A DNA stretch of 55,219 bases from Nocardioidaceae bacterium (GTDB lineage Bacteria; Actinomycetota; Actinomycetes; Propionibacteriales; Nocardioidaceae): NCBI GenBank assembly GCA_035477015.1, contig DATILB010000372.1, forward strand, positions 1 through 55,219. The letters run 5' to 3'. The notes under the pieces are model-generated. The model did no database searches. It had not been told where the DNA came from and saw nothing but the letters and a program-made list of their open reading frames with translations. The translations under genes were made by a program, and so were the position numbers. How positions within the stretch are numbered: the stretch's first letter is position 1; every line of letters begins with the position of its first letter. This document shows, piece after piece, positions 1 to 55,219 of this stretch.

Positions 1-252
1 GCTCGGCTGCACCTCCGCTTCAGCGTCAAGGACGCGTGGACCCGAAGGCTGCTCACGCCAGGTCGCTTCGGTCGACGAGACGTCCTGGTCAGTGCGGAGT
101 TCTACCGGGCGCTGGAGCAACCGCACTGCAAGCTGATCGCCTGGCCGGTCTACGCGATCGTGCCGCACGGCGTACGCACCGCAGAGGGCATCGAGCACCG
201 CGTCGACTGCATCATCCTCAGCCACGCCCTCAAGAAGGAGCTCGCCGCATGA
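1..252 (+). CDS. 3' end of a flavin monooxygenase (BVMO)-like ORF entering from the left edge; possibly a truncated paralogue of the next gene
   Basis: Frame +1 is open from nt 1 to TGA 250-252 (...VSAEFYRALEQPHCKLIAWPVYAIVPHGVRTAEGIEHRVDCIILSHALKKELAA*). It is collinear with ...SNEYLQAFNRSNVTLETTSIDKITSRGVRTSDGVEHPIDVLILATGF... of the downstream gene but stops about 150 aa earlier. Its stop overlaps the next start (ATGA). Confidence 0.35.
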   Translation, partial: ARLHLRFSVKDAWTRRLLTPGRFGRRDVLVSAEFYRALEQPHCKLIAWPVYAIVPHGVRTAEGIEHRVDCIILSHALKKELAA

Positions 253-1739
253 CCACCCCTGATCACGAGATCGCGATCATCGGCGGTGGGTTCAGTGGCA
301 TCGGTGCCGCGATCCTCCTGGAGAAAGCCGGCTTCTCCGACTACCTGATGATCGAGGAGGGCGACGGAGTCGGCGGTGCCTGGCACTGGAACACCTACCC
401 GGGCGTCGCAGTCGACATCCCTTCGTTCAGCTACCAGTTCTCCTTCGAGCAGATCGCCGGCTGGTCGCGCATCTACGCGCCGGGCAACGAGCTCAAGAGG
501 TACGCCGAGCACTGCGTCGACAAGTACGACGTACGCCGCCGAACGATGTTCAACACCAGGATCGTGGCTGCGACGTTCGACGACGCGACGCACCTGTGGC
601 AGCTCGACACCGCCGACGGCCGGTCGGTGACGGCACGGTTCGTGGTCGGGGCGACCGGTGTGCTGACCCAGCCGAAGAACCCTGACATCAAGGGGCTCTT
701 GTCGTACAAGGGGACCGTGATGCACACGGCCCGGTGGGACCACGACGTCGACCTGCGCGGGAAGCGGGTGGCGATCATCGGCACCGGTGCCTCAGCCGTG
801 CAGGCGATCCCCAAGATCGCCCGGGACGCCGAGCACCTGACCGTGCTCCAGAGGACGCCGATCTGGTGCCTGCCGAAGCCCGACGTACGCATGCCGGGAG
901 TCGCCCGAGTCGCTCTGCGCCGGATTCCCGGTGCGCGTCGGGTCAGCCGGCTCGCGAGCCAGACGTTCGTCGAGCTGACCTTCCCGCTGGCCGCCCACTT
1001 CGGAGGCTTGCTGCCGATCTCGAGGTCGGGTGAGGCCATTGGGCATGCCCACCTTCGCCGAGCCGTCAAGGACCCCGTGGTGCGCGAGAAGCTCACGCCG
1101 GCGTACGCCCTCGGCTGCAAGCGGCCCAGCTTCTCCAACGAGTACCTGCAAGCCTTCAACCGCTCGAACGTCACTCTCGAGACGACCTCGATCGACAAGA
1201 TCACCTCCCGAGGCGTGCGCACTTCCGACGGCGTCGAGCACCCCATCGACGTGCTGATCCTGGCCACCGGCTTCAAGGTCTTCGAGAGGGGCAACATGCC
1301 GGCCTTCACGGTCACGGGGTCGGCCGGCGTCGACCTGGAGGACTGGTGGATGGAGAACCGCTTCCAGGCCTACGAAGGCGTGAGCGTGCCCGGCTTCCCC
1401 AACTTCTTCGCCATCCTCGGCCCGTACGGCTACAACGGGTCGTCCTACTTCAACCTGATCGAGACCCAGACCGCCCACATCATCCGCTGCCTGCGTCGCG
1501 CTCGTCGTACCCAGGCGACAAGGGTGGAGGTGACCGAAGAGGCGAACGCGCGGTACTTCGAGCGGATGCTCGGCCGCCGCAAGCATCAGGTGTTCTGGCA
1601 GGACAGCTGCACGCTCGCCAACAGCTACTACTTCGACGTACACGGCGACGTGCCGTTCCGGGCCTCGCCCACCTTGGAGACCATGTGGGCCGCTGCTCGG
1701 TTCGACCTCGACGACTACCGTTTCGACGCCAGCGCCTGA
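249..1739 (+). CDS. FAD/NADPH-dependent flavin-containing (Baeyer-Villiger type) monooxygenase
   Basis: ORF 36..1739. The internal ATG at 249 gives MTTPDHEIAIIGGGFSGIGAA (FAD GxGxxG). Other motifs are the BVMO-like fingerprint YKGTVMHTARWDHD, a second Rossmann motif GKRVAIIGTGASAVQ, and ATGF. The upstream 71 codons are Arg/Pro-rich and overlap the preceding ORF. Confidence 0.85.
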   Translation: MTTPDHEIAIIGGGFSGIGAAILLEKAGFSDYLMIEEGDGVGGAWHWNTYPGVAVDIPSFSYQFSFEQIAGWSRIYAPGNELKRYAEHCVDKYDVRRRTMFNTRIVAATFDDATHLWQLDTADGRSVTARFVVGATGVLTQPKNPDIKGLLSYKGTVMHTARWDHDVDLRGKRVAIIGTGASAVQAIPKIARDAEHLTVLQRTPIWCLPKPDVRMPGVARVALRRIPGARRVSRLASQTFVELTFPLAAHFGGLLPISRSGEAIGHAHLRRAVKDPVVREKLTPAYALGCKRPSFSNEYLQAFNRSNVTLETTSIDKITSRGVRTSDGVEHPIDVLILATGFKVFERGNMPAFTVTGSAGVDLEDWWMENRFQAYEGVSVPGFPNFFAILGPYGYNGSSYFNLIETQTAHIIRCLRRARRTQATRVEVTEEANARYFERMLGRRKHQVFWQDSCTLANSYYFDVHGDVPFRASPTLETMWAAARFDLDDYRFDASA

Positions 1740-1893
1740 CCCACCGGTGGTCGAGCAGCGACGCGAAGCGAGCGTCCGTCGAGACCAACAACCGCCCGTC
1801 ACCTCGTTGGTCTCGACAGACGGCGCCTCGCGCAGGGGCTCGCCACCTGCTCGACCACCGGGCGCCAACGCACGCTTCTGCCGATGATGGCGC

Positions 1894-2041
1894 GGGCCCA
1901 AATCCCGCACATGCGAAGTTGCGGCCCTGATTTTCGCGAGATCGGGGCCCTAATCGCGCAGGTGCGGAGTTGGGGCCCTGCGCTGTCCTGCCGTGATCCG
2001 GCCGCGGGACGAAGGGGCCAGTTCGACATGCAGTGGGCCCC
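1894..2041. repeat. Imperfect ~51-nt tandem duplication (1894-1944 / 1945-1995) built on GGGCCC cores, with further GGGGCC/GGGCCC cores at 2014 and 2035
   Basis: GGGCCCaAATCcCGCAcaTGCGaAGTTGcGGCCCTG versus GGGCCCtAATCgCGCAggTGCGgAGTTGgGGCCCTG. The region is intergenic and has no convincing ORF. Confidence 0.45.
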
Positions 2042-2248
2042 TAGGCGCCTTGTTTGGAGCCGATTCGGGGACTAGTGCATGTCCAATTGGCCTTGGGCGT
2101 TCACTTCAACAGGTACTTCTGCCAGAAGGCGCCCGACTTGAAGGCGGAACTGGAGAACTACCTGTTCTTTTGTACGGGTGACCGGTCCGGCGCTGGCTTG
2201 CGAAGCGCACGCTCATCATCATGCCGAGATTGAGATGACGGGCTCGTC

Positions 2249-2662
2249 ATGATTTCGCCGAGTCGCGCCGATAACCTGATTCGCATGCCGGACGACGTAG
2301 TTGAGGTGATTGGCGTACATCGGGTGCCAGACGTCCCCGATGCGTATCTGCTCGAAATCCGATCGGCCCGTCCGCCGGATGAGCTGCACCTCGAAGCCTT
2401 CACTCAGGAGTACCCGGAACAGCCGCGGGAGACATGGCAGGCCCCGTGGATGGAGCGCTGGTTGGATCCAAGCGGCGAACGGGTACTCACCGACGAGTTC
2501 GCCGCGCCGCCAGCTGGGCTTACCGAGAGCCGACTGGTGTTCTTCCTGCACTTCCCATCATTCGACAGGCCACTGCTGACCCCGATGGGCCCAGCCCCGC
2601 TTCCGGTGCCCACGGACATTCCAGACCGGCTGTCAGCGGTTCACTATCGACCGGTCGACTAG
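2249..2662 (+). CDS. Hypothetical acidic protein, orphan (alternative start ATG 2285)
   Basis: 137-aa ORF with balanced composition (…EAFTQEYPEQPRETWQAPWMERWLDPSGERVLTDEF…). No family motif recognised. It lies in a compositionally atypical islet, and a competing antisense ORF at 2219..2551 looks less protein-like. Confidence 0.4.
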   Translation: MISPSRADNLIRMPDDVVEVIGVHRVPDVPDAYLLEIRSARPPDELHLEAFTQEYPEQPRETWQAPWMERWLDPSGERVLTDEFAAPPAGLTESRLVFFLHFPSFDRPLLTPMGPAPLPVPTDIPDRLSAVHYRPVD

Positions 2663-2870
2663 GGCGTCAGCGTCTCGGATCCGCGGCATCCGACTCTGCC
2701 GCTCTGTGCATTCGCGACTTCGCCGCCAAAGAAGCGCGAGATGGTCGTCAATCACCCGCGCGACGACCATCTTGCGCTGTTCTGTCGCGCCCTTCGTGTG
2801 GTCAAGGGGCCACGTCGGAGCTGCGTGCACCCGCCGGGTCGAGCCGCGCACCCCTTCTCGCCAACCGGCG

Positions 2871-2945
2871 GCCACAAGAACTGGCAACTCCTCGGTTCCG
2901 ACCCAATTCGAGGCCGTTTTCACGACAGTTGCCAGTTCTTGTGGC
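2871..2945. repeat. 75-nt element with perfect 19-bp terminal inverted repeats (hairpin or MITE-like)
   Basis: GCCACAAGAACTGGCAACT (2871-2889) pairs with AGTTGCCAGTTCTTGTGGC (2927-2945). The 37-nt spacer contains an inner CCTCG/CGAGG stem. The element ends 39 nt upstream of the rhodanese start. Confidence 0.6.
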
Positions 2946-2983
2946 CCCCGCCATGGTCGGGAACCTAGGGGCGGGGGACCCTG

Positions 2984-3394
2984 GTGCACCCTCACCGGCG
3001 CTACCGTGGCGAGGTGGAGCAGAGCGCGATCGACCGGCTCCTGGCGCAGGCTCGCGAGGGCCTGGACCGGGTTGAGCCGGAGGACCTTGCGGCGGAGGTT
3101 GCGGCCGGAGCCGTCGTGGTCGACACGCGCCCTGTCGAGCAGCGGGACCGGGACGGCGAGCTGCCCGATTCGGTCGTCATCGACCGCAACGTCCTCGAGT
3201 GGCGGCTCGACCCGACCTCGCCGCACCGCATCGACGCGGCCAGGGACCACGACGTGCGGTTCGTCATCGTGTGCAACGAGGGGTTCAGCTCGAGCCTGGC
3301 CGCTGCCACGCTGCGCGAGCTCGGGCTGCACAGGGCGACCGACCTCGCAGGTGGCTTCCAGGCTTGGTTGGCCCTGCAAGAACCGGAAAAGTAA
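2984..3394 (+). CDS. Rhodanese-like domain protein (sulfurtransferase)
   Basis: Single rhodanese fold with active-site loop VIVCNEGFSSS and C-terminal DLAGGFQAW. The start is uncertain (GTG 2984 or GTG 3014). Confidence 0.8.
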   Translation: MHPHRRYRGEVEQSAIDRLLAQAREGLDRVEPEDLAAEVAAGAVVVDTRPVEQRDRDGELPDSVVIDRNVLEWRLDPTSPHRIDAARDHDVRFVIVCNEGFSSSLAAATLRELGLHRATDLAGGFQAWLALQEPEK

Positions 3395-3445
3395 AAAGTC
3401 CCGCCCCCGAGTAACCCAGGGGCGAGCCCAGTCGATTAGGTGATT

Positions 3446-3490
3446 GGCCGGGCATTCTGCAACCCCCTCCGCAGTGTGCCCGGCCTTTTC
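3446..3490 (+). terminator. Hairpin plus T-tract between the convergent rhodanese and SDR genes
   Basis: GGCCGGGCA (3446-3454) pairs with TGCCCGGCC (3477-3485) and is followed by TTTTC. An inner CTGC/GCAG stem is present. Confidence 0.45.
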
Positions 3491-3506
3491 ATGCCCAAAA
3501 ACGGGC

Positions 3507-4331
3507 TCAGTCGTGGGTGATGCGCTCCTCGTACGCCGCACGCGCGTCTTGGTCGACCTCGTCGAGGAAGGCCTTGTCGGCACCGAACTTCGCGGTGCTC
3601 CAGCCGACGAACTTCCTGGGCATCAGCTTGCCGACCAGGACAGTGGCGCCTGCGGCCCGCGTGACACGGCGGATCGGCACCGGCTTCTCGATCACCTTGC
3701 AGATCGCCTCGGCGATCTCGCTCGGCTCTGCGTTGCGGAAGCCCTTCACGCCGGTGGTGCCGGCCACGAGCTCGGTGTTGGTGAAGGTCGGCGAGACGAC
3801 CGAGACGTCAACTCCCGTGCCGAGGTGCTCGAGGCGAATGGCCTCGGTGAAACCGACCACGGCGAACTTTGAGCCGCAGTACGCCGCAGCGCCCGGGAAG
3901 GCGCCCTCGCCGGCCAGCGACGCGATGTTGATGATGTGGCCCGCCTTGCGCGGCAGCATCCGTTGAAGCGCCTGACGCGTGCCGTTCATGACGCCGAAGA
4001 CGTTGATCTCGACCATGCGGTTCACGCTTGCCTCGGACTGCTCGACGAAGCGCCCGATCGGCATGATGCCGGCGTTGTTGATCAGCACGTCGACGTTGCC
4101 GAGCTGCGCTTCAACGAGGTCGAGGAACTCGCCGAAGGACTCGCTGTCAGTCACGTCCAGCCGGGTGTACGTCGTGACGCCCAGCTCGGATGCGGCCTCC
4201 TTGAGGCGCGCCTCGTCGATGTCACCGATGGCCACTTTGGCGCCGTGACGGATCAGCATCGCCGCCGTCTCGTAGCCGATCCCACGTGCGCCGCCGGTGA
4301 TGGCGACGACCTTGCCGGTCAGCGCGCTCAC
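3507..4331 (-). CDS. SDR-family NAD(P)-dependent oxidoreductase
   Basis: LTGKVVAITGGARGIG (TGxxxGxG), NNAG, and S...YxxxK (YCGSK). The GTG start at 4331 forms a GTGA overlap with the upstream ALDH stop. The ORF-track start at 4421 would overlap the ALDH gene by 94 nt. Confidence 0.85.
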   Translation of the reverse strand: MSALTGKVVAITGGARGIGYETAAMLIRHGAKVAIGDIDEARLKEAASELGVTTYTRLDVTDSESFGEFLDLVEAQLGNVDVLINNAGIMPIGRFVEQSEASVNRMVEINVFGVMNGTRQALQRMLPRKAGHIINIASLAGEGAFPGAAAYCGSKFAVVGFTEAIRLEHLGTGVDVSVVSPTFTNTELVAGTTGVKGFRNAEPSEIAEAICKVIEKPVPIRRVTRAAGATVLVGKLMPRKFVGWSTAKFGADKAFLDEVDQDARAAYEERITHD

Positions 4332-5839
4332 AGGCCGAGACGCTGCTTGATACCGCGACCGAACATGCCGCGCAGGAGGCGACTGGTCAGTGCCGTCCGC
4401 TTGCGGGAGTACGGGTACCAAACCAGCTCGTTCTTCATCGTGGGCACCTTCGGCGCGGTCTGCGCCTGGATCTTGCAGTACTTCCGGATGCCGTAGGCAC
4501 CGCCCTGACGGGCGCCCACGCCGGAGGTCTTCCAGCCGTTGTGCGGGAGCGGGACGGCGAACAGGTTGGTGAACGCGTCGTTGATGTTCACGGCGCCGGC
4601 CTCGATGCGCTTGCCGATCTCGCCGCCACGGGAGACGTCAGAGGTCCACACGGTCGCGGAGAGGGCGTACGGCGAGTCGTTGGCCATCCGGATGGCCTCG
4701 TCGATGTCGGCCACCTTCATGATCGGGATCGTGGGGCCGAAGGTCTCCTCGGTCATGCAGGCCATCGAGTGGTCGACGTCGACGAGGATCGTGGGCTCGT
4801 ACGAGTTGGTCATCTTGCCGCGCTTGCCGCCCGTGAGTGCCCGAGCCCCTGACTTGACGGCCTCCGTGACATGCCGGTCGACGAGATCGACCTGGGCTGC
4901 CGTGACCATGGCGCCCACGTCGTTGCCGGCGCCGACGCCCTGGGAGAGTCCCTTGACCTTCTCGGTCAGCTTGCTAACGAACGCGTCGTAGACCGGCTCC
5001 TCGACGTACACCCGCTCGATCGAGACGCAGACCTGGCCGGAGTTGAACAGGCCGCCCCACGAGATGCCGTTGACCGCGCGGTCGAGGTCCGCGTCGGCGC
5101 AGACGATGGCAGGGTCCTTGCCGCCGAGCTCGAGGCTGTACGGCTTGAGCTGTGCTGCCGCGGCAGCCGCGATCTTCTTGCCCGTGGGGGTGGAGCCGGT
5201 GAACTGGACGTAGTCGACGGCGTCGACTACTGCCGCACCCGTGGCGCCGCCGCCCGTGATGCAGGCGAGGACCTTGGGCGCACCGATCTCGTCCCACGCC
5301 CGGCAGATCAGCTGCGCGGCGAGCGGCGTCTCTTCGGACGGCTTCTCGATGACGGCGCAGCCGGCCGCGAGGGCGGGGATGGCGTCCATGAAGAAGAGCG
5401 TGACCGGGAAGTTCCACGGCGTGATGACGCCGACCACCGGGTACGGCGAGTAGACCTTGGTGAGCTTCTTGGTCATCGTCATCGGGCTGGCGGACTTGAC
5501 CCGCTCGTCCTCGAGGAACTTCTCGGCGTTGTCCGCCCAGTAGGCGACCAGGCTCGCGCTCGCGATGACCTCGAGCTCGGCGTCGGGGCGTACCTTGCCG
5601 GTCTCCGCGACCAGGACGTCGGTGATCTCGGCCGTGTGGTCCATCAGCCAGTTGCGGAGCTTGTGCAGCCAGACCTTCCGGCCCTTCGGGCCCATCGCCT
5701 GCCAGGCGATCTGCTGCATGCGCAGCTCCGCGGTGATGCGGTACACCTCTTCGGCGGACGTGTCGGGGACGGTGCCCACGACCTTGCCGTCGGCGGGGTT
5801 GGTCACAACGAGCTCGTTGGGTCGGGCGTCTACAGTCAC
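4328..5839 (-). CDS. NAD(P)-dependent aldehyde dehydrogenase
   Basis: ALDH motifs are LELGGKDP and FNSGQVCVSIERVYV (catalytic Cys). The GTG start at 5839 is preceded by GAGGAG. The longest ORF start is 5881. Confidence 0.85.
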   Translation of the reverse strand: MTVDARPNELVVTNPADGKVVGTVPDTSAEEVYRITAELRMQQIAWQAMGPKGRKVWLHKLRNWLMDHTAEITDVLVAETGKVRPDAELEVIASASLVAYWADNAEKFLEDERVKSASPMTMTKKLTKVYSPYPVVGVITPWNFPVTLFFMDAIPALAAGCAVIEKPSEETPLAAQLICRAWDEIGAPKVLACITGGGATGAAVVDAVDYVQFTGSTPTGKKIAAAAAAQLKPYSLELGGKDPAIVCADADLDRAVNGISWGGLFNSGQVCVSIERVYVEEPVYDAFVSKLTEKVKGLSQGVGAGNDVGAMVTAAQVDLVDRHVTEAVKSGARALTGGKRGKMTNSYEPTILVDVDHSMACMTEETFGPTIPIMKVADIDEAIRMANDSPYALSATVWTSDVSRGGEIGKRIEAGAVNINDAFTNLFAVPLPHNGWKTSGVGARQGGAYGIRKYCKIQAQTAPKVPTMKNELVWYPYSRKRTALTSRLLRGMFGRGIKQRLGL

Positions 5840-5955
5840 GGGGGTCTCCTCATCAGCGCAGCGGCGTCTCTCCCGCTCCATGTCAGAGCATCACTGATCG
5901 GAGCGGCAGAGGGAAGGGCTCGTTCGCAATGTGAGAACGAACGTTATCAGTTGGC

Positions 5956-7638
5956 TCAGATCCAGCGTCTGAACCAGATGCGGTCCAGCCACTCGCTGTT
6001 GGTCAGCAACCCGTCGGTGTAGATCGGGTAGAACCACGCGAAGTTCGCCACCACGAGGACCACGAAGGCGCCGGCGACCGCCGCTCCCGCGCTGCGCCTG
6101 GTGTAGCTCGCCCTCGGCCCACCGATGAGCCGGCCGATGAGCAGGGCGCACGCCACGCACGTGAAGGGCACCATCGCGACGGCGTAGTAGTAGAAGATCG
6201 GGCGGTCGGCGAACGGGATCCAGATGAGCCACGTCGAGGCGAACCCGAGCACGGCCACGCCGAATCGCCAGTCGCGACGGGCAACCCACGAGTAGACGGC
6301 GTACAGCATGGCCACGGCGCCGCCCCACCAGAGGATCGGGGTGCCAAGCAGGACGATCTGCCGAAGGCACGTCGACCCGGCGACGGCCTCGCAACCCTGC
6401 TCGCCCGGCTGGATACCCAGCTGGGCGTCGACCCCGACCGGGCGGTTGATCAACGGCCAGCCTTGCGGTGCCGACTGGTAGATGTGCGTCGCGCCCTCGA
6501 GCCCGTGTGAATGGAAGCCGTAGACCGCGAGGTGGTAGTGGTAGAAGGAGCGCAACGCCTGGGTGAAGCTGTCCCAGAAGCCGCTCGGGTCCTGCTTGGT
6601 CCAGTCGCCCCAGTACGGCGTGTAGCTGGTCTTGGCCAGGTGCAGGTCGTACTCGTGGGCGTGCATCAGCCACCCGGTCCACGAGACGAAGTAGACGACC
6701 AGCGCCACGACAACCAGGTAGAAGAAGGCCGGGATGCCGTCGACGATCGCGGCTCGCAGCCAGTACATCCGGACGCCGAACATGCGCCGCACGCCGGCGT
6801 CCTGGAAGACGACCCACAGCCCGAAGACGGCGAGCGGCCAGATCGCAGTCCACTTCGTTGCCAGAGCCATGCCGAACATCAGCCCGGCCGCCAGTCGCCA
6901 GGGACGCCATCGAATGCCACGCACGGGTCCCCAGCCCTTGGGTCCAGCCCGATAGTCGGCGGTCACCCGATCGGCCAGTCTGCTGCGGCCGTAGTCGCGA
7001 TCAGCGACGAGGCACGAGACCCCGCAGAGGATGAAGAGGGCGAGGAAGATGTCGAGCAGCGCAAGCCGCGACATCACGAAGTGCAGTCCGTCGAAGCACA
7101 GCAGCACGCCCGCCGTACAACCCAGAAGCGTGGAGCCCGTGAGGCGTCGTACGAGCCGGATCAGCACCATCACCATGAGCGCGCCGGCGACGGCACTGGC
7201 GACCCGCCATCCGAACGGGTCCATTCCGAAGAGCTTCTCTCCCAGGCCGATCAGCCAGAGACCCCCCGGGGGGTGGACGCTCATGCTCGGGGTGTCGCGG
7301 AACGCGGCCTCGATGTTGCCCTCGAGCACCCGCTTCACAGCCTCGTCGAGGGGGGCGACGCCGTCACGGACGTAGCCGTAGTGCCACACCGACCAGGCGT
7401 CCTTCGCGTAGTACTTCTCGTCGAAGAGCAGGTCGCGGGGGTCGCCCAGCTTCCAGAGCCGCAGGAACGCCGCTATGGCCGTGATCCCGAGGGTTGCCAG
7501 CCACCCCATGAGCCGGTCGCTGCCCGCGATGAGCGGGACCAGCCGCCTCCGCCCGGAAGGGACGACTCGACCGTCGGCCGTCCACGACAGGCCCATCGTC
7601 CGCCCGAACGTCCGGTCGGGCCCCTCCTTGACGGTCAC
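5956..7638 (-). CDS. pmt: Polyprenol-phosphate-mannose-dependent protein O-mannosyltransferase (GT39/PMT family)
   Basis: Polytopic membrane protein with an N-terminal loop …LFDEKYYAKDAW… typical of PMT. It sits divergent to rsmI, as in mycobacteria. Confidence 0.85.
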   Translation of the reverse strand: MTVKEGPDRTFGRTMGLSWTADGRVVPSGRRRLVPLIAGSDRLMGWLATLGITAIAAFLRLWKLGDPRDLLFDEKYYAKDAWSVWHYGYVRDGVAPLDEAVKRVLEGNIEAAFRDTPSMSVHPPGGLWLIGLGEKLFGMDPFGWRVASAVAGALMVMVLIRLVRRLTGSTLLGCTAGVLLCFDGLHFVMSRLALLDIFLALFILCGVSCLVADRDYGRSRLADRVTADYRAGPKGWGPVRGIRWRPWRLAAGLMFGMALATKWTAIWPLAVFGLWVVFQDAGVRRMFGVRMYWLRAAIVDGIPAFFYLVVVALVVYFVSWTGWLMHAHEYDLHLAKTSYTPYWGDWTKQDPSGFWDSFTQALRSFYHYHLAVYGFHSHGLEGATHIYQSAPQGWPLINRPVGVDAQLGIQPGEQGCEAVAGSTCLRQIVLLGTPILWWGGAVAMLYAVYSWVARRDWRFGVAVLGFASTWLIWIPFADRPIFYYYAVAMVPFTCVACALLIGRLIGGPRASYTRRSAGAAVAGAFVVLVVANFAWFYPIYTDGLLTNSEWLDRIWFRRWI

Positions 7639-7741
7639 CGCGACATCGTACGGTCACCCCGAGGTCCGGTGGTCGAGCCGCAGGGTGAGCGAAGCGAGCC
7701 AGCGTGTCGAGACCAATCAGTGGCCTGACATCATCGGACGC

Positions 7742-8572
7742 GTGACGGACGACAGGGGCGTGCTGGTTCTCGCGGGCACTCCCATAGGGCGAGTCGAGGA
7801 TGCACCTCCTCGCCTGCTGACGGAGCTGGCCTCCGCAGACGTCGTTGCCGCTGAGGACACCCGTCGGCTCCGCCGGCTCGCGTCCGAGCTCGGCGTGACG
7901 ATCGCAGGCCGGGTGGTGTCGTACTTCGAGGGCAACGAGCAGGCTCGGGTCCCGGCCCTGATCGAGGCGCTGCAGAACGGTGAGCGCGTGCTGGTGGTGA
8001 CCGACGCCGGGATGCCCTCAGTGAGCGACCCCGGCTACCGGCTCGTGGCAGCCGCCGTCGAGGCCGGGATCCAGGTCACGTCGGTCCCCGGTCCCTCGGC
8101 GGTTCTCACCGCCCTCGCGGTCTCCGGGCTTCCCGTCGATCGCTTCTGCTTCGAGGGCTTCCTGCCTCGCAAGGCCGGCGAGCGCTCTCGAAGGCTCGAG
8201 TCGCTTCGCGAGGAGCCGCGGACCATGGTCTTCTTCGAGGCGCCGCACCGCACCGAGGTGGCGCTCGCAGCGATGGCCGAGATCCTCGGGTCCGACCGGC
8301 CGGCTGCCGTCTGCCGCGAGCTGACCAAGACCTATGAGGAGGTACGCCGTGGCGGGCTCTCCGACCTGGTGGCCTGGGCCGCCGACGGCGTACGCGGTGA
8401 GGTGACGATCGTCGTGTCCGGAGCACCGCCCGTGAGCGCCGAGGGCCTGGACGCCTCGGATCTGGCGGCTCTCGTCGAGGCCGAGGACCTGCCAAAGAAG
8501 GAGGCCATCGCGGCGGTGGCGAAGCGACTGGGGATCCCCAAGCGGGACGTCTACGACGCGGTGCATCGATGA
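7742..8572 (+). CDS. rsmI: 16S rRNA (cytidine1402-2'-O)-methyltransferase
   Basis: VLVLAGTPIG…DAPPR…VAAEDTR… and the tetrapyrrole-methylase-like fold. GTG 7742 removes an Arg/Ser-rich 89-aa extension that overlaps pmt. Confidence 0.9.
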   Translation: MTDDRGVLVLAGTPIGRVEDAPPRLLTELASADVVAAEDTRRLRRLASELGVTIAGRVVSYFEGNEQARVPALIEALQNGERVLVVTDAGMPSVSDPGYRLVAAAVEAGIQVTSVPGPSAVLTALAVSGLPVDRFCFEGFLPRKAGERSRRLESLREEPRTMVFFEAPHRTEVALAAMAEILGSDRPAAVCRELTKTYEEVRRGGLSDLVAWAADGVRGEVTIVVSGAPPVSAEGLDASDLAALVEAEDLPKKEAIAAVAKRLGIPKRDVYDAVHR

Positions 8573-9384
8573 GCCGTCCCGAAGCGCCGGAGCCGCTGCC
8601 ACACCCGGTGGTCGACAACCACTGCCACCTCGACATGGGGCTCGGCGGGGACGTGCTCCCCGTCCAGGAAGCGCTGTCGGCGAGCGCGGCTGTCGGCGTG
8701 CCTCGCATCGTGCAGATCGGGTGCGACCTCCCGGGTGCCCGCTGGGCGGTCGAGACGGCGAACCGGTTCGACGAGATCGTCGCTGGAGTCGCGCTGCACC
8801 CGAACGAAGCCCCGCGCGTCGATCTCGAGCCGGCCTTCGCGGAGATCGAAGCCCTCGCGGCGGATCCACGGGTGCGGGCCGTGGGAGAGACCGGGCTCGA
8901 CTACTTCCGCACCGGCGAGGACGGCCGCGCGGTCCAGCAGGAGTCCTTCCGACGGCACATCGACCTCGCCAAGCGACTCGGCAAGACCCTGGTGATCCAC
9001 GATCGCGACTCCCATGAGGACGTCCTCAGACTCGTCGACGAGGAGCGGGCGCCCGAGCGGGTGGTGATGCACTGCTTCTCCGGTGACGCAGCCTTCGCGA
9101 AGGCCTGTCTCGACCGTGGCTTCTGGCTGTCGTTCGCAGGCACCGTGACCTTCAAGAACGCCCAGGACCTCCGCGACGCCCTGGTCGTGGCGCCCCAGGA
9201 CCGGGTGCTCGTGGAGACCGACGCGCCGTACCTGACCCCGATGCCCTATCGCGGCCGCCCGAACGCGTCGTACCTGATCCCCTTGACGATGCGGGTCATG
9301 GCCGAGGCCCGGGGTGAGGACCTCGGGGAGCTCTGTGCAGCCGTTGAAGCGAACACGTTCGCGGCGTTCGGCGGGGCCTGGTAG
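8569..9384 (+). CDS. tatD: TatD-family metal-dependent hydrolase/DNase
   Basis: VVDNHCHLD start motif, …GETGLDY…, and HCFSG. ATGA overlap with rsmI. Confidence 0.9.
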   Translation: MSRPEAPEPLPHPVVDNHCHLDMGLGGDVLPVQEALSASAAVGVPRIVQIGCDLPGARWAVETANRFDEIVAGVALHPNEAPRVDLEPAFAEIEALAADPRVRAVGETGLDYFRTGEDGRAVQQESFRRHIDLAKRLGKTLVIHDRDSHEDVLRLVDEERAPERVVMHCFSGDAAFAKACLDRGFWLSFAGTVTFKNAQDLRDALVVAPQDRVLVETDAPYLTPMPYRGRPNASYLIPLTMRVMAEARGEDLGELCAAVEANTFAAFGGAW

Positions 9385-10755
<1,371 letters not shown>

Positions 10756-10765
10756 GTCCCCCCAC

Positions 10766-10799
10766 GGGTCGCCAGCTTTTGCCCTCCTAGTGGCGACCC
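10766..10799 (+). terminator. Intercistronic hairpin between rpfB and rsmA (possible attenuator or partial terminator)
   Basis: GGGTCGCC (10766-10773) pairs with GGCGACCC (10792-10799) around an 18-nt loop. No clear U-tract. Confidence 0.3.
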
Positions 10800-10867
10800 A
10801 GGGTTTGCGGATCTCCACCCGGGTCCGCGCCCGCTGGAGCGGCACTGCCGCCGGATAGGCTGATCGA

Positions 10868-11734
10868 ATGGTCGACGAGCCTTCCGCGTCCGCCGGACCG
10901 AGTCTTCTCGGTCCGGCGGATGTCCGTTCGCTGGCCTCTGCTCTGGGGATCCGTCCCACCAAGCAACGTGGGCAGAACTTCGTCATCGACGCCAACACGG
11001 TCCGCCGCATCGTGCGCGCCTCAGGGGTCTCGGACGAGGACGTCGTACTCGAGGTGGGGCCCGGTCTGGGGTCCCTCACGCTGGCGCTGCTCGAGGTAGC
11101 GAAGCGCGTCGTGGCGATCGAGATCGACGAGGTCCTGGCCGCCGCGCTGCCCGCGACGATCGCGGCCCACGCCCCTGACCACCTCGACCGTTTCGAGGTC
11201 GTCCACGCCGACGCGCTGCGCGTCACCGAAGTGCCGGGTGAGCCGCCGACCGCGCTCGTGGCGAACCTGCCCTACAACGTCTCCGTCCCCGTGCTGCTGC
11301 ACCTGATGACACTGCTGCCGTCGCTTCGTCACGGGCTGGTGATGGTGCAGTCGGAGGTCGCCGACCGGCTGGCCGCGCCACCCGGATCCAAGACGTACGG
11401 CGTGCCGTCGGCCAAGGCTGCCTGGTTCGCGGAGGTCAAGCGCGCTGGTGCCATCGGCCGCAACGTCTTCTGGCCGGCGCCCAACGTCGACTCCGGGCTC
11501 GTGGCCTGGGTGCACCGCGACCCGCCGTCGACGGCGGCGACGCGGGAGCAGGTCTTTGCGGTCATCGACGCCGCCTTCGCCCAACGACGCAAGACCGTGC
11601 GCTCGGCACTCCGGGCGGCCTACCCCGTCGAGGTCGTCGACGCAGCCCTCGAGAAGGCCGGCATCGACCCCACTCTCCGAGGCGAAGCTCTCCACATCGG
11701 CCAGTTCGCGTTGATCGCCGAGGGGATGCGGTGA
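10868..11734 (+). CDS. rsmA: 16S rRNA (adenine1518/1519-N6)-dimethyltransferase
   Basis: …[12 protein letters not shown]…[12 protein letters not shown]…[10 protein letters not shown]…. Confidence 0.92.
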
Positions 11735-12623
11735 CCCAGTCGGTGACGGTCTCCGCTCCGGCGAAGATCAACCTTTCTCTCGGCGTCGGTCCCCTGCGCG
11801 CCGATGGCTTCCACCCGCTTGCCACGGTCTTTCAGGCGATCGGCCTCTTCGACGAGGTGCGGGTCCGTCCGGCCGAGTCTGACATTCTCACCGTGTATGG
11901 CGACGGGGTGGACGCGTCCGACGTACCCACCGATGGTTCGAACATCGCACTCAAGGCCGCGCGTCTGCTCGCCAAGCACCACAGCGTCGACGAGTACGTC
12001 GAGATGCACATCCACAAGCGGATCCCCGTTGCGGGGGGACTGGCCGGTGGGTCCGCGGACGCGGCGGCTGCGCTGGTGGCCTGCGACGCGCTCTGGGGAC
12101 TGCGAACACCTCGCGACGAGCTGCTGGACCTCGCTGCCGAGCTGGGTAGCGACGTGCCGTTCTGTGTGGTCGGCGGCACCGCGATCGGCCTGGGCCGAGG
12201 TGAGGTGCTGTCGCCGGTCATGTCACGCGGCTCGTACTGGTGGGTCGTCGTGCCTGGGGAGGGCGGGCTCTCCACTCCTTCCGTGTACGCCGAGTTCGAC
12301 CGGCTGATCGCGGACTCGGGTGCCGACGAGCCGGAGGTCTCCGACTCCTTGCTGTCCGCCTTGCGTGCGGGCGACGTCGAGTGGCTCGGCACCGCACTCA
12401 GCAACGACCTGCAACGTGCCGCGCTGTCGCTCCAGCCGGACCTGGCGCCGCTGCTCGAGCAGGGCCTCGACGCATCCGCGCACGGTGCGATCGTCTCCGG
12501 CTCGGGACCGACCACCGTCTTCCTGTGTGAGAGCCGCGAGCACGCCCTGGAGGTCGGCAGCACGTTCGACCGCACGGTGCTCGTCGCCGAGGCTCCGGTC
12601 CATGGCGCCCGGGTGGTCTCGCG

Positions 12624-12627
<4 letters not shown>
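11731..12627 (+). CDS. ispE: 4-diphosphocytidyl-2-C-methyl-D-erythritol kinase
   Basis: [11 protein letters not shown]…, the GHMP kinase motif [16 protein letters not shown], and a GTGA overlap with rsmA. Confidence 0.92.
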
Positions 12628-14390
<1,763 letters not shown>

Positions 14391-14405
<15 letters not shown>

Positions 14406-14888
14406 CTCGAAGCCCGCGCCCAGCCGCCGCAGCAGCCCGGCGAGCTGCTTGCGCTCGGTCCCGTCTATGGCCGCCAGCAGGTCGGCCTCGCGGGACAGCA
14501 GCGCATCGAGCGCGCCGTCGACCGTCGTACGCCCCTCATCGGTGAGGCGGACGAGCACACCGCGCCGGTCACTTGGGTCGGGCCGGCGCTGCACGAGACC
14601 GCGCTCCTCGAGCCGGTCGACGCGGTTGGTCATCGTCCCGCTCGTCACGAGGGTCTCCTTGAGCAGTCGTCCCGGCGAGAGCTCATAGGGCTTCCCGGCC
14701 CTGCGCAGGGCGGCGAGCACGTCGAACTCCCACAGCTCCACGCCGTGGTCGCTGAACGCGGTACGGCGGGCGCGGTCGAGGTGGTGGCTGAGCCGGCTGA
14801 CCCGGCTGAGCACCTCCATGGGCCCGAGGTCGAGGTCCGGTCGCTCACGGCGCCACGCCTCGACCAGGCCGTCGACCTCGTCTCGCAT
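14391..14888 (-). CDS. MarR-family transcriptional regulator
   Basis: Winged-HTH region …LSPGRLLKETLVTSGTMTNRVDRLEERGLVQRRPDPSDRRGVLVRLT… ATG 14888 was chosen as start (MRDEVDGL…). Confidence 0.85.
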
Positions 14889-14903
14889 CCTGTGAGAGTA
14901 CCA

Positions 14904-14918
14904 GTCAAGAATCTTGAC
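14904..14918. promoter_or_regulatory. Perfect palindrome in the MarR/tam divergent gap; candidate MarR operator
   Basis: GTCAAGA-A-TCTTGAC lies in the centre of the 60-nt intergenic region between the divergent genes. Confidence 0.4.
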
Positions 14919-14948
14919 ATCGAGATAATGGCGGCGGACCATCGAGCC

Positions 14949-15686
14949 ATGCAGTGGGACCCGCAGGGCTACCTGGCGTACGGCGACGAGCGCGCGCGGC
15001 CCTTCGTCGACCTGGTCAGCCGCATCGGCGCCGACAACCCAGCGACGGTCGTCGACCTGGGCTGCGGGCAGGGCACGATGACCGCACTGCTCCAGCAGCG
15101 CTGGCCACTAGCCGACGTGCTCGGTGTGGACTCCTCGCCCGAGATGGTCGCAGCGGCGGAGGGGGTCCGCGTCGAGCTCGGCGACATCCGTACCTGGGAC
15201 GGTGAAGCTGACGTCGTGCTGTCCAACGCTGCGCTGCAGTGGGTTCCCGGCCACGTCTCCCTGCTGCCGAGGCTGGCCTCGCGGGCGCGTGCCTGGTTCG
15301 CGTTCCAGGTGCCCGGGAACTTCGAGGCGCCGACCCACACGATCCGCCGCGAGCTCGCCGAGGACACGCGCTTCGAGCCCTACCTGTACGACGTCGAACG
15401 GCCCGACTCGCACGGTCCCGAGATCTACCTAGACGTCCTGCAACGTGAGGGCTGGGAGGTCGACGCCTGGGAGACGACGTACCTCCACGTCCTGCAGGGC
15501 GACGATGCGGTCTTCACCTGGGTCAGTGCGACCGGTGCCCGCCCCACTCTGCAGGCACTGCCGGAGCCCGTGCGCGACGAGTTCGTCAGGGAGTTCAAGG
15601 CCCGGCTCGATACGGCGTACCCCCCGACGCCGCAGGGCGTCGTGATGCCGTTCCGCCGAGTCTTCGTGGTGGCTCGTCGTCGCTAG
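14949..15686 (+). CDS. tam: SAM-dependent methyltransferase, trans-aconitate 2-methyltransferase-like
   Basis: MQWDPQGYLAYGDERARPF…VVDLGCGQGTMT…VLSNAALQWVPGH…. Confidence 0.8.
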   Translation: MQWDPQGYLAYGDERARPFVDLVSRIGADNPATVVDLGCGQGTMTALLQQRWPLADVLGVDSSPEMVAAAEGVRVELGDIRTWDGEADVVLSNAALQWVPGHVSLLPRLASRARAWFAFQVPGNFEAPTHTIRRELAEDTRFEPYLYDVERPDSHGPEIYLDVLQREGWEVDAWETTYLHVLQGDDAVFTWVSATGARPTLQALPEPVRDEFVREFKARLDTAYPPTPQGVVMPFRRVFVVARRR

Positions 15687-16339
15687 GAGGCGTTGACCCT
15701 CATGGTGGGCTTCTTCTCCAGCCCGGCCAGGCCGTTCCAGGCGAGGTTGACCAGGTTGGCGGCGACGACCTCCTTCGACGGCTTACGCGCGTCGAGCCAC
15801 CACTGGCCGGTGTAGCCGACCATGCCGACCAGCATCTGTGCGTACATCGGTGCCTGCCGGTGGTCGAAGCCGCGTGACTTGAACTCCGCCGCGAGGATGT
15901 CGTCGACCCGCGAGCCGATGGTGTTCATGATCGTGACGAACGTGCCGGAGGTCGAGCCGACGGGACTGTCGCGGACCATGATGCGGAAGCCGTCCGACGA
16001 GCTCTCGATGTAGTCCAGGAGTGCCACGGCCGCCTGCTCCAGCAGCAGCCTCGGGTGCCCACCGGCCAATGCGCTCTGCATCCGGTCCAACAGGGCGCGC
16101 ACCTCACGGTCGACCACGACGGCGTACAGGCCTTCCTTGCCGCCGAAGTGCTCGTACACGACCGGCTTGGACACCTCGGCCCGGGCGGCGATCTCCTCGA
16201 CCGCTGTGGCGTCGAAGCCCTTCTCCGCGAACAGGCCCCGCGCGATCACGATGAGCTGCTCGCGCCGCTCGGCCGCCGTCATCCGCTTGCGCGGCTTTTT
16301 GGGGGTTCCTTCGTTGGGTGCGCTCACGTCGGTCATCAT
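15683..16339 (-). CDS. TetR/AcrR-family transcriptional regulator
   Basis: N-terminal HTH …RREQLIVIARGLFAEKGFDATAVEEIAARAEVSKPVVYEHFGGKEGLY… Its 3' end overlaps tam convergently by 4 nt (CTAG). Confidence 0.85.
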   Translation of the reverse strand: MMTDVSAPNEGTPKKPRKRMTAAERREQLIVIARGLFAEKGFDATAVEEIAARAEVSKPVVYEHFGGKEGLYAVVVDREVRALLDRMQSALAGGHPRLLLEQAAVALLDYIESSSDGFRIMVRDSPVGSTSGTFVTIMNTIGSRVDDILAAEFKSRGFDHRQAPMYAQMLVGMVGYTGQWWLDARKPSKEVVAANLVNLAWNGLAGLEKKPTMRVNAS

Positions 16340-16378
16340 GTCCTAGCGACCGTCGGACCGTCACGAAAGGGGAGAACC

Positions 16379-16771
16379 ATGGCGCGGGTCTACCTGGTGA
16401 TGTCCCTGGTGTCGCTGGTGCTCTGCATCTACTGCGTCATCAGGATCATCCAGACGACGGACGCGGAGATCCGCTACCTCCCGAAGTTCGGGTGGCTGAT
16501 CCTCGTCCTGCTCTTCCCGCTCGTCGGGTCGATCGCCTGGTTGGCCGTGGGCAACCCTCGCAAGCCGCGGCCCAGCGGCAACCAGGGGTCGACGTCGTCG
16601 TTCCCGGAGTACGACCGTCCGGGTCGGGCGATCGCGACCAACCCGGACGACGACGAGGAGTTCCTGCGCAAGGTGCGCGAGCGCGCCGAGGAACAGCGCC
16701 GCAAAGCTGCGGAGCAGAAGAAGGCCGAAGAAGACGGTGGGGCTACGCCGCCGCCGCCGGCTGATTCTTGA
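16379..16771 (+). CDS. PLD-nuclease N-terminal (PLDc_N) domain small membrane protein
   Basis: ATG 16379 follows GAAAGGGGAG. Two TM helices are present with …KFGWLILVLLFPLVGSIAWLAVG…, followed by a charged C-terminal tail. Confidence 0.7.
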   Translation: MARVYLVMSLVSLVLCIYCVIRIIQTTDAEIRYLPKFGWLILVLLFPLVGSIAWLAVGNPRKPRPSGNQGSTSSFPEYDRPGRAIATNPDDDEEFLRKVRERAEEQRRKAAEQKKAEEDGGATPPPPADS

Positions 16772-17705
16772 CCAGTCGCGCGTCGAGGCGCTCCTTGACC
16801 GGCCAGCGGACCTCGGAGACCCAGCCGGCCTTCTCCATGGCCCAGATCACCCGCGCCGACGTGTCGATCTGACCGCGCATCACTCCGTGGCGCGCGCAGG
16901 TCGGGTCCGCGTGGTGCAGGTTGTGCCACGACTCGCCTGCGGACGCCAGCGCCAACCACCAGACGTTGGCCGACTTGTCGCGTGACACGAACGGCCGGTT
17001 GCCGATGGTGTGGCAGATCGAGTTGATCGACCAGGTCACGTGGTGCAGCAGGCCGACCCGGACCAGCGTGCCCCAGAAGAACCCGGTGACCGCGCCCTGC
17101 CAGGACCAGGTGAGCAGGAATCCGAGCACCGGCGGGATCAGCACCGACACGAGGACCCACACCCAGAACGTGCGCGAGATGCGCACCAGGTCGCGGTCCT
17201 TCATCAGGTCGGGTGCGTACTTGCGCTGCGGGGTCTGCTCGGTGTCGAACAGCCAACCCATGTGCGCCCAGATGAAGCCCTTGGTGAGTGCCTTGAGGTT
17301 GGTGCCGTAGCGCCACGGCGAGTGCGGGTCGCCGTCACGGTCCGAGAACTTGTGGTGCTTGCGGTGGTCGGCCACCCAGCGGATCAACGGCCCCTGGATC
17401 GCCATGGACCCGAGGATCGCCAGCACGATCTTCACGGCCCGGTTGGGCTTGAAGGACCTGTGGGTGAAGAGCCGGTGGAAGCCGACCGTGACGCCGTGGT
17501 TCGTCACGGAGTACATGACGAAGACGATGGCCACGTCGCTCCAGCCGAGCCAGCCGCCCCACGCAACGGGGACCGCGGCAAGGATCGCCAGGAACGGGAC
17601 GCCGATGAACAGCGAGAGTGCGACCTGCTCCTTGAGCGACTGGACGTCGGCGCCCAGCGTTGCCCGGTCGAGCTCGGGTGTGGTCCGGTCGATCATCTGG
17701 GTCAT
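16743..17705 (-). CDS. Membrane acyl-CoA/acyl-lipid desaturase (stearoyl-CoA 9-desaturase-like)
   Basis: Three His boxes: HRLFTH, HRKHHKFSD and HNLHHADP. Confidence 0.88.
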   Translation of the reverse strand: MTQMIDRTTPELDRATLGADVQSLKEQVALSLFIGVPFLAILAAVPVAWGGWLGWSDVAIVFVMYSVTNHGVTVGFHRLFTHRSFKPNRAVKIVLAILGSMAIQGPLIRWVADHRKHHKFSDRDGDPHSPWRYGTNLKALTKGFIWAHMGWLFDTEQTPQRKYAPDLMKDRDLVRISRTFWVWVLVSVLIPPVLGFLLTWSWQGAVTGFFWGTLVRVGLLHHVTWSINSICHTIGNRPFVSRDKSANVWWLALASAGESWHNLHHADPTCARHGVMRGQIDTSARVIWAMEKAGWVSEVRWPVKERLDARLVKNQPAAAA

Positions 17706-17801
17706 GGCTGGTCCTTGAGAGCGGTACGTGGGTGCAGGGAAAGGCTAACTTACGGAGGCGTAGGTTCGGAACCGCTGATCGGTGTACCGACGGCTGCTAG
17801 A

Positions 17802-17924
17802 TAGGGTTTGTTCGACAATCCCCGGTTGGTCTGCCGGCCAGAGATAGGCACCGCCCCGCGGGCGGGCCCTGATGGCGGACCGTGACTAGGGTTTGGCAAC
17901 ACAATCCCCGGTTGGTCTGCCGGC
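17802..17924 (+). repeat. Direct duplication of a ~37-nt module (17802-17838 and 17887-17924) containing the tRNA 5' end and a preceding hairpin
   Basis: TAGGGTTTG-ttcg-ACAATCCCCGGTTGGTCTGCCGGC versus TAGGGTTTG-gcaac-ACAATCCCCGGTTGGTCTGCCGGC. Both copies keep a GGGTTTG/CAATCCC stem with different loops. Confidence 0.6.
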
Positions 17925-17983
17925 AGGGCCCGCCTGACTTTGAATCAGGACTAGCGACGTAGGTTCGACTCCTACCCGGGGAG
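17905..17983 (+). tRNA. tRNA-Gln(UUG)-like gene, atypical length (~79 nt)
   Basis: Acceptor TCCCCGG/CCGGGGA. Anticodon arm CCTGA-CTTTGAA-TCAGG, with anticodon TTG at 17940-17942. T-arm GTAGG-TTCGACT-CCTAC. The variable region would be 9 nt and the D-arm is imperfect. Position upstream of glmU-prs, where I recall a tRNA-Gln gene in other Actinomycetota (recalled, not verified). Confidence 0.6.
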
Positions 17984-18000
17984 CGAGCGAAGGGAGAGCT

Positions 18001-19479
18001 GTGCGCCAGCCAGCAGCAGTGATCGTCCTCGCCGCCGGGAGCGGCACGAGGATGAAGTCGAAGACCATGAAGGTCCTCCACCCCCTCGGCGGGCGCAGCA
18101 TGATCGGCCACGTGGTCGTGGCCGCCCAGCACCTCGCGCCCCGGCACCTGGTCGCCGTGGTGGGCAGCGGACGGGAGCAGGTCGGCCCGCACATCCTCGA
18201 GCTCGCCCCTGACGCGTTGCTCGCGGTGCAGGAGACGCAAGAAGGCACCGGGCACGCCGTCCGTGTCGCGGTCGCTGCCCTGGCGGAGACGGGTACGACG
18301 ACCGGCACCATCGTCGTGATGGCCGGGGACACCCCGCTCATGCAGGGCGAGACCCTGGCCGAGCTGGTGTCCGACCACGAGGAGTCGGGCCGGGCCGTCA
18401 CGATCCTGACCGGTCGGGTGAGCCGCCCCTTCGGCTACGGCCGGATCGTGCGTGACGCCGACGGCTCGGTGACCGCGATCGTCGAGGAGAAGGACGCATC
18501 GGACGACGTCCGGCAGATCGACGAGATCAATAGTGGCATCTTCGCGTTCGACGGCGACTTCCTCGCGGAGGCGCTGGGGCGGATCACCAACGACAACGCC
18601 AAGGGTGAGTACTACCTCACCGACGTCGTCTCCGTGGCGGTCGGGCTCGGGCGGGCCGTCGGTGCCCACCCGATCGAGGACGTCATGCAGACCGAGGGCG
18701 CCAACGACCGGGCCCAGCTGGCCGCCCTGGCCAAGCAGCTCAACGCGCGCACCCTCGACCGCTGGATGCGTGACGGCGTGACGATCGTCGACCCGGACAC
18801 GACCTGGATCGACGTCGACGTGACCCTCGCCCCTGACGTCACGCTGCTCCCAGGCGTGCACCTGCTCGGTGCCACGACGGTGGCCGAGGATGCGGTCATC
18901 GGACCGGACTGCACCCTGAAGGACGTCGAGGTCGGTGCGGGCGCGAAGGTCGTCCGGACCCACGGCGAGCTGGCCGTGATCGGCCCCGGCGCGAATGTCG
19001 GCCCGTTCTCGTATCTCCGTCCTGGCACGGAGCTCGGCGCCGATGGCAAGATCGGCGCGTTCGTGGAGACCAAGGCAGCGAAGATCGGCCCCGGCGCGAA
19101 GGTCCCGCACCTCTCGTACGTCGGTGACGCCGAGATCGGCGAGGGCACCAACATCGGCGCCGGCACGATCTTCGCCAACTACGACGGTGTGCAGAAGCAC
19201 CGCACCAAGATCGGCAAGAACGCCCGCACGGCGAGCAACAACACTTTCGTCGCCCCGGTCGAGGTCGGCGACGGGGCGGGCACGGGCGCCGGCACCGTCA
19301 TCCGCCGCAACGTGCCGCCCGGGGCGCTTGCGGTGTCCACCGGCCCCCAACGGAACATCGAGGGCTGGGCGCAGAGCCGGCGGGCCGGGACCCCTCAGGC
19401 GGAAGCTGCCGCCGCCGCATCGCAAGACGCGGGTGGCGAATTCGCCGAGACGGGCGACGCTGAGGGACAATCGGACTGA
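18001..19479 (+). CDS. glmU: Bifunctional UDP-GlcNAc diphosphorylase / GlcN-1-P N-acetyltransferase
   Basis: VIVLAAGSGTRMKS…, C-terminal hexapeptide (LbH) repeats, and RBS GAAGGGAGAG upstream of GTG 18001. Confidence 0.95.
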   Translation: MRQPAAVIVLAAGSGTRMKSKTMKVLHPLGGRSMIGHVVVAAQHLAPRHLVAVVGSGREQVGPHILELAPDALLAVQETQEGTGHAVRVAVAALAETGTTTGTIVVMAGDTPLMQGETLAELVSDHEESGRAVTILTGRVSRPFGYGRIVRDADGSVTAIVEEKDASDDVRQIDEINSGIFAFDGDFLAEALGRITNDNAKGEYYLTDVVSVAVGLGRAVGAHPIEDVMQTEGANDRAQLAALAKQLNARTLDRWMRDGVTIVDPDTTWIDVDVTLAPDVTLLPGVHLLGATTVAEDAVIGPDCTLKDVEVGAGAKVVRTHGELAVIGPGANVGPFSYLRPGTELGADGKIGAFVETKAAKIGPGAKVPHLSYVGDAEIGEGTNIGAGTIFANYDGVQKHRTKIGKNARTASNNTFVAPVEVGDGAGTGAGTVIRRNVPPGALAVSTGPQRNIEGWAQSRRAGTPQAEAAAAASQDAGGEFAETGDAEGQSD

Positions 19480-19505
19480 GCGCATCGATCGAAGGGCACG
19501 TCAGC

Positions 19506-20486
19506 GTGAGCGGAATGAAGCGCACCACCGAGAAGAACCTGATGGTCTTCACCGGCCGGGCACACCCCGAGCTCAGCGAAGAGGTTGCGGAGCTGCTCGG
19601 CACCGGGCTGGTCCCCACCGCGGCGTACGAGTTCGCCAACAGCGAGATCTATGTCCGCTTCGAGGAGTCCGTCCGCGGCTGCGACGCCTTCGTGATCCAG
19701 AGCCACACGGCACCGGTGAACGAGTGGATCATGGAGCACCTGATCATGGTCGACGCGCTCAAGCGTGCGTCCGCCAAGCGGATCACGGTGGTGATGCCCT
19801 TCTACGGCTACGCCCGCCAGGACAAGAAGCACCGCGGCCGGGAGCCGATCTCGGCCCGACTGATGGCCGACCTGTTCAAGACCGCGGGTGCGGACCGGCT
19901 CATCGCCGTCGACCTGCACACCGCTCAGATCCAGGGCTTCTTCGACGGACCGGTCGACCACCTGATGGCTGCGCCGATCCTGACCGAGTACGTCAAGGAG
20001 AAGTACGGAGACGAGCAGCTCGCGGTCGTCTCGCCGGACGCGGGCCGCATCAAGGTCGCCGAGAACTGGTCGAACCGGCTCGGCGGCGCACCGCTGGCCT
20101 TCATCCACAAGACGCGTGACATCAACCGGCCGAACGAGTCCGTGGCCAACCGTGTCGTCGGTGAGGTCAAGGGGCGGATCTGCATCCTGGTCGACGACAT
20201 GATCGACACCGGCGGCACGATCGTGAAGGCCACCGAGGCACTGTTGAACGACGGTGCCGCCGGCGTGGTCATCGCGGCGACCCACGCGATCCTGTCCGAC
20301 CCGGCCGTCGACCGCCTGAAGAACTGCCCTGCCCTCGAGATCGTGGTGACCAACACCTTGCCGATCCCCGCCGAGCGGCACTTCGACAAGCTCACCGTGC
20401 TCTCGATCGCACCGCTGATCTCCCGCGCCATCCGGGAGGTCTTCGAGGACGGCTCGGTCACCAGCCTCTTCGACGGGCACGCCTGA
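19506..20486 (+). CDS. prs: Ribose-phosphate diphosphokinase
   Basis: …LMVFTGRAHPELSEEVA…, the PRPP-binding loop CILVDDMIDTGGT, and conserved order after glmU. Confidence 0.95.
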   Translation: MSGMKRTTEKNLMVFTGRAHPELSEEVAELLGTGLVPTAAYEFANSEIYVRFEESVRGCDAFVIQSHTAPVNEWIMEHLIMVDALKRASAKRITVVMPFYGYARQDKKHRGREPISARLMADLFKTAGADRLIAVDLHTAQIQGFFDGPVDHLMAAPILTEYVKEKYGDEQLAVVSPDAGRIKVAENWSNRLGGAPLAFIHKTRDINRPNESVANRVVGEVKGRICILVDDMIDTGGTIVKATEALLNDGAAGVVIAATHAILSDPAVDRLKNCPALEIVVTNTLPIPAERHFDKLTVLSIAPLISRAIREVFEDGSVTSLFDGHA

Positions 20487-20515
20487 CGGCACTGCGTGCC
20501 GGTCAGGCGTGCCCG
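20474..20515 (+). terminator. Long near-perfect hairpin enclosing the prs stop codon
   Basis: CGGGCACGCCTGACGGCAC-tgc-GTGCCGGTCAGGCGTGCCCG forms a ~19-bp stem with one bulge. There is no U-tract, which I recall being common for high-GC actinobacterial terminators. Confidence 0.5.
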
Positions 20516-20808
20516 TCCGGCTTCTTGCCTTACCGCCTCGGCCGCCGGTCGGGCGCTGGTTGTCGTTGCCGCGGTGCACAGGACTTCGGTCCAGCCAGAG
20601 CGCTTGTTGGCTCGCTGCGCTCGCGTTGAGCGGATTCGCGTTACCCGCAACGCGCCGCTAGTATTTGCAGGTTGCCTCGGCGAGGGAGTCTCTCCTCCGT
20701 GATCGACGCGGTCGTCGCGCTTTCCGCGCGCGCGGGTTTGATGAGCCCCCTTCCGCCCTGGCCACCACAGATGTCCAGTCGCAGGAAGCAATCGAGGAGT
20801 TCGCCCGC

Positions 20809-21456
20809 ATGTCCCCCAACGAGACCAAGCTCCAGGCCGAGTCGCGCACCGAGTTCGGCAAGGGTGCCGCGCGTCGTATCCGTCGCGCCGACAAGGTTCC
20901 CGCCGTGCTGTACGGCCATGGCGCCGACCCCCTGCACATCACCCTCAACGGGCACGACACGTTGATGGCTCTCAAGCACGGCGGCGCGAACGCGCTGCTC
21001 TCGATCGAGCTCGACGGCAAGTCACAGCTGGCGCTGCCGAAGCAGGTCCAGAAGGACCCGATCAAGGGCTTCCTGGAGCACCTCGACCTGATCATCGTCA
21101 AGAAGGGCGAGAAGGTCACCGTCGACGTGGCGCTGATCGTCACCGGTGAGTCCGCTCCCGACACCCTGGTCACGGTCGAGCACAACTCCGTCTCCATCGA
21201 GGCCGAGGCCACCCACATCCCCGACTCCATCGAGGTCTCCGTCGAGGGCGCTGAGGCCGGCACCCAGATCTTCGCCAAGGACCTGATCCTTCCGGACGGC
21301 TCGATCATGCAGCTCGACGCGGACGCCCTGGTCGTCCACGTGTCCGTCGCCAAGGAGATCCAGCTCGAGGAGGAGCCCGCCGAGGGCGCAGCCGACGAGG
21401 CCGCTCCGGAGGCTGCTGCCGACGAGGCTCCGGCCGAGGCCGCCGCTGCGGAGTGA
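20809..21456 (+). CDS. rplY: 50S ribosomal protein L25 / general stress protein Ctc
   Basis: ATG 20809 follows GAGGAG. …[31 protein letters not shown]… plus an acidic Ala/Glu-rich tail. Confidence 0.9.
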
Positions 21457-21503
21457 TCCGCTCGCTTTTCAGGACTCTGTTCAACGGGAGGGGCGGGGAA
21501 GCT

Positions 21504-22085
21504 GTGACCGACGACGTGTGGCTAGTCGTCGGGCTGGGCAACCCCGGCCCTTCCTATTCGGGGCACCGGCACAACGTCGGCTATCTCGTCGCCGACGAGC
21601 TGGCGACCCGACTCGACGGCACCTTCCGCACGCACAAGTCGCGGATGGCCGAGGTCGTCGAGGGACGGCTGGGCATCGGCGGGCCGCGCATCGTCCTGGC
21701 TCGGACGCGTGGCTACATGAACGAGTCCGGCGGTCCGGTGTCAGCTTTGGCGAAGTTCTACAAGGTGTCCCCCGACCGAGTCATCGCGATCCATGACGAG
21801 CTCGACATCGCTTTCGACACCCTGCGGGTGAAGCTCGGTGGCGGCGACAACGGCCACAACGGGCTGCGCTCGATCCGGGCCTCCTTGGGCTCCGGTGACT
21901 TCTACCGGGTGCGCGTGGGCATCGGCCGGCCCCCGGGTCGTCAAGACCCCGCGGACTTCGTGCTCTCGAACTACTCGGCTGCCGAGCGCAAGGTGCTGAT
22001 CTTCCAGGTCGACCGCGCCGCCGATGCCGTGGAGTCCCTGGTGACCGTGGGTCTCGAGAAGACCCAGGGCGTGTTCAACTCCTAG
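21504..22085 (+). CDS. pth: Peptidyl-tRNA hydrolase
   Basis: …[21 protein letters not shown]… GTG 21504 gives the usual short N-terminus. An alternative GTG at 21453 forms a GTGA overlap with rplY. Confidence 0.9.
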
Positions 22086-23509
22086 TAGGCGCCGCGGGCG
22101 CTGAGCACGGCGCCCAGCGTCCGGCCCAGGATCGACAGGTCGCCGGTGAGGCTCCAGTTGTCGGCGTAGTAGGTGTCGAGGGCTGAGGCTTCGGCCCACG
22201 ACAGGTCCGACCGACCGCTGACCTGCCAGAGGCCAGTGATACCCGGTTTCACGACCAGGCGGCGCAAAGTGTCGGGGTCCATGGCCTCCACCTCACTCGG
22301 CAGTGAGGGACGCGGACCGACGAGGGACATGTCGCCGCGCAGCACGTTGATCAGCTGGGGCAGCTCGTCCAGTGAGGTCTTGCGCAGCAAGGCTCCGATG
22401 CGCGTGATGCGCGGATCGGCCCTCATCTTGAACAGGATGCCGTCGTACTCGTTCTGGTCGGCCAGGTCGATCTTGACCGACTCGGCGTCCTGCACCATCG
22501 TGCGCATCTTGTAGACCTTGAAGTGCCGGCCGTAGCGACCGACCCGCGTCTGGGTGAACAGCGCCTTGCCAGGAGTGTCCAGGCGTACGGCGACGCACAT
22601 GGCCACGAGCACAGGCGTCACGATCAGCAGGAGCACCGCCGCCGCGAGGCGGTCGACTGCCGCCTTGATGACCGCCGCAGTGGGGGTGGGGCGGGGAGCG
22701 CGGACGTCGTTGACGGTCGCTCCCTCCATCAGGCCCGGTGTGATCCGGTGCGGTGCGACGGAGTCCAGGATGCCCATCACGCCGAGACCCGCGCGGGTGT
22801 CCTCCAGCCGCCAGGCGAGCCGGCGGAGGTCGATGCTGGTGACGCCAGGGGATGGTGACATCACCACAAGGTCCACGTCGAAGCTCTTGACCACGGCAGG
22901 AGCGGCGCCCAGGTCGGCGACTACCGGAAGGCCCATGATCTCTGTGGGCGCCCGATCCAGGTCGGGCTCCACGAGCAGGGCTGCCACGGGCTGCACCCGC
23001 TCGCTGCGGACCCAGCGGGCCATGGCGTGAGCGATTGCCACGCGGTCTCCCACGAGCAGGACGCGCAGGGGACTCTGCAGCCTCCAGCGCAGCGCGCGGC
23101 AGAGGAGCGAGGTGGCGGCGGCAACCAGGACGGCCGTGGAGGCGGGCACGACCGCGGCCTCGGGGATGCCGAGGAAGACGACGGTGGCGGCCAGTCCGCA
23201 CAGCGGAAGCAGGACGCTCCTGGCCACCAGACGCAGCTGGTGGTGCAGGGGCGTGGTCAGACCGGTGCTGCCGTGGAAGCTCAGCACCTCCCAGACGAGC
23301 AGCGTGCCGAGGGCGATGTGGGTGAAGGAGTCGGCGCTGAGCACAGCCACCATCCCCGCGAGGGTGGCCAGCAGGAACTCGGCCTGGGAGCCCCACCGTC
23401 GACACCAGACCCGGAACGGATGCGGCTCACTGCGTCGCTCGGGAAACCGGAGTGCATCCGGCTCCATGAACGACTTGGCGACAGTGTCGCCTACCCCACT
23501 CGAAATCAT
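22082..23509 (-). CDS. Polyprenyl-phosphate glycosyl-1-phosphate transferase (WbaP/CpsE-like bacterial sugar transferase), initiating enzyme
   Basis: N-terminal TM helices and a C-terminal domain …[28 protein letters not shown]…[19 protein letters not shown]… ATG 23509 is preceded by a G-rich RBS. Confidence 0.85.
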
Positions 23510-23676
23510 GTGGACCCCCCGGTCGATGTGGTTCCCCCCGGAACCGAGTGCCTTGCGACCACCCCGTGGCGCTCTCGGCACTAAGCAAATTCTCGCGTTG
23601 CGATCTGTTCCACGCAAGTTCAAACGCCATGAACCACCCGTTCGGACTACCTGTGAGTTCGCCCACTCACGTGCTG

Positions 23677-23702
23677 GAAACCCCTTGTTTATAAGGGGTT
23701 TC
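23677..23702. promoter_or_regulatory. Locus motif copy a: perfect 10+6+10 palindrome
   Basis: GAAACCCCTT-gtttat-AAGGGGTTTC followed by GCG. It lies between the GT2 stop (23715) and the sugar-transferase start (23509). Confidence 0.5.
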
Positions 23703-23714
23703 GCGTCCAGCCCC

Positions 23715-24629
23715 TCAAATGCCCTTGCCGTGACGGTGGAGTGTCTCCATCACGCGACCAGGTCGTACGGCGCCGACGGCGACAGCGGCTGCGAGGTACG
23801 CGCGCGGCTCCCGAGCGCTGCGACGCAAGGACTGTCGTGCCCAGCGCAGACCCTCGCGCCGGTTGCCCATCGCGGCCTGTGCGAACGCGATCTGTCCGTG
23901 CACCCGGGCCGAGCCTCGAGGTGACGACTCGAACTCGGGGTAGCGCTCCAGCAGCCACGAGAGCCCGTCTGACATGGTCTCCCACCGCCGGAAGAAGAAC
24001 GACTGCTTGCCCCACCGGATCACCGTCAATGGTTGCTGCACGTTGACGATCGGATGCACCTTCGCGGTGCGCAACAGGAACTCGTAGTCCTCACCGAAGC
24101 CACCGGGCACGTCCTCGTCGACGGGGCCGATCGCCCGGTCGAGAACGCTGCGGCGCAACAGGAAGGTCGAGGGGTGCAGCTCGGTGTGCCGGTCGCGCAG
24201 CAGGTCGTCGAAGGTCACCAGGTCCAGGTCGAGGACGCGGTCGAACTCGTCGCCGTCGTACTGGACGCGGATGCCCGTCGTGCACATGCCTGCCGCCGGA
24301 GCCGCCGCGATCGCAGCCACCTGCGCCGTGATCTTGCCGGGCAGCCAGAAGTCGTCGTCGTCGCAGAACGCGACGTACGCACCCGTTGTCGCCTCGATGC
24401 CGGAGTTGCGGCCGCCCGCCAGACCCACGCTGTGGGTGTTGCGGATGACGCGCACGCTGCGGCGGTGCGCCGTCTGCTCGAGGGTGAGGTCCGGCTCGGA
24501 CTGGTCGAAGACGACGACGACCTCGATGAAGCCGAGGTAGTCCTGCTGGAGGACGGCCGAGATCGCCTCACGGACCATCTCGGGACGATCGCGGGTCGCA
24601 ATGACGACAGAGACCAACGGGTGGCTCAC
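23715..24629 (-). CDS. Family 2 glycosyltransferase
   Basis: VSVVIATRDRPEM… and the DxD motif FCDDDDFW. GTG 24629 forms a GTGA overlap with the upstream gene. Confidence 0.85.
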   Translation of the reverse strand: MSHPLVSVVIATRDRPEMVREAISAVLQQDYLGFIEVVVVFDQSEPDLTLEQTAHRRSVRVIRNTHSVGLAGGRNSGIEATTGAYVAFCDDDDFWLPGKITAQVAAIAAAPAAGMCTTGIRVQYDGDEFDRVLDLDLVTFDDLLRDRHTELHPSTFLLRRSVLDRAIGPVDEDVPGGFGEDYEFLLRTAKVHPIVNVQQPLTVIRWGKQSFFFRRWETMSDGLSWLLERYPEFESSPRGSARVHGQIAFAQAAMGNRREGLRWARQSLRRSAREPRAYLAAAVAVGAVRPGRVMETLHRHGKGI

Positions 24630-26053
24630 GATCGACTCCCCAGGTAGCCGTGCTTGCGCAGAGTCGGCCACGACAGCGCGGTGGACACGTAGCGGTGGCG
24701 CGTCGGGAGGCCGCTGCGCCAGTCATCGGGAGCCTCGAGCTGGAGCGGACCACTGTGGAAGCGCAGGGGATACCCGGCGACGGAGTGCGCCGGCGCCAGC
24801 TTGATGCGACCGTCGTGCGTCACGCGCACCGACGGTGCCTGCGGCAGGTCGTGCTCCTGCCAGACGCGCATCAGCTCGGCCTCGGGACTATCGAGGACGT
24901 CCTCGAAGCGTGTCTTCACGACGCGGACTCCTCGGTAGGGAAGTCCCCGCATCGTGACGTGGTGGCGCACCCACTGACGGGTGACGCGACTGGCGGTGCT
25001 GGGCTGCTCCTGTTGGTCCCCCACCGCACGGGCTCGGCTGTGCAGGACCCCCCGGCTGTCGCGTACGACGTGCAGGACCCGAAGGTCGATGTGCCTGTTG
25101 TGGCTCAGCGCGACCGCGGTGGGTGCGACTCGCGAGGAGTCCACCACGATGCCGGCGCCGGTGAGCTCGGCCGCGGCGTCGTAGATGCGTCGGTAGTACT
25201 CGGAGTACTCGAAGAGCAGGCGGCGCAGCTCGCTGCGCGGAGAGCGACGCGCGGTGCGGTGCAGCATCCGCTGACGGTCGACCTCCGCCTTGAGCGTGAG
25301 CACGTGGCGGACGTCGACCTTGTCCCAGCCGCCGAAGGCGCGATCGCCGACGAGGGTCCAGAACTCGCAGTCCCGGAAGTGCTCGCCGCAACCACAGGGC
25401 TCGTTGGAGAGCAGGCCGCGCTGCCAGAGGTGGGCCACCTCGCCCAGGACGACGACGTCGTCGACGCCACCGAGGATCCGCTCGAGGACGTCCGAGCCGC
25501 TGTGCTCGTCGCAGGCCAGGTAGAGCACGGTTGTCGCTCCCTCGGCCACCGGGAGTCGCCGCCCGTCGAACCTCTCCAGGAGCTGGGTCAGTCGCGTCGC
25601 AGTGTCATCCGTGGAGTGTCCGCCGTCAGTCTCGCTTCGAGTGCTGCCGAGATCGGCTACGAGCAGGTCGATCTCGTCGACCTCGGTGACGAGCTGCACC
25701 AGGCCCTTCGCTGCGGCCCACGCTGCGAAGCGCATCTGGTGGTCGTCGACGTGCTCGTTGTGCTCCGGGTTGCGCGCCAGGGTGATGGGGCGGTGTCCCT
25801 GTTTGCGTACGTCCATGATGGTGCCGGGCCCACCATGAGTAATGACGACGTCGGACTCGGCGGCCAGCGTGCCGAGGTCGTCGGGTGAGAAGAAGGCAAC
25901 GCCTGTGGCGACTGCGGGACCGGCGGTATGGCCGTGCTGGATGACGACCGTGTCGGCCGGGTTGGCGGACTGATGAGCATCTGCCCAACGCACGAGCCGA
26001 TCGAACCGATGGTGGTCGGTGCCGACGAGGATCGTGATCCGCCGGCCGCTCAT
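24626..26053 (-). CDS. Fusion protein: Alg13-like (Glyco_tran_28_C / PssE-Cps14G-type) glycosyltransferase subunit plus a C-terminal sulfotransferase-like domain
   Basis: The N-terminal ~150 aa reads ITILVGTDHHRFDRL…VVITHGGPGTIMD…DDHQMRFA. The C-terminal ~310 aa is collinear with the stand-alone sulfotransferase at 26671..27588 (VLGEVAHLWQRG…CGCGEHFRDCEFW…VVRDSRGV…). Confidence 0.8.
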   Translation of the reverse strand: MSGRRITILVGTDHHRFDRLVRWADAHQSANPADTVVIQHGHTAGPAVATGVAFFSPDDLGTLAAESDVVITHGGPGTIMDVRKQGHRPITLARNPEHNEHVDDHQMRFAAWAAAKGLVQLVTEVDEIDLLVADLGSTRSETDGGHSTDDTATRLTQLLERFDGRRLPVAEGATTVLYLACDEHSGSDVLERILGGVDDVVVLGEVAHLWQRGLLSNEPCGCGEHFRDCEFWTLVGDRAFGGWDKVDVRHVLTLKAEVDRQRMLHRTARRSPRSELRRLLFEYSEYYRRIYDAAAELTGAGIVVDSSRVAPTAVALSHNRHIDLRVLHVVRDSRGVLHSRARAVGDQQEQPSTASRVTRQWVRHHVTMRGLPYRGVRVVKTRFEDVLDSPEAELMRVWQEHDLPQAPSVRVTHDGRIKLAPAHSVAGYPLRFHSGPLQLEAPDDWRSGLPTRHRYVSTALSWPTLRKHGYLGSRS

Positions 26054-26547
26054 AGCAGCGGCCCGACTTCAATCATGTTGTTGTACAGCGCCCTCTGCTC
26101 GGGCCACTGCGCAAGCATCAGGTCGGTGAACGGTCTGACCAGCTTGCCGGTCAGGGTCGGTGTCTCGATGCGGTCGAAGACCTCGATGTAGACGGTACGG
26201 ACACCCTGCGAGCGAGCCAGCGCGAAGTAGGGCAGGGCGACTGCAGCTCCGGTCGAGATGACGACCGTCGGCTGGAAGCGCCGCATCGTCACGCGCGCCT
26301 GGACGCTGTTGCGCATCAGGTTCCGCGCGTTGCGCGTCGTCGGGTGGTAGGCCCAGGTCACGTCCTTCTCGCCGCCGAGCAGCGCGATGGCATCGGGCGT
26401 GTCGAACGTCACCCAGGCATGCGGCTTGTCCTGCCACCACGGCCGCAGCCGCATCAGCTGGGCAAGGTGCCCCCCACTCGAGCCCACCAACAGAATCCGG
26501 TCATCAAGCTTGACCGACGCCTGAACGGACGTTGAATCCTGGCGCAT
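26050..26547 (-). CDS. Alg14-like (PssD/Cps14F-type) glycosyltransferase membrane-anchor subunit
   Basis: ILLVGSSGGHLAQLMRL…VVISTGAAVALPYF… ATGA overlap with the Alg13-like gene. Confidence 0.8.
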   Translation of the reverse strand: MRQDSTSVQASVKLDDRILLVGSSGGHLAQLMRLRPWWQDKPHAWVTFDTPDAIALLGGEKDVTWAYHPTTRNARNLMRNSVQARVTMRRFQPTVVISTGAAVALPYFALARSQGVRTVYIEVFDRIETPTLTGKLVRPFTDLMLAQWPEQRALYNNMIEVGPLL

Positions 26548-26593
26548 GACGCCCCCCGGTTTTTGAACCCCCCGACGCGGTCCCCACGATCGC

Positions 26594-26619
26594 GTCTTCC
26601 CTTATTCTAAAGGGGTTTC
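26594..26619. promoter_or_regulatory. Locus motif copy b; contains TAGAAT (-10-like) facing the Alg14-like operon
   Basis: GTCTTCCCTT-attcta-AAGGGGTTTC followed by GCG. On the minus strand it reads CGCGAAACCCCTTTAGAATAAGGGAAG, 57 nt upstream of ATG 26547. Confidence 0.5.
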
Positions 26620-26670
26620 GCGACTCTCAGAACCAATCTGGACCGGGCTGAGCGTGCGCTGAGTCGTAGT

Positions 26671-27588
26671 TCACAGGTAGCGGTAGGCCTTGAGCGCGGG
26701 GTAGCTGAGCGCGGTGACGAGGCGTCGCTGGCGCGGCTCCATCTCGTCCTTCCACGCGGTGTCGGGACGCAACGTGGTCGATCCGGTGCGGAACCGCATC
26801 GGGTTGCCGGCGACCGAGTGTGTGGTGTTCAGGACGACCGTGCGCTCGTCGACGAGCGGCAGCTCCGCCGTACCGGGGAGCTCGAGCGCGCTCCACGAGT
26901 CCCGCACCGTCCCTGCCACGTCATCGAGGAGGTCCTCATAGCGCACTCGATGGACGGGCACGCCTCGGTAGCTCAGCGCACCCATGGACAGGTTGTGGCT
27001 GAGCCACAGCTGGGTGCTCGCACGTGCCCCGAGCCGCGGCATCGCCTCCTCGCCGCCCGTCTCGGGCCGTGGCACGTGCTTGGACCAGCTGTACGCCACA
27101 CCGCGGCTGTCGCGCACGATGTGCAGGATGCGCAGGTCGATCCCCTCGTGGTGGCTGAGCGCCAACGCTGTCGGGGCGACCTTGCTGGAGTCCACTACCA
27201 CGCTTGCACCGGTGACCCTGCGTGCTGAGTCGTAGATGCGACGGAAGTAGTCGGCGTACTCGTGGCTTTGTTCCTTGATCCGACGAGACGGTCGTCGCCG
27301 TGTCGTCGCCGGCATGCGCCGCTGCCGGTCCACCGCGTCCTTCAGGGCTCGGATCCGCTCGATGTCGACCGATGCCCACCCGTTGAAGGCGTCCGTCCCG
27401 ACGGCGCTCCAGAACTCGCAGTCGTGGAAGGGCTGCCCGCAGGCGCACAGCTCGTTGAGGACGACGCCGCGCTCCCAGAGGTGGGCAACCTCGCCCAGGA
27501 CCGTGACCTGGGGCAGTTCTGCGAGGAGACACTCGAGCAGCGTCGAACCGCTGCGACCTGATCCCCCGATGTAGAGCGTCGTGTCCAC
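26671..27588 (-). CDS. PAPS-dependent sulfotransferase family protein
   Basis: 5'-PSB-like loop IGGSGRSGSTLL, 3'-PB-like IVRDSRGVAYS, and Cys motif CACGQPFHDCEFW. Confidence 0.8.
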   Translation of the reverse strand: MDTTLYIGGSGRSGSTLLECLLAELPQVTVLGEVAHLWERGVVLNELCACGQPFHDCEFWSAVGTDAFNGWASVDIERIRALKDAVDRQRRMPATTRRRPSRRIKEQSHEYADYFRRIYDSARRVTGASVVVDSSKVAPTALALSHHEGIDLRILHIVRDSRGVAYSWSKHVPRPETGGEEAMPRLGARASTQLWLSHNLSMGALSYRGVPVHRVRYEDLLDDVAGTVRDSWSALELPGTAELPLVDERTVVLNTTHSVAGNPMRFRTGSTTLRPDTAWKDEMEPRQRRLVTALSYPALKAYRYL

Positions 27589-27639
27589 CGTGCGTCCCCC
27601 TTCGGCCCCAGAGGGCCATGGTCAGTCAGGATAAGGGAC

Positions 27640-28158
27640 GTGACGATCGAGCAGCTGCGGATGATGTGCCGGCGAGACCTTGCCGCGAACAAGGGCTATC
27701 CGAAGAGCATCGTCGTGCTGCTGGCGTTCCGAGTCGCGCAGTACTTCAGGTCTCGCCGGGGGCTGGTCGGCCGAATCGTCTACGTGCCCGTCGGTACGGC
27801 GTACAAGCTCTTCTCGGAGTGGCTGCTCGGCATCGAGATCCCTGCGAGCACCGCCATCGGCCCCGGGCTGATGCTCCGCCATGGTGTCGGCATCGTCATC
27901 AACCCGGCCGTCGTGATCGGGTCCGACGTCATGATCCGGCAGAACGTCACCCTCGGGAACCGCCTCGCCGACGACGACTGCCCGGTGATCGAGGACGGCG
28001 TCGAGCTCGGTGCAGGGGCGGTGGTGATCGGACGCGTGACCGTCGGAGCCGGCGCCCGCATCGGCGCAGGCGCCGTGGTCGTCAAGGATGTGCCGCCCGG
28101 TGGGGTGGCGATCAATACCTCGACCGAGATCCGGCCAGGACAGCTGCCGCGCACATGA
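27640..28158 (+). CDS. Hexapeptide-repeat O-acetyltransferase, serine acetyltransferase (CysE/EpsH)-like
   Basis: …GIEIPASTAIGPGLMLRHGVGIVINPAVVIGSDVMIRQNVTLG… followed by LbH repeats. Confidence 0.8.
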   Translation: MTIEQLRMMCRRDLAANKGYPKSIVVLLAFRVAQYFRSRRGLVGRIVYVPVGTAYKLFSEWLLGIEIPASTAIGPGLMLRHGVGIVINPAVVIGSDVMIRQNVTLGNRLADDDCPVIEDGVELGAGAVVIGRVTVGAGARIGAGAVVVKDVPPGGVAINTSTEIRPGQLPRT

Positions 28159-29383
28159 GCACCGGCAGCCCGTAGGGCAGCAGGCCGTAGTACAGCATCT
28201 CGACCATCGCCACCACGAGCAGGCTGTTGAGGGTCAGGCCGACTGGATCGCGGCGCCTTCGCGTGCGCAAAGCCATCCACAGGAAGAACGCCATGAAGGC
28301 GAACGTCGCGATCGCGCCATGTGACACGAGCAGCATCCAGAAGTGCCCCTGGGTGCCCACTGCGGGCTCGTTCGGGATCTCCGAGGGCACCGGTACGCCG
28401 TACCCGAAGAAGGGTGACCCGGGCACGAGGTCGAGCGCCTGGCTGTAGACCGAGGCACGCGTCTCGGTGCCGTTGCCCTGGAGCCGCGTCTCGAGGCGCT
28501 CCTGAACCGGCAGCAGCATGAACGCGATCGCGGCGAAGACCGCGAGGCCACCGAGGAACGAGACGCCTTTGACATTGCGCTGCAGGATCAACCGGATGCC
28601 GATGATGACGGCTCCCAGCGTCAGACCGATGAACATGCCCCGGTTGACCGTGAGGAACGCCGGGATCGTTGAGACCGGAACAATCACCGCGAGTGCCCAC
28701 CACGCAGGGCCACGACGCTTCGCTGTGACGAGGTACGCCACCACGACCGGCAGCAGCATCGAGTACACGTTGCCCCAGTTGTTCGTGTACAGGAACGGCG
28801 CACTTGGCCTGGCCGGGACGCCGAAGTAGGAGTTCTCCGAGACCTGGGCGAAGCGTCGGATCGCCATCTGGTTGAGCAGCTCGTTGCCGAGAGCGCCGGG
28901 TGCCACGGCCGACAGCAGGTGGTAGAGCGGCGTCCGCAGTGCCCCGTCCGGTGCGAGCACGCCGAGGAAGCCGCCAGCGATCGTCGTCAGCCAGTAAGCG
29001 ATGAGGCAGCTCGGGACGAGTCGCTCGCGGAGGCTCTGTGGGCCGTTGTAGATGTAGACGAACAGCACCGTCGCGGACAGGTAGAGCGCCGCGCGGTGTG
29101 CGAAGACCACGGGCGAGCCACCCTCGCGAGGCAGCATGAGGAACGACGCAAGCATGAGCCCGAGGAAGAGGAGCCAGAGGCCGAACCCGCGAGGAACCGC
29201 GACATTTCCGCGCGAGATGAGTAGCAGGACCATCGCGATCGCGACCGGGATCCAGATCACGTCGATGAGCCCGGACAGCCACCAGAGGGGCATCAGCCAG
29301 AACAGCAGCGCCAAGGGCCAGCCCGGCAACGGCGCAGACTCGCGAGCGTCGACGAGACCGCCGTCGGGTGCGAGTTGGGTCAC
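28112..29383 (-). CDS. O-antigen polymerase/ligase (Wzy/WaaL-like) family polytopic membrane protein
   Basis: At least 10 predicted TM helices with a large loop. Context is a Wzx/Wzy locus. The 3' end overlaps the convergent acetyltransferase by 47 nt. Confidence 0.7.
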   Translation of the reverse strand: MTQLAPDGGLVDARESAPLPGWPLALLFWLMPLWWLSGLIDVIWIPVAIAMVLLLISRGNVAVPRGFGLWLLFLGLMLASFLMLPREGGSPVVFAHRAALYLSATVLFVYIYNGPQSLRERLVPSCLIAYWLTTIAGGFLGVLAPDGALRTPLYHLLSAVAPGALGNELLNQMAIRRFAQVSENSYFGVPARPSAPFLYTNNWGNVYSMLLPVVVAYLVTAKRRGPAWWALAVIVPVSTIPAFLTVNRGMFIGLTLGAVIIGIRLILQRNVKGVSFLGGLAVFAAIAFMLLPVQERLETRLQGNGTETRASVYSQALDLVPGSPFFGYGVPVPSEIPNEPAVGTQGHFWMLLVSHGAIATFAFMAFFLWMALRTRRRRDPVGLTLNSLLVVAMVEMLYYGLLPYGLPVLMCAAAVLAGSRSRY

Positions 29384-29417
29384 GTCTGCGTCCTGAGAGT
29401 GTGCGAAGCCAGTGTTG

Positions 29418-29443
29418 GCGTCCCGTTATTCTAGAGTTTCGCG
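29418..29443. promoter_or_regulatory. Locus motif copy c in the Wzy/PCP divergent gap; TAGAAT faces the Wzy-like gene
   Basis: GCGTCCCGTTATTCTAGAGTTTCGCG. On the minus strand it reads CGCGAAACTCTAGAATAACGGGAC, 45 nt upstream of ATG 29383. Confidence 0.45.
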
Positions 29444-29486
29444 CCTTTGGTGCGGATTGAGCTGTCCACGCGGCCAGGGGGTCCCA

Positions 29487-30995
29487 GTGAGCGATACCAG
29501 GACCGAGGTCCCGGCCTTGGAGCTGGGCCGCTACGTCGCCGTCGTACGTCGCAGGTGGGCCGTCGTGCTGTCGGTCGCCGGGGTACTCCTGCTGCTGTCC
29601 GTGGGATACCTGGTCGTCAAGGATCGCCAGGCGACGGCAACCGCAGTCGTGAACATCAACATCATCCGGTCGGATGCCTTCAACAACGACCGCTCGCTCT
29701 CGACGCTGGTCGACGCGCAGACCGAGCAGCAGCTGGCCCGCTCTGCAGGAGTCATGACCGGAGCGGCCGAGAAGCTGGGCAACGGGCAGACCGTGCAGCA
29801 ACTGCGTGGCCGCACCCAGGTCTCCCCGCTGCCGGCGTCGACGATCGTGCGTCTGTCCTTCACCTCGGGCAGCATCGAGCAGGCCGTTGCCGGCGCCGAT
29901 GCCGTCGCGGTGTCGTACCTCGAGTTCCGTGAGGCACAGGCCGAAGCGAAGATCACCGCGATCACCGCACGGCTCAACGAGCGCGGGGACGTGCTGCGCA
30001 AGAAGCTCATCGGCGCGAACACCACGCGCTCCAACGCCGCGCCGGGCAGCCCTGCCGCAGTCCAGGCAGCCAGCGACGTGGACCTCACGACCATCCAGCT
30101 CAACTCGCTCTCCGACCAGATCAACGCCCTCGAGAGCGTCGACACGGCCGGTGGCACGGTGACCATCTCGGCGGCAGACAGCCCCGTCACGATCAGCCCG
30201 GCGCGAGGCATGGTGCTCCTCACCGGCCTGGCCGGTGGCCTGCTCCTCGGCATCATCGCGGCCTTCGTGCTGCACGCCGTCGACCGTCGACTGTTCGACG
30301 CGGTGTCAGTGACGCGCGCCGGTGGCGGCGCGGTCCTCGGGCGGTTCCGTCAGCCCATCGAGGCACTTCCGCTGTCCGGCATCGCCGCGGACGACACGCG
30401 GGTCCTTCGCGAGCGACTGCTCGCTGCGCTCCCCAGGAACGCCGCCCTTACCGTGCTCGAGGTTCCGGGAGGCCCTGGCCTGGCAGACGTGGCGTCCGCT
30501 CTCGCATGGGCCTACGCCGTCGGCAAGAACCCGGCCCACCTCGTGCTCCCGCTGCCCGACCTCGGTCAGGTCGAAGCGCTGGTCCGTGACCTCGACCTCG
30601 TCGTGGAGCAGCAGGAGAGCCACTTCACCCGCTATTCGTCGACGACGGTCCCGAACCTCATGGTGTCCGTCGGCGAGGCCTCGTCCGGCGATCCTGCTGA
30701 CGGGTTGGTCGAAGAGCTGCTCGAGGCGGTGCCAGGGCGCATGGTGCTCGTCGCCCTCGGACCTGACGTCACCGAGTCGGCCAGGTTGTCCGTAGCCCGG
30801 GCAGCCCCAGCGACGCTGCTCGTCGTACGCCCGGGACTGACGCGTCGTACCAAGCTGGTCGACGTCGTCACTGAGCTCGAGTCGGTCGGCGGGAGCGTGG
30901 TCGGTTCGGTGCTGGTGCCGATCGACGCTGCGGGCGCGCGTCAGCTGCCGTCGGCGCTGACGTCCCGGATCCGCCGCGCCGGCACCCCGGCGTAG
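29487..30995 (+). CDS. Polysaccharide co-polymerase (Wzz/PCP-2-like) with a degenerate C-terminal BY-kinase-like domain
   Basis: TM helix, Wzz-like periplasmic/coiled-coil region, second TM helix, then a P-loop-NTPase-like domain. In that domain the Walker A position reads VPGGPGLAD (no GK[ST]) and there is no C-terminal Tyr cluster. GTG 29487 follows AGGGGG. Confidence 0.7.
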   Translation: MSDTRTEVPALELGRYVAVVRRRWAVVLSVAGVLLLLSVGYLVVKDRQATATAVVNINIIRSDAFNNDRSLSTLVDAQTEQQLARSAGVMTGAAEKLGNGQTVQQLRGRTQVSPLPASTIVRLSFTSGSIEQAVAGADAVAVSYLEFREAQAEAKITAITARLNERGDVLRKKLIGANTTRSNAAPGSPAAVQAASDVDLTTIQLNSLSDQINALESVDTAGGTVTISAADSPVTISPARGMVLLTGLAGGLLLGIIAAFVLHAVDRRLFDAVSVTRAGGGAVLGRFRQPIEALPLSGIAADDTRVLRERLLAALPRNAALTVLEVPGGPGLADVASALAWAYAVGKNPAHLVLPLPDLGQVEALVRDLDLVVEQQESHFTRYSSTTVPNLMVSVGEASSGDPADGLVEELLEAVPGRMVLVALGPDVTESARLSVARAAPATLLVVRPGLTRRTKLVDVVTELESVGGSVVGSVLVPIDAAGARQLPSALTSRIRRAGTPA

Positions 30996-31492
30996 ACCCC
31001 GCCAGGCTCGCAGCGGCCGGTGACGACCGCACCTGCCGCGATCACGCAGCCGGACTCCACGACGGCCCCTGGCAGCACGAGCGCACGGGCGCCGAGCCAG
31101 ACCTTGTCGCCGATCGTGGTCGTCGTGAAGAACGAGTCCTTCGAGGCTCCACCGCGAGTGTCTAGCTCATGTGAGGCCGTGAGGATCGTCACCTGCGGAC
31201 CGAGGTGGCAGTGCTCGCCGATGACGATGCGCCCGCCGGCTGCGTCGAGGTAGGCCTCGTGGTTGATGAACGTCCCCTTGCCGATGCTCAGGTCCGATCC
31301 GGTGATCCGTGCGCCGCTGAAAACGTTTATCGTGCGCACATCCAGGCGCGCGGCACGGTAGAGCAGCCAGCGCAGCGGCCGGGGGACCAGGGCCGACCCG
31401 GCCAGCGCGTTGAGGAACAGGTGCCTCACGGCGATGGTCAGATCGAGACGCAGAGCCCGCGCGATACGTGACCGATTCGACACGTCGTTCAT
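30941..31492 (-). CDS. Hexapeptide-repeat (LbH) acyl/acetyltransferase, maltose/galactoside O-acetyltransferase-like
   Basis: …IGKGTFINHEAYLDAAGGRIVIGEHCHLGPQVTILTASH…IGDKVWLGARALVLPGAVVESGCVIAAGAVV… ATG 31492 follows GGAGGT. Confidence 0.8.
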   Translation of the reverse strand: MNDVSNRSRIARALRLDLTIAVRHLFLNALAGSALVPRPLRWLLYRAARLDVRTINVFSGARITGSDLSIGKGTFINHEAYLDAAGGRIVIGEHCHLGPQVTILTASHELDTRGGASKDSFFTTTTIGDKVWLGARALVLPGAVVESGCVIAAGAVVTGRCEPGGVYAGVPARRIRDVSADGS

Positions 31493-31548
31493 GGTCTGGT
31501 GACCTCCGGTCCCGGTGTACGGCGCTTCTCGGGTCGGCCGAGGGTCGC

Positions 31549-31574
31549 GTTTCGCCTTAGAATAAAGGGAATTC
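31549..31574. promoter_or_regulatory. Locus motif copy d in the acetyltransferase/flippase divergent gap; TAGAAT faces the flippase
   Basis: GTTTCGCCTT-agaata-AAGGGAATTC. TAGAAT at 31558-31563 is 28 nt upstream of ATG 31591. Confidence 0.5.
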
Positions 31575-31590
31575 ATGAGTTAGTGACCTC

Positions 31591-33159
31591 ATGTTAGAGC
31601 CTGGCGCCCACGGGGGGCCCTGGACCAGGAGCGACAGGATTTCTGACGACCGAGCGACCCTGAACCGTCCGAGCGCAGAGCTCGGACGGGCTGCTCGTGG
31701 TGGTGCAGTGACGTTCGTCGGCGCCGCGATGAGCGCCGGGCTCGGGTTCCTGTTCAGCGTCCTGGTCGCTCGAGCGCTCGGCACTGCGGGTGCGGGTGTC
31801 GTCCTGCAGACCATGGCTGTCTTCACGATGACGCTCAGCTTCGCCAAGCTCGGCCTCGACACCACCGCTGTCTGGCTGCTTCCGCGTCTCGTCGGTGAGG
31901 ACCGGGCTTCGGTGCGCCCAGCCGTCCTCGTCATGCTGGCCGGCGCACTCGCCGGCGGGGTGCTGGCGCTGTGCATCTGGCAGGTCGTCGCTGCGACTGC
32001 TCTCGCGGACGCCACCGAGGTCGTCGAAGCCCTCGACGTCGCGATGTGGCTTCTGCCGGCGGCGAGCGTCATGACCGTGGCCTTGGCCGCCACCCGTGCG
32101 TTCGGCGGTGTCCTGCCCTACAACCTGATCGGCAACATCACTGTCCCCGCACTGCGCCCCTTGGGCCTCGCCCTTGTGGTCGCGCTCTCGGGTGGCGCAG
32201 TCGGCGTTGCGCTCTCGTGGTCCTTGTCGTGGCTTATCGGTGCGGTGGCCGCGCTCTTCGTCCTCGCGCGCCAGCTCGGTCGTCACACGGAGCGGTCCGG
32301 GTGGCGACCCCGCCAGGGGAAGGTGCGCCAGATCTCGTCGTACGCCGTGCCGCGCACCTTCGCCGCGGGTCTCGAGCAGGCGATGGTGTGGCTCGACGTG
32401 GTGCTTGTCGGTGTGCTCCTTGGCGCCGCGGAGGCTGGGGTGTACGGCTCGGCTGCGAGGTTCGTCAGCGCCGGCGTCATCGTCGCCACGGCCCTGCGCA
32501 TCGTCGTCGCACCGCGGTTCAGTGCGCTCCTCGCGAAGAAGCGCATCGATGCCGTCGACGAGCTCTACTCCGTGACCGCGCAGTGGATCCTGCTCTTCGG
32601 TGCTCCGATCTACGTGCTCCTGGCGTTCTACGCACCCACGGTGCTGGGTTGGCTCGGACCTGGCTTCGACGACGGTGCTGCCGCGATGGCGGTCCTGTGT
32701 GTCGGGTCGATCGTCGTGCTGGCGGCCGGCAATGTGCAGGCACTGTTGCTGATGAGCGGACGTAGCTCCTGGGGGGCGTTCAACAAGCTGGTCGTCGTCG
32801 TGGTGAACGTCGTCGGCAACCTGATCCTGCTGCCGCGGGTCGGCATCATCGGCGCTGCGGCCATGTGGGCGGCGTGCATGGCCTTGGACACGGCGCTGGC
32901 CGCCTACCAGGTCCGTCGCACCGTCGGCATCGCCGTCTTCGGGCCGACCCTCCTGCGCGTCGCCGTAGCCGTCGTCGCCTGCACCGTGGTTCCTGCGGGC
33001 GTCCTGGCCTGGCTGGCGGGCCAGAATGCCGCTTCGTTCCTCACTGCTGTTCTCCTCTCGGGGCTGCTCCTCCTCGCCTACGCCCGGCACGACCGGGCCA
33101 GGCTCCACCTCGACCAGCTGTTGAAGCCGGGAAGGAACGACCATGTCGACGATGTCTGA
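31591..33159 (+). CDS. Wzx-like oligosaccharide flippase (MOP superfamily polysaccharide biosynthesis protein)
   Basis: About 14 TM helices, an N-terminus …GAAMSAGLGFLFSVLVARALGTAGAG…, and locus context. Confidence 0.8.
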   Translation: MLEPGAHGGPWTRSDRISDDRATLNRPSAELGRAARGGAVTFVGAAMSAGLGFLFSVLVARALGTAGAGVVLQTMAVFTMTLSFAKLGLDTTAVWLLPRLVGEDRASVRPAVLVMLAGALAGGVLALCIWQVVAATALADATEVVEALDVAMWLLPAASVMTVALAATRAFGGVLPYNLIGNITVPALRPLGLALVVALSGGAVGVALSWSLSWLIGAVAALFVLARQLGRHTERSGWRPRQGKVRQISSYAVPRTFAAGLEQAMVWLDVVLVGVLLGAAEAGVYGSAARFVSAGVIVATALRIVVAPRFSALLAKKRIDAVDELYSVTAQWILLFGAPIYVLLAFYAPTVLGWLGPGFDDGAAAMAVLCVGSIVVLAAGNVQALLLMSGRSSWGAFNKLVVVVVNVVGNLILLPRVGIIGAAAMWAACMALDTALAAYQVRRTVGIAVFGPTLLRVAVAVVACTVVPAGVLAWLAGQNAASFLTAVLLSGLLLLAYARHDRARLHLDQLLKPGRNDHVDDV

Positions 33160-34045
33160 CCTGAAGGAGCGCTCCCCAGACTGGGTGCGCGAGCTGGCCC
33201 GCAAGTCCACCCGCGGCTATGGCATGGCGACGGCCCGCCAGCGCGGCAAGCCTGACTACCTGATCGTCGGCGCGAAGCGTGGTGGCACGACGTCCCTGTT
33301 CAACTACCTGCGGATGCACCCCGGCGTGCTCGGAATGTTCCCGCAGCCGCGCGCCAGCAAGAGCACCGACTACTTCTTCGGCGGAGCACCCAACGGGAGC
33401 CGGTGGTACCGCTCGCACTTCCACACGAACTGGTACCTCGACAGGATCGGCAAGGACCTGGGCTACCGCCCAGTCACCGGGGAGGCGTCGCCGTACTACA
33501 TCTGGGACCCGCGTATCGCGCGACTGGCCAGGCAGGCCAACCCCGACGTCAAGGCGATCATGCTGGTGCGTGACCCGGTCGAGCGGGCGTTCTCGCACTG
33601 GCAGGAGCGCGTCCAGAACGGCGTGGAGCCGCTGACCTTCGCCGAGGCGCTAGCCGCCGAGGAGAGCCGCACCGCGGGTGAGCTTGACCGGATGGCGGCC
33701 GATCCGACGTACCACAGCGCGGCGCACGACTGGTACACCTACCGAGCCCGCGGCCTCTACCTGCCGCAGCTCCAGAACTGGCTCGAGGTCTTCCCCAAGG
33801 AGCAGCTGCTGGTGCTTCGCAGCGAGGACATGTACAGCGACGTCCAGACCATGGCGGACACCGTGTTCGAGTTCCTCGGCCTGCCGAAGTTCGAGCTGCC
33901 GACCACCAAGACCTTCAATGCCAGCAGGCGTCCGGACCTCCCTGAGGCGCCGGCCAAGGAGCTGGCGGAGTTCTACGCGCCGCACAACGCCGAGCTGGAG
34001 ACCTACCTGGGCCGCTCACTCGAGTGGACCAAGCCCTCGGCCTGA
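33143..34045 (+). CDS. Sulfotransferase (Sulfotransfer_1-like, PAPS-dependent)
   Basis: 5'-PSB PDYLIVGAKRGGTTSL and 3'-PB MLVRDPVERAFSHW. It overlaps the flippase 3' end by 17 nt. Confidence 0.85.
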   Translation: MSTMSDLKERSPDWVRELARKSTRGYGMATARQRGKPDYLIVGAKRGGTTSLFNYLRMHPGVLGMFPQPRASKSTDYFFGGAPNGSRWYRSHFHTNWYLDRIGKDLGYRPVTGEASPYYIWDPRIARLARQANPDVKAIMLVRDPVERAFSHWQERVQNGVEPLTFAEALAAEESRTAGELDRMAADPTYHSAAHDWYTYRARGLYLPQLQNWLEVFPKEQLLVLRSEDMYSDVQTMADTVFEFLGLPKFELPTTKTFNASRRPDLPEAPAKELAEFYAPHNAELETYLGRSLEWTKPSA

Positions 34046-35247
34046 CGCACCAGTGCCAGCAGGGCGTCGGTGTTGATCCACAGGTGCTCCCACGAGCCGC
34101 TGTGGACGGCGAGCGCGCAGGCGCGCTCGACGACGGTGAGGACGTAGCAGGCTGCGACCAGTCCCCAGGCACTGCGAGGGACTCCCGCGGCCGCCAGGTG
34201 TGGGCTGACCTCAGCCAGGCACGCGGCGAGGTCCACCTGTGCCAGGTCACGGTGCGCGAGGCGGTGGTTGCTGAACGTCCAGTGGAAGGGGTCGAGCCCA
34301 GCCACGACGTCTTCCTCCGCCGTTTCCCAGTCCCACACCCAGAGCGTGCCGGATCCGTCTCGTGCGGCGTTCCAGGAGCTCAGGTCGCCGTGCCAGAGCG
34401 TCGTCACAGGCAGCTCCGTGACGTCAGCACGGACCGTGTCCATGAGCCGAGCAGCGGCTCCCGCGGCAGCCTTGGTCAAGGGGAGCCGCCCGAGCTCATC
34501 GAGCCGAGCCTGCAACGCGACCAGGTGCTGGGTGCCGATGGCTGTCGACCGACGGTGCACCGGCGTCAGGGAGTAGAACTCCTTGGAGGTCGGCGGCTTC
34601 ACGTCGAGGTGCGCGCCCACGACGTCGAGCGGCAACGGCTCGGTGACCAGCGCCGGATGTCCGTAGTAGTCGAGCGTCCCGATCAGCCGTGGTGCGCGCA
34701 TCGCGCCCGAACGTCCTCCGAGCGCCGCCAGCACCTCGGTCTCCTTGGCCACGAACCCGTCAGCGATGGCGTTCCATCCGAACTTGGCGTAGCCGACCGG
34801 GGCGCCATCGTCGTCCAGTAAGGACAAGGTGGCCTTGCGGTTGGCCCCAGTGCGTACGCCGATGCTGGCGTACAGCCGAGAACGGTCCAGCTCCTCGGCG
34901 AGCAGCGCCAACGGGAGGCGCCGTGCGGCTTCTGGTCGATCCGACCGGACCTGGATGCGTGCCGTGTGCGCGCCCAAAGGTGCTCCGGCACGAGCGAGGA
35001 CCCCGCCACCGCTCCTGATCGCATTGACGTGGCGACGCCGAAGACCGCGGTAGTGCGTGGCCGCGGCGGCCTCGATGACGCTGCTTGCTCTAGGCAGCAA
35101 CAGCTGCGCACGACGCTGGTTCGGCACCAACCAGTAGCGCTCGACGTCGGACCAGCCGTCGCCCGCGGGGTCGACCGTGACGCGTAGGTCGCCGGTCGCG
35201 AACGCGGATGCCCACAGCTGCTCGGTGATGTGCTCGACAGGCAGCAT
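34003..35247 (-). CDS. APH/choline-kinase-like phosphotransferase family protein
   Basis: LWHGDLSSWNAARDG…WVWDWETAEED (HGDxxxxN and DWE motifs). ATG 35247 follows GGAGGA. The longest ORF start is 35352. Confidence 0.7.
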   Translation of the reverse strand: MLPVEHITEQLWASAFATGDLRVTVDPAGDGWSDVERYWLVPNQRRAQLLLPRASSVIEAAAATHYRGLRRRHVNAIRSGGGVLARAGAPLGAHTARIQVRSDRPEAARRLPLALLAEELDRSRLYASIGVRTGANRKATLSLLDDDGAPVGYAKFGWNAIADGFVAKETEVLAALGGRSGAMRAPRLIGTLDYYGHPALVTEPLPLDVVGAHLDVKPPTSKEFYSLTPVHRRSTAIGTQHLVALQARLDELGRLPLTKAAAGAAARLMDTVRADVTELPVTTLWHGDLSSWNAARDGSGTLWVWDWETAEEDVVAGLDPFHWTFSNHRLAHRDLAQVDLAACLAEVSPHLAAAGVPRSAWGLVAACYVLTVVERACALAVHSGSWEHLWINTDALLALVRQAEGLVHSSERPR

Positions 35248-35289
35248 GGGGGTCCTCCGGAGGATGGCGACCAAAGTAGGTTCTGCAGA

Positions 35290-35315
35290 GATTTTCCCAC
35301 GTGGTAAGGGGATTC
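35290..35315. promoter_or_regulatory. Locus motif copy f in the divergent gap between the APH-like gene and the first large secreted protein
   Basis: GATTTTCCCA-cgtggt-AAGGGGATTC, 43 nt upstream of ATG 35247 on the minus strand. Confidence 0.4.
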
Positions 35316-35464
35316 TCTGACGCTCAGCACCTCGCAGGGTGAGACATGTCACGTGCGCTCAGGGTTGGGCTGTGTCATGGATGGGTAACAAATGACCCCT
35401 ACCATGGAGGTTCAGTCCGGGGGGGTCCGGACGTTGAGCCGACGCGTGGGGTGTCGGGGGGGGT

Positions 35465-38400
35465 ATGAAATTCATGCGAACTTTGCGCTGCTTGCTCGCG
35501 GCTGGCGTGGTGGCCTCATTGGCTGCTTTCGTGCCGCTGCTGGAGACCGCGTCCGCCGCCACCTCTGTCGATGCCACTGTCGTCGGCACCACGTCCGACA
35601 CGGCCGCTGGCTCCTGCTGGGAGATCAAGCAGGCCCGGCCTTCGGCCGCTGACGGCACCTACTGGCTGCTCACGCCCAAGATGCTCGAGCCGCAGCAGTT
35701 CTACTGCGACATGACCACCGACGGCGGTGGCTGGGTGCTCGTTGGCAAGGGCCGCAACGGCTGGACGAACGAGTACGACGGTCAGCGCGCCGCGTCCGAG
35801 CTGACGACTTCCGGGTTGTCGCCGATGTCGGCCCGCACCACTCAGCTTCCGTCGTCGACCATCGACGCGCTGCTCAACGGCGGCAGGGTCGACGCACTCT
35901 CCGAGGGCATCCGGCTGCGCCGGGCGAAGGACGCCGCGGGCAACACCTGGCAGGAGGCGCGGTTCAAGCTGAGCTCGCGCGACCGCTGGGCGTGGACCTT
36001 CGGTGCCGAGCACCCGCTGGCCAGCTGGTCGTTCGACGCGACCACCGGTTCGGGCGGCATCACCGAGAGCTTCGGCTCGCAGCAGTCCTACAACCGCGTG
36101 CACAACGTGCCGATCGCGGCGCAGAAGTACGCCCAGGCCTTCGCCTACGGCTCCTCGGTCACCGGCACGTCGGCGACCGACTCCTACCTGTGGTCGTCCA
36201 CCTCGGGTGGCGGCAACGCAATCCCCTACACGCAGGTCTACCTCCGACCGCGCGTGCTCTCGAGCGACGCAGGCTTCACGACCATCCCGGACGCAGGCAC
36301 GGTCGGCTACGAGCAGCAGTCGGTGGCTCGCTCCAACGCCCTCAACTCGCCGTGGGGCGTCTCCGGCCTGGCCGGCAACACCGAGCGCGAGGGGGCGGTC
36401 GAGGTCCAGGCCTTCACGCAGTCCGGCGACACGATGTACGTCGGCGGCAACTTCCGCTACGCGCAGCGCGACGAGCTGGCCACCGACCGCGTGGAGCAGC
36501 CCTTCCTCGCGGCCTTCTCGGTCAGCACGGGCGAGTGGGTCAGCACCTTCCGGCCGGTGCTCAACGAGCAGGTCAAGACCTTGGCGACCCTGCCCAATGG
36601 CTCGGTCCTCGCAGGGGGCGAGTTCACCGTGGCCAACGGCCTGTCGCGCACGATCATCGCGCTCGACCCGGTCACCGGTGCGACGGACCCGTCGTTCAAC
36701 CTCACGGCCGAGAACCGTCGTACCGACGGCGTCAACCGCATCGAGGTGCTCCGCGTTGTCGGCGACTACGTCTACGTCGGCGGCTCGATCACGCACCTGC
36801 TCGGTGGCCCCTCCATGCGGCAGGCCGTCGCCACCAACATGGGTCGCGCGTCCGTCACGGACGGGTTGACCTCCACCGACTGGAACCCGAACTTCAACGG
36901 CACTGTGATGGACGTCGACGGCACTGACGATGGCGGTCGCGTGTTCGCCGTCGGCTTCTTCTCGACCGCCGGGGGTGCGAACGCCAAGCGCGCGGCTGCG
37001 ATCTCCACGGCTCCGGGCGCTGCCCTCGCCTCGACGAGCTGGAACCCGACCTGGAGCAGCAGCACCGACTACCAGCAGGCGGTCGACGTCGTCGGCCCGA
37101 AGGCGTGGGTCGGCGGTTCCGAGCACTCGCTCTTCCAGTTCGACGTCGACAGCTACGCCCGCACCATGGGCGACATCATGAAGAAGAACGGTGACCTCCA
37201 GGACATCACGGCTGCCGCCAACGGCATCGTGTACGCCGGCTGCCACTGCAACAACTTCGACTACGCCAACGCCTACACCTGGCCCACCCTGTCGGCCGGC
37301 TGGAAGCAGGCTGACGCCATGAACTGGGTCGGCGCCTGGGACTCCGCTTCGGGCAAGCGCGTTCCGCAGTTCACGCCCGTCTTCTCGATGCGTCTCGGCT
37401 CCGGCGTCTGGGCGATCCAGCCCGACGACAGCGGCGTTCTCTGGGTCGGTGGCGACATCACCAACGTCCAGACGAGCAACCAGGCCAACCGGTTCTCGGG
37501 CGGGTTCGCGCGCTTCCCGCTGCGTGACTCGGCCGCGCCGACGACCCCGACCAACTTCCGCATCACTGCGGAGACGGGCACCGAGGTCACCCTCGCCTGG
37601 AACACCACGACCGACCCCAGCGGCGCCGGCTACCAGATCCTGCGGGACGACCGCCCGATCGCCAGCACCAAGCAGGGCTCGATCACGGTTCCCAAGGGCG
37701 GCCAGAACCGCTTCTTCGTGCGTACGTCGGACGGCGCCGGGAACGTGTCGGCGACCACCAGCGTGATCGTGTCCGAACCACTGGTCCGTGGCGCCGAGGC
37801 GTCGTTCACCCACACGGTGAAGCGGTCCGTGGCCTCCTTCGACGGCAGCGGGTCCTCGTCGGGCACCGGTGATGTCGAGACCTACGCCTGGACGTTCGGC
37901 GACGGTTCCACCGGCACCGGCGTCGCGCCCCAACACACCTACGCGGCTGCCGGCTCCTACTCCGTCACCCTGACCATCACGGACTCCACAGGCGCGCAGG
38001 ACAGCGTGACCCACACCGTCCAGGCCGGCACGCCGGCCGGTCCGGCCCCGACCGACAGCTTCGGCCGCAAGGTCTACGACCAGGAGCCCTACGTCTTCTA
38101 CCGGCTCGCCGAGGCGTCCGGCTCGACGGCAGTCGACAGCGGCCCGGACGTCCGCAACGGCACCTGGTCCGGAAGCAGCTGGACTCGTGCGGTTGCCGGG
38201 GCGCTGGTCAACAGCGACAACAAGGCCGCGTCCTGCGCCACCGGGTTCCTCGGTGGATCCTGCTTCGTGGCCTCGCCGAGCGTCGGCACGAGCCCCAACG
38301 CCTTCAGCATCGGCGTGTGGTTCAAGTCGACGTCGACGTCGGGAGGTCGACTGATCGGGTTCAGCTCGTCGGCAACCGGAACGTCGAGCAGCTATGACCG

Positions 38401-39532
38401 TCACCTGCAGCTGCAGAACAACGGCCAGGTGCAGTTCGGCGTCGCGCCGAACAGCAGCGGCCAGGTCAAGCTCATCTCGCCGGCCAGCTACAACAACGGT
38501 GCCTGGCACCAGGCGGTCGGCACCTTCTCGACCACTGGTGGCATGAGGCTTTACATCGACGGTCAGCTCGTCGGCACCAACAGCAACACGACGATCCGCA
38601 GCTACACCGGGTTCTGGAAGGTCGGCGGTGACAACGTCTGGTCGGGCAGCAGCAACCGCTACCTCAACGGCACGCTGGACGAGGCCGCGGTCTTCCACCG
38701 CGTGCTGTCGGACAGCGAGGTCGCTGACCAGTTCCGCCTCGCGCGCACCGTCCCCATCGCGCCGGAAGCCGCGTTCACGTCCAGCGTGGACGAGGTGACG
38801 GTGGACGTCGACGGGTCAGCCTCGACCGACCCCGACGGCAGCATCGCGTCGTACGCGTGGAACTTCGGCGACGGGGCCACCGCCTCGGGACCGACCGCCA
38901 CGCACACGTACGCCGACGGCGGCACCTACACCGTGACGCTGACCGTGACCGACAACGACGGCGCGACCGACTCGGTCTCGCATGACGTCCAGGTCCAGGA
39001 CCCTCCGGTGACGACCGACGTGGTGCAGGACGCTGACTCGTGGCGTTGGCGCTACGTCGCGGAAGCGCCGCCGAGTGGCTGGAACCAGCCGGCCTTCGAC
39101 GCGTCCGGGTGGAACCTCGGGGGAGCGGTGCTCGGCTTCGGTGACCCGTCGGTCGTGACGAACATCGACACGTTCGCCACGACGTCGGAGCGACCTAAGG
39201 TCGCCTACTTCCTGCGCAGCTTCCAGGTCGCCGACACGACGAAGGTGACGCGCCTGGTCCTCGACACGGTCGCCGACGACGGTGCTGTGGTCTACGTCAA
39301 CGGCGTCGAGGTCGGGAGGCAGAACATGCCGGCCGGCGCAGTTGACCACACCACCTTCGCGTCTTCGGCACGCCGGACCAACGTCGCTGAGTCAGCCACG
39401 TTCGTCATCGAGGTGCCGACGTCGTTGCTCGTCAACGGCGCCAACGTGATCGCCGTGGAGACGCACCTCAACTTCCGCGGCACCGCGGACGTGTCGTTCC
39501 ACCTGAGGGCCTCGCTCACTCGCTACGAGTGA
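35465..39532 (+). CDS. Secreted 1355-aa multidomain protein: signal peptide, fibrinogen-like YCDxxxxGGGW domain, beta-propeller, FN3, PKD, LamG/ConA-like, PKD, C-terminal ~165-aa module
   Basis: Signal MKFMRTLRCLLAAGVVASLAAFVPLLETASA. GSCWEIK…GTYWLL…FYCDMTTDGGGWVLV. Propeller repeats (…YVGGNF…, …AGGEFTVANG…, …WVGGDITNV…). FN3 (PTNFRITAETGTEVTLAWN). Two PKD domains (…YAWTFGDGSTG…, …YAWNFGDGATA…). LamG (…LDEAAVFHRVLSDSEV…). Confidence 0.85.
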   Translation: MKFMRTLRCLLAAGVVASLAAFVPLLETASAATSVDATVVGTTSDTAAGSCWEIKQARPSAADGTYWLLTPKMLEPQQFYCDMTTDGGGWVLVGKGRNGWTNEYDGQRAASELTTSGLSPMSARTTQLPSSTIDALLNGGRVDALSEGIRLRRAKDAAGNTWQEARFKLSSRDRWAWTFGAEHPLASWSFDATTGSGGITESFGSQQSYNRVHNVPIAAQKYAQAFAYGSSVTGTSATDSYLWSSTSGGGNAIPYTQVYLRPRVLSSDAGFTTIPDAGTVGYEQQSVARSNALNSPWGVSGLAGNTEREGAVEVQAFTQSGDTMYVGGNFRYAQRDELATDRVEQPFLAAFSVSTGEWVSTFRPVLNEQVKTLATLPNGSVLAGGEFTVANGLSRTIIALDPVTGATDPSFNLTAENRRTDGVNRIEVLRVVGDYVYVGGSITHLLGGPSMRQAVATNMGRASVTDGLTSTDWNPNFNGTVMDVDGTDDGGRVFAVGFFSTAGGANAKRAAAISTAPGAALASTSWNPTWSSSTDYQQAVDVVGPKAWVGGSEHSLFQFDVDSYARTMGDIMKKNGDLQDITAAANGIVYAGCHCNNFDYANAYTWPTLSAGWKQADAMNWVGAWDSASGKRVPQFTPVFSMRLGSGVWAIQPDDSGVLWVGGDITNVQTSNQANRFSGGFARFPLRDSAAPTTPTNFRITAETGTEVTLAWNTTTDPSGAGYQILRDDRPIASTKQGSITVPKGGQNRFFVRTSDGAGNVSATTSVIVSEPLVRGAEASFTHTVKRSVASFDGSGSSSGTGDVETYAWTFGDGSTGTGVAPQHTYAAAGSYSVTLTITDSTGAQDSVTHTVQAGTPAGPAPTDSFGRKVYDQEPYVFYRLAEASGSTAVDSGPDVRNGTWSGSSWTRAVAGALVNSDNKAASCATGFLGGSCFVASPSVGTSPNAFSIGVWFKSTSTSGGRLIGFSSSATGTSSSYDRHLQLQNNGQVQFGVAPNSSGQVKLISPASYNNGAWHQAVGTFSTTGGMRLYIDGQLVGTNSNTTIRSYTGFWKVGGDNVWSGSSNRYLNGTLDEAAVFHRVLSDSEVADQFRLARTVPIAPEAAFTSSVDEVTVDVDGSASTDPDGSIASYAWNFGDGATASGPTATHTYADGGTYTVTLTVTDNDGATDSVSHDVQVQDPPVTTDVVQDADSWRWRYVAEAPPSGWNQPAFDASGWNLGGAVLGFGDPSVVTNIDTFATTSERPKVAYFLRSFQVADTTKVTRLVLDTVADDGAVVYVNGVEVGRQNMPAGAVDHTTFASSARRTNVAESATFVIEVPTSLLVNGANVIAVETHLNFRGTADVSFHLRASLTRYE
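39035..39529 (+). repeat. Intragenic ~160-aa module, type B, copy 1
   Basis: DSWRWRY…FDASGWNLGGAVLGFGDPSVVTNIDTFATTSERPKVAYF…DTVADDGAVVYVNGVEVGRQNMP…NVIAVETHLNFRGT…. Confidence 0.7.
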
Positions 39533-39572
39533 GCTTGGCCGCTCAGTCACCCACTCGTCGAAGGAGAGAGCG

Positions 39573-42500
39573 ATGAGTTTCCTACGCAGTCGCACCCAGC
39601 GCATGGTTGCTGCCGGTGCCGCGGTCCTCGTGACCGCGGCACTCGCCGTTTCACCCACCACGTCCGCCGACGCGGCGACCCTGTTCGTCAGCCATGACCC
39701 CGCACCGGGCTGGCAGGTCGACGGCACCGTCTACACATCCCTGATCGTCGGAGACACCGTCTACATCGGTGGCTCATTCGTCAACGCGATCGCCCCCGAC
39801 GGCACTCTCGTCGAGCGGAAGAACATCGCGGCGTTCCGGATGAGCACGGGCGAGCTGGTCGGCTCCTTCGATGCCGCCGCCGGCAGCACCGTGCGCGCCT
39901 TGGCGACCGACGGTCACGCCTTGTACGTCGGTGGCAGCTTCGGGCGCCTCGGGACGACCAGCCGCAACTACGCCGGCAAGGTGGATCTCGTGACGGGTGT
40001 GGTCGACCCGTCGTTCGACCCGCAACCCGACAGCAGCGTGCGCGCCCTCGTCGTCGAGGACGGGAAGGTCTACCTGGGTGGCTCGTTCACCCATGTGGAC
40101 GGCCAGGCACGGAATCGGCTGGCCAAGGTGTCCGCCAGCTCCGGTGCGCTCGACGGGAGCTTCACTGCCGCGGCCAACAACATCGTCTACTCGCTTGCGA
40201 TGAAGTCCGGTGCTGACCGGCTGTACGTGGGTGGCTCGTTCACTGCAGTCAACGGCGTGGACCGCAACGGTCTTGCCGGTGTGGAGGTCTCCACCGGTGC
40301 AGTCGCCGGGCCCGCGTTCGCGAACTCCGCCCGACCGACGTACGCCGTCGAGGTCAACGAGGACGGCAGCCGTGTGTTCGCGGCCGGTGGGTCGGCCACG
40401 AACTCGTCGGCCGCCTGGTCGACCGTCGATGGCAGTCGTCGCTGGCGCGTCGTCACCGACGGGGACAACCAGGCGCTGACCTATTACAGAGGCGTCGTCT
40501 ACATCGGGTTCCACGACGGTTACCAAGGGGACGCCTCCCTCAAGCTCCTCGCGGTCGACGCGTCCTCGGGCGCGGTCGATGCGAGCTTCCGGCCCGAGTT
40601 CGACGACTTCTGGGGCGTCTGGACCATCGACATCTCCGAGCGGGGCCTGGTCGCAGGCGGTGACTTCACCACCGTCCAGAACATCTCGACTCGCGGCTTC
40701 GCGCTCTTCCCGGCCGTGACAGAGCCACCTCCGCCTCCGCCGACCTCCGTCTCGCTGGTGGGGCCGAACAGTTCCTGGAGCTACTGGGACCAGGGCACCC
40801 GTCCGACCGGCTGGGAGCAGCCCGGCTTCAACTCGACCAGCTGGCCGTCCGGACCACCGAGGCTCGGGTACGGCGACACGTTCGTGGACACCGTCGTCGG
40901 CTACGGCCCGTTCGCGTCGAACAAGTACCTCACCACCTACTTCCGTGCACCGTTCACACTCGATGAGCTCCCGGACTCACTCGACCTGAAGGTGTCCGTC
41001 GACGACGGTGCGATCGCCTACCTCAACGGCGTCGAGATCGGCCGCGAGAACATGCCCGCCGGCCCCGTCGGCAACACGACCCTCGCGTCGAGCGACAAGA
41101 GCGGCGGCAACGAGACGGCACTGCTGTCCATGAACGCGCCGACGTCGCTGCTGCAGCTCGGCACCAACTGGCTTGCAGTCGAGGTGCACCAGATCTCCAA
41201 GGGGTCCAGCGACCTCGGTCTCGACGTCGACCTGAACGGCCTCTACGAGGACGCCGAGCCCGCCAACCAGTCACCGGTCGCCGGCTTCACCGCGTCGGTG
41301 AACCAGCTGACGGCGACGCTCGACGGCTCCGGCTCGATCGATCCCGATGGTGAGGTCGTGGCCTACTCCTGGGACTTCGGTGACGGCACCTCGGCCACGG
41401 GGCCGACCGTCGAGCACAGCTACGACGCGACAGGCGACTACTCGGTCGTGCTGAGCGTGCTCGACGACGACGGCGCCCTCGGTTCGATCTCGCAGACCGT
41501 GAGCGTGGAGTCTGCGGTGCAGATCCTGGTCACGAAGGGCTCGTCCTGGCGCTGGACCTATCCGACGGCGGCGCCCGACCCGGCCTGGAAGAGCCTGTCC
41601 TTCAGCGACACCTCGTGGTCGCTGGGGAGTGCGCCCTTGGGCTTCGGCAGCCCGTCGGTCGTCTCGAACATCGACACCTTCGCGAGCACCTCGGAGCGAC
41701 CGAAGGCGGCGTACTTCCGCAAGACCTTCACCGTGAACAACCCGGCCAAGGTGAGTCGGCTGATCCTCGAGACCGTCGCCGACGACGGCGTCGCCGTCTA
41801 CGTCAACGGTACCGAGGTCGCCCGAGCGAACCTGCCGACCGGGACGATCACGCACAGCACGTACGCCACTGCGGCGCCACGCACCAGCAAGGTAGTGCCC
41901 CTGGTCATCGAGGTCTCGCCCGACCTGCTCGTGCAGGGGACCAACGTCGTCGCGGCTGAGACCCACCTGAACTACCGCGGTACGCCGGACCTCTCGTTCG
42001 ACCTGTCGCTCACCTCGGAGTCGGGCAACGCCCGTCCTGACCCGCAGTTCACCTGGTCGACCGACGACCTGACCGCAACGCTCGACGCGACGGGGTCGAC
42101 GGACGCGGACGGTCAGATCACCAGCTACGACTGGGACTTCGGGGACGGCACGCAAGGTTCCGGTGCCCAGATCGCGCACACCTTCGCGTCGACCGGCACC
42201 TACTCGGTGACCCTCACGGTCCACGACGACGACGGCGCGTCGGACAGCAGCACGATCGACGTCACGGTCTCGACAGCCGACCCGGTGGTCGTGCCCTTCG
42301 GGTCGGGCTGGCACTGGCGCTATGCGGCCGGAGCTCCGCCCGTGCTGTGGAACACTCTCGACTTCGACGCCGGCACCTGGGCCCTCGGACTCGGGGTGCT
42401 GGGATTCGGCGACACGTCGGTCACCACGAACATCGACACGTTCGCCACGAGCTCCGAGCGGCCGCGTGCGGCGTACTTCGTGCACCGTTTCTCGGTCACC

Positions 42501-42794
42501 GACGTCGAGACGGTCACGCGACTGCTGCTCGACACCGTGGCTGATGACGGTGCGGTCATCTACGTCAATGGCACTGAGGTTTCACGCATGAACATGCCCA
42601 CCGGCACGGTCTCGTACCTCACCTACGCCACTGCCGCGCCGCGCACTTCGAGCGCGCCGCACCTCAGTATCGAGGTTCCAGTGAGCCTCCTCGTGAACGG
42701 TGAGAACGTCATCGCCGTGGAGACCCATCTGAACTATCGAGCGACCCCTGACGTCACCTTCGACCTGCACGCCACCCTGTCGCGAGCGACCTGA
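39573..42794 (+). CDS. Secreted 1073-aa paralogue: signal peptide, beta-propeller, Pro6 linker, module A, PKD, module B, PKD, module B
   Basis: Signal …AALAVSPTTSADA. Propeller repeats (…YIGGSFVNA…, …YVGGSFGRLG…, …YLGGSFTHVDG…, …YVGGSFTAVNG…, …GGDFTTVQN…). Only 40 nt from the upstream gene, so co-transcription is likely. Confidence 0.85.
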   Translation: MSFLRSRTQRMVAAGAAVLVTAALAVSPTTSADAATLFVSHDPAPGWQVDGTVYTSLIVGDTVYIGGSFVNAIAPDGTLVERKNIAAFRMSTGELVGSFDAAAGSTVRALATDGHALYVGGSFGRLGTTSRNYAGKVDLVTGVVDPSFDPQPDSSVRALVVEDGKVYLGGSFTHVDGQARNRLAKVSASSGALDGSFTAAANNIVYSLAMKSGADRLYVGGSFTAVNGVDRNGLAGVEVSTGAVAGPAFANSARPTYAVEVNEDGSRVFAAGGSATNSSAAWSTVDGSRRWRVVTDGDNQALTYYRGVVYIGFHDGYQGDASLKLLAVDASSGAVDASFRPEFDDFWGVWTIDISERGLVAGGDFTTVQNISTRGFALFPAVTEPPPPPPTSVSLVGPNSSWSYWDQGTRPTGWEQPGFNSTSWPSGPPRLGYGDTFVDTVVGYGPFASNKYLTTYFRAPFTLDELPDSLDLKVSVDDGAIAYLNGVEIGRENMPAGPVGNTTLASSDKSGGNETALLSMNAPTSLLQLGTNWLAVEVHQISKGSSDLGLDVDLNGLYEDAEPANQSPVAGFTASVNQLTATLDGSGSIDPDGEVVAYSWDFGDGTSATGPTVEHSYDATGDYSVVLSVLDDDGALGSISQTVSVESAVQILVTKGSSWRWTYPTAAPDPAWKSLSFSDTSWSLGSAPLGFGSPSVVSNIDTFASTSERPKAAYFRKTFTVNNPAKVSRLILETVADDGVAVYVNGTEVARANLPTGTITHSTYATAAPRTSKVVPLVIEVSPDLLVQGTNVVAAETHLNYRGTPDLSFDLSLTSESGNARPDPQFTWSTDDLTATLDATGSTDADGQITSYDWDFGDGTQGSGAQIAHTFASTGTYSVTLTVHDDDGASDSSTIDVTVSTADPVVVPFGSGWHWRYAAGAPPVLWNTLDFDAGTWALGLGVLGFGDTSVTTNIDTFATSSERPRAAYFVHRFSVTDVETVTRLLLDTVADDGAVIYVNGTEVSRMNMPTGTVSYLTYATAAPRTSSAPHLSIEVPVSLLVNGENVIAVETHLNYRATPDVTFDLHATLSRAT
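40767..41240 (+). repeat. Intragenic ~160-aa module, type A, copy 1
   Basis: NSSWSYWDQGTRPTGWEQPGFNSTSW…LGYGD…KYLTTYFRAPF…DDGAIAYLNGVEIGRENMP…NWLAVEVHQ…SDLGLDVDL. Confidence 0.7.
41541..42020 (+). repeat. Intragenic ~160-aa module, type B, copy 2
   Basis: SSWRWTY…FSDTSWSLGSAPLGFGSPSVVSNIDTFASTSERPKAAYF…ETVADDGVAVYVNGTEVARANLP…ETHLNYRGT. There is recognisable DNA-level similarity to 39035-39529 and 42303-42791. Confidence 0.7.
42303..42791 (+). repeat. Intragenic ~160-aa module, type B, copy 3
   Basis: SGWHWRY…FDAGTWALGLGVLGFGDTSVTTNIDTFATSSERPRAAYF…DTVADDGAVIYVNGTEVSRMNMP…NVIAVETHLNYRAT. Confidence 0.7.
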
Positions 42795-42801
42795 CGGCCG
42801 G

Positions 42802-42827
42802 ACATTCCCTTACAGAGCAGGCGATTC
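42802..42827. promoter_or_regulatory. Locus motif copy h (degenerate), just after the stop of the second large gene
   Basis: ACATTCCCTT-acagagc-AGGCGATTC, followed by TCC as in copy e. Confidence 0.3.
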
Positions 42828-42942
42828 TCCTCTGAGCGCTCGTCCGCACGGCTGAATGAAATGACCCGTTCGGCACCGCGAAAGCCCCCCGAAAGGATGG
42901 CCGTCATGACGGTCGACTCCTACTAGATTGACCCGCTCGGAG

Positions 42943-42967
42943 GGTTCAACGTTCATAGGGGTTTCAC
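42943..42967. promoter_or_regulatory. Locus motif half-site i, immediately upstream of the third large gene
   Basis: …GTTCATAGGGGTTTCAC… resembles the right half TCTAAAGGGGTTTCGCG of copy b. It may also just provide the RBS. Confidence 0.25.
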
Positions 42968-42972
42968 TCGCC

Positions 42973-44637
42973 ATGCTCGCACCGCTGGCTGCACGTCTTC
43001 TTGCTGTCCTCATCGCTGCGGCGACGTTCGTCGTCCTGCCTGGTACCGCGCGCACCGAAGCAGCATTGGTCCTGTCGTCCGTGCCTTCACAGTCGTGGAG
43101 TGTCAACGGGCGCGTCTACACGACCCTCGTCGTAGGAGACACGGTCTACGTCGGAGGTGAGTTCACGCAGGCGGTCAGCCCGACCGGTCAGCAGGTGGCG
43201 CGCGCCCGACTCGCAGCGTTCTCCATGACGACCGGCGCGTTGCTGACGGGATGGCGGGCCGACGCCGGCTCGACCGTCCGGGCACTCGCGACCGACGGCA
43301 ACCATCTGTACGTGGGTGGTGCCTTCGGCCGGCTCGGCGGCCAGACGCATGCGTACCTCGGACGCGTGTCGCTCACCTCGGGGCAGCCGGACTCGACGTA
43401 CGCGCCGGCCACGAACGCACCCGTCCGGGCGCTCGACCTGGGCCCGCTCGGCCTCTATGTCGGAGGCACGTTCACCACGGTGAACGGGCTGACCCGCAAC
43501 CGGATCGCTTTGGTCGACACCGCTCAAGGTGCGCTCGTGCCGGGGTTCACCGGGTCCGTCGGTGGGACAGGAGTCTTCGGCATCGCCGTGAGTCCGACGT
43601 CGTCCGCGGTCTACGTTGCCGGGCAGTTCAGCACCGTCAACTCCCTCTCCCGCCCGGGGGTGGCTGCCCTGAGCTCGCAGACAGGCGCCACCATCCCGGT
43701 GTCGTTCTCGGGTGCGGTGAACCCGACGTTCGGCATCGACGTGAGCGACGACGGCGCCATGATCTTCGGTGCCGGGGGGACCGGTGCGAACCGCGCCTCG
43801 GGGTGGCGCACCTCGGATGGGGCCGCGGTCTGGCACCAGTCGACGGACGGCGACATCCAGGCGATCGACTTCTTCGACGGGATCACCTACTTCGGCTTCC
43901 ACGACGGCTACCAGCTCGACACCTCGGTGAAGCTCCGCGCCGTGAACGCGTACACCGGCGTGCTCGACCCGGACTTCATCCCGCACTTCGACGCGTTCTG
44001 GGGCATCTTCGCGATCAGCGCGACAGAGCGAGGCCTGGTCCTCGGCGGTGAGTTCACGACGGTGGGTGGCGTCTCGGCCCGCGGGTTCGCACGTTTCCCG
44101 TCGCTAGGTCAGGTGCCGACCCCGCCACCGGCGGCGCCGACGACGTACGTGTCGGCTGCGCAGCCCTGGCGCTACTGGGACCGGGGCACGCGACCGACGT
44201 ACTGGAACACGCCCGGCTTCGACGACAGTGCCTGGTGGCTCGGACAGGCGCAGTTCGGGTACGGCGACGGAGACGAGACCACGATCGTGTCGTTCGGCTC
44301 CGATGCGACCAGGAAGTACCTCACGACGTACTTCCGCACGACCTTCGAGGTCAGCCAGATCCGCGACACGGTGGTCGTCCACCTGGTGGCCGATGACGGG
44401 GCAGCGGTCTACCTCAACGGCGTCGAGGTGGTGCGCGACAACCTGCCGACCGGCGTGCTCGATGGGTCGACGCTGGCGCTCGTCGGTCGATCGGGCAGCG
44501 ACGAAGCGGCGCTGCGGGCGTTCGTCGTACCGCGCGAGGCACTGGTGCTCGGCACGAACACGATCGCGGTCGAGGTGCACCAGGACCGTGCGTCCTCGTC
44601 GGACCTGAGCTTCGCGCTGGCCCTCAGCGGGCTATGA
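42973..44637 (+). CDS. Secreted 554-aa paralogue: signal peptide, beta-propeller, module A
   Basis: MLAPLAARLLAVLIAAATFVVLPGTARTEAA, then a propeller collinear with the 39573 gene (…YVGGEFTQA…, …YVGGAFGRLGG…, …GGEFTTVGG…FARFP). ATG 42973 is preferred over TTG 42928. Confidence 0.8.
   Translation: MLAPLAARLLAVLIAAATFVVLPGTARTEAALVLSSVPSQSWSVNGRVYTTLVVGDTVYVGGEFTQAVSPTGQQVARARLAAFSMTTGALLTGWRADAGSTVRALATDGNHLYVGGAFGRLGGQTHAYLGRVSLTSGQPDSTYAPATNAPVRALDLGPLGLYVGGTFTTVNGLTRNRIALVDTAQGALVPGFTGSVGGTGVFGIAVSPTSSAVYVAGQFSTVNSLSRPGVAALSSQTGATIPVSFSGAVNPTFGIDVSDDGAMIFGAGGTGANRASGWRTSDGAAVWHQSTDGDIQAIDFFDGITYFGFHDGYQLDTSVKLRAVNAYTGVLDPDFIPHFDAFWGIFAISATERGLVLGGEFTTVGGVSARGFARFPSLGQVPTPPPAAPTTYVSAAQPWRYWDRGTRPTYWNTPGFDDSAWWLGQAQFGYGDGDETTIVSFGSDATRKYLTTYFRTTFEVSQIRDTVVVHLVADDGAAVYLNGVEVVRDNLPTGVLDGSTLALVGRSGSDEAALRAFVVPREALVLGTNTIAVEVHQDRASSSDLSFALALSGL
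44161..44634 (+). repeat. Intragenic ~160-aa module, type A, copy 2
   Basis: QPWRYWDRGTRPTYWNTPGFDDSAWWLGQAQFGYGDGD…KYLTTYFRTTF…DDGAAVYLNGVEVVRDNLP…NTIAVEVHQ…SDLSFALAL. Confidence 0.7.
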
Positions 44638-45466
44638 CGAGGTAAGCGTTTGCGGCGCGCCCGTTGAACTGGTCGGTCGCCGACTCGATCGGGCCACCAT
44701 TGCGGGCGAGCTTCCCGCCCACCGACAGCGGGACGCCAGCCTCGGGCATCACGATGGCGCCGGTCCGTCCAGGCGCCGTGGTCTCGGTGGTGGTGACGCT
44801 GCCGTCGGGAGCGAACTCGGTCAGTGTCAGCGTGACCGCGTCCTCGGTGCGGTGACACTCCACGCGGTACCACCAGCCCGGCTGGATGAAGTCGGCGGAG
44901 CGCACGGCGACGACGCCCTCGGCGCCACGCACCAGGCAGCTCGGCCGGTCGCGGTCGATCTCGACCTTGAACATGACCGGGTCGCTGGACAGCCCTCTCT
45001 GGACGAGGTTGTCGCCGTTGTCGGCAGCTGCGCCCGAGGACTCCTTGTCGATCACGAAGTCGGCGCCGAAGCGGAAGTCCGCGGTCCCGGGGTTCAGCTG
45101 GTCCCGAGTGCCGGCGTTGACGACGCGGATGATCGCGCGGGGGTAGTACTCCGTGCGGACGAAGCCGGGGAAGTCAATCGCGGGTGAGGCGCCTGCCTCG
45201 GGGCTGCCCTTCACCGTCCGCAGCGCGCCGTCGTGCAGCCGAGCCGTGTCGATGGTGACCCCGGCGGAGCCGGCCTGCTCGAGGGAGCCGTCGGGTCCGA
45301 TCCGCAGCAGGAAGGTCGCGTTCTTGGGGATGCCGGTCGCGGTCGGCGTACGCGATGAAGAGGTGGTGGGGGAGCTCGGCCCCTCGGAGTCGAGATAGAC
45401 GCTCTCCGAGCAGCCGGTCGCCGTGAGGCCGAGGAGCAGCGCGGCCCAGTGCAGACGGCCGGTCAT
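44624..45466 (-). CDS. Lipoprotein with a LamG/ConA-like jelly-roll domain
   Basis: MTGRLHWAALLLGLTATGCSES (lipobox-like TATGC), an S/T/P linker, and a beta-rich domain ending …LSVGGKLARNG…QFNGRAANAYLV. ATGA overlap with the upstream hydrolase gene. Confidence 0.65.
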   Translation of the reverse strand: MTGRLHWAALLLGLTATGCSESVYLDSEGPSSPTTSSSRTPTATGIPKNATFLLRIGPDGSLEQAGSAGVTIDTARLHDGALRTVKGSPEAGASPAIDFPGFVRTEYYPRAIIRVVNAGTRDQLNPGTADFRFGADFVIDKESSGAAADNGDNLVQRGLSSDPVMFKVEIDRDRPSCLVRGAEGVVAVRSADFIQPGWWYRVECHRTEDAVTLTLTEFAPDGSVTTTETTAPGRTGAIVMPEAGVPLSVGGKLARNGGPIESATDQFNGRAANAYLVIAR

Positions 45467-46407
45467 GACTGCACCCACGATCGCCAGGCCTGGATGGAGG
45501 GCGTGTCGTCGAGCCGGTAGTGCCCGTCCCTGGTCGAGTCGAAGTACGTCACGAAGAGTGCCTGTTTGCGGGTCAGGTACCTGCCCACCCGCTGCAGCCA
45601 CTCGGCACGGGCGGTGCCGTCATCTCCGGCGATCAGGACCGAGCCGGTCTCCGCGATGCCGAACGGCTTGTTGGTCTCGCGGGATGCCTGGACGACGGGG
45701 CCGTAGATCGAGCGCGGCGACTCGTAGGACGTCGGCGCCTCGCTGTTGTACGGGTCCCAGCCCAGGACCGAGATGTAGCGCGGACCGGGGTAGTAGTCGC
45801 GCCAGTCACGGCCGGAGGCCGCATCTGCAGTCCAGCCGGTGAGGATCAAGGTCGGGTGGAGGTTCCGGTGGCACGCGTGCGTGGCCAGGTCGACCAGCCT
45901 GCGGAACGCCTGGCGGTACTGCTTTGCGGTGAACGCTCCGGCCAGGATCTGCGGCTCCGGCTCATGGAGGTAGCTCCACAGCACCTTGCCTTCGAGTGGT
46001 GCCTCTCGGAAGAAGCGCACGATCGCGGCGTCGTACGTGCCGGCGAGCACCTCGGCCGGGGGCATCCGGAACGACGTCACGACCATCCGCTTGCCGAGTG
46101 CTGCGCTGCGGTTGCTCCAGGCGTTGGCCGGGGGCAGTGCCGGGTCGAAGATGCGCACCGCGCGGAGGCGTCCGAACTTGCGCTGCTCGGCGGCCAGGGA
46201 CTCGGTGAACGAGAGCGACACCGTGGACAGCGAGGAGCCGAAGCGGGTCCAGTCGTCGCCCTCGACAAGAGGGGCGCGCCGACAGCCCTCGCGCGCGGTG
46301 ACCTGCGGGGCTTCCTCGGCGCCACTCGGCGTGATCGCGGTGAGACCCACGACCGCCGCGAGCATGACACCGCTGGTCAACCAGTGGCGGAGAGTGGGCC
46401 GGATCAT
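45463..46407 (-). CDS. Secreted TIM-barrel (clan GH-A, GH26-like) glycoside hydrolase
   Basis: Signal MIRPTLRHWLTSGVMLAAVVGLTAITPSGA. Candidate acid/base …LWSYLHEPE… and nucleophile …PFGIAETG… The family assignment rests on motif resemblance only. Confidence 0.55.
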   Translation of the reverse strand: MIRPTLRHWLTSGVMLAAVVGLTAITPSGAEEAPQVTAREGCRRAPLVEGDDWTRFGSSLSTVSLSFTESLAAEQRKFGRLRAVRIFDPALPPANAWSNRSAALGKRMVVTSFRMPPAEVLAGTYDAAIVRFFREAPLEGKVLWSYLHEPEPQILAGAFTAKQYRQAFRRLVDLATHACHRNLHPTLILTGWTADAASGRDWRDYYPGPRYISVLGWDPYNSEAPTSYESPRSIYGPVVQASRETNKPFGIAETGSVLIAGDDGTARAEWLQRVGRYLTRKQALFVTYFDSTRDGHYRLDDTPSIQAWRSWVQS

Positions 46408-46440
46408 CGTGCGAGTGCTCCAAGCGGTCGGGCAGGACGA

Positions 46441-46465
46441 GAATCCCTTGTATTACAAGGGATTC
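46441..46465. promoter_or_regulatory. Locus motif copy e: perfect 12+1+12 palindrome between the two hydrolase genes
   Basis: GAATCCCTTGTA-t-TACAAGGGATTC, 34 nt upstream of ATG 46407 and 37 nt downstream of the stop at 46502. Confidence 0.5.
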
Positions 46466-46501
46466 TCCCCGGTCCGATCGTCCGGGCGCAAACCTGTCCG
46501 A

Positions 46502-47698
46502 CTACTGGAGCGAGGCAGAGAAGGCAGTCACAGCCTGGGGGAATGCCCCCGTCGTGATCAGGTGATTGTCCTCACGCGCGCGGTTGAAGAAGACGCCCCA
46601 GGCGATGTCGAGGGTCGAGAACTTGCTTCGGAGGTTCGAGTAGAACGTCGCCAGCGCGGCGTCCCCGAACGACGTCGGCATCCCGAACTCACCGAGCCCG
46701 ATGGGCTGGCCGTCGTACCAGGCCTGGGTGCGGATCCAGGTCATGTCACCGGTGGCGATCGTGGCCATCGTGTCCGATCCGGTGTTGGCGTATGGGTCGA
46801 AGAGGAACATGGCCGGATCGGTCGTGAACTGGTCAGCGACCGTGCCCTCGAAGACTCGGTCGTAGCCGACGATCCAGTAGGTGGTGTGGATGTTGGCGGA
46901 GGCGGCCTTCGCCTTGGCGAAGAAGATCGACAGGGCCTTTCCGTACGTCGCCGGGTTCGCCGACTCGCCGGTGACCTGGCCGGTCCGCACCTTGACCTTC
47001 ATCTCGTGGTCGATCGTCGCGTAGACCGGCACCGTCGGGTCGACCAGCGCGAGCTGCTTGAGCTGGGCGACGTACTTGTCGAGCCAGGCCAGCGCGGTGG
47101 CATTGCCTGCCACGATGTCGGCCAGGAGCTGCGTGCCCTTCGTCGTGATGGTGATGTTCGGGCTGGTCCCGCGCCTGATCCGCGCGGTCTCGTAGGCCAG
47201 GTTGATGTTCTGGTAGTCCTGGTAGTACGTCGACGCCACGTCTGGATACGCGCCGAAGTCGGCCAGGGTCTTCTCGTCGGGGCTCTCCGAGGGACCGCCG
47301 TTGTAGACGCCCAGCCCGGGCTCCGGCGGAGGCGGTGGGGTCACGGTCGGACTCGGCGTGGGGGTCGGCGTTGGCGTCGGTGTGGGTGTTGGGGTCTGCG
47401 TAGGCGTGGGGGTGGGCGTCGGCGTGGCGGTGTGGGTGGGTGACGGCTTGGTTGGCTTCGGCTTGCCATTGCCCCACCCGAGCACCGCGAGGACGGCGTC
47501 GACGACCTCGTTCTGCGTGACGGCTCGCTCGGCCTTCTGTGCGCGAGGTGGTTTCGGATCATCACCCTGGTCACTGCCACGGGCGAGTGCGGCGCTGGTC
47601 GCGCCGGCGCCGCCGAGCACGATGAGGCCCGACGTCACAGCTGCGGCCAGGCCGGTACGCCGACGAGGACGGTTAATGCGGTTGCCAGACAGATTCAT
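46502..47698 (-). CDS. Secreted (Tat-like signal) GH-A/GH26-like glycoside hydrolase with a Pro/Thr linker
   Basis: …NRPRRRTGLAAAVTSGL… twin-Arg signal, a (TP)n linker, and a catalytic-domain candidate with …ATIDHEM… and …IGLGEFG… ATG 47698 follows GGGAGAG. Confidence 0.55.
   Translation of the reverse strand: MNLSGNRINRPRRRTGLAAAVTSGLIVLGGAGATSAALARGSDQGDDPKPPRAQKAERAVTQNEVVDAVLAVLGWGNGKPKPTKPSPTHTATPTPTPTPTQTPTPTPTPTPTPTPSPTVTPPPPPEPGLGVYNGGPSESPDEKTLADFGAYPDVASTYYQDYQNINLAYETARIRRGTSPNITITTKGTQLLADIVAGNATALAWLDKYVAQLKQLALVDPTVPVYATIDHEMKVKVRTGQVTGESANPATYGKALSIFFAKAKAASANIHTTYWIVGYDRVFEGTVADQFTTDPAMFLFDPYANTGSDTMATIATGDMTWIRTQAWYDGQPIGLGEFGMPTSFGDAALATFYSNLRSKFSTLDIAWGVFFNRAREDNHLITTGAFPQAVTAFSASLQ
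47321..47461 (-). repeat. Low-complexity coding repeat encoding a Pro/Thr linker
   Basis: Translates to KPKPTKPSPTHTATPTPTPTPTQTPTPTPTPTPTPTPSPTVTPPPPPEP. The DNA is a degenerate GGTGTGGG/GGCGTCGG-type periodicity. Confidence 0.8.
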
Positions 47699-47840
47699 GA
47701 GGAGCTCTCCCAAACGTCCTATGAATTGCGCGATGCGGGTGGGGGGTCCCCGCGACAGCGAGCCTAGTGATGAATCACCCCAAGCCGCACCTATTCCTCA
47801 AATCGGATAAGTCGCCGTTTCGGTAGGGGTCCGGCGGCCT

Positions 47841-47866
47841 GATTCACCTATGAAAGAGTTCTCGCG
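47841..47866. promoter_or_regulatory. Possible degenerate locus motif copy j abutting the cysQ start
   Basis: GATTCACCTATGAAAGAGTTCTCGCG resembles copy c (…GTTATTCTAGAGTTTCGCG). It may simply contain the cysQ RBS. Confidence 0.25.
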
Positions 47867-48648
47867 TGACGAAGACTCCTGACCTCCGACCTGGCGCCGA
47901 CGACCACGAGCTCGCTGCCTGGCTGGCGACCGTTGCCGGGCAGACGTTGCTCGAGGTGCGGGAGCAGGGGCTGGAGGGCAAGGCGCTCAAGGACGCCGGC
48001 GACCTGGCGTCGCACGAGCTGCTGATGGAGCTCCTGGCCGAGCATCGTCCCGACGACGCGGTCCTCTCCGAGGAGGGCAAGGACGACAAGATCCGGCTCA
48101 CCTCCTCGCGGGTGTGGATCATCGACCCGCTCGACGGCACGCGTGAGTTCTCGGAGCCGCCGCGTGACGACTGGGCCGTCCACGTCGCGCTCTGGCAGGA
48201 CGGTGCGCTGGTCGCCGGAGCGGTTGCTCAGCCCGGGCTCGACCAGACCTTCCACACCGGCAACCCGCCGGTCGTGCCCCCGCGCACCTCGGCCCGCCCC
48301 CGGATCGCCGTGTCGCGGACGCGTCCGCCGGCCTTCGTTGAGGCGCTTGCCCAGGAGATCGACGCCGAGCTGGTCCCGATGGGATCCGCCGGGGCGAAGG
48401 TCATCTCGGTTGCGCGCGACATCACCGACGCCTACGTGCACGCCGGTGGTCAGTACGAGTGGGACTCCGCGGCTCCGGTGGTCGTCGCCGCTGCCGCCGG
48501 TCTGTTCACCAGTCGCGCCGACGGTGCCGAGCTGAAGTACAACCAGGAGGACGTGCTGCTGCCCGACCTGCTGGTGTGCCGCCCCGAGCTGGCCGAGCAG
48601 ATCACGTCGTTCGTTCAGCGCTACTGGGCCGAGAACCCGCCCAGCTGA
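47866..48648 (+). CDS. cysQ: 3'(2'),5'-bisphosphate nucleotidase (PAP phosphatase), inositol-monophosphatase superfamily
   Basis: …VLSEEG…, WIIDPLDGTREF (CysQ-type), and …WDSAAPVVVAAAAG…. Confidence 0.8.
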   Translation: MTKTPDLRPGADDHELAAWLATVAGQTLLEVREQGLEGKALKDAGDLASHELLMELLAEHRPDDAVLSEEGKDDKIRLTSSRVWIIDPLDGTREFSEPPRDDWAVHVALWQDGALVAGAVAQPGLDQTFHTGNPPVVPPRTSARPRIAVSRTRPPAFVEALAQEIDAELVPMGSAGAKVISVARDITDAYVHAGGQYEWDSAAPVVVAAAAGLFTSRADGAELKYNQEDVLLPDLLVCRPELAEQITSFVQRYWAENPPS

Positions 48649-48655
48649 GGAACCG

Positions 48656-49975
48656 GTGTCAGCCCGGGCGCGTCGAATGGGCATGCTGCCTCGACGCGAC
48701 CTGCTGCGCCTGATGGGCGTGACGCCCCTCGCGGTACCCCTGTTGTCCGCGTGTGGTGCCTCGGAGTCTCCCGGGGGCGGCAAGACGTCCCTCCAGCTCG
48801 TGAAGTCCGACGTCGCGCGCTCGGCGGGAGATCCTGGTGCCGCGTCGGCGGCAGCGGCTTCGATCGCTGCGCTCGCGGGCAGCCTGTACGGCGAGCTGGG
48901 CGCCAAGCCCGGCAACGTCGTCTACTCCCCGTACTCAATCTCTGTGGCGCTCGCCATGACGATGAACGGTGCCGTCGGCAAGACGGCTGCGGAGATGAGT
49001 CGAGTGCTCGTGGTGGAGGATCTCGAGGCCTTCAACGGTGGCCTCAATGCCTTGACCCAACAGCTCGAGTCACTGGCCGGGAAACTGAACCGGTACGAGG
49101 GCGACAAGGCGGAGATCCTCCTCGACACGGCGAACTCCCTGTGGGGACAGGCAGGTGTCAGCTGGGAGCGACCGTTCCTGGACACCCTCGCTCGCGACTT
49201 CGGGACCGGGATGCGCACCGTCGACTACGCCCAAGCAGCAGAGGACGCCCGTCGGCTCATCAACGAGTGGACCGCCGAGCAGACCCACGACAAGATCCCC
49301 GAGATCCTGCCGCCGGGCATCCTCGATGCACTGACCAGGCTGGTGCTGGTCAACGCGATCTATCTCAAGGCGCCCTGGCAGGCGCCGTTCGAGAAGGGAC
49401 TCACGGAGGATGGGCCTTTCCACCTGCGCGGTGGAAGCGTCGTTGACGTACCGATGATGGCCGGGGCCGAGGCGAGCTTCGCGTGGAAGCAGGGCGACGA
49501 CTGGGAAGCGATCCAGATTCCGTACGCCGGTAGTGAGCTCGCGATGACGGTGGTGCTCCCCGACGACATCACCTCGGTCGGCGGTGATCTCTCGGCACTC
49601 ATCGACTGGACCCCCACCGAGTCGGTGGGGCTTCGGTTGCCAAAGTGGAAGTTCCGGCTTCAGTCGCGGCTGAACAAAGCCTTGGACAGGTTGGGCATGC
49701 CCACCGCGTTCACCGACGCGGCGGACTTCAGTGGGATGGCGCCCGAAGGCAGCGAGTGGTTCATCAGTGCGGTCTTGCACGAGGCCTTCATCGCCGTGGA
49801 CGAGGAAGGCACGGAAGCCGCGGCGGCGACAGCCGTCGTCATCAGCGACAGCGCAGCTCACATCGAGCCCCGCGTCGTCAGGGTCGACCGGCCCTTTGTC
49901 TTCGTCATCCACGACCTCGAGCACAACACGCCGCTGTTCGTCGGTCGGGTCGACGACCCGTCACAGGAGAGCTAG
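48656..49975 (+). CDS. Serpin-family protease inhibitor, predicted lipoprotein
   Basis: …RRDLLRLMGVTPLAVPLLSACG (Tat-like signal plus lipobox LSAC). YSPYSISVALAMTMNGA. Hinge/RCL VDEEGTEAAAATAVV. C-terminal DRPFVFVIHD…PLFVGRV. GTG 48656 follows GAGGAA, 7 nt after cysQ. Confidence 0.85.
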   Translation: MSARARRMGMLPRRDLLRLMGVTPLAVPLLSACGASESPGGGKTSLQLVKSDVARSAGDPGAASAAAASIAALAGSLYGELGAKPGNVVYSPYSISVALAMTMNGAVGKTAAEMSRVLVVEDLEAFNGGLNALTQQLESLAGKLNRYEGDKAEILLDTANSLWGQAGVSWERPFLDTLARDFGTGMRTVDYAQAAEDARRLINEWTAEQTHDKIPEILPPGILDALTRLVLVNAIYLKAPWQAPFEKGLTEDGPFHLRGGSVVDVPMMAGAEASFAWKQGDDWEAIQIPYAGSELAMTVVLPDDITSVGGDLSALIDWTPTESVGLRLPKWKFRLQSRLNKALDRLGMPTAFTDAADFSGMAPEGSEWFISAVLHEAFIAVDEEGTEAAAATAVVISDSAAHIEPRVVRVDRPFVFVIHDLEHNTPLFVGRVDDPSQES

Positions 49976-50469
49976 CACCGGTACTGCATCCTCGACGTGC
50001 GCGTTGTGCCCGAGCCCCGGCATCGTGACGTGCTCGGGGACCAGCGCATCGAGCTGCGCATCGGTCACGAACGGGTCCAGCTCGCCGCGCGCGAGCACGA
50101 CCGAGCATTTCGCGGCATCGAGGAGCGCCTTCATGTCCGGCACCCCGACTCCGAAGGTCGCGGGATCCTGCGCGAGCATCCAACCACGCCCACGACCTTG
50201 GTGACGAGATCCGGCTTGAGCGCGGCGAGGGCGAGCGCGATCACGCCACCCATCGAGTGACCGATGACAACGGTCGGCTTGGTCAGCAGCGGGGCGACCG
50301 CGAGGGCGTGCTTCTCGAAGGTGTACGGCGGATCCCAGGCGGAGCTGCCGTGTCCGGGGAGGTCAGGCGCCAGACCGGCGTACCCGCGCCAGACGTCACC
50401 GGTCGCCCCCATGCCGTGCAGCAGCAGCATCAGTCGTCCTCTGGGACGGCACCGTCGCGGTCCGCCCAC
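49961..50469 (-). pseudogene. Alpha/beta-fold hydrolase split by a frameshift near 50175-50185
   Basis: The N-terminal part is in one frame (50131..50469: LLLHGMGATGDVW…LPGHGSS…VIGHSMGGVIALALA). The C-terminal part is in another (49961..50179: …ARGELDPFVTDAQLDALVPEHVTMPGLGHNAHVEDA). The two overlap around …VVGVV/GW-MLAQ…. Confidence 0.55.
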
Positions 50470-51374
50470 TCGAGCAGGGGCGCGATGTCGAACACGGCCT
50501 CGTCGATCCCGTCATGCAGGTCACCCAGCTCGGCGAAGCGCGCAGGCATGGTTTCGATCGTGAAGTCCTGCGGGTAGGCGTCGTCGACCTCGTCCCAGCG
50601 GATCGGCGCGGAGACGCGGGCGTCGGGCACGCCACGCACGGAGTACGCCGCCGCGATCGTGTGGTCGCGGGCGTTCTGGTTGTAGTCGATGAAGAGGGCG
50701 TACGGATCCCGGTCCTTGCGCCACCACGTCGTCGTGACCTCGTCCGGGCAGCGACGCTCGACCTCCTTCGCGAAGGCGAGCGCTGCGCGACGTACATCCT
50801 GGAAGCCGTGCTCCGGCTTGATCCGGACGTAGATGTGCATGCCCTTGCCGCCGGTCGTCTTCGGCCAGCCCGTCGCGCCGAGCTCGTCGAGCACCTCGTG
50901 TGCGATGTGCGCGACGCGCTGCACCCGCTCCCACGGGCATAGCGGCATCGGGTCGAGGTCGATCCGCCACTCGTCGGGCACCTCGGTGTCCGCGCGGCGG
51001 CTGTTCCACGGGTGGAACTCCACCGTGCTCATCTGCACCGCCCAGATCACGCTGGCCAGCTCGGTGACGCAGAGCTCGTCGGCGTTGCGGTTGTAGCGCG
51101 GAAAGTGCACGCGCACGGTCTCGAGCCAGGGCGGGGCACCGGAGGGCACGCGCTTCTGGTGCACCTTGTCACCGGACAGTCCCTCGGGGAAGCGGTGCAT
51201 CATGCAGGGCCGCTCGAAGAGGCCACGCACGATGCCGTCGCCGACCGAGAGGTAGTACTCGACCAGGTCGAGCTTTGTCGCTCCGGTCTCCGGGAAGTAG
51301 ACGCGGTCGGGGTTGGTCACCCGTACGACCTTGTCGTCCACCTCGATCTCGACGGCAGGGGACTTGGTCGCCAT
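50430..51374 (-). CDS. Stand-alone LigD-type NHEJ polymerase/primase domain protein
   Basis: …VRVTNPDRVYFPETGATKLDLVEYY…KTTGGKGMHIYVRI…DYNQNARDHTIAAAYSVR… ATG 51374 (MATKSP…) removes an Arg-rich 116-aa extension. Confidence 0.85.
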   Translation of the reverse strand: MATKSPAVEIEVDDKVVRVTNPDRVYFPETGATKLDLVEYYLSVGDGIVRGLFERPCMMHRFPEGLSGDKVHQKRVPSGAPPWLETVRVHFPRYNRNADELCVTELASVIWAVQMSTVEFHPWNSRRADTEVPDEWRIDLDPMPLCPWERVQRVAHIAHEVLDELGATGWPKTTGGKGMHIYVRIKPEHGFQDVRRAALAFAKEVERRCPDEVTTTWWRKDRDPYALFIDYNQNARDHTIAAAYSVRGVPDARVSAPIRWDEVDDAYPQDFTIETMPARFAELGDLHDGIDEAVFDIAPLLEWADRDGAVPEDD

Positions 51375-51391
51375 GGTGGCGAGCCTACGGG

Positions 51392-52207
51392 TCAGAGGGC
51401 GACGCGGTACACGACACTGCCGGAGCCTTCGGTGCCCCGGTAGAAGTGCGCACCGTCGCGTGCGTACTCCAGGGACTCGCCCAAGATCGAGCGGTCGTCG
51501 TAGCGCAGCTCGAACTGCCGCACGAACGTCAGGTCGGTGCGGTAGATGACAGCGCGTGTGTACGACGACACGGCGATCCGTTGGCCACCTGGGGAGAAGC
51601 TCCCAGCCGTGACGAGGGCCGGCGCATCGCCGCGGGCGGTCAGGACGTTGACGTGGTCCGGGCTCAGCTGACGCGGGGCGCGGTAGAAGGTCCCCGCGTC
51701 CGAGGCCTTGCTCGCGATCCACAGCCGGCCCGTCTCGGGGTTCACCATCAGGGCCTCGGCGTCGTGGGGACCGTCGGGGTAGGCGAAGTCGAACCGGCGA
51801 CAGCTCACCGTTCCGGTTCTCGGCTCCTGCGGCTCCTGGAGGCGGTACACCTGGATCGTCGTACGAGCCAATGCGTTGTCACCGATGTCGCCGACCCAGA
51901 GCGTGTGGTCCGGGCCGGTCGAGATGTCCTCCCAGTCCGAGGCGTTCGCGCAACGGAGCTCGAGCGTGGCCCTGGTCTGGCCGTTCGGCCGGATCGCGAA
52001 GATCCGAGCGGTGTCGCCGCTGTCGTTGTGGGTCCAGATCAACGGCCGTGCATAGGTGCTCCTGGCCAGGCCACTGGACTCGGTGATCGCAGGGTCGGAG
52101 AGCACCCGGTCGACCACTGCGTCGCCGGTCGCCCGAGCCACTGCCTCTGGCGCGTACAGACCGGCCACCAACAGGAGCGCGAGCAGCGCGGGCGTTCGTC
52201 GCATCAT
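51392..52207 (-). CDS. Secreted hypothetical protein (beta-propeller-like by composition)
   Basis: Signal MMRRTPALLALLLVAGLYAPEAVA. …ESSGLA…WTHNDSGD…DWEDIS…LWVGDIGDN… No firm family assignment. Confidence 0.6.
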   Translation of the reverse strand: MMRRTPALLALLLVAGLYAPEAVARATGDAVVDRVLSDPAITESSGLARSTYARPLIWTHNDSGDTARIFAIRPNGQTRATLELRCANASDWEDISTGPDHTLWVGDIGDNALARTTIQVYRLQEPQEPRTGTVSCRRFDFAYPDGPHDAEALMVNPETGRLWIASKASDAGTFYRAPRQLSPDHVNVLTARGDAPALVTAGSFSPGGQRIAVSSYTRAVIYRTDLTFVRQFELRYDDRSILGESLEYARDGAHFYRGTEGSGSVVYRVAL

Positions 52208-52237
52208 CGCTCGATGGTCACATACTGAAACGTGTTC

Positions 52238-52243
52238 TAGTAT
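52238..52243 (+). promoter_or_regulatory. Candidate -10 hexamer for the DUF35/thiolase-like operon
   Basis: TAGTAT (TANNNT) in an AT-rich patch 33 nt upstream of GTG 52276, with AGGAGG in between. Confidence 0.35.
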
Positions 52244-52275
52244 TGCCCTGTCTCGTCCAGTGGCCAGGAGGTTCG

Positions 52276-52683
52276 GTGCTCCCTGCGATCGAGGGCTGGT
52301 TCACCACCGGCCCCGCGCCTGCTCTCGTCGGTTCGCGGTGCTCGGACTGCGAGCACGTCTCCTTTCCCAAGGAGACGGACTTCTGCAAGAACCCCGCCTG
52401 CTCCGGCGACACGTTCGAGGACGTCGAGCTCAGTCGACGTGGCCGCGTGTGGTCGTACACCGACGCCCAGTACCAGCCGCCGCCGCCGTACATCCCGCGC
52501 ACCGACCCCTACGAGCCGTTCGCGCTCGCTGCAGTCGAGCTGCCCGAGGGACTGGTGGTGATAGGTCAGGTCGCGGATGGGTACGGCGTTGCCGACCTGC
52601 ACGTGGGTGCTGAGGTCGAGCTCGTCGTCGAGCCGCTGACCGAGGACACCGTCATCTGGCGCTGGAAGCCCGTGGCGGCATGA
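52276..52683 (+). CDS. Zn-ribbon/OB-fold protein (DUF35 family)
   Basis: Zn ribbon CSDCEHVSFP…CKNPAC and an OB-fold …VWSYTDA…ALAAVELPEGLVVIGQV… GTG 52276 follows AGGAGG. Confidence 0.8.
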   Translation: MLPAIEGWFTTGPAPALVGSRCSDCEHVSFPKETDFCKNPACSGDTFEDVELSRRGRVWSYTDAQYQPPPPYIPRTDPYEPFALAAVELPEGLVVIGQVADGYGVADLHVGAEVELVVEPLTEDTVIWRWKPVAA

Positions 52684-53855
52684 GCGGCGTCGCGATCGCC
52701 GGAGTCGGCATGCACCCCTGGGGCAAGTGGGGGCGCCCCTTCGTCCAGTACGGCGTCCACGCGGCTCGCGAGGCGCTCGCTGACGCGGGTATCGAGTGGA
52801 AGGACGTCGACCTCGTCGTCGGCGGCGAGACCGTCCGCAACGGGTACGGCGGCTACGTCGCGGGCGCGACCTTCGCGCAGGCTCTCGGCTGGAACGGCGC
52901 ACGCGTCGCCACGTCGTACGCCGCCTGCGCCACTGGTGCACAAGCCCTCGACACCGCTCGGGCCCGGATCATGGCCGGTATGTCCGATGTCGCGCTGGTG
53001 GTCGGAGCTGACACGACCCCCAAGGGCTTCCTGGCCCCCAACGCGGGAGAGCGTTGGGACGACCCCGACTGGTTGCGCTTCCGGCTGCTCGGCATGACCA
53101 ACCCGGCGTACTTCGCGCTCTACGCGCGTCGCCGCATCGACCTGTACGGCGCCACGTCCGAGGACTTCGCTGCCGTGAAGGTGAAGAACGCGAAGCACGG
53201 TCTGGCGAACCCGAACGCTCGCTACCGCAAGGAGGTCGCCGCCGAGGAGGTCCTCTCCAGCGCCGTGGTGGCCGACCCGCTGCACCTGCTCGACATCTGT
53301 GCCACGTCGGACGGCGGTGCTGCAGTGCTCCTGGTGAGCGACCGCTACGCGAAGCAGGACTCGGTCCGGATCAAGGCGATCTCCACCGTCACGCCGACCT
53401 TCCCGCAGACCGTGCTCGACATGCCCTACTTCTCGACCGAGTCCGCTTCCGTCGTACCCGCGGGGGAGCGGACGTTCAAGGAGTCGCTCGCCGACGCGGC
53501 GTACGAAGAGGCGGGCATCGCCCCCGAGGACGTCGACGTGGCTGAGGTGTACGACCTCTCCACCGCCCTCGAGCTCGACTGGATCGAGGACATCGGGCTC
53601 TGCAAACGAGGCGAGGCCGAGCAGCTGCTGCGCGCCGGCGACACCACCATCGGCGGTCGTATCCCGGTCAATCCCAGCGGTGGCCTTGCCTGCTTCGGTG
53701 AGGCCGTGCCGGCGCAGGCGCTGGCCCAGGTCTGCGAGCTCACCTGGCAGCTCCGCGGTCAGGCGACCGGCCGACAGGTCGAGGGCGCCCGCATCGGCAT
53801 CACCGCCAACCAAGGGTTGTTTGGTCACGGCTCGGCCGTCATCGTGGGCCGATGA
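52680..53855 (+). CDS. Thiolase-like / SCP-x-type lipid-transfer protein (usual DUF35 partner)
   Basis: …IAGVGMHPWGKW…YAACATGAQAL (active-site Cys)…NPSGGLACFGEA… ATGA overlap with the DUF35 gene. Confidence 0.85.
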   Translation: MSGVAIAGVGMHPWGKWGRPFVQYGVHAAREALADAGIEWKDVDLVVGGETVRNGYGGYVAGATFAQALGWNGARVATSYAACATGAQALDTARARIMAGMSDVALVVGADTTPKGFLAPNAGERWDDPDWLRFRLLGMTNPAYFALYARRRIDLYGATSEDFAAVKVKNAKHGLANPNARYRKEVAAEEVLSSAVVADPLHLLDICATSDGGAAVLLVSDRYAKQDSVRIKAISTVTPTFPQTVLDMPYFSTESASVVPAGERTFKESLADAAYEEAGIAPEDVDVAEVYDLSTALELDWIEDIGLCKRGEAEQLLRAGDTTIGGRIPVNPSGGLACFGEAVPAQALAQVCELTWQLRGQATGRQVEGARIGITANQGLFGHGSAVIVGR

Positions 53856-54499
53856 GCGAGCAGCTCGTCTACGCGTTATGGGGTCCAGGTGACCTGTTGG
53901 GCGAGGAGTTCCGTGACCGGCTCGCCTGCGAGTGGGTGCAGGTCAACATCGACGACGCCCAGGTCGCCGCGGCCCAGCTTCGGCTGACCGCGTTCGACGA
54001 ACCGGTCGACGCCTTCGTGATGCTCCCCCCGGACGCGCACGCTGACGCCGTACTCCGTGACTTCTCCGAGGAGTACGCCGGCTGGCGCGTCGACACCGAG
54101 GAGCCGATCGAGCCGCCCGAGTACGCCGACGGCGAGCGCGCAGATGCGCTGGCCAACATCGCCGTGCTGCGCCGACCTGAAGAGTTGCCCTACGACGACT
54201 GGCTGTACCTCTGGAAGGACGAGCACACCCCGGTCGGGATCGCCGACCAGGGGAACTTCGGCTATGTGCAGCACCGCGTGCTCGAGCAGCTCACGCCCGA
54301 CGCCCCGGAGATCTCCGCGATCGTCGAGGAGCTGTTCCCGATGGCCGCGATGACCGACCTGCACGCGTTCTACGGCACGGATGGTGACGACGCGCTGCTG
54401 CACGAGCGGATCACCCGCATGCTCGCGTCGGTCGCGAAGTTCGGGGCGGATCGAGACATCGACCTGGTGCCGACCAGCCGCTACCGCTGGATGGGTTGA
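53852..54499 (+). CDS. Hypothetical protein
   Basis: 215-aa ORF, ATGA-coupled to the thiolase-like gene, with normal high-GC codon bias. No motif recognised. Confidence 0.6.
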   Translation: MSEQLVYALWGPGDLLGEEFRDRLACEWVQVNIDDAQVAAAQLRLTAFDEPVDAFVMLPPDAHADAVLRDFSEEYAGWRVDTEEPIEPPEYADGERADALANIAVLRRPEELPYDDWLYLWKDEHTPVGIADQGNFGYVQHRVLEQLTPDAPEISAIVEELFPMAAMTDLHAFYGTDGDDALLHERITRMLASVAKFGADRDIDLVPTSRYRWMG

Positions 54500-54506
54500 A
54501 CGACGA

Positions 54507-54980
54507 CTAGTCGAGCGGGGTGCAGACAGGACCCATCCGAGTCTTCGCCGTGTAGCGAGCAGTGCGGTCTTGCTGCCGGATGACGACCTCTGCCGCGAAC
54601 TGAGCACAGTCCTCCGTCTCGGCGATCAAGAAGGGGTCAGGCGCATCGTCCCTCTTCACCGTGAGGGTCTCGCGATAGAAGGCGGTCTCATAGCTCACCG
54701 TGTAGTGGTCGAACCTCCAGCCCTTCGGCAACTCGTAGCCCACGATGACGCAGGGGCGGAGGGTCTCGTCGAAGAAGCGGGCCAGGTGTGCGTCAAGCTC
54801 CGGTGTCTTTGGGTCGGTGCGCTTGAACCTCACAACAACCAACTGGTCGCGGAAGGAGGCCTCACCGCACCCGAGCAACGCTTCGGGCTGAGGCGTCTCG
54901 GGCTCAGCGTCCTCGCTGCAGCCGATGACGACGAGCGCCAGGATTAACGCGCAGCCGACGCGTGCCAACGATCGCATCAA
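54507..54980 (-). CDS. Hypothetical lipoprotein
   Basis: MMRSLARVGCALILALVVIGCSED (lipobox VIGC). Confidence 0.6.
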   Translation of the reverse strand: MMRSLARVGCALILALVVIGCSEDAEPETPQPEALLGCGEASFRDQLVVVRFKRTDPKTPELDAHLARFFDETLRPCVIVGYELPKGWRFDHYTVSYETAFYRETLTVKRDDAPDPFLIAETEDCAQFAAEVVIRQQDRTARYTAKTRMGPVCTPLD

Positions 54981-55031
54981 GGTCCCCCTGAGTGATGGTG
55001 CAGGAAGTCAACCACAGGCCACACTGGCGCC

Positions 55032-55219
55032 ATGCCCATCGACCGGACCTTGCTGCCCGACACGAACCCGTTCGACCTGATGGACCGCGAGAGCGCACGG
55101 ATCGAGGACTTCCTCGCGCCACTCGTCAAGGCCGGCGACGATGACTCGGGCTGGCATGCGCCGACGCGCTGCTCAGAGTGGAACGCGCGTGCCCTGTTCG
55201 GGCACCTTCGGCACCTCGA
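55032..55219 (+). CDS. 5' end of a DinB/maleylpyruvate-isomerase-family (mycothiol-dependent-like) protein, running off the right edge
   Basis: ATG 55032. MPIDRTLLPDTNPFDLMDRESARIEDFLAPL…WHAPTRCSEWNARALFGHLRHL resembles the N-terminal DinB_2/MDMPI helix bundle. Partial. Confidence 0.5.
   Translation, partial: MPIDRTLLPDTNPFDLMDRESARIEDFLAPLVKAGDDDSGWHAPTRCSEWNARALFGHLRHL

Follow-up and report, generated by a model that had tools for sequence, protein, structure and literature searches.

A conserved actinobacterial Wzx/Wzy gene cluster in a Nocardioidaceae bacterium, most likely for a sulfated, short-repeat heteropolysaccharide

Does a Wzx/Wzy-type glycan locus that carries several sulfotransferase domains direct the synthesis of a sulfated surface polysaccharide, and is such a locus unusual for an actinobacterium? 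These questions were raised by a locus in a Nocardioidaceae bacterium, which we analysed from its genes only in a stretch of 55,219 nt (the 55-kb window). A first-pass annotation had placed the locus at 22082-35247 and had predicted a complete Wzx/Wzy-type set and a roughly trisaccharide repeat, heavily sulfated by three PAPS-type sulfotransferase domains. When genes were checked by codon-position GC and by Pfam/NCBIfam scans, every gene that it had named was found in its place, and the assembly set stood in full: a WbaP-type initiator, a GT2, an Alg14/Alg13 (PssD/PssE-like) pair, Wzy, a Wzz-like protein and Wzx. For decoration, the locus has two acetyltransferases of the hexapeptide type, a kinase with the APH fold and three domains with the sulfotransferase fold. 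The genes of the locus were intact, with a strong codon-position GC bias, and their dN/dS values against a syntenic MAG (L001) were 0.09-0.25. The boundaries, however, had to be redrawn: the locus reaches beyond 35,247, to about 48.6 kb, in a neighbourhood of housekeeping and cell-envelope genes (glmU-prs-rplY-pth). We consider it likely that the region from 22.1 to 48.6 kb is a member of a conserved Actinomycetota cluster for a short-repeat Wzx/Wzy heteropolysaccharide that is most likely sulfated; sulfate on the predicted polymer is not proven, and we infer it strongly.

For comparison, a set of 83 related loci was used, of which 55 were full-flank. The Pfam/NCBIfam scans found only three sugar-adding enzymes in the 55-kb window, and the repeat unit is therefore predicted to contain about three sugars, which fits the trisaccharide proposed earlier. 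The initiating polyprenyl-phosphate hexose-1-phosphate transferase (WbaP/WcaJ-like PGT; 22082-23623, minus strand) matched Bac_transf at 211 bits and TIGR03025 (EPS_sugtrans) at 323.8 bits, above the cut-off of 295.55 bits. It has several hydrophobic segments, and its identity to L001 is 72% by tblastn and 74.9% over the aligned region. The GT2 glycosyltransferase, the candidate for the third sugar (23715-24671, minus strand; Glycos_transf_2, 93.3 bits), has a homologue adjoining the Alg13 fusion in 54 of the 55 full-flank loci. The Alg14/PssD-like partner of the Alg13 domain (26050-26547, minus strand; Alg14, 38.4 bits) is 91% identical to the L001 copy, and its gene overlaps the fusion gene by 4 bp. 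As with PssD/PssE of Rhizobium, Cps14F/Cps14G of S. pneumoniae and eukaryotic Alg14/Alg13, this pair is a split GT-B enzyme; in such enzymes the Alg14-like protein is the membrane-associated partner, the Alg13-like protein is the nucleotide-sugar-binding half, and the second sugar is added onto a lipid-linked intermediate. PssD and PssE were the best NCBIfam matches of the pair (97.8 and 67.6 bits), both under their equivalog cut-offs (110 and 120).

The remaining assembly genes encode a Wzy-type polymerase with about 10-12 hydrophobic segments (28112-29383, minus strand; Wzy_C, 32.0 bits; cut-off 31.7), a Wzz-like polysaccharide co-polymerase (29412-30995, plus strand) and a Wzx flippase with more than 12 hydrophobic segments (31591-33159, plus strand; Polysacc_synt, 52.6 bits). 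The co-polymerase matched Wzz at 22.1 bits, under the cut-off, with a weak EpsG tail match (17.5 bits), and is 73% identical to the L001 copy. It has two membrane-spanning sites (hydrophobic segments at aa 42-71 and 264-291), an N-terminal Wzz-like part and a cytoplasmic C-domain without a Walker A motif.

Two of the three proposed PAPS-type domains belong to stand-alone enzymes, and both proved canonical. ST1 (33143-34045, plus strand), a heparan-sulfate-type carbohydrate sulfotransferase, matched Sulfotransfer_1 at 51.8 bits; its sequence matches were PDB 3rnl (E=8e-25), HS 3-OST-3A (E=4e-17) and NDST (E=7e-10), and its motifs KRGGTTS, GEAS and RDPVERAFS (RDPxxRxxS) are intact. Of the sulfotransferases in the cluster family it is the most constant, with a homologue in 48 of the 55 full-flank loci, including loci in which the fused domain is degenerate. 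ST3 (26671-27588, minus strand; 305 aa) matched Sulfotransfer_3 at 40.5 bits, over the gathering score. All of its motifs are canonical (GGSGRSGSTLLE, GEVAHLW, DSSK, RDSRGVAYSWSK, GNPMRF), and its identity to the stand-alone copies of Nocardioides-type loci is 64-72%. No hydrophobic segment was detected in either protein, and both are soluble.

The third domain behaved differently in these analyses. The protein at 24626-26053 (minus strand) combines an Alg13/PssE-like catalytic GT subunit (aa 1-140; Glyco_tran_28_C, 30.2 bits) with a C-terminal domain (aa ~173-475) that has the sulfotransferase fold, measures about 300 aa and is absent from the PssD/PssE, Cps14F/Cps14G and Alg14/Alg13 systems. 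In an AlphaFold model (pLDDT 87.6), the N-domain matched the C-terminal half of GT-B enzymes and the C-domain matched TPST, NDST, 3rnl and Mtb Stf1. The C-domain scored 19.9 bits against Sulfotransfer_3, below the gathering score of 27. Its PAPS-binding (PSB, 5'-phosphosulfate) loop reads EHSGSD in place of the canonical GRSGST. In a census of this loop, 99 of 102 protein homologues and 80 of 82 locus copies had xRSG[ST]T, and EHSGSD occurred in the window's lineage only.

Whether all three domains are active, giving a repeat with three different sulfates as the first-pass annotation supposed, is doubtful. The fused domain is full length, has the sulfotransferase fold in its model, keeps the 3'-PB motif RDSRGxxxS, the invariant G204/E205 and HSVAG.P.RF, and is under purifying selection (dN/dS 0.22 versus L001), all of which speak for activity, and histidine could in principle stand in for arginine as a cationic ligand. 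Against this, both an R-to-H and a T-to-D change have occurred in the conserved loop, DSSK, SWSK and GNPMRF are also altered, and the domain evolves faster than any other part of the operon (66% identity versus 84-91% for its neighbours). Moreover, it has decayed independently, with clear loss of its motifs, in several other lineages that still carry ST1. Because the loop departs from one that nearly all homologues keep, it would be unsafe to predict three sulfates per repeat. The change from GRSGST to EHSGSD suggests instead that the fused domain is probably weakened or non-catalytic in the window's lineage, where the intact neighbour ST3 probably does that chemistry. With histidine in the loop, and with E205, the putative base, kept along with the 3'-PB residues, catalysis may still be permitted. 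In most homologues the ST3-type domain is physically joined to the glycosyltransferase subunit, and in some also to GT2; the fused domain probably ties sulfation to the glycosyltransferase complex at the membrane. Our literature search found no report on a bacterial polysaccharide that combines a sulfotransferase with Alg13 and Alg14.

The two acetyltransferases and the kinase of the first-pass annotation were likewise recovered, one of them in a mended frame. Acetyltransferase 1 (WcaB/EpsC/CysE-like; 27640-28158, plus strand) matched Hexapep at 44.8 bits, and EPS_EpsC (109.7 bits) and WcaB (100.2 bits) under both equivalog cut-offs; it has a homologue in 8 of the 83 related loci. An overlapping ORF from 27618 lies in a different frame with an Arg-rich, junk-like translation and was rejected. 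Acetyltransferase 2 (Maa/WcaF-like; 30941-31576, minus strand; Hexapep, 51.6 bits; maltose O-acetyltransferase, 67.3 bits) is window-specific, no homologue being found in the 83 related loci, L001 included. The 414-aa protein at 34003-35247 (minus strand) gave no match in Pfam and PDB sequence searches, and its model (pLDDT 94.1) revealed an APH/choline-kinase (protein-kinase-like) phosphotransferase fold, with the best TM-scores to APH(2'')-Ia, LicA, FN3K, AmiN and homoserine kinase II. It carries the invariant residues K155, E169, H286-G-D288, N293 and D306 (K, E, HGDxxxxN, D), and its gene is the neighbour of Wzx-ST1 in those related loci that were mapped in detail. The surface polymer is thus probably also decorated with acetyl and phosphate.

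Beyond 35,247, the extension encodes a GH26-like hydrolase, secreted proteins with PKD and propeller parts, and a protein closely homologous to M. tuberculosis CysQ. A large secreted protein with LamG, two PKD and propeller-like parts (35465-39532, plus strand; PKD_4, 145 bits; Laminin_G_3, 86 bits) has a hydrophobic segment at its N-terminus, and its homologues, 50-60% identical, are co-conserved with the cluster in many loci. A second large secreted PKD/DUF5122-propeller protein (39573-42794, plus strand; PKD_4, 142.7 bits; DUF5122, 31.8 bits) has homologues in 40 of the 83 loci, and a third DUF5122-propeller protein (42928-44637, plus strand; DUF5122, 38 bits) has homologues inside the cluster in L028 and L037. 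In the same two loci, homologues of a conserved lipoprotein-like protein (LTATGC; 44624-45601, minus strand; no family match; present in 6 of 83 loci) adjoin GH26. The secreted GH26-like glycoside hydrolase itself (45463-46407, minus strand) matched Glyco_hydro_26 at 19.9 bits, just under the cut-off of 20.2, and a homologue was present in 33 of the 55 full-flank loci.

At the edge of the extended locus lies a CysQ-type 3'-phosphoadenosine-5'-phosphate (PAP) phosphatase gene (47866-48648, plus strand; Inositol_P, 107.9 bits). CysQ was its best NCBIfam match (102.7 bits, under the equivalog cut-off), and it aligned over its full length with M. tuberculosis CysQ 5DJF (E=2.4e-63, 217.6 bits). The next-best match, a Bacteroides CysQ, reached 60.2 bits, and other inositol-monophosphatase-family members at most 43 bits. 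A CysQ homologue lay within 10 kb in 20 of the 83 loci, as against about 0.4% expected for a single-copy gene; in 15 of these 20, pth/rplY was not in range, and in L028, L037 and L085 CysQ was inside the cluster. In M. tuberculosis, CysQ is known to support sulfated glycolipid synthesis. The ST3-type domain also resembles Mtb Stf1 (2zq5) in structure. M. tuberculosis differs from what is proposed here in that it sulfates glycolipids and menaquinone, not a Wzy-polymerised polysaccharide, and in that its cysQ has no linkage to a cluster of that type.

Genes for PAPS synthesis were found in related loci. APS_kinase was matched by Pfam at 187-194 bits within L014, L015, L017 and L068; L015 also has a CysN-like gene, and L085 has CysN, CysD and CysQ. 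Together with the CysQ homologue, these are support for sulfation beyond that of the first-pass annotation. The heavily sulfated repeat proposed there is supported as to sulfation, by the intact PAPS motifs, CysQ and these linked genes, and not as to three sulfates. In the 55-kb window, family scans did not find cysC, cysD or cysN. That the locus is cryptic for sulfation, with PAPS not made or the genes not expressed, would agree with this, but is very improbable given the intact genes with their strong codon-position GC bias, the dN/dS of 0.09-0.25, the retained CysQ homologue, and the fact that PAPS genes need no linkage to the locus.

We know of no Alg13-sulfotransferase fusion or kinase-like protein in the xss (synechan) cluster of Synechocystis sp. 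PCC 6803. Like the window locus, xss is of the Wzx/Wzy type, here for EPS, and includes sulfotransferase genes. Its host is a cyanobacterium, and the extracellular polysaccharide that it makes was chemically shown to be sulfated (PMC8205485). Polysaccharide clusters with sulfotransferase genes also occur in Vibrio sp. KMM 8419 (PMC11641403) and Cobetia marina KMM 1449 (PMC11766843), whose solved polymer structures bear sulfate; unlike the window organism, both are marine and Gram-negative. A further likeness, drawn by domain types, is to the wps-1 cluster of Actinoplanes missouriensis (WpsA-K, AMIS_7280-7380), for which a sulfated polysaccharide is predicted and whose authors await chemical verification (PMC13390465, June 2026). 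Like the window locus, wps-1 is a Wzx/Wzy cluster of an actinomycete, and its two sulfotransferases likewise come from different families: WpsB is Gal/GlcNAc/GalNAc-type, with a predicted domain end at residue 304, near the 305-aa length of ST3, and WpsH is heparan-sulfate-type, like ST1. WpsI is protein-kinase-like, as is the window's kinase-fold protein; GT2, GH26 (WpsE), Wzx, Wzy and Wzz are common to both, and both wps-1 and the window's cluster family are linked to sulfate activation. Micromonosporaceae loci with window-gene homologues (L082) contain the positional block Wzx-ST-kinase-Wzy-Wzz. In contrast to the window, wps-1 encodes WpsC, which is a GT26, the methyltransferase WpsF and a DUF4262 protein, and its description includes neither an Alg14/Alg13 pair nor a fusion of Alg13 with a sulfotransferase; the window, for its part, carries a CysQ gene and two acetyltransferase genes, and no adjacent CysNC. 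In A. missouriensis, the wps-1 genes of these shared domain types and the adjacent sulfate adenylyltransferase/APS-kinase gene are needed for normal sporangia, the wpsB phenotype being milder and that of wpsH severe (PMC13390465), which agrees with ST1 as the constant sulfotransferase of the window's cluster family.

In the pathway that we propose, the PGT would place hexose-1-phosphate on polyprenyl phosphate at the cytoplasmic membrane face, the Alg14/Alg13 (PssD/PssE-type) pair would add the second sugar, and GT2 the third. The lipid-linked cytoplasmic unit would be sulfated by ST1 and ST3 with PAPS as donor, acetylated by the two hexapeptide enzymes and phosphorylated by the APH-fold kinase, while the inhibitory by-product PAP would be cleared by the CysQ homologue. 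Wzx would then flip the unit and Wzy polymerise it, with chain length set by the Wzz-like protein; outside the cell, the polymer may be processed or bound by the PKD/propeller proteins and the secreted GH26-like enzyme.

Among Wzy-type polymers of Gram-positive bacteria, attachment to peptidoglycan is common. The product of this Wzx/Wzy route might accordingly be a cell-wall-anchored anionic, teichuronic-acid-like secondary wall polymer, not an exopolysaccharide or capsule. The glmU-prs-rplY-pth envelope neighbourhood is consistent with this; related loci often lie beside pth/rplY, with pth in range in 18 of the 55 full-flank loci, and conservation across the phylum is as for a core envelope trait. 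No LytR-CpsA-Psr ligase was seen among the scanned window genes, however, and the homologue-type cluster of A. missouriensis affects the extracellular sporangium matrix (PMC13390465), so that we hold wall anchoring to be a tentative alternative. It is most unlikely that the polymer is unsulfated and that the sulfotransferases act on tyrosines of the co-conserved secreted PKD/propeller proteins or on a glycolipid: the ST3-type domain is structurally most like tyrosylprotein sulfotransferases and Mtb Stf1, but a fold common to all sulfotransferases says little on substrate, that domain is joined to a glycosyltransferase subunit in most homologues, ST1 is closest to carbohydrate (heparan-sulfate) sulfotransferases, and the start of its gene overlaps the wzx end.

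A sulfated, Wzx/Wzy-made polysaccharide is thus the reading that we prefer, and its gene set recurs widely. Besides GT2, ST1 and GH26, the full-flank loci co-conserve Wzy (51 of 55), Alg14 (45) and Wzx (41), and synteny with the 83 related loci excludes that the domains came together by chance. At least 389 GTDB species representatives were found to have a relative of the ST3 domain, all of them Actinomycetota among the 80 listed. Contrary to the earlier view that it would be unusual for a soil actinobacterium, and as the resemblance to wps-1 also indicates, the locus is not exceptional in its distribution: the gene set for a predicted sulfated surface polysaccharide is widespread in the phylum Actinomycetota.

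In the window, which has a G+C content of ~68%, reading frames were picked by third-position GC and then scanned against Pfam and NCBIfam, and all of the elements listed in the first-pass annotation were recovered in this way. A tight minus-strand operon begins with the sulfotransferase gene ST3 (26671-27588) and continues with an Alg14-like gene (26050-26547), an Alg13-like gene fused to a sulfotransferase-like domain (24626-26053), a GT2 gene (23715-24671), and the gene for an initiating glycosylphosphotransferase, PGT (22082-23623; TIGR03025, 323.8 bits with a cut-off of 295.55; Bac_transf, 211 bits). The Alg14-like protein (Alg14, 38.4 bits; cut-off 27) and the Alg13-like part of the fusion (Glyco_tran_28_C, 30.2 bits; cut-off 22) are encoded by genes that overlap by 4 bp, an adjacent pair of the PssD/PssE type, with scores short of the NCBIfam equivalog cut-offs (97.8 vs 110 and 67.6 vs 120). 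PGT, the Alg14/Alg13 pair, and GT2 are the only three sugar-adding enzymes found in the window.

From 27640 to 35247, single genes lie on alternating strands, an unusual arrangement for an EPS locus. These are LbH1, a hexapeptide acetyltransferase (27640-28158, plus strand); Wzy (28112-29383, minus); PCP, a Wzz-like co-polymerase (29412-30995, plus); LbH2, a second hexapeptide acetyltransferase (30941-31576, minus); Wzx (31591-33159, plus); the sulfotransferase ST1 (33143-34045, plus); and Kin, a 414-aa protein (34003-35247, minus). Convergent gene ends overlap by 47 bp (LbH1/Wzy), 55 bp (PCP/LbH2), and 43 bp (ST1/Kin), and the divergent pairs are separated by very little (28 bp for Wzy/PCP and 14 bp for LbH2/Wzx); miscalled start codons are possible in this interval. 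The ORF that begins at 27618 was discarded, since it lies in the wrong frame and has an Arg-rich, junk-like translation; LbH1 is the frame that ends at 28158. When profile scores and hydropathy were considered together, PGT, Wzx, and Wzy were assigned to the Wzx/Wzy pathway: Wzx is a polytopic MOP-type protein with more than 12 hydrophobic segments (Polysacc_synt, 52.6 bits; cut-off 28.2), and Wzy has 10-12 such segments and a marginal Wzy_C score (32.0 bits vs a cut-off of 31.7). PCP has a fitting topology, with hydrophobic segments at two sites, and a sub-threshold Wzz score (22.1 bits; cut-off 25.5). Its C-terminal cytoplasmic domain of ~235 aa matched the EpsG (BY-kinase) tail only faintly (17.5 bits), the Walker A GK[ST] motif is absent from it ('VPGGPGLADVAS'), and it resembles a degenerate kinase-like domain with no catalytic role. 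Flanking the locus are glmU, prs, rplY, and pth. Upstream lie genes for a rhodanese-domain protein (2969-3394), a PMT-family protein O-mannosyltransferase (5956-7653), and an Rpf-like G5/transglycosylase protein (9463-10755), a typical actinobacterial envelope context; within the relatives examined, none of the three was linked to the cluster.

The first-pass annotation had counted three PAPS-type sulfotransferase domains and had proposed Pfam searches as a check. ST1 scored 51.8 bits against Sulfotransfer_1 (cut-off 22) and ST3 40.5 bits against Sulfotransfer_3 (cut-off 27), both with intact 5'-phosphosulfate-binding (PSB) loops. The domain fused to Alg13, however, scored 19.9 bits against Sulfotransfer_3, below the gathering score of 27, and has EHSGSD in place of the PSB loop, its match at the level of fold notwithstanding. 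ST1 is related in sequence to a bacterial sulfotransferase of solved structure (3rnl; E=8e-25), to heparan-sulfate 3-O-sulfotransferases (E=4e-17), and also to NDST; it contains a classical PSB loop (KRGGTTS), GEAS, and the 3'-phosphate-binding (3'-PB) motif RDPVERAFS. ST3 contains GRSGST in the PSB loop and RDSRGVAYS at the 3'-PB site, and a PDB sequence search with it gave no meaningful match and no relative of solved structure. Our reading is that ST1 and ST3 are the two competent sulfotransferases.

At 44-45% identity, the fused domain and ST3 are clearly paralogous. In an AlphaFold model of the fusion protein (pLDDT 87.6), the N-terminal part matched the nucleotide-sugar-binding half of GT-B glycosyltransferases, and the C-terminal part matched tyrosylprotein sulfotransferases (TPST), NDST1, 3rnl, and Mycobacterium tuberculosis Stf1, with a probability of 1.00 for the fold-level match to TPST, NDST, and Stf1. 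The PSB loop xRSG[ST]T was present in 99 of 102 protein homologues and in 80 of 82 distinct locus copies; the window has the variant EHSG[ST]D, as do P0001, P0002, and L001, its relatives at 72% identity. In the window copy, the DSSK, SWSK, and GNPMRF motifs are also changed. Retained are the 3'-PB motif (RDSRGVLHS), whose residues R331, D332, and S339 are invariant in an alignment of the ST3-type family, and the invariant pair G204/E205. E205 lies ~20 residues downstream of the PSB loop, and the catalytic Glu of TPST2 lies at a similar distance. The ST3-type family also has an invariant CxCG-x5-C cluster (C220, C222, and C229), followed by FW and FGGW, within ~45 residues past the GE motif; possible roles for this cluster are metal binding, structural support, or docking.

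When the operon was compared with that of the syntenic MAG L001, the fused domain was its fastest-evolving part (66% identity; Alg13 part, 86%; ST3, 84%; Alg14, 91%). Its dN/dS ratio of 0.22 resembles that of its neighbours, which rules out a decaying pseudogene and indicates that the domain is maintained by selection. The window copy is probably weakened or non-catalytic, at roughly an even chance in our estimate. The PSB loop of the fused domain was lost in Arthrobacter sp. STN4, Nocardioides caldifontis, Paenarthrobacter, and several MAGs (P0066, P0084, P0094, P0097, P0099, P0112, and P0116; loci L084-L086). In these decayed copies the C-terminal region is truncated or unalignable, and the 3'-PB motif is gone from most (P0097 retains RDVR), yet the Cys-rich segment CxCG...C..FW..FGGW is retained in every one. 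Loci with decayed fusions contain ST1-type enzymes and no stand-alone ST3. The notion that a degenerate fusion is always paired with an intact stand-alone ST3 is refuted by L084, L085, and L086, which have ST1-type enzymes only. The EHSGSD variant of the window looks like an intermediate stage of PSB-loop loss.

Alg13, sulfotransferase, and GT2 are joined in a single polypeptide in P0007, P0028, and P0083 (733-818 aa), which favours the view that the three activities are functionally coupled in such triple fusions and beyond them in the separate genes. In an uncultured Actinomycetota MAG (contig_86037, L003/L005; 9528-12396), an Alg14 / Alg13::sulfotransferase / GT2 module of three genes lies downstream of an ABC-2 type transporter (a NodI_C-like ATPase and two ABC2_membrane genes), and neither Wzx nor Wzy was found within 10 kb; this module may serve an ABC-transporter-dependent pathway as well. 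A search of the bacterial-polysaccharide literature returned no paper that combined a sulfotransferase with Alg13 and Alg14.

An exact look-up in public assemblies found no record of the fusion protein and a record of Kin for this window only (P0121, 414 aa, in agreement with the end coordinate of 35247 in the first-pass annotation). Kin gave no Pfam (including APH), NCBIfam, or PDB sequence match, and a PDB search with a family profile also gave no meaningful match. A model built with 26 homologues (pLDDT 94.1) had its best TM-scores with APH(2'')-Ia, LicA choline kinase, fructosamine-3-kinase (FN3K), the capreomycin and amicoumacin kinases, and homoserine kinase II (TMt 0.5-0.57 to APH(2'')-Ia, LicA, FN3K, and Cph). 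Moreover, K155, E169, H286-G-D288, N293, and D306 are invariant across the 26 homologues, and Kin has the beta-3 Lys, alpha-C Glu, HxDxxxxN loop, and metal-binding Asp of a bilobal kinase. The model and the invariant residues thus support its earlier description as a putative APH-like kinase, in fold and in catalytic motifs.

The locus proved to be larger than the originally assigned 22082-35247, reaching ~48.6 kb. Downstream of Kin are three large secreted PKD/LamG/DUF5122-propeller proteins (35465-44637), a lipoprotein-like protein of no assigned function (44624-45601), a secreted GH26-like hydrolase (45463-46407), and a secreted Pro/Thr-rich protein with a long (TP)n linker (46502-47713; the frame to 47797 comprises 431 aa, or 403 aa from the first start codon). 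The Pro/Thr-rich protein had no family match and no homologue in related loci; that it might be a second GH26 was dismissed, BLASTP similarity to the neighbouring GH26-like protein being nil. The last gene of the extension (47866-48648) encodes a CysQ homologue that aligned over its full length with M. tuberculosis CysQ (5DJF, 217.6 bits); the next PDB match was 3b8b, also a CysQ (60.2 bits), and inositol monophosphatases and other members of the family scored at most 43 bits. In NCBIfam it scored 102.7 bits for CysQ vs 62.1 for HisN, under the equivalog cut-off of 228.8. Its nearest characterised relative is therefore a PAP phosphatase and not an inositol or histidinol phosphatase. Since sulfotransferases release PAP, as the first-pass annotation pointed out, a PAP phosphatase is a logical companion at this locus. 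Directly downstream is a bacterial serpin gene (48656-49975; Serpin, 315.8 bits), with a counterpart in none of 83 related loci.

To survey the distribution of the cluster, one genome per GTDB species was scanned for stretches encoding relatives of the ST3 domain. At least 389 stretches were found, and all 80 of the loci listed belonged to Actinomycetota, among them Nocardioides, Kribbella, Micromonospora, Catellatospora, Cellulomonas, Microbacterium, Leucobacter, Arthrobacter, Geodermatophilus, Acidimicrobiia, and Iamia. The locus had been thought unusual for a soil actinobacterium; its type is instead common in the phylum and has recently been described in Actinoplanes. The window proteins were then compared by tblastn with 83 distinct loci, of which 55 had full 10-kb flanks. 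Among these 55, homologues were found of GT2 in 54, Wzy in 51, ST1 in 48, Alg14 in 45, Alg13 in 43, Wzx in 41, the GH26-like protein in 33, Kin in 27 (too low a count, given the threshold applied), pth in 18, and CysQ in 16. No homologue of LbH2 was found in any of the 83 loci. Synteny with the window was complete from glmU through the Wzz-like gene in L001, a soil MAG of the Nocardioidaceae and the closest relative. We find ST1 to be the constant sulfotransferase of the cluster family and the ST3 type to be variable.

Genes of PAPS metabolism were repeatedly linked to these clusters. CysQ lay within 10 kb in 20 of the 83 loci, 15 of them without pth or rplY in range, and in L028, L037, and L085 its gene was located between cluster genes. 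When an Escherichia coli CysC sequence was used as a probe and matches were verified with Pfam, APS kinases (187-194 bits) were found inside L014 (Cellulomonas sp. APG4), L015, L017, and L068 (Microbacterium), with a CysN-type GTPase also in L015. In all, sulfate-activation genes (APS kinase or CysDN) were found in L014, L015, L017, L036, L063, L068, and L085. The cluster of Arthrobacter sp. STN4 (L085) includes CysN, CysD (PAPS_reduct family), Inositol_P/CysQ, and a TauE/SafE-family membrane protein; at 14264-21314, these sulfate genes and an unannotated 452-aa gene adjoin PGT and may form a dedicated module for sulfate uptake and activation. The 55-kb window itself contained no APS kinase or CysDN, and CysQ alone of these linked genes was present. 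By chance, a single-copy gene is expected in a random 20-kb window in ~0.4% of cases, and the CysQ, CysC, and CysDN linkages are thus far above chance, although the loci are not phylogenetically independent. These linkages provide indirect support for the sulfate transfer predicted for these enzymes, with PAPS as the donor.

The nearest described system is the wps-1 cluster of Actinoplanes missouriensis, which encodes a GT2, the sulfotransferase WpsB (with a predicted domain ending at residue 304), a GT26, a DUF4262 protein, a GH26, a methyltransferase, Wzx, the heparan-sulfate-type sulfotransferase WpsH, the protein-kinase-like WpsI, Wzy, and Wzz (PMC13390465). It is adjoined by a sulfate adenylyltransferase/APS-kinase gene (PMC13390465, June 2026). 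Normal sporangia require that gene and all described wps-1 genes except wpsD; the product is a sulfated polysaccharide by the authors' proposal, which awaits experimental verification (PMC13390465). When domain content was compared with the published description, the window was found to share Wzx, a sulfotransferase, a kinase-like protein, Wzy, a second sulfotransferase family, and GT2, together with Wzz-like and GH26-like proteins. Micromonosporaceae loci (Micromonospora, Catellatospora; for example L082) have homologues of window genes in the order Wzx-ST1-Kin-Wzy, the positional block seen in wps-1. The systems differ in that the window has an Alg14/Alg13 pair with its fused sulfotransferase-fold domain whereas wps-1 has a GT26, in the two acetyltransferases of the window, in its lack of a methyltransferase, and in the presence of CysQ in the window and of a CysNC-type gene beside wps-1. 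Domain content and gene order suggest that the two are orthologous. The mild phenotype of wpsB and the severe phenotype of wpsH fit a constant ST1 and a variable ST3 type. Sulfated polysaccharides have been proven in bacteria for synechan of Synechocystis (PMC8205485) and for capsules of marine Vibrio (PMC11641403) and marine Cobetia (PMC11766843). A literature search on sulfated wall polymers of Nocardioides and other actinobacteria and on Alg13-sulfotransferase fusions found nothing specific; it yielded only a 'sulfate content' of a Streptomyces EPS, measured colorimetrically (PMC9911575).

In the pathway that we propose, PGT would prime polyprenyl phosphate, and the Alg14/Alg13 pair and GT2 would attach two further sugars. 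A simple hydropathy scan revealed no convincing membrane or signal segment in ST1, ST3, the acetyltransferases, or Kin, and their action on the lipid-linked unit is accordingly expected in the cytoplasm, which offers PAPS, acetyl-CoA, and ATP. Through the Alg13-sulfotransferase fusion, sulfation would be sited where the glycosyltransferase complex is bound to the membrane. Export and polymerisation of the unit would fall to Wzx, Wzy, and the Wzz-like protein, and clearance of PAP to CysQ; extracellularly, the secreted GH26-like enzyme and PKD/propeller proteins would bind the polymer or act on it. As a prediction, the sulfated, acetylated Wzy-type glycan of the first-pass annotation stands in its core; sulfation itself stays a prediction, given that the window holds no PAPS-synthesis gene. 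More tentatively, and as a possibility that we consider distinctly less than probable, the clusters may represent a phylum-wide pathway of Actinomycetota for a sulfated and phosphorylated (glycosaminoglycan-like) surface polysaccharide. The Alg13-fused sulfotransferase would couple sugar addition and sulfation on a lipid-linked intermediate, the pathway would have its own PAPS supply (CysC, CysDN) and PAP removal (CysQ), and the fused domain would have repeatedly been turned into a non-catalytic pseudo-sulfotransferase, perhaps a scaffold or PAP(S) sensor, with the window as an intermediate stage.

Sulfated polysaccharides are abundant in animals and algae. To our knowledge, proof of them in bacteria is limited to cyanobacteria and a few Gram-negative species, mostly marine. 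In actinomycetes they have only been predicted, in a single genetic study from 2026 (PMC13390465). Three elements are new here: conservation of the cluster across the phylum, its linkage to CysQ, CysC, and CysDN, and an Alg13-sulfotransferase fusion that has repeatedly lost catalytic motifs and neatly illustrates how an enzyme turns into a pseudoenzyme. These data suggest that the predicted machinery is a conserved gene set of hundreds of actinobacterial species and not an oddity of one strain. Cultured carriers are found among the genera Nocardioides, Micromonospora, Cellulomonas, Microbacterium, Arthrobacter, and Kribbella, and, with the repeated linkage to genes of PAPS metabolism, the chemistry can be put to a direct test in tractable organisms. 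If confirmed, a major phylum of soil bacteria would join the producers of sulfated glycans, with a bearing on soil aggregation, ion binding, desiccation tolerance, and the microbial production of heparin-like materials.

What the first reader, a model, noticed from the sequence alone, without database searches (positions are those of the whole stretch)
22082..49975. System-level hypothesis: a 28-kb extracellular-matrix module
The accessory block lies between the core genes pth and the NHEJ/lipid genes. It combines:
- synthesis and export of a decorated (sulfate, acetyl, possibly phosphate) glycan
- three secreted multi-lectin proteins
- two secreted glycanase candidates and a LamG lipoprotein
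- PAP detoxification
- a protease inhibitor

A common intergenic sequence element ties them together. As an ensemble this resembles a self-contained matrix or biofilm system, analogous in logic to animal sulfated-glycan/lectin matrices. I do not recognise it as a described system.
Basis: inference. Interest (0 to 1): 0.7.

Follow-up and report, generated by a model that had tools for sequence, protein, structure and literature searches.

The report
Sulfated polysaccharide locus with secreted partners
This is a Nocardioides-type gene cluster that builds, decorates (sulfate, acyl, probably phosphate) and exports a surface or extracellular polysaccharide, joined to genes for secreted proteins that probably bind or trim it. 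It sits in a swap-prone site between two housekeeping genes and resembles clusters already described, so it is an interesting variant and not an unknown kind of system.

Summary
It includes a Wzx/Wzy polysaccharide pathway with two intact sulfotransferases, two acyltransferases and a kinase-fold enzyme. There are also three secreted beta-propeller/PKD/jelly-roll proteins, a GH26 glycanase, a lipoprotein, CysQ and a serpin. A shared intergenic palindrome (CCCTT-N6/7-AAGGG around a -10-like hexamer) is also real, is confined to the block, and is conserved at orthologous sites in two close relatives.

Comparison with 88 related loci moves the right border. The accessory insert is about 25.8 kb (22086-47865), between core genes pth and cysQ. 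CysQ lies directly after pth in 34 of 75 relatives, and the serpin follows cysQ in relatives that have no insert, so neither is cargo.

The pth|cysQ junction is a hypervariable polysaccharide site. The synthesis genes and secreted-protein genes do recur together in relatives at 40-55% identity, always around a Wzx, sulfotransferase and kinase-like trio.

Domain content and gene order match the wps-1 cluster of Actinoplanes missouriensis (2026). The overall logic matches Vibrio vps/rbm. "Lectin" and "LamG" remain unproven.

Verdict: partly supported, new variant of a known kind, interest about 0.4.

The parts
21453..22085 (+). pth (peptidyl-tRNA hydrolase). Conserved left flank; the insert starts at its stop codon.
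   Evidence: Pfam Pept_tRNA_hydro 3.7e-57. 80 Nocardioidaceae loci were retrieved with it.
22082..23509 (-). Priming polyprenyl-phosphate sugar-phosphate transferase. The ORF runs to 23623; the likely start is the ATG at 23509.
   Evidence: Bac_transf 1.1e-62. Four TM-like segments. N-terminus read.
23715..24671 (-). GT2 glycosyltransferase.
   Evidence: Glycos_transf_2 2.1e-26.
24626..26053 (-). Alg13/PssE-like glycosyltransferase catalytic half, fused to a sulfotransferase-like domain whose 5'-PAPS loop is degenerate.
   Evidence: Glyco_tran_28_C and Sulfotransfer_3. PssE 1.1e-18. The fused domain is 45% identical to the stand-alone sulfotransferase, but GGSGRSGST is replaced by ACDEHSGSD.
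26050..26547 (-). Alg14-like partner of the split glycosyltransferase.
   Evidence: Alg14 1.6e-9.
26671..27588 (-). Sulfotransferase of the Sulfotransfer_3 type, with an intact GSGRSGST loop.
27640..28158 (+). Hexapeptide-repeat acyl(acetyl)transferase 1.
   Evidence: Hexapep 7e-11.
28112..29383 (-). Wzy-type polymerase.
   Evidence: Wzy_C 32.0 bits, cut-off 31.7. At least 9 TM-like segments.
29412..30995 (+). Wzz/PCP-like co-polymerase. It has two TM segments and a C-terminal domain without a Walker A motif.
   Evidence: Wzz 22.1 bits, below the cut-off of 25.5. Topology and motif check.
30941..31492 (-). Hexapeptide-repeat acyltransferase 2. The ORF runs to 31576; the likely start is the second ATG. 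This gene is absent in L082.
   Evidence: Hexapep 5.4e-14..
31591..33159 (+). Wzx flippase.
   Evidence: Polysacc_synt 5.8e-14. 13 TM-like segments.
33143..34045 (+). Sulfotransferase of the Sulfotransfer_1 type, with an intact GAKRGGTT loop. Part of the invariant trio.
   Evidence: Present in 8 of 8 related loci at 60-83% identity.
34003..35247 (-). Kinase-fold (APH-like) protein of 414 aa. Part of the invariant trio; domain-class counterpart of WpsI.
   Evidence: No Pfam or NCBIfam hit. HGDxxxxN and DWE are invariant. Model pLDDT 94.8. Best fold matches are APH(2'')-Ia, LxmK, homoserine kinase and FN3K. The family has 4119 representative clusters.
35465..39532 (+). Secreted 1355-aa protein: propeller-like N-terminal region, LamG_3, two PKD domains and a C-terminal jelly roll.
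   Evidence: Pfam. Signal peptide. Jelly-roll copy mapped. Homologues in 8 of 8 related loci.
39573..42794 (+). Secreted 1073-aa protein: DUF5122 propeller, three jelly-roll copies and two PKD domains. Absent in L082.
42973..44637 (+). Secreted 554-aa protein: beta-propeller plus a C-terminal jelly roll.
   Evidence: Model pLDDT 90.5. Only generic propeller fold matches. At least 1850 homologues.
44624..45472 (-). Conserved lipoprotein of 282 aa with a lipobox (TATGC). Its fold is unassigned.
   Evidence: Present in 8 of 8 related loci. LamG hits are only sub-threshold. hhalign was negative.
45463..46407 (-). Secreted GH26-family glycanase.
   Evidence: Matches CtLic26A at E 2.9e-6, with LHE and AE(T)G aligned to the catalytic Glu positions. 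Present in 6 of 8 related loci.
46502..47713 (-). Secreted protein with a Pro/Thr linker and a C-terminal domain of unknown fold.
   Evidence: No family or PDB match. Present only in L081, L082 and L085.
47866..48648 (+). CysQ-type 3'(2'),5'-bisphosphate nucleotidase. Conserved right flank, not cargo.
   Evidence: Inositol_P 7.7e-31. CysQ model 2.3e-29. Adjacent to pth in 34 of 75 relatives.
48656..49975 (+). Serpin lipoprotein. A flank gene, not part of the block.
   Evidence: Serpin 4.2e-94. Follows cysQ in relatives without an insert, L054 and L018. Present in 1 of 8 related kinase-like-gene loci (L081).
23677..23705 (.). Motif site A: GAAACCCCTT-GTTTAT-AAGGGGTTTC-GCG, upstream of the priming transferase gene.
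26599..26622 (.). Motif site B: CCCTT-ATTCTA-AAGGGGTTTCGCG, about 60 nt upstream of the Alg14 start. On the gene strand the spacer reads TAGAAT.
29420..29443 (.). Motif site C: GTCCCG-TTATTCTA-GAG-TTTCGCG, between the divergent Wzy and Wzz genes. Conserved in L082.
31546..31574 (.). Motif site D: CGCGTTTC-GCCTT-AGAATA-AAGGG-AATTC, between acyltransferase 2 and Wzx. Conserved in L082.
35288..35318 (.). Motif site F: GAGATTTTCCCA-CGTGGT-AAGGGGATTCTC, between the kinase-like gene and the 1355-aa protein gene. In L081 and L082 the spacer reads TAAAAT or TGAAAT.
42803..42830 (.). Motif site G: a degenerate copy (CCCTTACAGAGCAGGCGATTCTCC) upstream of the 554-aa protein gene. It is clearer in L081 and L082 (CCCTTCTATACAAGG). 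A further half-site lies at 42956-42965.
46439..46467 (.). Motif site E: GAGAATCCCTTG-TATTA-CAAGGGATTCTC, about 46 nt upstream of the GH26 start. Conserved in L081 and L082.
35382..35464 (+). Highly conserved, structured leader in front of the 1355-aa protein gene. An upstream C-run can pair with the G-run next to the start codon.
   Evidence: No Rfam match. The covariance model finds it only in the window, L081 and L082.

Best explanation
The window comes from a member of the Nocardioidaceae. The region 22086-47865 (about 25.8 kb) is the strain-variable surface or extracellular polysaccharide locus. It occupies a hypervariable site between the core genes pth and cysQ.

**Proposed pathway (inferred from the families involved)**
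1. A repeat unit is built on a polyprenyl-phosphate carrier by the priming transferase, the split Alg13/Alg14-type glycosyltransferase and the GT2.
2. At the cytoplasmic face the unit is decorated by two PAPS-dependent sulfotransferases, two hexapeptide acyltransferases and a kinase-fold enzyme.
3. Wzx flips the unit across the membrane.
4. Wzy polymerises it, under the control of a Wzz/PCP-like protein.

**Secreted partners**
- A set of secreted proteins is inherited with the pathway: large beta-propeller/PKD/jelly-roll proteins, a conserved lipoprotein, a GH26 glycanase and one protein of unknown fold.
- They most likely bind, organise or trim the polymer outside the cell, as matrix proteins and a glycanase do in other EPS systems.

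**Regulation**
- In this lineage the promoter regions of both the synthesis genes and the secreted-protein genes carry the same palindrome, wrapped around a -10-like hexamer.
- The most likely reading is an operator for one dimeric regulator encoded elsewhere.

**Flank genes**
- CysQ, which removes the PAP by-product, and the serpin are neighbouring core or semi-core genes, not cargo.

**Shown versus inferred**
- Shown: gene families, borders, co-occurrence, motif enrichment and motif conservation.
- Inferred: sulfation of the polymer, the kinase substrate, glycan binding by the secreted proteins, and operator function.
For: **Gene families and catalytic motifs**
- Pfam and NCBIfam assignments.
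- PAPS-loop motifs in the sulfotransferases.
- Kinase fold and motifs.
- GH26 catalytic Glu residues.
- Membrane topology of the transferase, Wzx, Wzy and Wzz-like proteins.

**Insert versus core**
- All 80 pth loci are Nocardioidaceae.
- pth and cysQ are adjacent in 34 loci, 15 carry a 2-8 kb insert, and 26 have no cysQ within 10 kb, many with other polysaccharide genes.
- L086 shows pth, then the block, then cysQ, LigD-pol and mfd.
- GC and GC3 are uniform, and no integrase gene is present.

**Ensemble**
- L081 and L082 keep the same order at 65-90% identity.
- L083, L084, L085, L086, L087 and L088, at 40-69% identity, keep Wzx, sulfotransferase, kinase-like protein, a large secreted protein and the lipoprotein in 8 of 8 loci, and GH26 in 6 of 8, despite rearrangement.

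**Motif**
-.
- Phylogenetic footprints where the flanking intergenic DNA has diverged.
- Five of the seven main sites (A-G) lie 30-70 nt upstream of a start codon (coordinates).

**Precedent**
- In Actinoplanes wps-1, mutants in the GT genes wpsA/wpsC, sulfotransferase wpsH, the kinase-like gene, Wzx, Wzy and Wzz all give the same matrix defect (squashed sporangia); the wpsB sulfotransferase mutant forms normal-looking sporangia with reduced spore release; the GH26 mutant is partial.
Against: - No chemistry was done. Sulfate, acyl or phosphate on the polymer is not shown, and no PAPS-synthesis gene lies within the 55 kb.
- The secreted proteins gave only generic propeller fold matches and weak jelly-roll hits, so glycan binding is unproven.
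- All co-occurring examples lie at the same chromosomal site in one family, so shared descent explains part of the linkage.
- Propeller paralogues occur at this site without synthesis genes (L043).
- The motif is absent from L083-L088. No regulator gene lies in the block.
- No canonical -35/-10 pair was found. Genome-wide occurrence of the motif could not be examined.
- No LCP-type ligase gene is present, so the fate of the polymer (free, capsule or wall-bound) is open.
Confidence: 0.6

Rival explanations
1. All 28 kb (22082-49975), including CysQ and the serpin, form one self-contained accessory matrix module bounded by pth and LigD-pol.
For: All the listed genes are present and contiguous. 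CysQ would plausibly serve sulfation. L081 keeps the order block, cysQ, serpin.
Against: - CysQ (70-83% identity) is adjacent to pth in 34 of 75 relatives that lack any insert.
- The serpin follows cysQ in relatives without an insert (L054, L018) and is absent from 7 of 8 related kinase-like-gene loci.
- No motif copy lies at cysQ or the serpin.
Confidence: 0.07
2. Independent cassettes. The pth|cysQ site simply collects unrelated accessory genes. The polysaccharide pathway and the secreted propeller/GH26 proteins have separate jobs, for example adhesion to or breakdown of foreign plant or microbial glycans.
For: - The site is hypervariable.
- L043 has propeller paralogues only, and L029 has a short mixed insert.
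- The propeller family is very large and widespread (at least 1850 homologues).
- GH26 enzymes are usually mannanases or lichenases that act on foreign glycans.
Against: - The large secreted protein and the lipoprotein accompany the Wzx, sulfotransferase and kinase-like trio in 8 of 8 loci despite rearrangement.
- The same motif marks both sets of genes.
- No sugar transporter, catabolic enzyme or regulator gene lies in the block.
- A GH26 gene sits inside the Actinoplanes wps-1 cluster, and its deletion affects the matrix.
Confidence: 0.2
3. The product is a cell-bound, strain-variable capsule or wall-linked anionic glycopolymer whose main role is surface variation under phage or predator pressure. 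It is not a biofilm matrix.
For: A conserved chromosomal site with swapped gene content is the hallmark of capsule and O-antigen loci. The pathway is of the Wzx/Wzy type.
Against: - No LCP-family ligase gene lies in the block.
- The conserved secreted multi-domain proteins fit a matrix better.
- The closest described cluster builds a sporangium matrix.
- This reading overlaps the best explanation and is not excluded.
Confidence: 0.3
4. The shared element is not an operator. It could be a lineage-specific repetitive palindrome, or an RNA hairpin acting as a terminator or processing site.
For: - Sites A and E are perfect 10-12 bp palindromes between co-directional genes.
- Similar palindromes flank an M1 aminopeptidase gene in L064.
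- No canonical sigma-70-type promoter was found.
Against: - Sites B, C, D and F are poor hairpins but keep the arms and an AT-rich TAnnnT-like spacer.
- Sites C and D lie between divergent genes, where a terminator makes no sense.
- Orthologous sites are conserved while the flanking DNA diverges.
- No T-run follows the sites, and the terminator scan did not pick them up.
Confidence: 0.15

Closest known systems
Actinoplanes missouriensis wps-1 cluster (AMIS_7280-7380, WpsA-K; PMC13390465, 2026)
   Same: - An actinomycete Wzx/Wzy cluster with a GT2, two sulfotransferases of different families, a GH26, Wzx, Wzy and Wzz.
- It also has a kinase-like protein, and the gene order Wzx, sulfotransferase, kinase-like is the same as here.
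- It is needed for an extracellular (sporangium) matrix.
   Different: - wps-1 has a GT26, a methyltransferase and a DUF4262 protein. It has no acyltransferases, no split Alg13/14 glycosyltransferase and no linked large secreted propeller/PKD proteins or lipoprotein.
- A PAPS-pathway gene lies next to it. Here none lies within the 55 kb, and only CysQ is nearby.
Synechocystis xss cluster for the sulfated EPS synechan (PMC8205485)
   Same: A Wzx/Wzy-type EPS cluster that carries sulfotransferases. Sulfation of the product has been shown chemically (title and abstract).
   Different: It is from a cyanobacterium and has its own regulators in the cluster. No kinase-like enzyme, GH26 or propeller proteins are known to me for it. 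Details beyond the abstract were not read here.
Vibrio cholerae vps-1 / rbm / vps-2 biofilm matrix cluster (PMC11451748, PMC10102183)
   Same: One contiguous region combines a Wzx/Wzy EPS pathway (VpsE, VpsF), secreted matrix proteins that include beta-propeller adhesins (RbmC, Bap1), and an EPS-degrading enzyme (RbmB).
   Different: - No homology was shown. The fold search returned only generic WD40-type propellers.
- There is no beta-prism or FnIII matrix protein here.
- RbmB is a beta-helix lyase-like protein, not a GH26.
- VPS is not sulfated (my own knowledge).
Variable capsule and O-antigen loci at fixed chromosomal sites, e.g. pneumococcal cps between dexB and aliA, and E. coli O-antigen between galF and gnd (my own knowledge)
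   Same: Conserved flanking genes with swapped polysaccharide gene content among relatives, as seen at pth|cysQ.
   Different: Those loci rarely carry large secreted binding proteins. The flanking genes and the host phylum also differ.
Sinorhizobium succinoglycan exo cluster with the ExoK glycanase (my own knowledge)
   Same: An EPS cluster that encodes a secreted endoglycanase to trim its own polymer. ExoK is a GH16 enzyme, like the two GH16 genes that replace GH26 in L086.
   Different: It involves no sulfation, no kinase-like enzyme and no propeller proteins.

Membership tests
Wzx/Wzy-dependent polysaccharide biosynthesis locus | Priming polyprenyl-phosphate sugar-phosphate transferase | tested here: met
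   Bac_transf 1.1e-62. Four TM-like segments.
Wzx/Wzy-dependent polysaccharide biosynthesis locus | Wzx flippase | tested here: met
   Polysacc_synt 52.6 bits, cut-off 28.2. 13 TM-like segments.
Wzx/Wzy-dependent polysaccharide biosynthesis locus | Wzy polymerase | tested here: met
   Wzy_C 32.0 bits, just above the cut-off of 31.7. At least 9 TM-like segments. Homologues are called Wzy_C in L082-L084 and L086, and weakly in L088.
Wzx/Wzy-dependent polysaccharide biosynthesis locus | Chain-length/co-polymerase (PCP, Wzz) protein | tested here: inconclusive
   Wzz 22.1 bits, below the cut-off of 25.5. The two-TM topology fits, but the C-terminal domain has no Walker A motif.
wps-1-type sulfated EPS cluster of actinomycetes | Two sulfotransferases of different families | tested here: met
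   A Sulfotransfer_3 type (26671-27588) and a Sulfotransfer_1 type (33143-34045), both with intact 5'-PAPS loops.
wps-1-type sulfated EPS cluster of actinomycetes | Kinase-like protein beside Wzx and a sulfotransferase | tested here: met
   Kinase fold and motifs. The order Wzx, sulfotransferase, kinase-like matches WpsG-H-I.
wps-1-type sulfated EPS cluster of actinomycetes | GH26 glycanase in the cluster | tested here: met
   WpsE is a GH26.
wps-1-type sulfated EPS cluster of actinomycetes | Sequence orthology to WpsA-K | not tested
Sampling 20 distant members of the kinase-like family gave Spirillospora, Actinomadura and Nocardioidaceae, but no Actinoplanes.
wps-1-type sulfated EPS cluster of actinomycetes | Sulfate actually present on the polymer | not testable with these tools
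   This needs chemistry. It is also unverified for wps-1 itself.
wps-1-type sulfated EPS cluster of actinomycetes | Adjacent PAPS-synthesis gene (AMIS_7390 type) | tested here: not met
   No sulfate adenylyltransferase or APS kinase gene lies anywhere in the 55 kb. Only the PAP phosphatase CysQ is nearby.
EPS plus matrix-protein cluster of the Vibrio vps/rbm type | EPS genes, secreted structural proteins and a glycanase in one contiguous, recurring block | tested here: met
   The combination recurs in 8 related loci.
EPS plus matrix-protein cluster of the Vibrio vps/rbm type | Common transcriptional control | tested here: inconclusive
   A shared palindrome lies at promoter regions of both gene sets. 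The regulator is unknown, there are no expression data, and the motif is absent in L083-L088.
EPS plus matrix-protein cluster of the Vibrio vps/rbm type | Homology of the secreted proteins to RbmA, RbmC or Bap1 | tested here: not met
   The best 50 PDB fold matches of the 554-aa protein are generic WD40-type propellers, with no Bap1 or RbmC. There are no beta-prism or RbmA-type domains.
Mobile genomic island | Integrase, flanking tRNA or direct repeats, and atypical composition | tested here: not met
   No integrase or transposase family was found. GC is 0.67-0.69 throughout and GC3 matches the flanks. No flanking repeat pair was found. The tRNA-Gln lies 4 kb upstream, outside the insert.
Variable surface-polysaccharide locus at a fixed chromosomal site | Conserved flanking genes with different polysaccharide gene sets among relatives | tested here: met
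   pth and cysQ flank either nothing (34 loci), a 2-8 kb insert (15 loci) or more than 10 kb (26 loci), with differing gene sets. L086 shows both flanks in one locus.

The most novel reading that the evidence does not exclude
The block is a dedicated, co-regulated extracellular-matrix system of Gram-positive soil actinobacteria.
- The secreted beta-propeller/PKD proteins would use their repeated jelly-roll domains to recognise the cell's own sulfated, and kinase-phosphorylated, polysaccharide specifically and cross-link it. This would be a bacterial counterpart of sulfated-glycan/lectin matrices.
- A single unlinked regulator would switch the whole set through the -10-embedded palindrome.
- The uncharacterised kinase-fold family (more than 4000 sequence clusters, no Pfam model) would be a new class of glycan-modifying kinase.
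Probability: 0.2. Interest if true: 0.65.

Novelty: new variant of a known kind. Interest (0 to 1): 0.4.

Why it matters
- Sulfated polysaccharides are regarded as rare in bacteria outside cyanobacteria (PMC13390465). Only one actinomycete cluster has been proposed, and only in 2026.
- This locus and its relatives show that a related pathway is common in Nocardioidaceae, a widespread soil family. It sits at one hypervariable chromosomal site and is always built around a trio of Wzx, sulfotransferase and kinase-like protein.
- That provides three things:
  1. a simple genomic marker for finding such loci;
  2. a conserved, uncharacterised kinase-fold family to test as a glycan-modifying enzyme;
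  3. a set of secreted proteins and a candidate operator that make the question [quoted passage not shown] experimentally approachable.
- It is not a new kind of system.

Tried and rejected
**Look-ups and searches that gave nothing useful**
- Exact look-up of the window's 1355-aa protein: not on record. Look-ups of P0151, P0164 and P0165 also failed.
- Profile search with alignment A1 through the word-indexed database reached no further than the single sequence did.
- Two samples of distant kinase-like family members for an Actinoplanes WpsI homologue found none.
- Rfam searches:
  - The whole-window search at gathering threshold returned nothing. It even missed the real tRNA, which a targeted search found.
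  - The leader search returned nothing.
  - The search of 22000-50500 at E <= 0.1 returned nothing.
- The sigma-70 consensus scan found no promoter, and no terminator at the motif sites.
- The metagenome scan for site D (CCTTAGAATNAAGGGNATTC) returned 8 hits. All were in 30-48% GC contigs with no related genes, so they are chance matches.
- The search for an equivalent recurrent palindrome in L083-L088 found none.

**Protein annotations that could not be supported**
- The fold search of the 554-aa protein returned only generic propellers.
- The 403-aa protein showed no similarity to GH26 or to PDB entries. The DHE and GEFG motifs I noticed are only a hint.
- Testing the lipoprotein as LamG gave sub-threshold Pfam hits and a negative hhalign result.

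**Hypotheses rejected**
- The covariance model of the leader matched nothing beyond the three close relatives.
- A mobile-island origin was rejected: no integrase, no composition shift and no flanking repeats.

Full report
**What is there**

The window has 67-70% GC throughout. I called genes by third-position GC and named them with Pfam and NCBIfam.

Upstream lies a typical actinobacterial core run:
- rsmI, tatD, rpf-like, ksgA and ispE
- an ABC-F protein, a TetR regulator and a desaturase
- tRNA-Gln
- glmU, prs, rplY and pth

From the pth stop codon onward the genes are, in order:
- priming sugar-phosphate transferase (-)
- GT2 (-)
- an Alg13/PssE-like glycosyltransferase fused to a sulfotransferase-like domain (-)
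- Alg14-like (-)
- sulfotransferase (-)
- hexapeptide acyltransferase (+)
- Wzy (-)
- Wzz-like (+)
- second acyltransferase (-)
- Wzx (+)
- second sulfotransferase (+)
- a 414-aa protein with no family (-)
- three signal-peptide proteins of 1355, 1073 and 554 aa (+)
- a lipoprotein (-)
- a GH26-like protein (-)
- a secreted Pro/Thr-linker protein (-)
- CysQ (+)
- a serpin lipoprotein (+)
- a broken alpha/beta-hydrolase gene
- LigD primase-polymerase (-)

**Borders: insert or core**

I used pth as a query against one genome per species. It returned 80 loci, almost all titled Nocardioides, Marmoricola or Nocardioidaceae or untitled Actinomycetota MAGs (L080 is titled Sphingomonas), with at most 81% identity. 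The window therefore comes from a Nocardioidaceae member with no same-species genome in the collection. tblastn of all window proteins against these loci gave a clear picture.

- A CysQ orthologue (70-83% identity) starts within 1.5 kb of pth in 34 of 75 informative loci.
- 15 loci carry a 2-8 kb insert between pth and cysQ.
- 26 loci have no cysQ within the 10 kb fetched. Many of these show other polysaccharide genes there.
- In L015, L039, L045, L049 and L068 the order is pth, cysQ, LigD-pol within 1-3 kb.
- L086 shows both flanks in one view: pth, block, cysQ, LigD-pol, mfd.
- The serpin follows cysQ in relatives with no insert, L054 and L018.

The accessory DNA is therefore 22086-47865, about 25.8 kb. 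CysQ and the serpin are flank genes. Composition is uniform and there is no integrase, tRNA border or flanking repeat. This is a hypervariable polysaccharide site of the capsule/O-antigen kind, not a mobile island.

**Do the sub-blocks travel together?**

Two close relatives keep the same order from Wzy through the secreted proteins to cysQ at 65-90% identity. They are L081, a Nocardioidaceae MAG, and L082, from a sequencing-run assembly. L082 lacks the 1073-aa protein and the second acyltransferase.

The 414-aa protein has few close homologues (77), so I used it as a marker. I read six further contexts:
- L083, from the complete genome of N. dongxiaopingii
- L084
- L085
- L086
- L087
- L088

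The presence table is:

| Gene | Related loci with a homologue |
|---|---|
| Wzx | 8 of 8 where covered |
| Sulfotransfer_1-type sulfotransferase | 8 of 8 |
| 414-aa kinase-like protein | 8 of 8 |
| Homologue of the large secreted protein | 8 of 8 |
| Lipoprotein | 8 of 8 |
| GH26 | 6 of 8 (L086 has two GH16 genes instead) |
| 403-aa protein | 3 of 8 |
| CysQ | 7 of 8 |
| Serpin | 1 of 8 |

Identities are 40-69% and the gene order is rearranged. That argues for retained linkage of the synthesis and secreted-protein genes.

Against a strict "module", all examples sit at the same chromosomal site in one family. In addition, L043 carries three propeller paralogues between pth and cysQ with no synthesis genes, and L029 carries a short mixed insert.

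**The shared intergenic element**

Reading the intergenic DNA shows a palindrome with arms CCCTT/AAGGG, often extended to GA(A/T)(A/T)(C/T)CCCTT and AAGGG(G/A)(A/T)TTC. The arms are 6-7 nt apart around an AT-rich spacer. On the strand of the downstream gene the spacer reads like an actinobacterial -10 hexamer (TAGAAT, TATAAA, TAATAC).

- Sites lie at 23677, 26599, 29420, 31546, 35288, 42803 and 46439, with a half-site at 42956.
- The inverted repeat with at most 1 mismatch gives 6 overlapping matches, 5 of them at 4 block sites and 1 at position 696 outside the block, against 1.1 expected; 0 of 300 shuffles reach 6.
- The half-site has 7 hits in the window, and 6 lie in the block's intergenic DNA. 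That DNA is under 5% of the block.
- TTATTCTANAG with at most 2 mismatches gives 7 hits against 2.05 expected, and the three best are sites B, C and D.
- Five of the seven main sites (A-G) lie 30-70 nt upstream of a start codon, and two lie between divergent genes.
- In L081 and L082 the element is kept at the orthologous positions while the surrounding intergenic DNA has diverged.
- No copy lies outside the insert, in particular none at cysQ or the serpin.
- The element is absent from L083-L088.
- Similar palindromes with GC-rich spacers flank an M1 aminopeptidase gene in L064.
- No regulator gene lies in the block, and the consensus promoter scan found nothing.

I read the element as an operator overlapping the -10 region, bound by an unlinked dimeric regulator. 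That is an inference. Genome-wide specificity could not be tested.

**The individual proteins**

- *Sulfotransferases.* Both stand-alone enzymes keep the 5'-PAPS loop (GSGRSGST and GAKRGGTT). The fused domain is 45% identical to the first, but its loop reads ACDEHSGSD, so it is probably inactive.
- *The 414-aa protein.*
  - It models with pLDDT 94.8.
  - It matches aminoglycoside phosphotransferases, LxmK, homoserine kinase and FN3K.
  - HGDxxxxN and DWE are invariant in 39 homologues.
  - An exhaustive profile search finds 4119 sequence clusters (789 at E <= 1e-30), including Spirillospora and Actinomadura, all unnamed.
- *The 554-aa protein.* It models with pLDDT 90.5 as a 7-8-bladed propeller plus a beta-sandwich. 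Fold matches are generic WD40-type propellers.
- *The C-terminal jelly-roll domain.* It occurs five times in the three proteins. It gives only weak hits: a beta-sandwich region of Streptomyces rhamnosidase 3w5m (E 7e-5), BetaGal_ABD2 and the PL4 CBM-like domain. The fold is carbohydrate-binding-like, but "lectin" is not shown.
- *GH26.* It aligns to lichenase CtLic26A with both catalytic Glu positions kept.
- *The lipoprotein.* LamG hits are sub-threshold only, and the profile-profile test was negative.
- *The 403-aa protein.* It has no detectable relatives of known function.
- *The Wzz-like protein.* It has PCP topology but no Walker A motif.

**How it most likely works**

- Steps that follow from established knowledge of these families:
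  1. A repeat unit is assembled on a polyprenyl phosphate carrier.
  2. It is sulfated, acylated and probably phosphorylated in the cytoplasm.
  3. It is flipped by Wzx.
  4. It is polymerised by Wzy with Wzz-type control.
- Inferred steps:
  - The secreted propeller/PKD/jelly-roll proteins and the lipoprotein bind or organise the polymer.
  - GH26 trims the polymer.
  - One regulator coordinates the genes through the palindrome.
- PAP from sulfation would be cleared by the neighbouring core CysQ.
- No PAPS-synthesis gene and no LCP ligase gene lies in the window. The sulfate supply and the polymer's final attachment are therefore open.

**Comparison with what is known**

- *Actinoplanes missouriensis wps-1* (PMC13390465) is the closest described cluster.
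  - It has a GT2, two sulfotransferases of different families, a GH26, Wzx, a kinase-like protein, Wzy and Wzz, with the same order Wzx, sulfotransferase, kinase-like.
  - Mutants in most genes, including the kinase-like one, lose normal sporangium matrix.
  - Sulfation is still unverified there.
  - I could not test sequence orthology.
- *Synechocystis xss/synechan* is the chemically proven sulfated EPS cluster (PMC8205485).
- *Vibrio cholerae vps-1/rbm/vps-2* has the design of EPS genes, secreted matrix proteins (including propeller adhesins) and a polymer-degrading enzyme in one region. I found no homology to the Rbm proteins.
- The fixed-site, swapped-content behaviour is that of capsule and O-antigen loci (my own knowledge).

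**Novelty and score**

This is not a new kind of system. The following features are new relative to the descriptions I could read:
- the conserved linkage of a wps-1-like sulfation pathway with large secreted propeller/PKD/jelly-roll proteins and a lipoprotein;
- its placement in a pth|cysQ hypervariable site across Nocardioidaceae;
- the lineage-specific -10-embedded palindrome;
- the size of the unnamed kinase-fold family.

I rate it a new variant of a known kind, with interest 0.4.

Noticed in passing
window 35382-35464 (+); L081 2395-2493; L082 5638-5736: An ~80-nt leader just upstream of the 1355-aa secreted-protein gene is almost identical in three relatives, while the neighbouring intergenic DNA diverges. 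It folds into a three-helix structure in which an upstream C-run pairs with the G-run next to the start codon. There is no Rfam match and no covariation (only 3 sequences), and a covariance model finds it nowhere else in 1.6 Mb of related loci. It is a candidate cis-regulatory RNA.
   Followed up: partly
window 24626-26053 (-): The Alg13/PssE-like glycosyltransferase is fused to a full-length paralogue of the neighbouring sulfotransferase (45% identity). The PAPS-binding loop GGSGRSGST is replaced by ACDEHSGSD, so this may be a pseudo-enzyme or scaffold domain. Homologues in L083, L085 and L088 are also longer than a plain Alg13.
   Followed up: partly
window 34003-35247 (-) and its family: The kinase-fold protein belongs to a large family with no Pfam or NCBIfam model. 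The family has 4119 clusters at 50% identity with E <= 1e-3, including Spirillospora and Actinomadura. Every member with a name is called 'hypothetical protein'.
   Followed up: partly
window 49964-50433 (-): An alpha/beta-hydrolase pseudogene. It matches residues 1-83 and 142-215 of the intact 215-aa gene that follows the serpin in L081. The two matches are in different frames and the middle is missing.
   Followed up: yes
window 17905-17983 (+) and 17819-17845: The tRNA-Gln (79-80 nt, unusually long) was missed by the whole-window Rfam gathering scan but scores 40 bits in a targeted scan. Its 5' half (ATCCCCGGTTGGTCTGCCGG) is duplicated about 86 nt upstream.
   Followed up: partly
window 50430-51722 (-): LigD primase-polymerase lies on the strand opposite to pth and cysQ, whereas in L015 and L039 it is co-oriented with them, so there has been a local inversion. 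The listed 430-aa ORF is about 110 codons longer than the 312-320-aa homologues and overlaps the next gene, so the true start is probably internal.
   Followed up: no
L064 6516-6550 and 9078-9106: Palindromes with the same half-site (AAGGGGTTTC / AAGGGGATTC), but with 7-nt GC-rich spacers, flank an M1 aminopeptidase gene in another Nocardioidaceae MAG. The half-site may therefore belong to a wider regulator family or repeat class.
   Followed up: partly
window 20487-20664; compare L002-L027: prs and rplY are adjacent in the window (178 nt apart). In most relatives 3-4 kb of extra genes lie between them, which makes this a second variable spot in the conserved run.
   Followed up: no
L043 10888-17283: Nocardioides sp. 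Root140 carries three tandem paralogues of the propeller protein, plus a homologue of the window's 271-aa secreted protein (51392-52207), between pth and cysQ. No polysaccharide-synthesis genes lie in that interval.
   Followed up: partly
window 26548-26575, 35440-35464, 47733-47753: Runs of 6-8 G lie directly upstream of start codons, and small hairpins carry G-rich loops (e.g. GCGGG-TGGGGGGT-CCCGC, conserved in L081 and L082). This may be an unusual ribosome-binding or structural feature of the lineage.
   Followed up: no
L086 3589-7197: In a related locus, two secreted GH16 proteins occupy the place taken by GH26 and the propeller protein in the window. This suggests that the glycanase is swapped to match the polymer type.
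   Followed up: no

Follow-up and report, generated by a model that had tools for sequence, protein, structure and literature searches.

The 55 219 nt window analysed here comes from an uncultured Nocardioidaceae bacterium and contains a sulfated-polysaccharide gene cluster (22082–48648), as supported by Pfam scans and by synteny with the loci L001, L004, L211 and L212. The cluster encodes glycan proteins (a priming transferase, GT2, an Alg13–sulfotransferase fusion, Alg14, two further sulfotransferases and two acetyltransferases) together with Wzy, Wzz, a flippase, PKD/DUF5122 surface proteins, GH26-like proteins and a CysQ-like phosphatase. In agreement with the earlier note on this sequence, no regulator gene was found in the cluster; the sole transcription factor in the whole 55 kb is a TetR protein encoded beside a desaturase, and a matrix scan located no palindrome site in the promoter region of the TetR gene itself.

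Six gene boundaries of the cluster carry a 26 bp inverted repeat, GAAWNCCCTT-N6-AAGGGNWTTC (copies at 23677, 26594, 31549, 35290, 42802 and 46441), and all six copies lie in intergenic gaps between 22 and 48 kb. The element is real, and the list of ten copies and half-sites in the earlier note, whose quoted sequences were all found where it had placed them, needed correction: these six entries stand and four others fall away. Its statement that almost every intergenic gap holds a copy was too strong, as six of about ten real gaps do. The position matrix used for scanning was built solely from the copies in relatives and is therefore independent of the window. At a threshold of 12 bits it gave seven window matches, where Markov shuffles predict 0.2; six of these sit in cluster gaps, and the seventh, at 37340 (12.9 bits), lies inside a coding region and is probably due to chance. 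Three sites score higher than anything in 200 shuffles. The matrix found no copy in 1–22 or 48–55 kb, which gives six copies per 25 kb of cluster against none per 30 kb of flank and bears out the reported absence of the CCCCTT...AAGGGG form from these core regions. That form, put forward as the ideal, occurs exactly once in the window (and in only two of 100 shuffles); the invariant core is shorter and consists of CCTT-N6-AAGG plus the outer G...C. CCTT-N4–9-AAGG has ten matches where 1.1 are expected. A chance likeness of AT-rich promoter DNA in a GC-rich genome would suit the four discarded entries, which are not significant, as well as the counts of TAGAAT (three against 1.8 expected) and CGCGAAAC (three against 2.5 expected), neither of which is unusual. 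For the six core copies, which hold against shuffles and are orthologously conserved, chance is already refuted, and its probability is negligible.

Element 1 (23677–23702; 34.5 bits) is a perfect 10+6+10 palindrome, GAAACCCCTT-GTTTAT-AAGGGGTTTC, located 13 nt past the GT2 stop codon and 54 nt ahead of the annotated start of the priming sugar transferase gene, with both genes on the − strand; its spacer contains no TANNNT. Orthologues are found at L001:8103 and L208:~3125. Element 2 (26594–26619, − strand; 26.4 bits) reads GAAACCCCTT-TAGAAT-AAGGGAAGAC on the gene strand and lies upstream of the Alg14/Alg13–sulfotransferase/GT2 operon, with TAGAAT at 26604–26609 on the − strand and TATTCT at 26603–26608 on the + strand (orthologues L001:5191, L125:322 and L208:~225). 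Element 3 (31549–31574, + strand; 23.2 bits) is situated between a divergent acetyltransferase gene (− strand), the real start of which is probably ATG 31492, and the flippase gene (+ strand, ATG 31591). It contains TAGAAT at 31558–31563, and its TAGAATA reads TATTCT on the − strand as well; the orthologues are L001:699 and L212:13412. Elements 2 and 3 overlap conserved −10 hexamers that fit the actinobacterial consensus.

Element 4 (35290–35315; 12.3 bits, marginal alone) occupies the divergent gap between a 414-residue unknown protein (− strand, with its start at ATG 35247 confirmed by P0156) and a 1355-residue PKD protein (+ strand, 35465). One arm is the consensus AAGGGGATTC and the other, GATTTTCCCA, deviates identically in all lineages, the TGGGARAATC deviation at the unk449/PKD site being kept in three of them; orthologues in the same 26 nt frame are L211:9922 and L212:9645. 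Element 5 (42802–42827; 13.6 bits) lies 8 nt past the stop codon of the second PKD protein and ~95 nt upstream of the conserved TAGATT −10 (42923–42928) of the DUF5122 gene, and its orthologues score higher (L211:2447, 25.3 bits; L212:5368, 28.6 bits). These L211 and L212 orthologues validate 35290 and 42802, the two copies with marginal scores. Element 6 (46439–46467; matrix match at 46440, 13.9 bits) lies between two GH26-like genes, both on the − strand. It was described previously as a perfect 12+1+12 palindrome at 46441; the perfection holds, and the extent is in fact 14+1+14, GAGAATCCCTTGTA-T-TACAAGGGATTCTC. In the frame of the other copies its geometry is 9+7+9, with each arm one base shorter and the spacer one base longer than in 10+6+10, and the orthologue L212:1704 reads CAATTCCCTT-GTAGGC-AAAGGAATTC, with one extra base per arm relative to the window. 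Five of the six sites are 11–70 nt upstream of a start codon.

The discarded entries 29418, 27621, 42943 and 47841 have matrix scores of −9.2, −12.9, −2.2 and −5.7, respectively, and, being below zero, are not members. The first is a TAGAATA promoter core, at which one arm survives only as CGCGAAAC: the divergently oriented genes Wzy (− strand) and Wzz (+ strand) share TAGAATA/TATTCTA at 29427–29433 as their −10, and TAGAATA is conserved in L001 and L212. The second coincides with a −10 (27627–27633) shared by a divergent sulfotransferase/acetyltransferase pair: the sulfotransferase has TATCCT on the − strand and the acetyltransferase CAGGAT on the + strand. The GTG start of the acetyltransferase, at 27640, would be leaderless; GTCCCTTATCCTGACTGAC is unchanged in L001. 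The 55 kb contain exactly three TAGAAT hexamers, all of them intergenic and directed, as reported previously, at the downstream gene; the third occurrence (29428) is outside any true copy, so that two of the six true copies, rather than three copies, embed it in the spacer. TAnnnTA is probably a shared bidirectional −10 element at all three divergent gene pairs, and we infer that TAGAAT is in use as a promoter.

These hexamers suggest a reading in which the elements are duplicated promoter modules, with RNA polymerase as the sole trans factor, that owe their symmetry to bidirectional sigma-A promoters: a shared TAnnnTA −10 would be flanked on both sides by the same AAGGG discriminator/start region. 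Sigma-70-type promoters that are bidirectional and have a symmetric −10 (Warman et al., 2021) are summarized in PMC10268837 and PMC12825309. The reciprocal −11A/−7T pairing given in the former as the geometry of bacterial bidirectional promoters is found at all three divergent pairs, as TAGAATA/TATTCTA (TAnnnT on both strands) or TATCCT/CAGGAT. AAGGG or AACGGG follows the predicted forward −10 at 26594, 27627, 29427 and 31549, as well as two reverse hexamers. The acetyltransferase gene beside element 3 (30941–31492) is absent from L001 and L212, where TAGAATA has become TAGAATC and only the reverse hexamer is destroyed; the reverse hexamer is lost with the reverse gene. More distant clusters also share TAnnnTA at the Wzy/Wzz gap. 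The spacers of 23677, 35290, 42802 and 46441, however, contain neither ANNNT nor TANNNT on either strand, and four of the six conserved copies therefore cannot be −10-centred promoters. Furthermore, a comparison of the Alg14 site with the flippase site shows TAGAAT displaced by one base within a fixed CCTT-N6-AAGG frame, which indicates two superimposed signals. The symmetry of bidirectional promoters, as outlined in the summaries, is that of the −10 and −18T/+1A, and 10 nt symmetric arms are foreign to the architecture set out in PMC10268837. Such duplicated promoter modules are improbable.

Every one of the six copies, with three or more lineages represented, has a counterpart at the orthologous position in two to four relatives, which are Nocardioidaceae genomes or metagenome contigs (L001, L125, L208, L211 and L212, with ~72–91% amino-acid identity), and the spacer DNA beside the conserved sites is unalignable or diverged between relatives. 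In the more distant syntenic clusters (L004, L206, L207, L209 and L210) the motif is absent, with no obvious replacement. Alignment of 17 copies shows no or almost no variation in columns 7–10 (CCTT), 19–20 (GG) and 26 (C), while columns 4–6 and 21–23 vary freely without compensation. Arm pairing (71.2%) is close to the shuffle value (72.2%), and covariation scores below the shuffle mean. As the variable arm positions are uncompensated, the symmetry is one of sequence and not of a maintained hairpin.

This result weakens the alternative already raised in the earlier note, a REP-like RNA hairpin that shapes mRNA stability or termination. In a fuller form of this reading, the copies would be REP-like or terminator-like RNA or DNA hairpins that end or stabilize the upstream transcript at cassette boundaries, two of them having later gained a −10 hexamer in an AT-rich loop, after which their stems decayed. 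Two perfect hairpins are indeed predicted, at 23677 (10 bp stem, −15.3 kcal/mol) and at 46441 (13/14 bp stem, −20.9 kcal/mol), the weakest stems are those of the TAGAAT-bearing copies and the added base in each arm of the L212 orthologue of element 6 preserves symmetry. Five of the six sites lie 3–76 nt past a co-directional upstream stop codon in at least one lineage. The same palindrome occurs in other Actinobacteria as generic terminator-like hairpins unlinked to glycan genes, 7–36 nt past the stop codons of leuD, aldehyde dehydrogenase and aldo-keto reductase genes. There it acts as a genuine hairpin: of 19 copies, 17 have matched W positions, 14 have a stem that continues inward and 14 one that continues outward. 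The copies further resemble intrinsic (bidirectional) terminators in having an A-tract, G+C stem and T-tract (GAAA-CCCC...GGGG-TTTC) 8–52 nt past stops, and proteobacterial REP/BIME sequences in being short (~26–30 nt), imperfect, hairpin-capable intergenic palindromes with a lineage-specific consensus, often just past stops. In the cluster, however, pairs 2–6 are broken in 35–59% of the 17 copies, and the changes at the BacT site (element 1) are non-compensatory (CCCC/GGGG in the window, CGCC/GGGG in L001 and GCCC/GGCG in L208). Hairpins also leave unexplained the arm sequence common to the sites and the conserved unpaired deviations. No copy is followed by a U-tract, the U-run being limited to three U paired within the stem; a terminator scan misses all copies, and four of the six have degenerate stems. 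No transcript arrives at element 4, whose neighbouring genes diverge, and the same was true of element 3 ancestrally. A dispersed REP family would look different: within the 55 kb every copy belongs to this one cluster, and each is orthologously fixed across genus-level divergence, with no tandem BIME-like arrangement or RAYT gene in view. Hairpins as the conserved function seem rather unlikely.

The 10+6+10 or 9+7+9 architecture and the position of the sites exactly at cassette boundaries also recall core sites of a site-specific (tyrosine) recombinase that mark exchangeable cassettes in the manner of Xer/pdif, with ~10 bp inverted arms and a 6–7 bp spacer. Sites of the dif/pdif type have two inverted arms of ~10–11 bp around a 6–8 bp centre. 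Modules bordered by XerC/D-like sites are described for pdif (PMC5790767). An acetyltransferase cassette beside element 3 is the one missing in L001 and L212. That gene, however, has no second flanking copy, and the difference resembles a simple deletion with a 16 nt remnant; it is the sole breakpoint, gene order being otherwise conserved around all six sites. The arms bear no likeness to dif arms (GATAA/TTATG core) or to the proposed actinobacterial dif, CACGCCGATAATGCACATTATGTCAAGT (PMC3025954), the spacers differ among sites, which would prevent mutual recombination, and no recombinase gene was found in the window. Such a role is very improbable.

The best fit, which we hold tentatively and at somewhat less than an even chance, is that the six elements are operators on double-stranded DNA for a dimeric regulator, placed on or beside sigma-A promoters. 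A single DNA-binding protein with two-fold symmetry, probably a dimer and encoded outside the window, would bind all six sites through the half-site GAAWNCCCTT, the centres of the CCTT/AAGG cores being separated by 10 bp. In two places, the Alg14 operon and the acetyltransferase/flippase pair, a consensus sigma-A −10 (TAGAAT) is covered directly by the site, and a protein bound there would occlude RNA polymerase and so repress transcription; at the other four boundaries, 11–150 nt ahead of the next gene, it may control that gene or block read-through. Both the binding of a protein and its action as a repressor are inferred. The conserved half-site sequence and N6 spacing argue for operators, as do the site-specific deviations that are themselves conserved. 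Paralogous cluster genes are only ~45% identical, compared with 80–100% identity between copies, so that common descent alone is insufficient and a sequence-specific trans factor would be needed. Against operators, the copies at 23677 and 46441 are perfect over their full length, the latter with its spacer included, which exceeds the needs of a dimer and suggests hairpin selection or recent palindrome formation. The L125 Alg14 site has four arm changes relative to L001, yet 40 nt on each side are identical, and the arms there are therefore weakly constrained. The 46441 copy is off the 10+6+10 geometry, no regulator is linked to the cluster, the distant syntenic clusters lack the motif, and the palindrome is found elsewhere in Actinobacteria as a generic terminator-like hairpin without any link to glycan genes.

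Palindromic repressor operators that overlap actinobacterial −10 elements include the LexA SOS boxes, HspR/HAIR (CTTGAGT-N7-ACTCAAG) and HrcA/CIRCE. The sites described here share with them inverted half-sites at fixed spacing, present in several copies on or next to the −10/start region, and a sequence conserved without covariation at orthologous promoters. In contrast, GAAWNCCCTT-N6-AAGGGNWTTC matches none of their consensus sequences, three sites are intercistronic and directly past stop codons, and two copies are wholly palindromic. JUMPStart/ops-type leader elements (RfaH, UpxY and LoaP) are single, asymmetric 5′ leader elements that act on elongating polymerase via a NusG paralogue. The proposed role of a cis element that is specific to polysaccharide clusters and coordinates the expression of a long cluster would be common to both; unlike them, the present sites are six in number and symmetric, and no NusG paralogue was found in the window. 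If operators are the correct reading, the cluster may form a regulon, as first proposed in the earlier note, in which the priming transferase, the Alg13/14 operon, the flippase/sulfotransferase unit, the PKD/DUF5122 proteins and the GH26-like hydrolases would be co-regulated.

The best protein matches of the window assign it to an uncultured bacterium of the family Nocardioidaceae, and its G+C content is a uniform 66–70%. Its closest relatives are the MAGs GCA_035699605.1 (L001) and GCA_035699525.1 (L211), two Logan contigs of run SRR18218241 (L208 and L212) and a JGI metagenome contig (L125), with protein identities of 72–91%. Pfam scans place a glycan cluster at 22082–48648, which encodes a priming sugar transferase, a GT2, an Alg13–sulfotransferase fusion, Alg14, two or three stand-alone sulfotransferases besides the fusion, two hexapeptide acetyltransferases, Wzy, Wzz, a flippase, two giant PKD/LamG proteins, a DUF5122 protein, two GH26-like proteins and a CysQ-like (PAP) phosphatase. 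Core genes lie to the left (rsmI, tatD, rpfB, ksgA, ispE, glmU, prs, ctc and pth) and to the right (LigD and thiolase). With sulfotransferases, a split Alg13/Alg14, a CysQ-like PAP phosphatase and PKD/LamG and GH26-like proteins in one block, the gene content suggests a sulfated surface polysaccharide or exopolysaccharide as the product of the pathway. Homologues of the Alg13–sulfotransferase fusion number more than 200 in Actinomycetota (Nocardioides, Actinotalea, Microbacterium, Arthrobacter and Euzebya). At the cluster edge, a full-length serpin gene (48656–49975; Pfam Serpin, E = 4e-94) is found immediately downstream of the CysQ-like gene.

Gaps between the cluster genes carry a 26 bp inverted repeat, GAAWNCCCTT-N6-AAGGGNWTTC. 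To avoid circularity, half-site matrices were built from the copies of the relatives only and the window was scanned with gaps of 5–7. Seven matches reach at least 12 bits, at 23677 (34.5 bits), 26594 (26.4 bits), 31549 (23.2 bits), 46440 (13.9 bits), 42802 (13.6 bits), 37340 (12.9 bits) and 35290 (12.3 bits), compared with 0.2 expected in Markov shuffles, so that the similarity holds against a background model; the top score among 200 shuffles was 19.4 bits. The match at 37340 is inside a coding region and is probably due to chance. The element therefore occurs six times in 25 kb of cluster and not once in 30 kb of flank, and the absence of copies from the flanks that an earlier note had reported by eye was borne out by the relatives-only matrix in 1–22 kb and 48–55 kb. 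Every sequence quoted in that note was found at its coordinates. Six of its ten proposed copies are real, but the other four (29418, 27621, 42943 and 47841) score below zero, and its idealised form was too strict, with an exact CCCCTT-N(0–12)-AAGGGG present only once, at 23681. The shorter CCTT-N(4–9)-AAGG is found ten times in the window (1.1 expected), four times inside elements. The copy at 46441, described as a perfect 12+1+12 repeat, is indeed perfect but extends further, as 14+1+14 at 46439–46467. A 10+6+10 frame is adopted by 16 of 17 aligned copies, the exception (9+7+9) being 46441.

Each of the six copies is matched by an orthologous copy at the corresponding gene boundary of related genomes: GT2 to priming transferase (23677; L001:8103 and L208), sulfotransferase to Alg14 (26594; L001:5191, L125:322 and L208), upstream of the flippase (31549; L001:699 and L212:13412), the divergent gap between unk449 and the PKD gene (35290; L211:9922 and L212:9645), the 3' end of the PKD operon (42802; L211:2447 and L212:5368) and between the GH26-like genes (46441; L212:1704). 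The copies at 35290 and 42802 are marginal in the window and are validated by their orthologues, which score 12.6 and 25–29 bits, respectively, in the same 26 nt frame. Spacer DNA beside the elements is often unalignable across relatives, and at the Alg14 site the upstream alignment breaks down precisely at the left arm. Among sequencing runs, the locus was found only in two low-coverage soil-metagenome DNA runs and in no RNA run; the two DNA runs show no variation within the elements. The motif is absent from the distant syntenic clusters L004, L206, L207, L209 and L210 (41–69% protein identity), and neither it nor a replacement motif was found in these or in L003; the family is thus clade-specific.

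Two-fold symmetry of this kind could reflect either an RNA stem or a protein bound to duplex DNA. The perfect stems at 23677 and 46441 (−15.3 and −20.9 kcal/mol, respectively) favor a hairpin, possibly REP-like, as the earlier note had proposed. Across the 17 copies, however, stems are not maintained as they would be in a REP-like family. The structure ((((((((((......)))))))))) pairs in 71.2% of cells, compared with 72.2% when the 3' letters are shuffled, and 413 of 500 shuffles pair at least as well as the real alignment. The covariation score is 0.085 (shuffle mean 0.095), and pairs 2–6 are broken in 35–59% of copies without compensatory excess; the test was also run on a ten-sequence version. 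Even the most hairpin-like site, beside the priming transferase (23677), changes in a non-compensatory manner (CCCC/GGGG in the window, CGCC/GGGG in L001 and GCCC/GGCG in L208), and deviant arms are kept too, with TGGGARAATC in three lineages. Terminator and consensus promoter scans of the window reported no element. The G+C-rich stem followed by a U-tract of an intrinsic terminator is not seen, as no window copy is followed by a U-run and the only UUU lies within the stem. Rfam 15 gave no match in the whole window at gathering score, and no RAYT/Y1 transposase was found within its 55 kb. A hairpin or REP-like role appears unlikely to us.

C7, C8, T9, T10, G20 and C26 are invariant in the 17-copy alignment and G19 is nearly so. 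The elements share with operators their symmetric half-sites, their fixed spacing (the 10+6+10 frame with invariant CCTT...(A)GG) and their occurrence at several promoters, and the constraint falls on sequence rather than on pairing. With pairing and covariation at shuffle level, non-compensatory changes at the priming-transferase site and conserved deviant arms, the alignment indicates a sequence symmetry of the type that a two-fold symmetric protein imposes on duplex DNA, and not that of an RNA stem. Shared descent without sequence-specific selection cannot account for the near-identical arms, since paralogous genes within the cluster are only ∼45% identical. We tentatively, and with somewhat less than even confidence, regard the element as a putative operator to which a dimeric, unlinked regulator would bind. 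At two boundaries it overlaps σA promoters that are predicted from conserved TAGAAT, and at most of the remaining ones it would lie close to a promoter. Pfam scans, with a relaxed threshold for domain-less proteins, agree with the earlier note that the cluster has no regulator gene; the sole regulator in the 55 kb window is a TetR adjoining a desaturase, and no DNA-binding domain was detected in the domain-less proteins at E = 1.

Look-alikes elsewhere were collected with a strict-palindrome scan of 185,579 genomes; a generic inverted-repeat search was swamped by GC-rich chance repeats. The matches listed include a REP-like repeat of a Deltaproteobacteria MAG, terminator-like hairpins of many phyla and at least 19 actinobacterial copies. 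Among the matches listed, these 19 match the W positions in 17 cases, with stems extended inward in 14 and outward in 14, and by sequence they behave as true hairpins. They follow leuD, aldehyde dehydrogenase or aldo-keto reductase genes or precede DUF222 genes, and none of those listed is near homologues of the glycan cluster. Judged roughly by stem composition, generic terminators would probably yield about as many actinobacterial matches as are listed, and these matches therefore say little about the window family except that the sequence forms good hairpins.

Several of these matches have settings of their own. Three unrelated actinobacterial genomes have the hairpin GAATCCCCTTGTNNACAAGGGGATTC immediately in front of a DUF222 (HNH, 13E12-repeat family) gene, ∼40–50 nt upstream at L070:439 and L118:344 and overlapping the called start at L089:217, with a fourth match of this type (L074) ∼940 nt from a DUF222 gene; it could serve this repeated gene family as an end or as a control element. 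Several Actinomycetota MAGs have the same palindrome in the leuD–hupB region, where it follows the leuD stop by 16 nt (L052:5435 and L060:2260), precedes hupB by ∼143 nt (L107:3755) or adjoins an aconitase-family (LeuC-like) gene (L121:1262); it is probably the leuCD terminator. In the Deltaproteobacteria MAG S146_73 (L006–L122, contigs WGFF01...) dozens of copies of a ∼45 nt repeat, TGAGGGAAACCCCTTTTGTAAAAGGGGTTTCCCTCAAACTCCC, often at contig ends, form a REP- or MITE-like family that has the palindrome core in common by coincidence.

TAGAAT is the commonest form of the actinobacterial σA −10 consensus TAnnnT. The three TAGAAT hexamers of the window are, as the earlier note claimed, all intergenic and aimed at the downstream gene, but only two are in the spacers of true copies (26594 and 31549); at the third (29428), in the Wzy/Wzz gap, the arms are decayed. 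Each of the three hexamers extends to TAGAATA and so gives TATTCT on the opposite strand, and the sulfotransferase/acetyltransferase gap has the same reciprocal layout as TATCCT/CAGGAT. TAnnnTA, which gives TAnnnT on both strands with a one-base offset, is found at 26603–26609, 27627–33, 29427–33 and 31558–64 and is absent from the spacers of 23677, 35290, 42802 and 46441. Start codons were corrected before this layout became visible: ATG 31492 is the probable start of the acetyltransferase, and unk449 starts at ATG 35247, as confirmed by P0156, the version of this window protein in the searched collection. The TAGAATA and TATCCT/CAGGAT −10 elements share the reciprocal −11A/−7T geometry described for bidirectional promoters (PMC10268837). 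L001 and L212 have no acetyltransferase gene beside the 31549 element, and TAGAATA is TAGAATC there, so that only the reverse hexamer is lost.

These embedded hexamers raise the question of whether the symmetry is intrinsic to the promoters. TAGAAT is displaced by one base at the flippase site relative to the Alg14 site, but the CCTT-N6-AAGG frame stays fixed, so that promoter and palindrome appear to be separate signals that are superimposed. In the remaining four copies neither strand of the spacer contains ANNNT, and the family as a whole is therefore not a promoter motif. Promoter-intrinsic symmetry is accordingly improbable. Other identities were rejected. With GAAAC as the −35 of an alternative σ promoter the spacing is unsuitable, and only one copy fits a SigB/SigF-type GTTT-N14-GGGWAT. 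Shine–Dalgarno/anti-Shine–Dalgarno sequestration suits, by start-codon distance, only the flippase of L001/L212. parS and Noc sites arrange GTTTC and GAAAC differently, CsoR-type C4/G4 operators differ in spacing and the RYYYAAC/GTTRRRY of attC is lacking. A literature search for the literal half-sites returned only primers and unrelated sequences.

The surroundings of the elements have further features. A second palindrome, GTGAGT-N6-ACTCAC at 23653–23670, is 6 nt downstream of the 23677 element in gene orientation and is kept in L001 and L208 as GTGAGTGG(T/C)CAACTTCAC, in which one C-to-T change leaves a sense-strand G–U pair; it could be another operator or a tandem hairpin, and its likeness to a HAIR half-site is no more than loose. 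The Alg14 5' leader (∼48 nt; 26548–26596, − strand) is almost invariant in four lineages and starts with a stem, GACGCG...CGCGUC, which is UACGCG...CGCGUA in three relatives (compensatory G–C to U–A) and longer in L208. This is probably a 5'-terminal stabilizing hairpin, and its overlap explains why the outer right arm of the 26594 element deviates. At 31575–31593, the position of the flippase start in L001 and L212, there is a mini-ORF of two codons (ATG AGT TAG). The window carries a 17 nt insertion, and its flippase start, ATG 31591, has no Shine–Dalgarno sequence. The 110 nt upstream of the 1355-residue PKD gene (35353–35464) show high conservation among three lineages (the 257-column aligned region that includes them has 83% column identity), contain long C/G runs (CCCCCCCG...CCGGACCCCCCCGG) and match no Rfam family; they may form a structured leader. 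GH26-like genes of L206 (3620–3905), L207 (9730–10010), L209 (4220–4445) and L210 (2645–2870) have a common long leader, ...GGGACTTTAGTCT...CATCACTGTTGGGAGGCAGTC(A/T)TG, of which the window copy retains only the ribosome-binding part. In the core genome, the prs/L25 (ctc) gap has CGCGTT-ACCCGC-AACGCG followed by a TAGTAT −10 (20637–20664), and its L001 orthologue (11216–11241) has CGCCTTG-CGTG-CAAGGGC, with a compensatory G:C to C:G change; the arrangement resembles a junction of terminator and promoter.

The second hexapeptide acetyltransferase gene (30941–31492, − strand) is missing from L001 (640–775) and L212 (13364–13454); a 16 nt remnant of its 5' end inside the 3' end of L001 Wzz points to deletion in that lineage. 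Such gain or loss of cassettes would suit recombination sites. The element arms share no motif with the Frankia dif site, CACGCCGATAATGCACATTATGTCAAGT (PMC3025954), and are unlike actinobacterial dif; a recombination site, Xer/dif-like or other, is extremely unlikely. In an extension of the operator reading that we consider very unlikely, one protein at all six sites would repress the embedded promoters and act as a roadblock or insulator between cassettes. It would split the long glycan cluster into independently switchable modules, and the sites might double as recombination points for cassette gain or loss, for example of the acetyltransferase gene beside the 31549 element. We know of no described protein-based 'punctuation' of a polysaccharide locus in Actinobacteria.

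As a cis-element, the repeat is well established and conserved, familiar in type but set in a pathway that is not. Were the sites ordinary hairpins, the finding would be routine. The putative TAnnnTA −10 elements at divergent pairs, with the reverse hexamer lost together with the reverse gene, would offer a natural example of bidirectional promoters outside proteobacterial models. To our knowledge, little is known of how such glycan clusters are regulated in Actinobacteria. If the sites are operators, the elements would be a ready bait sequence with which to recover the regulator, and together they would define a compact regulon for the sulfated-polysaccharide pathway of soil Nocardioidaceae.
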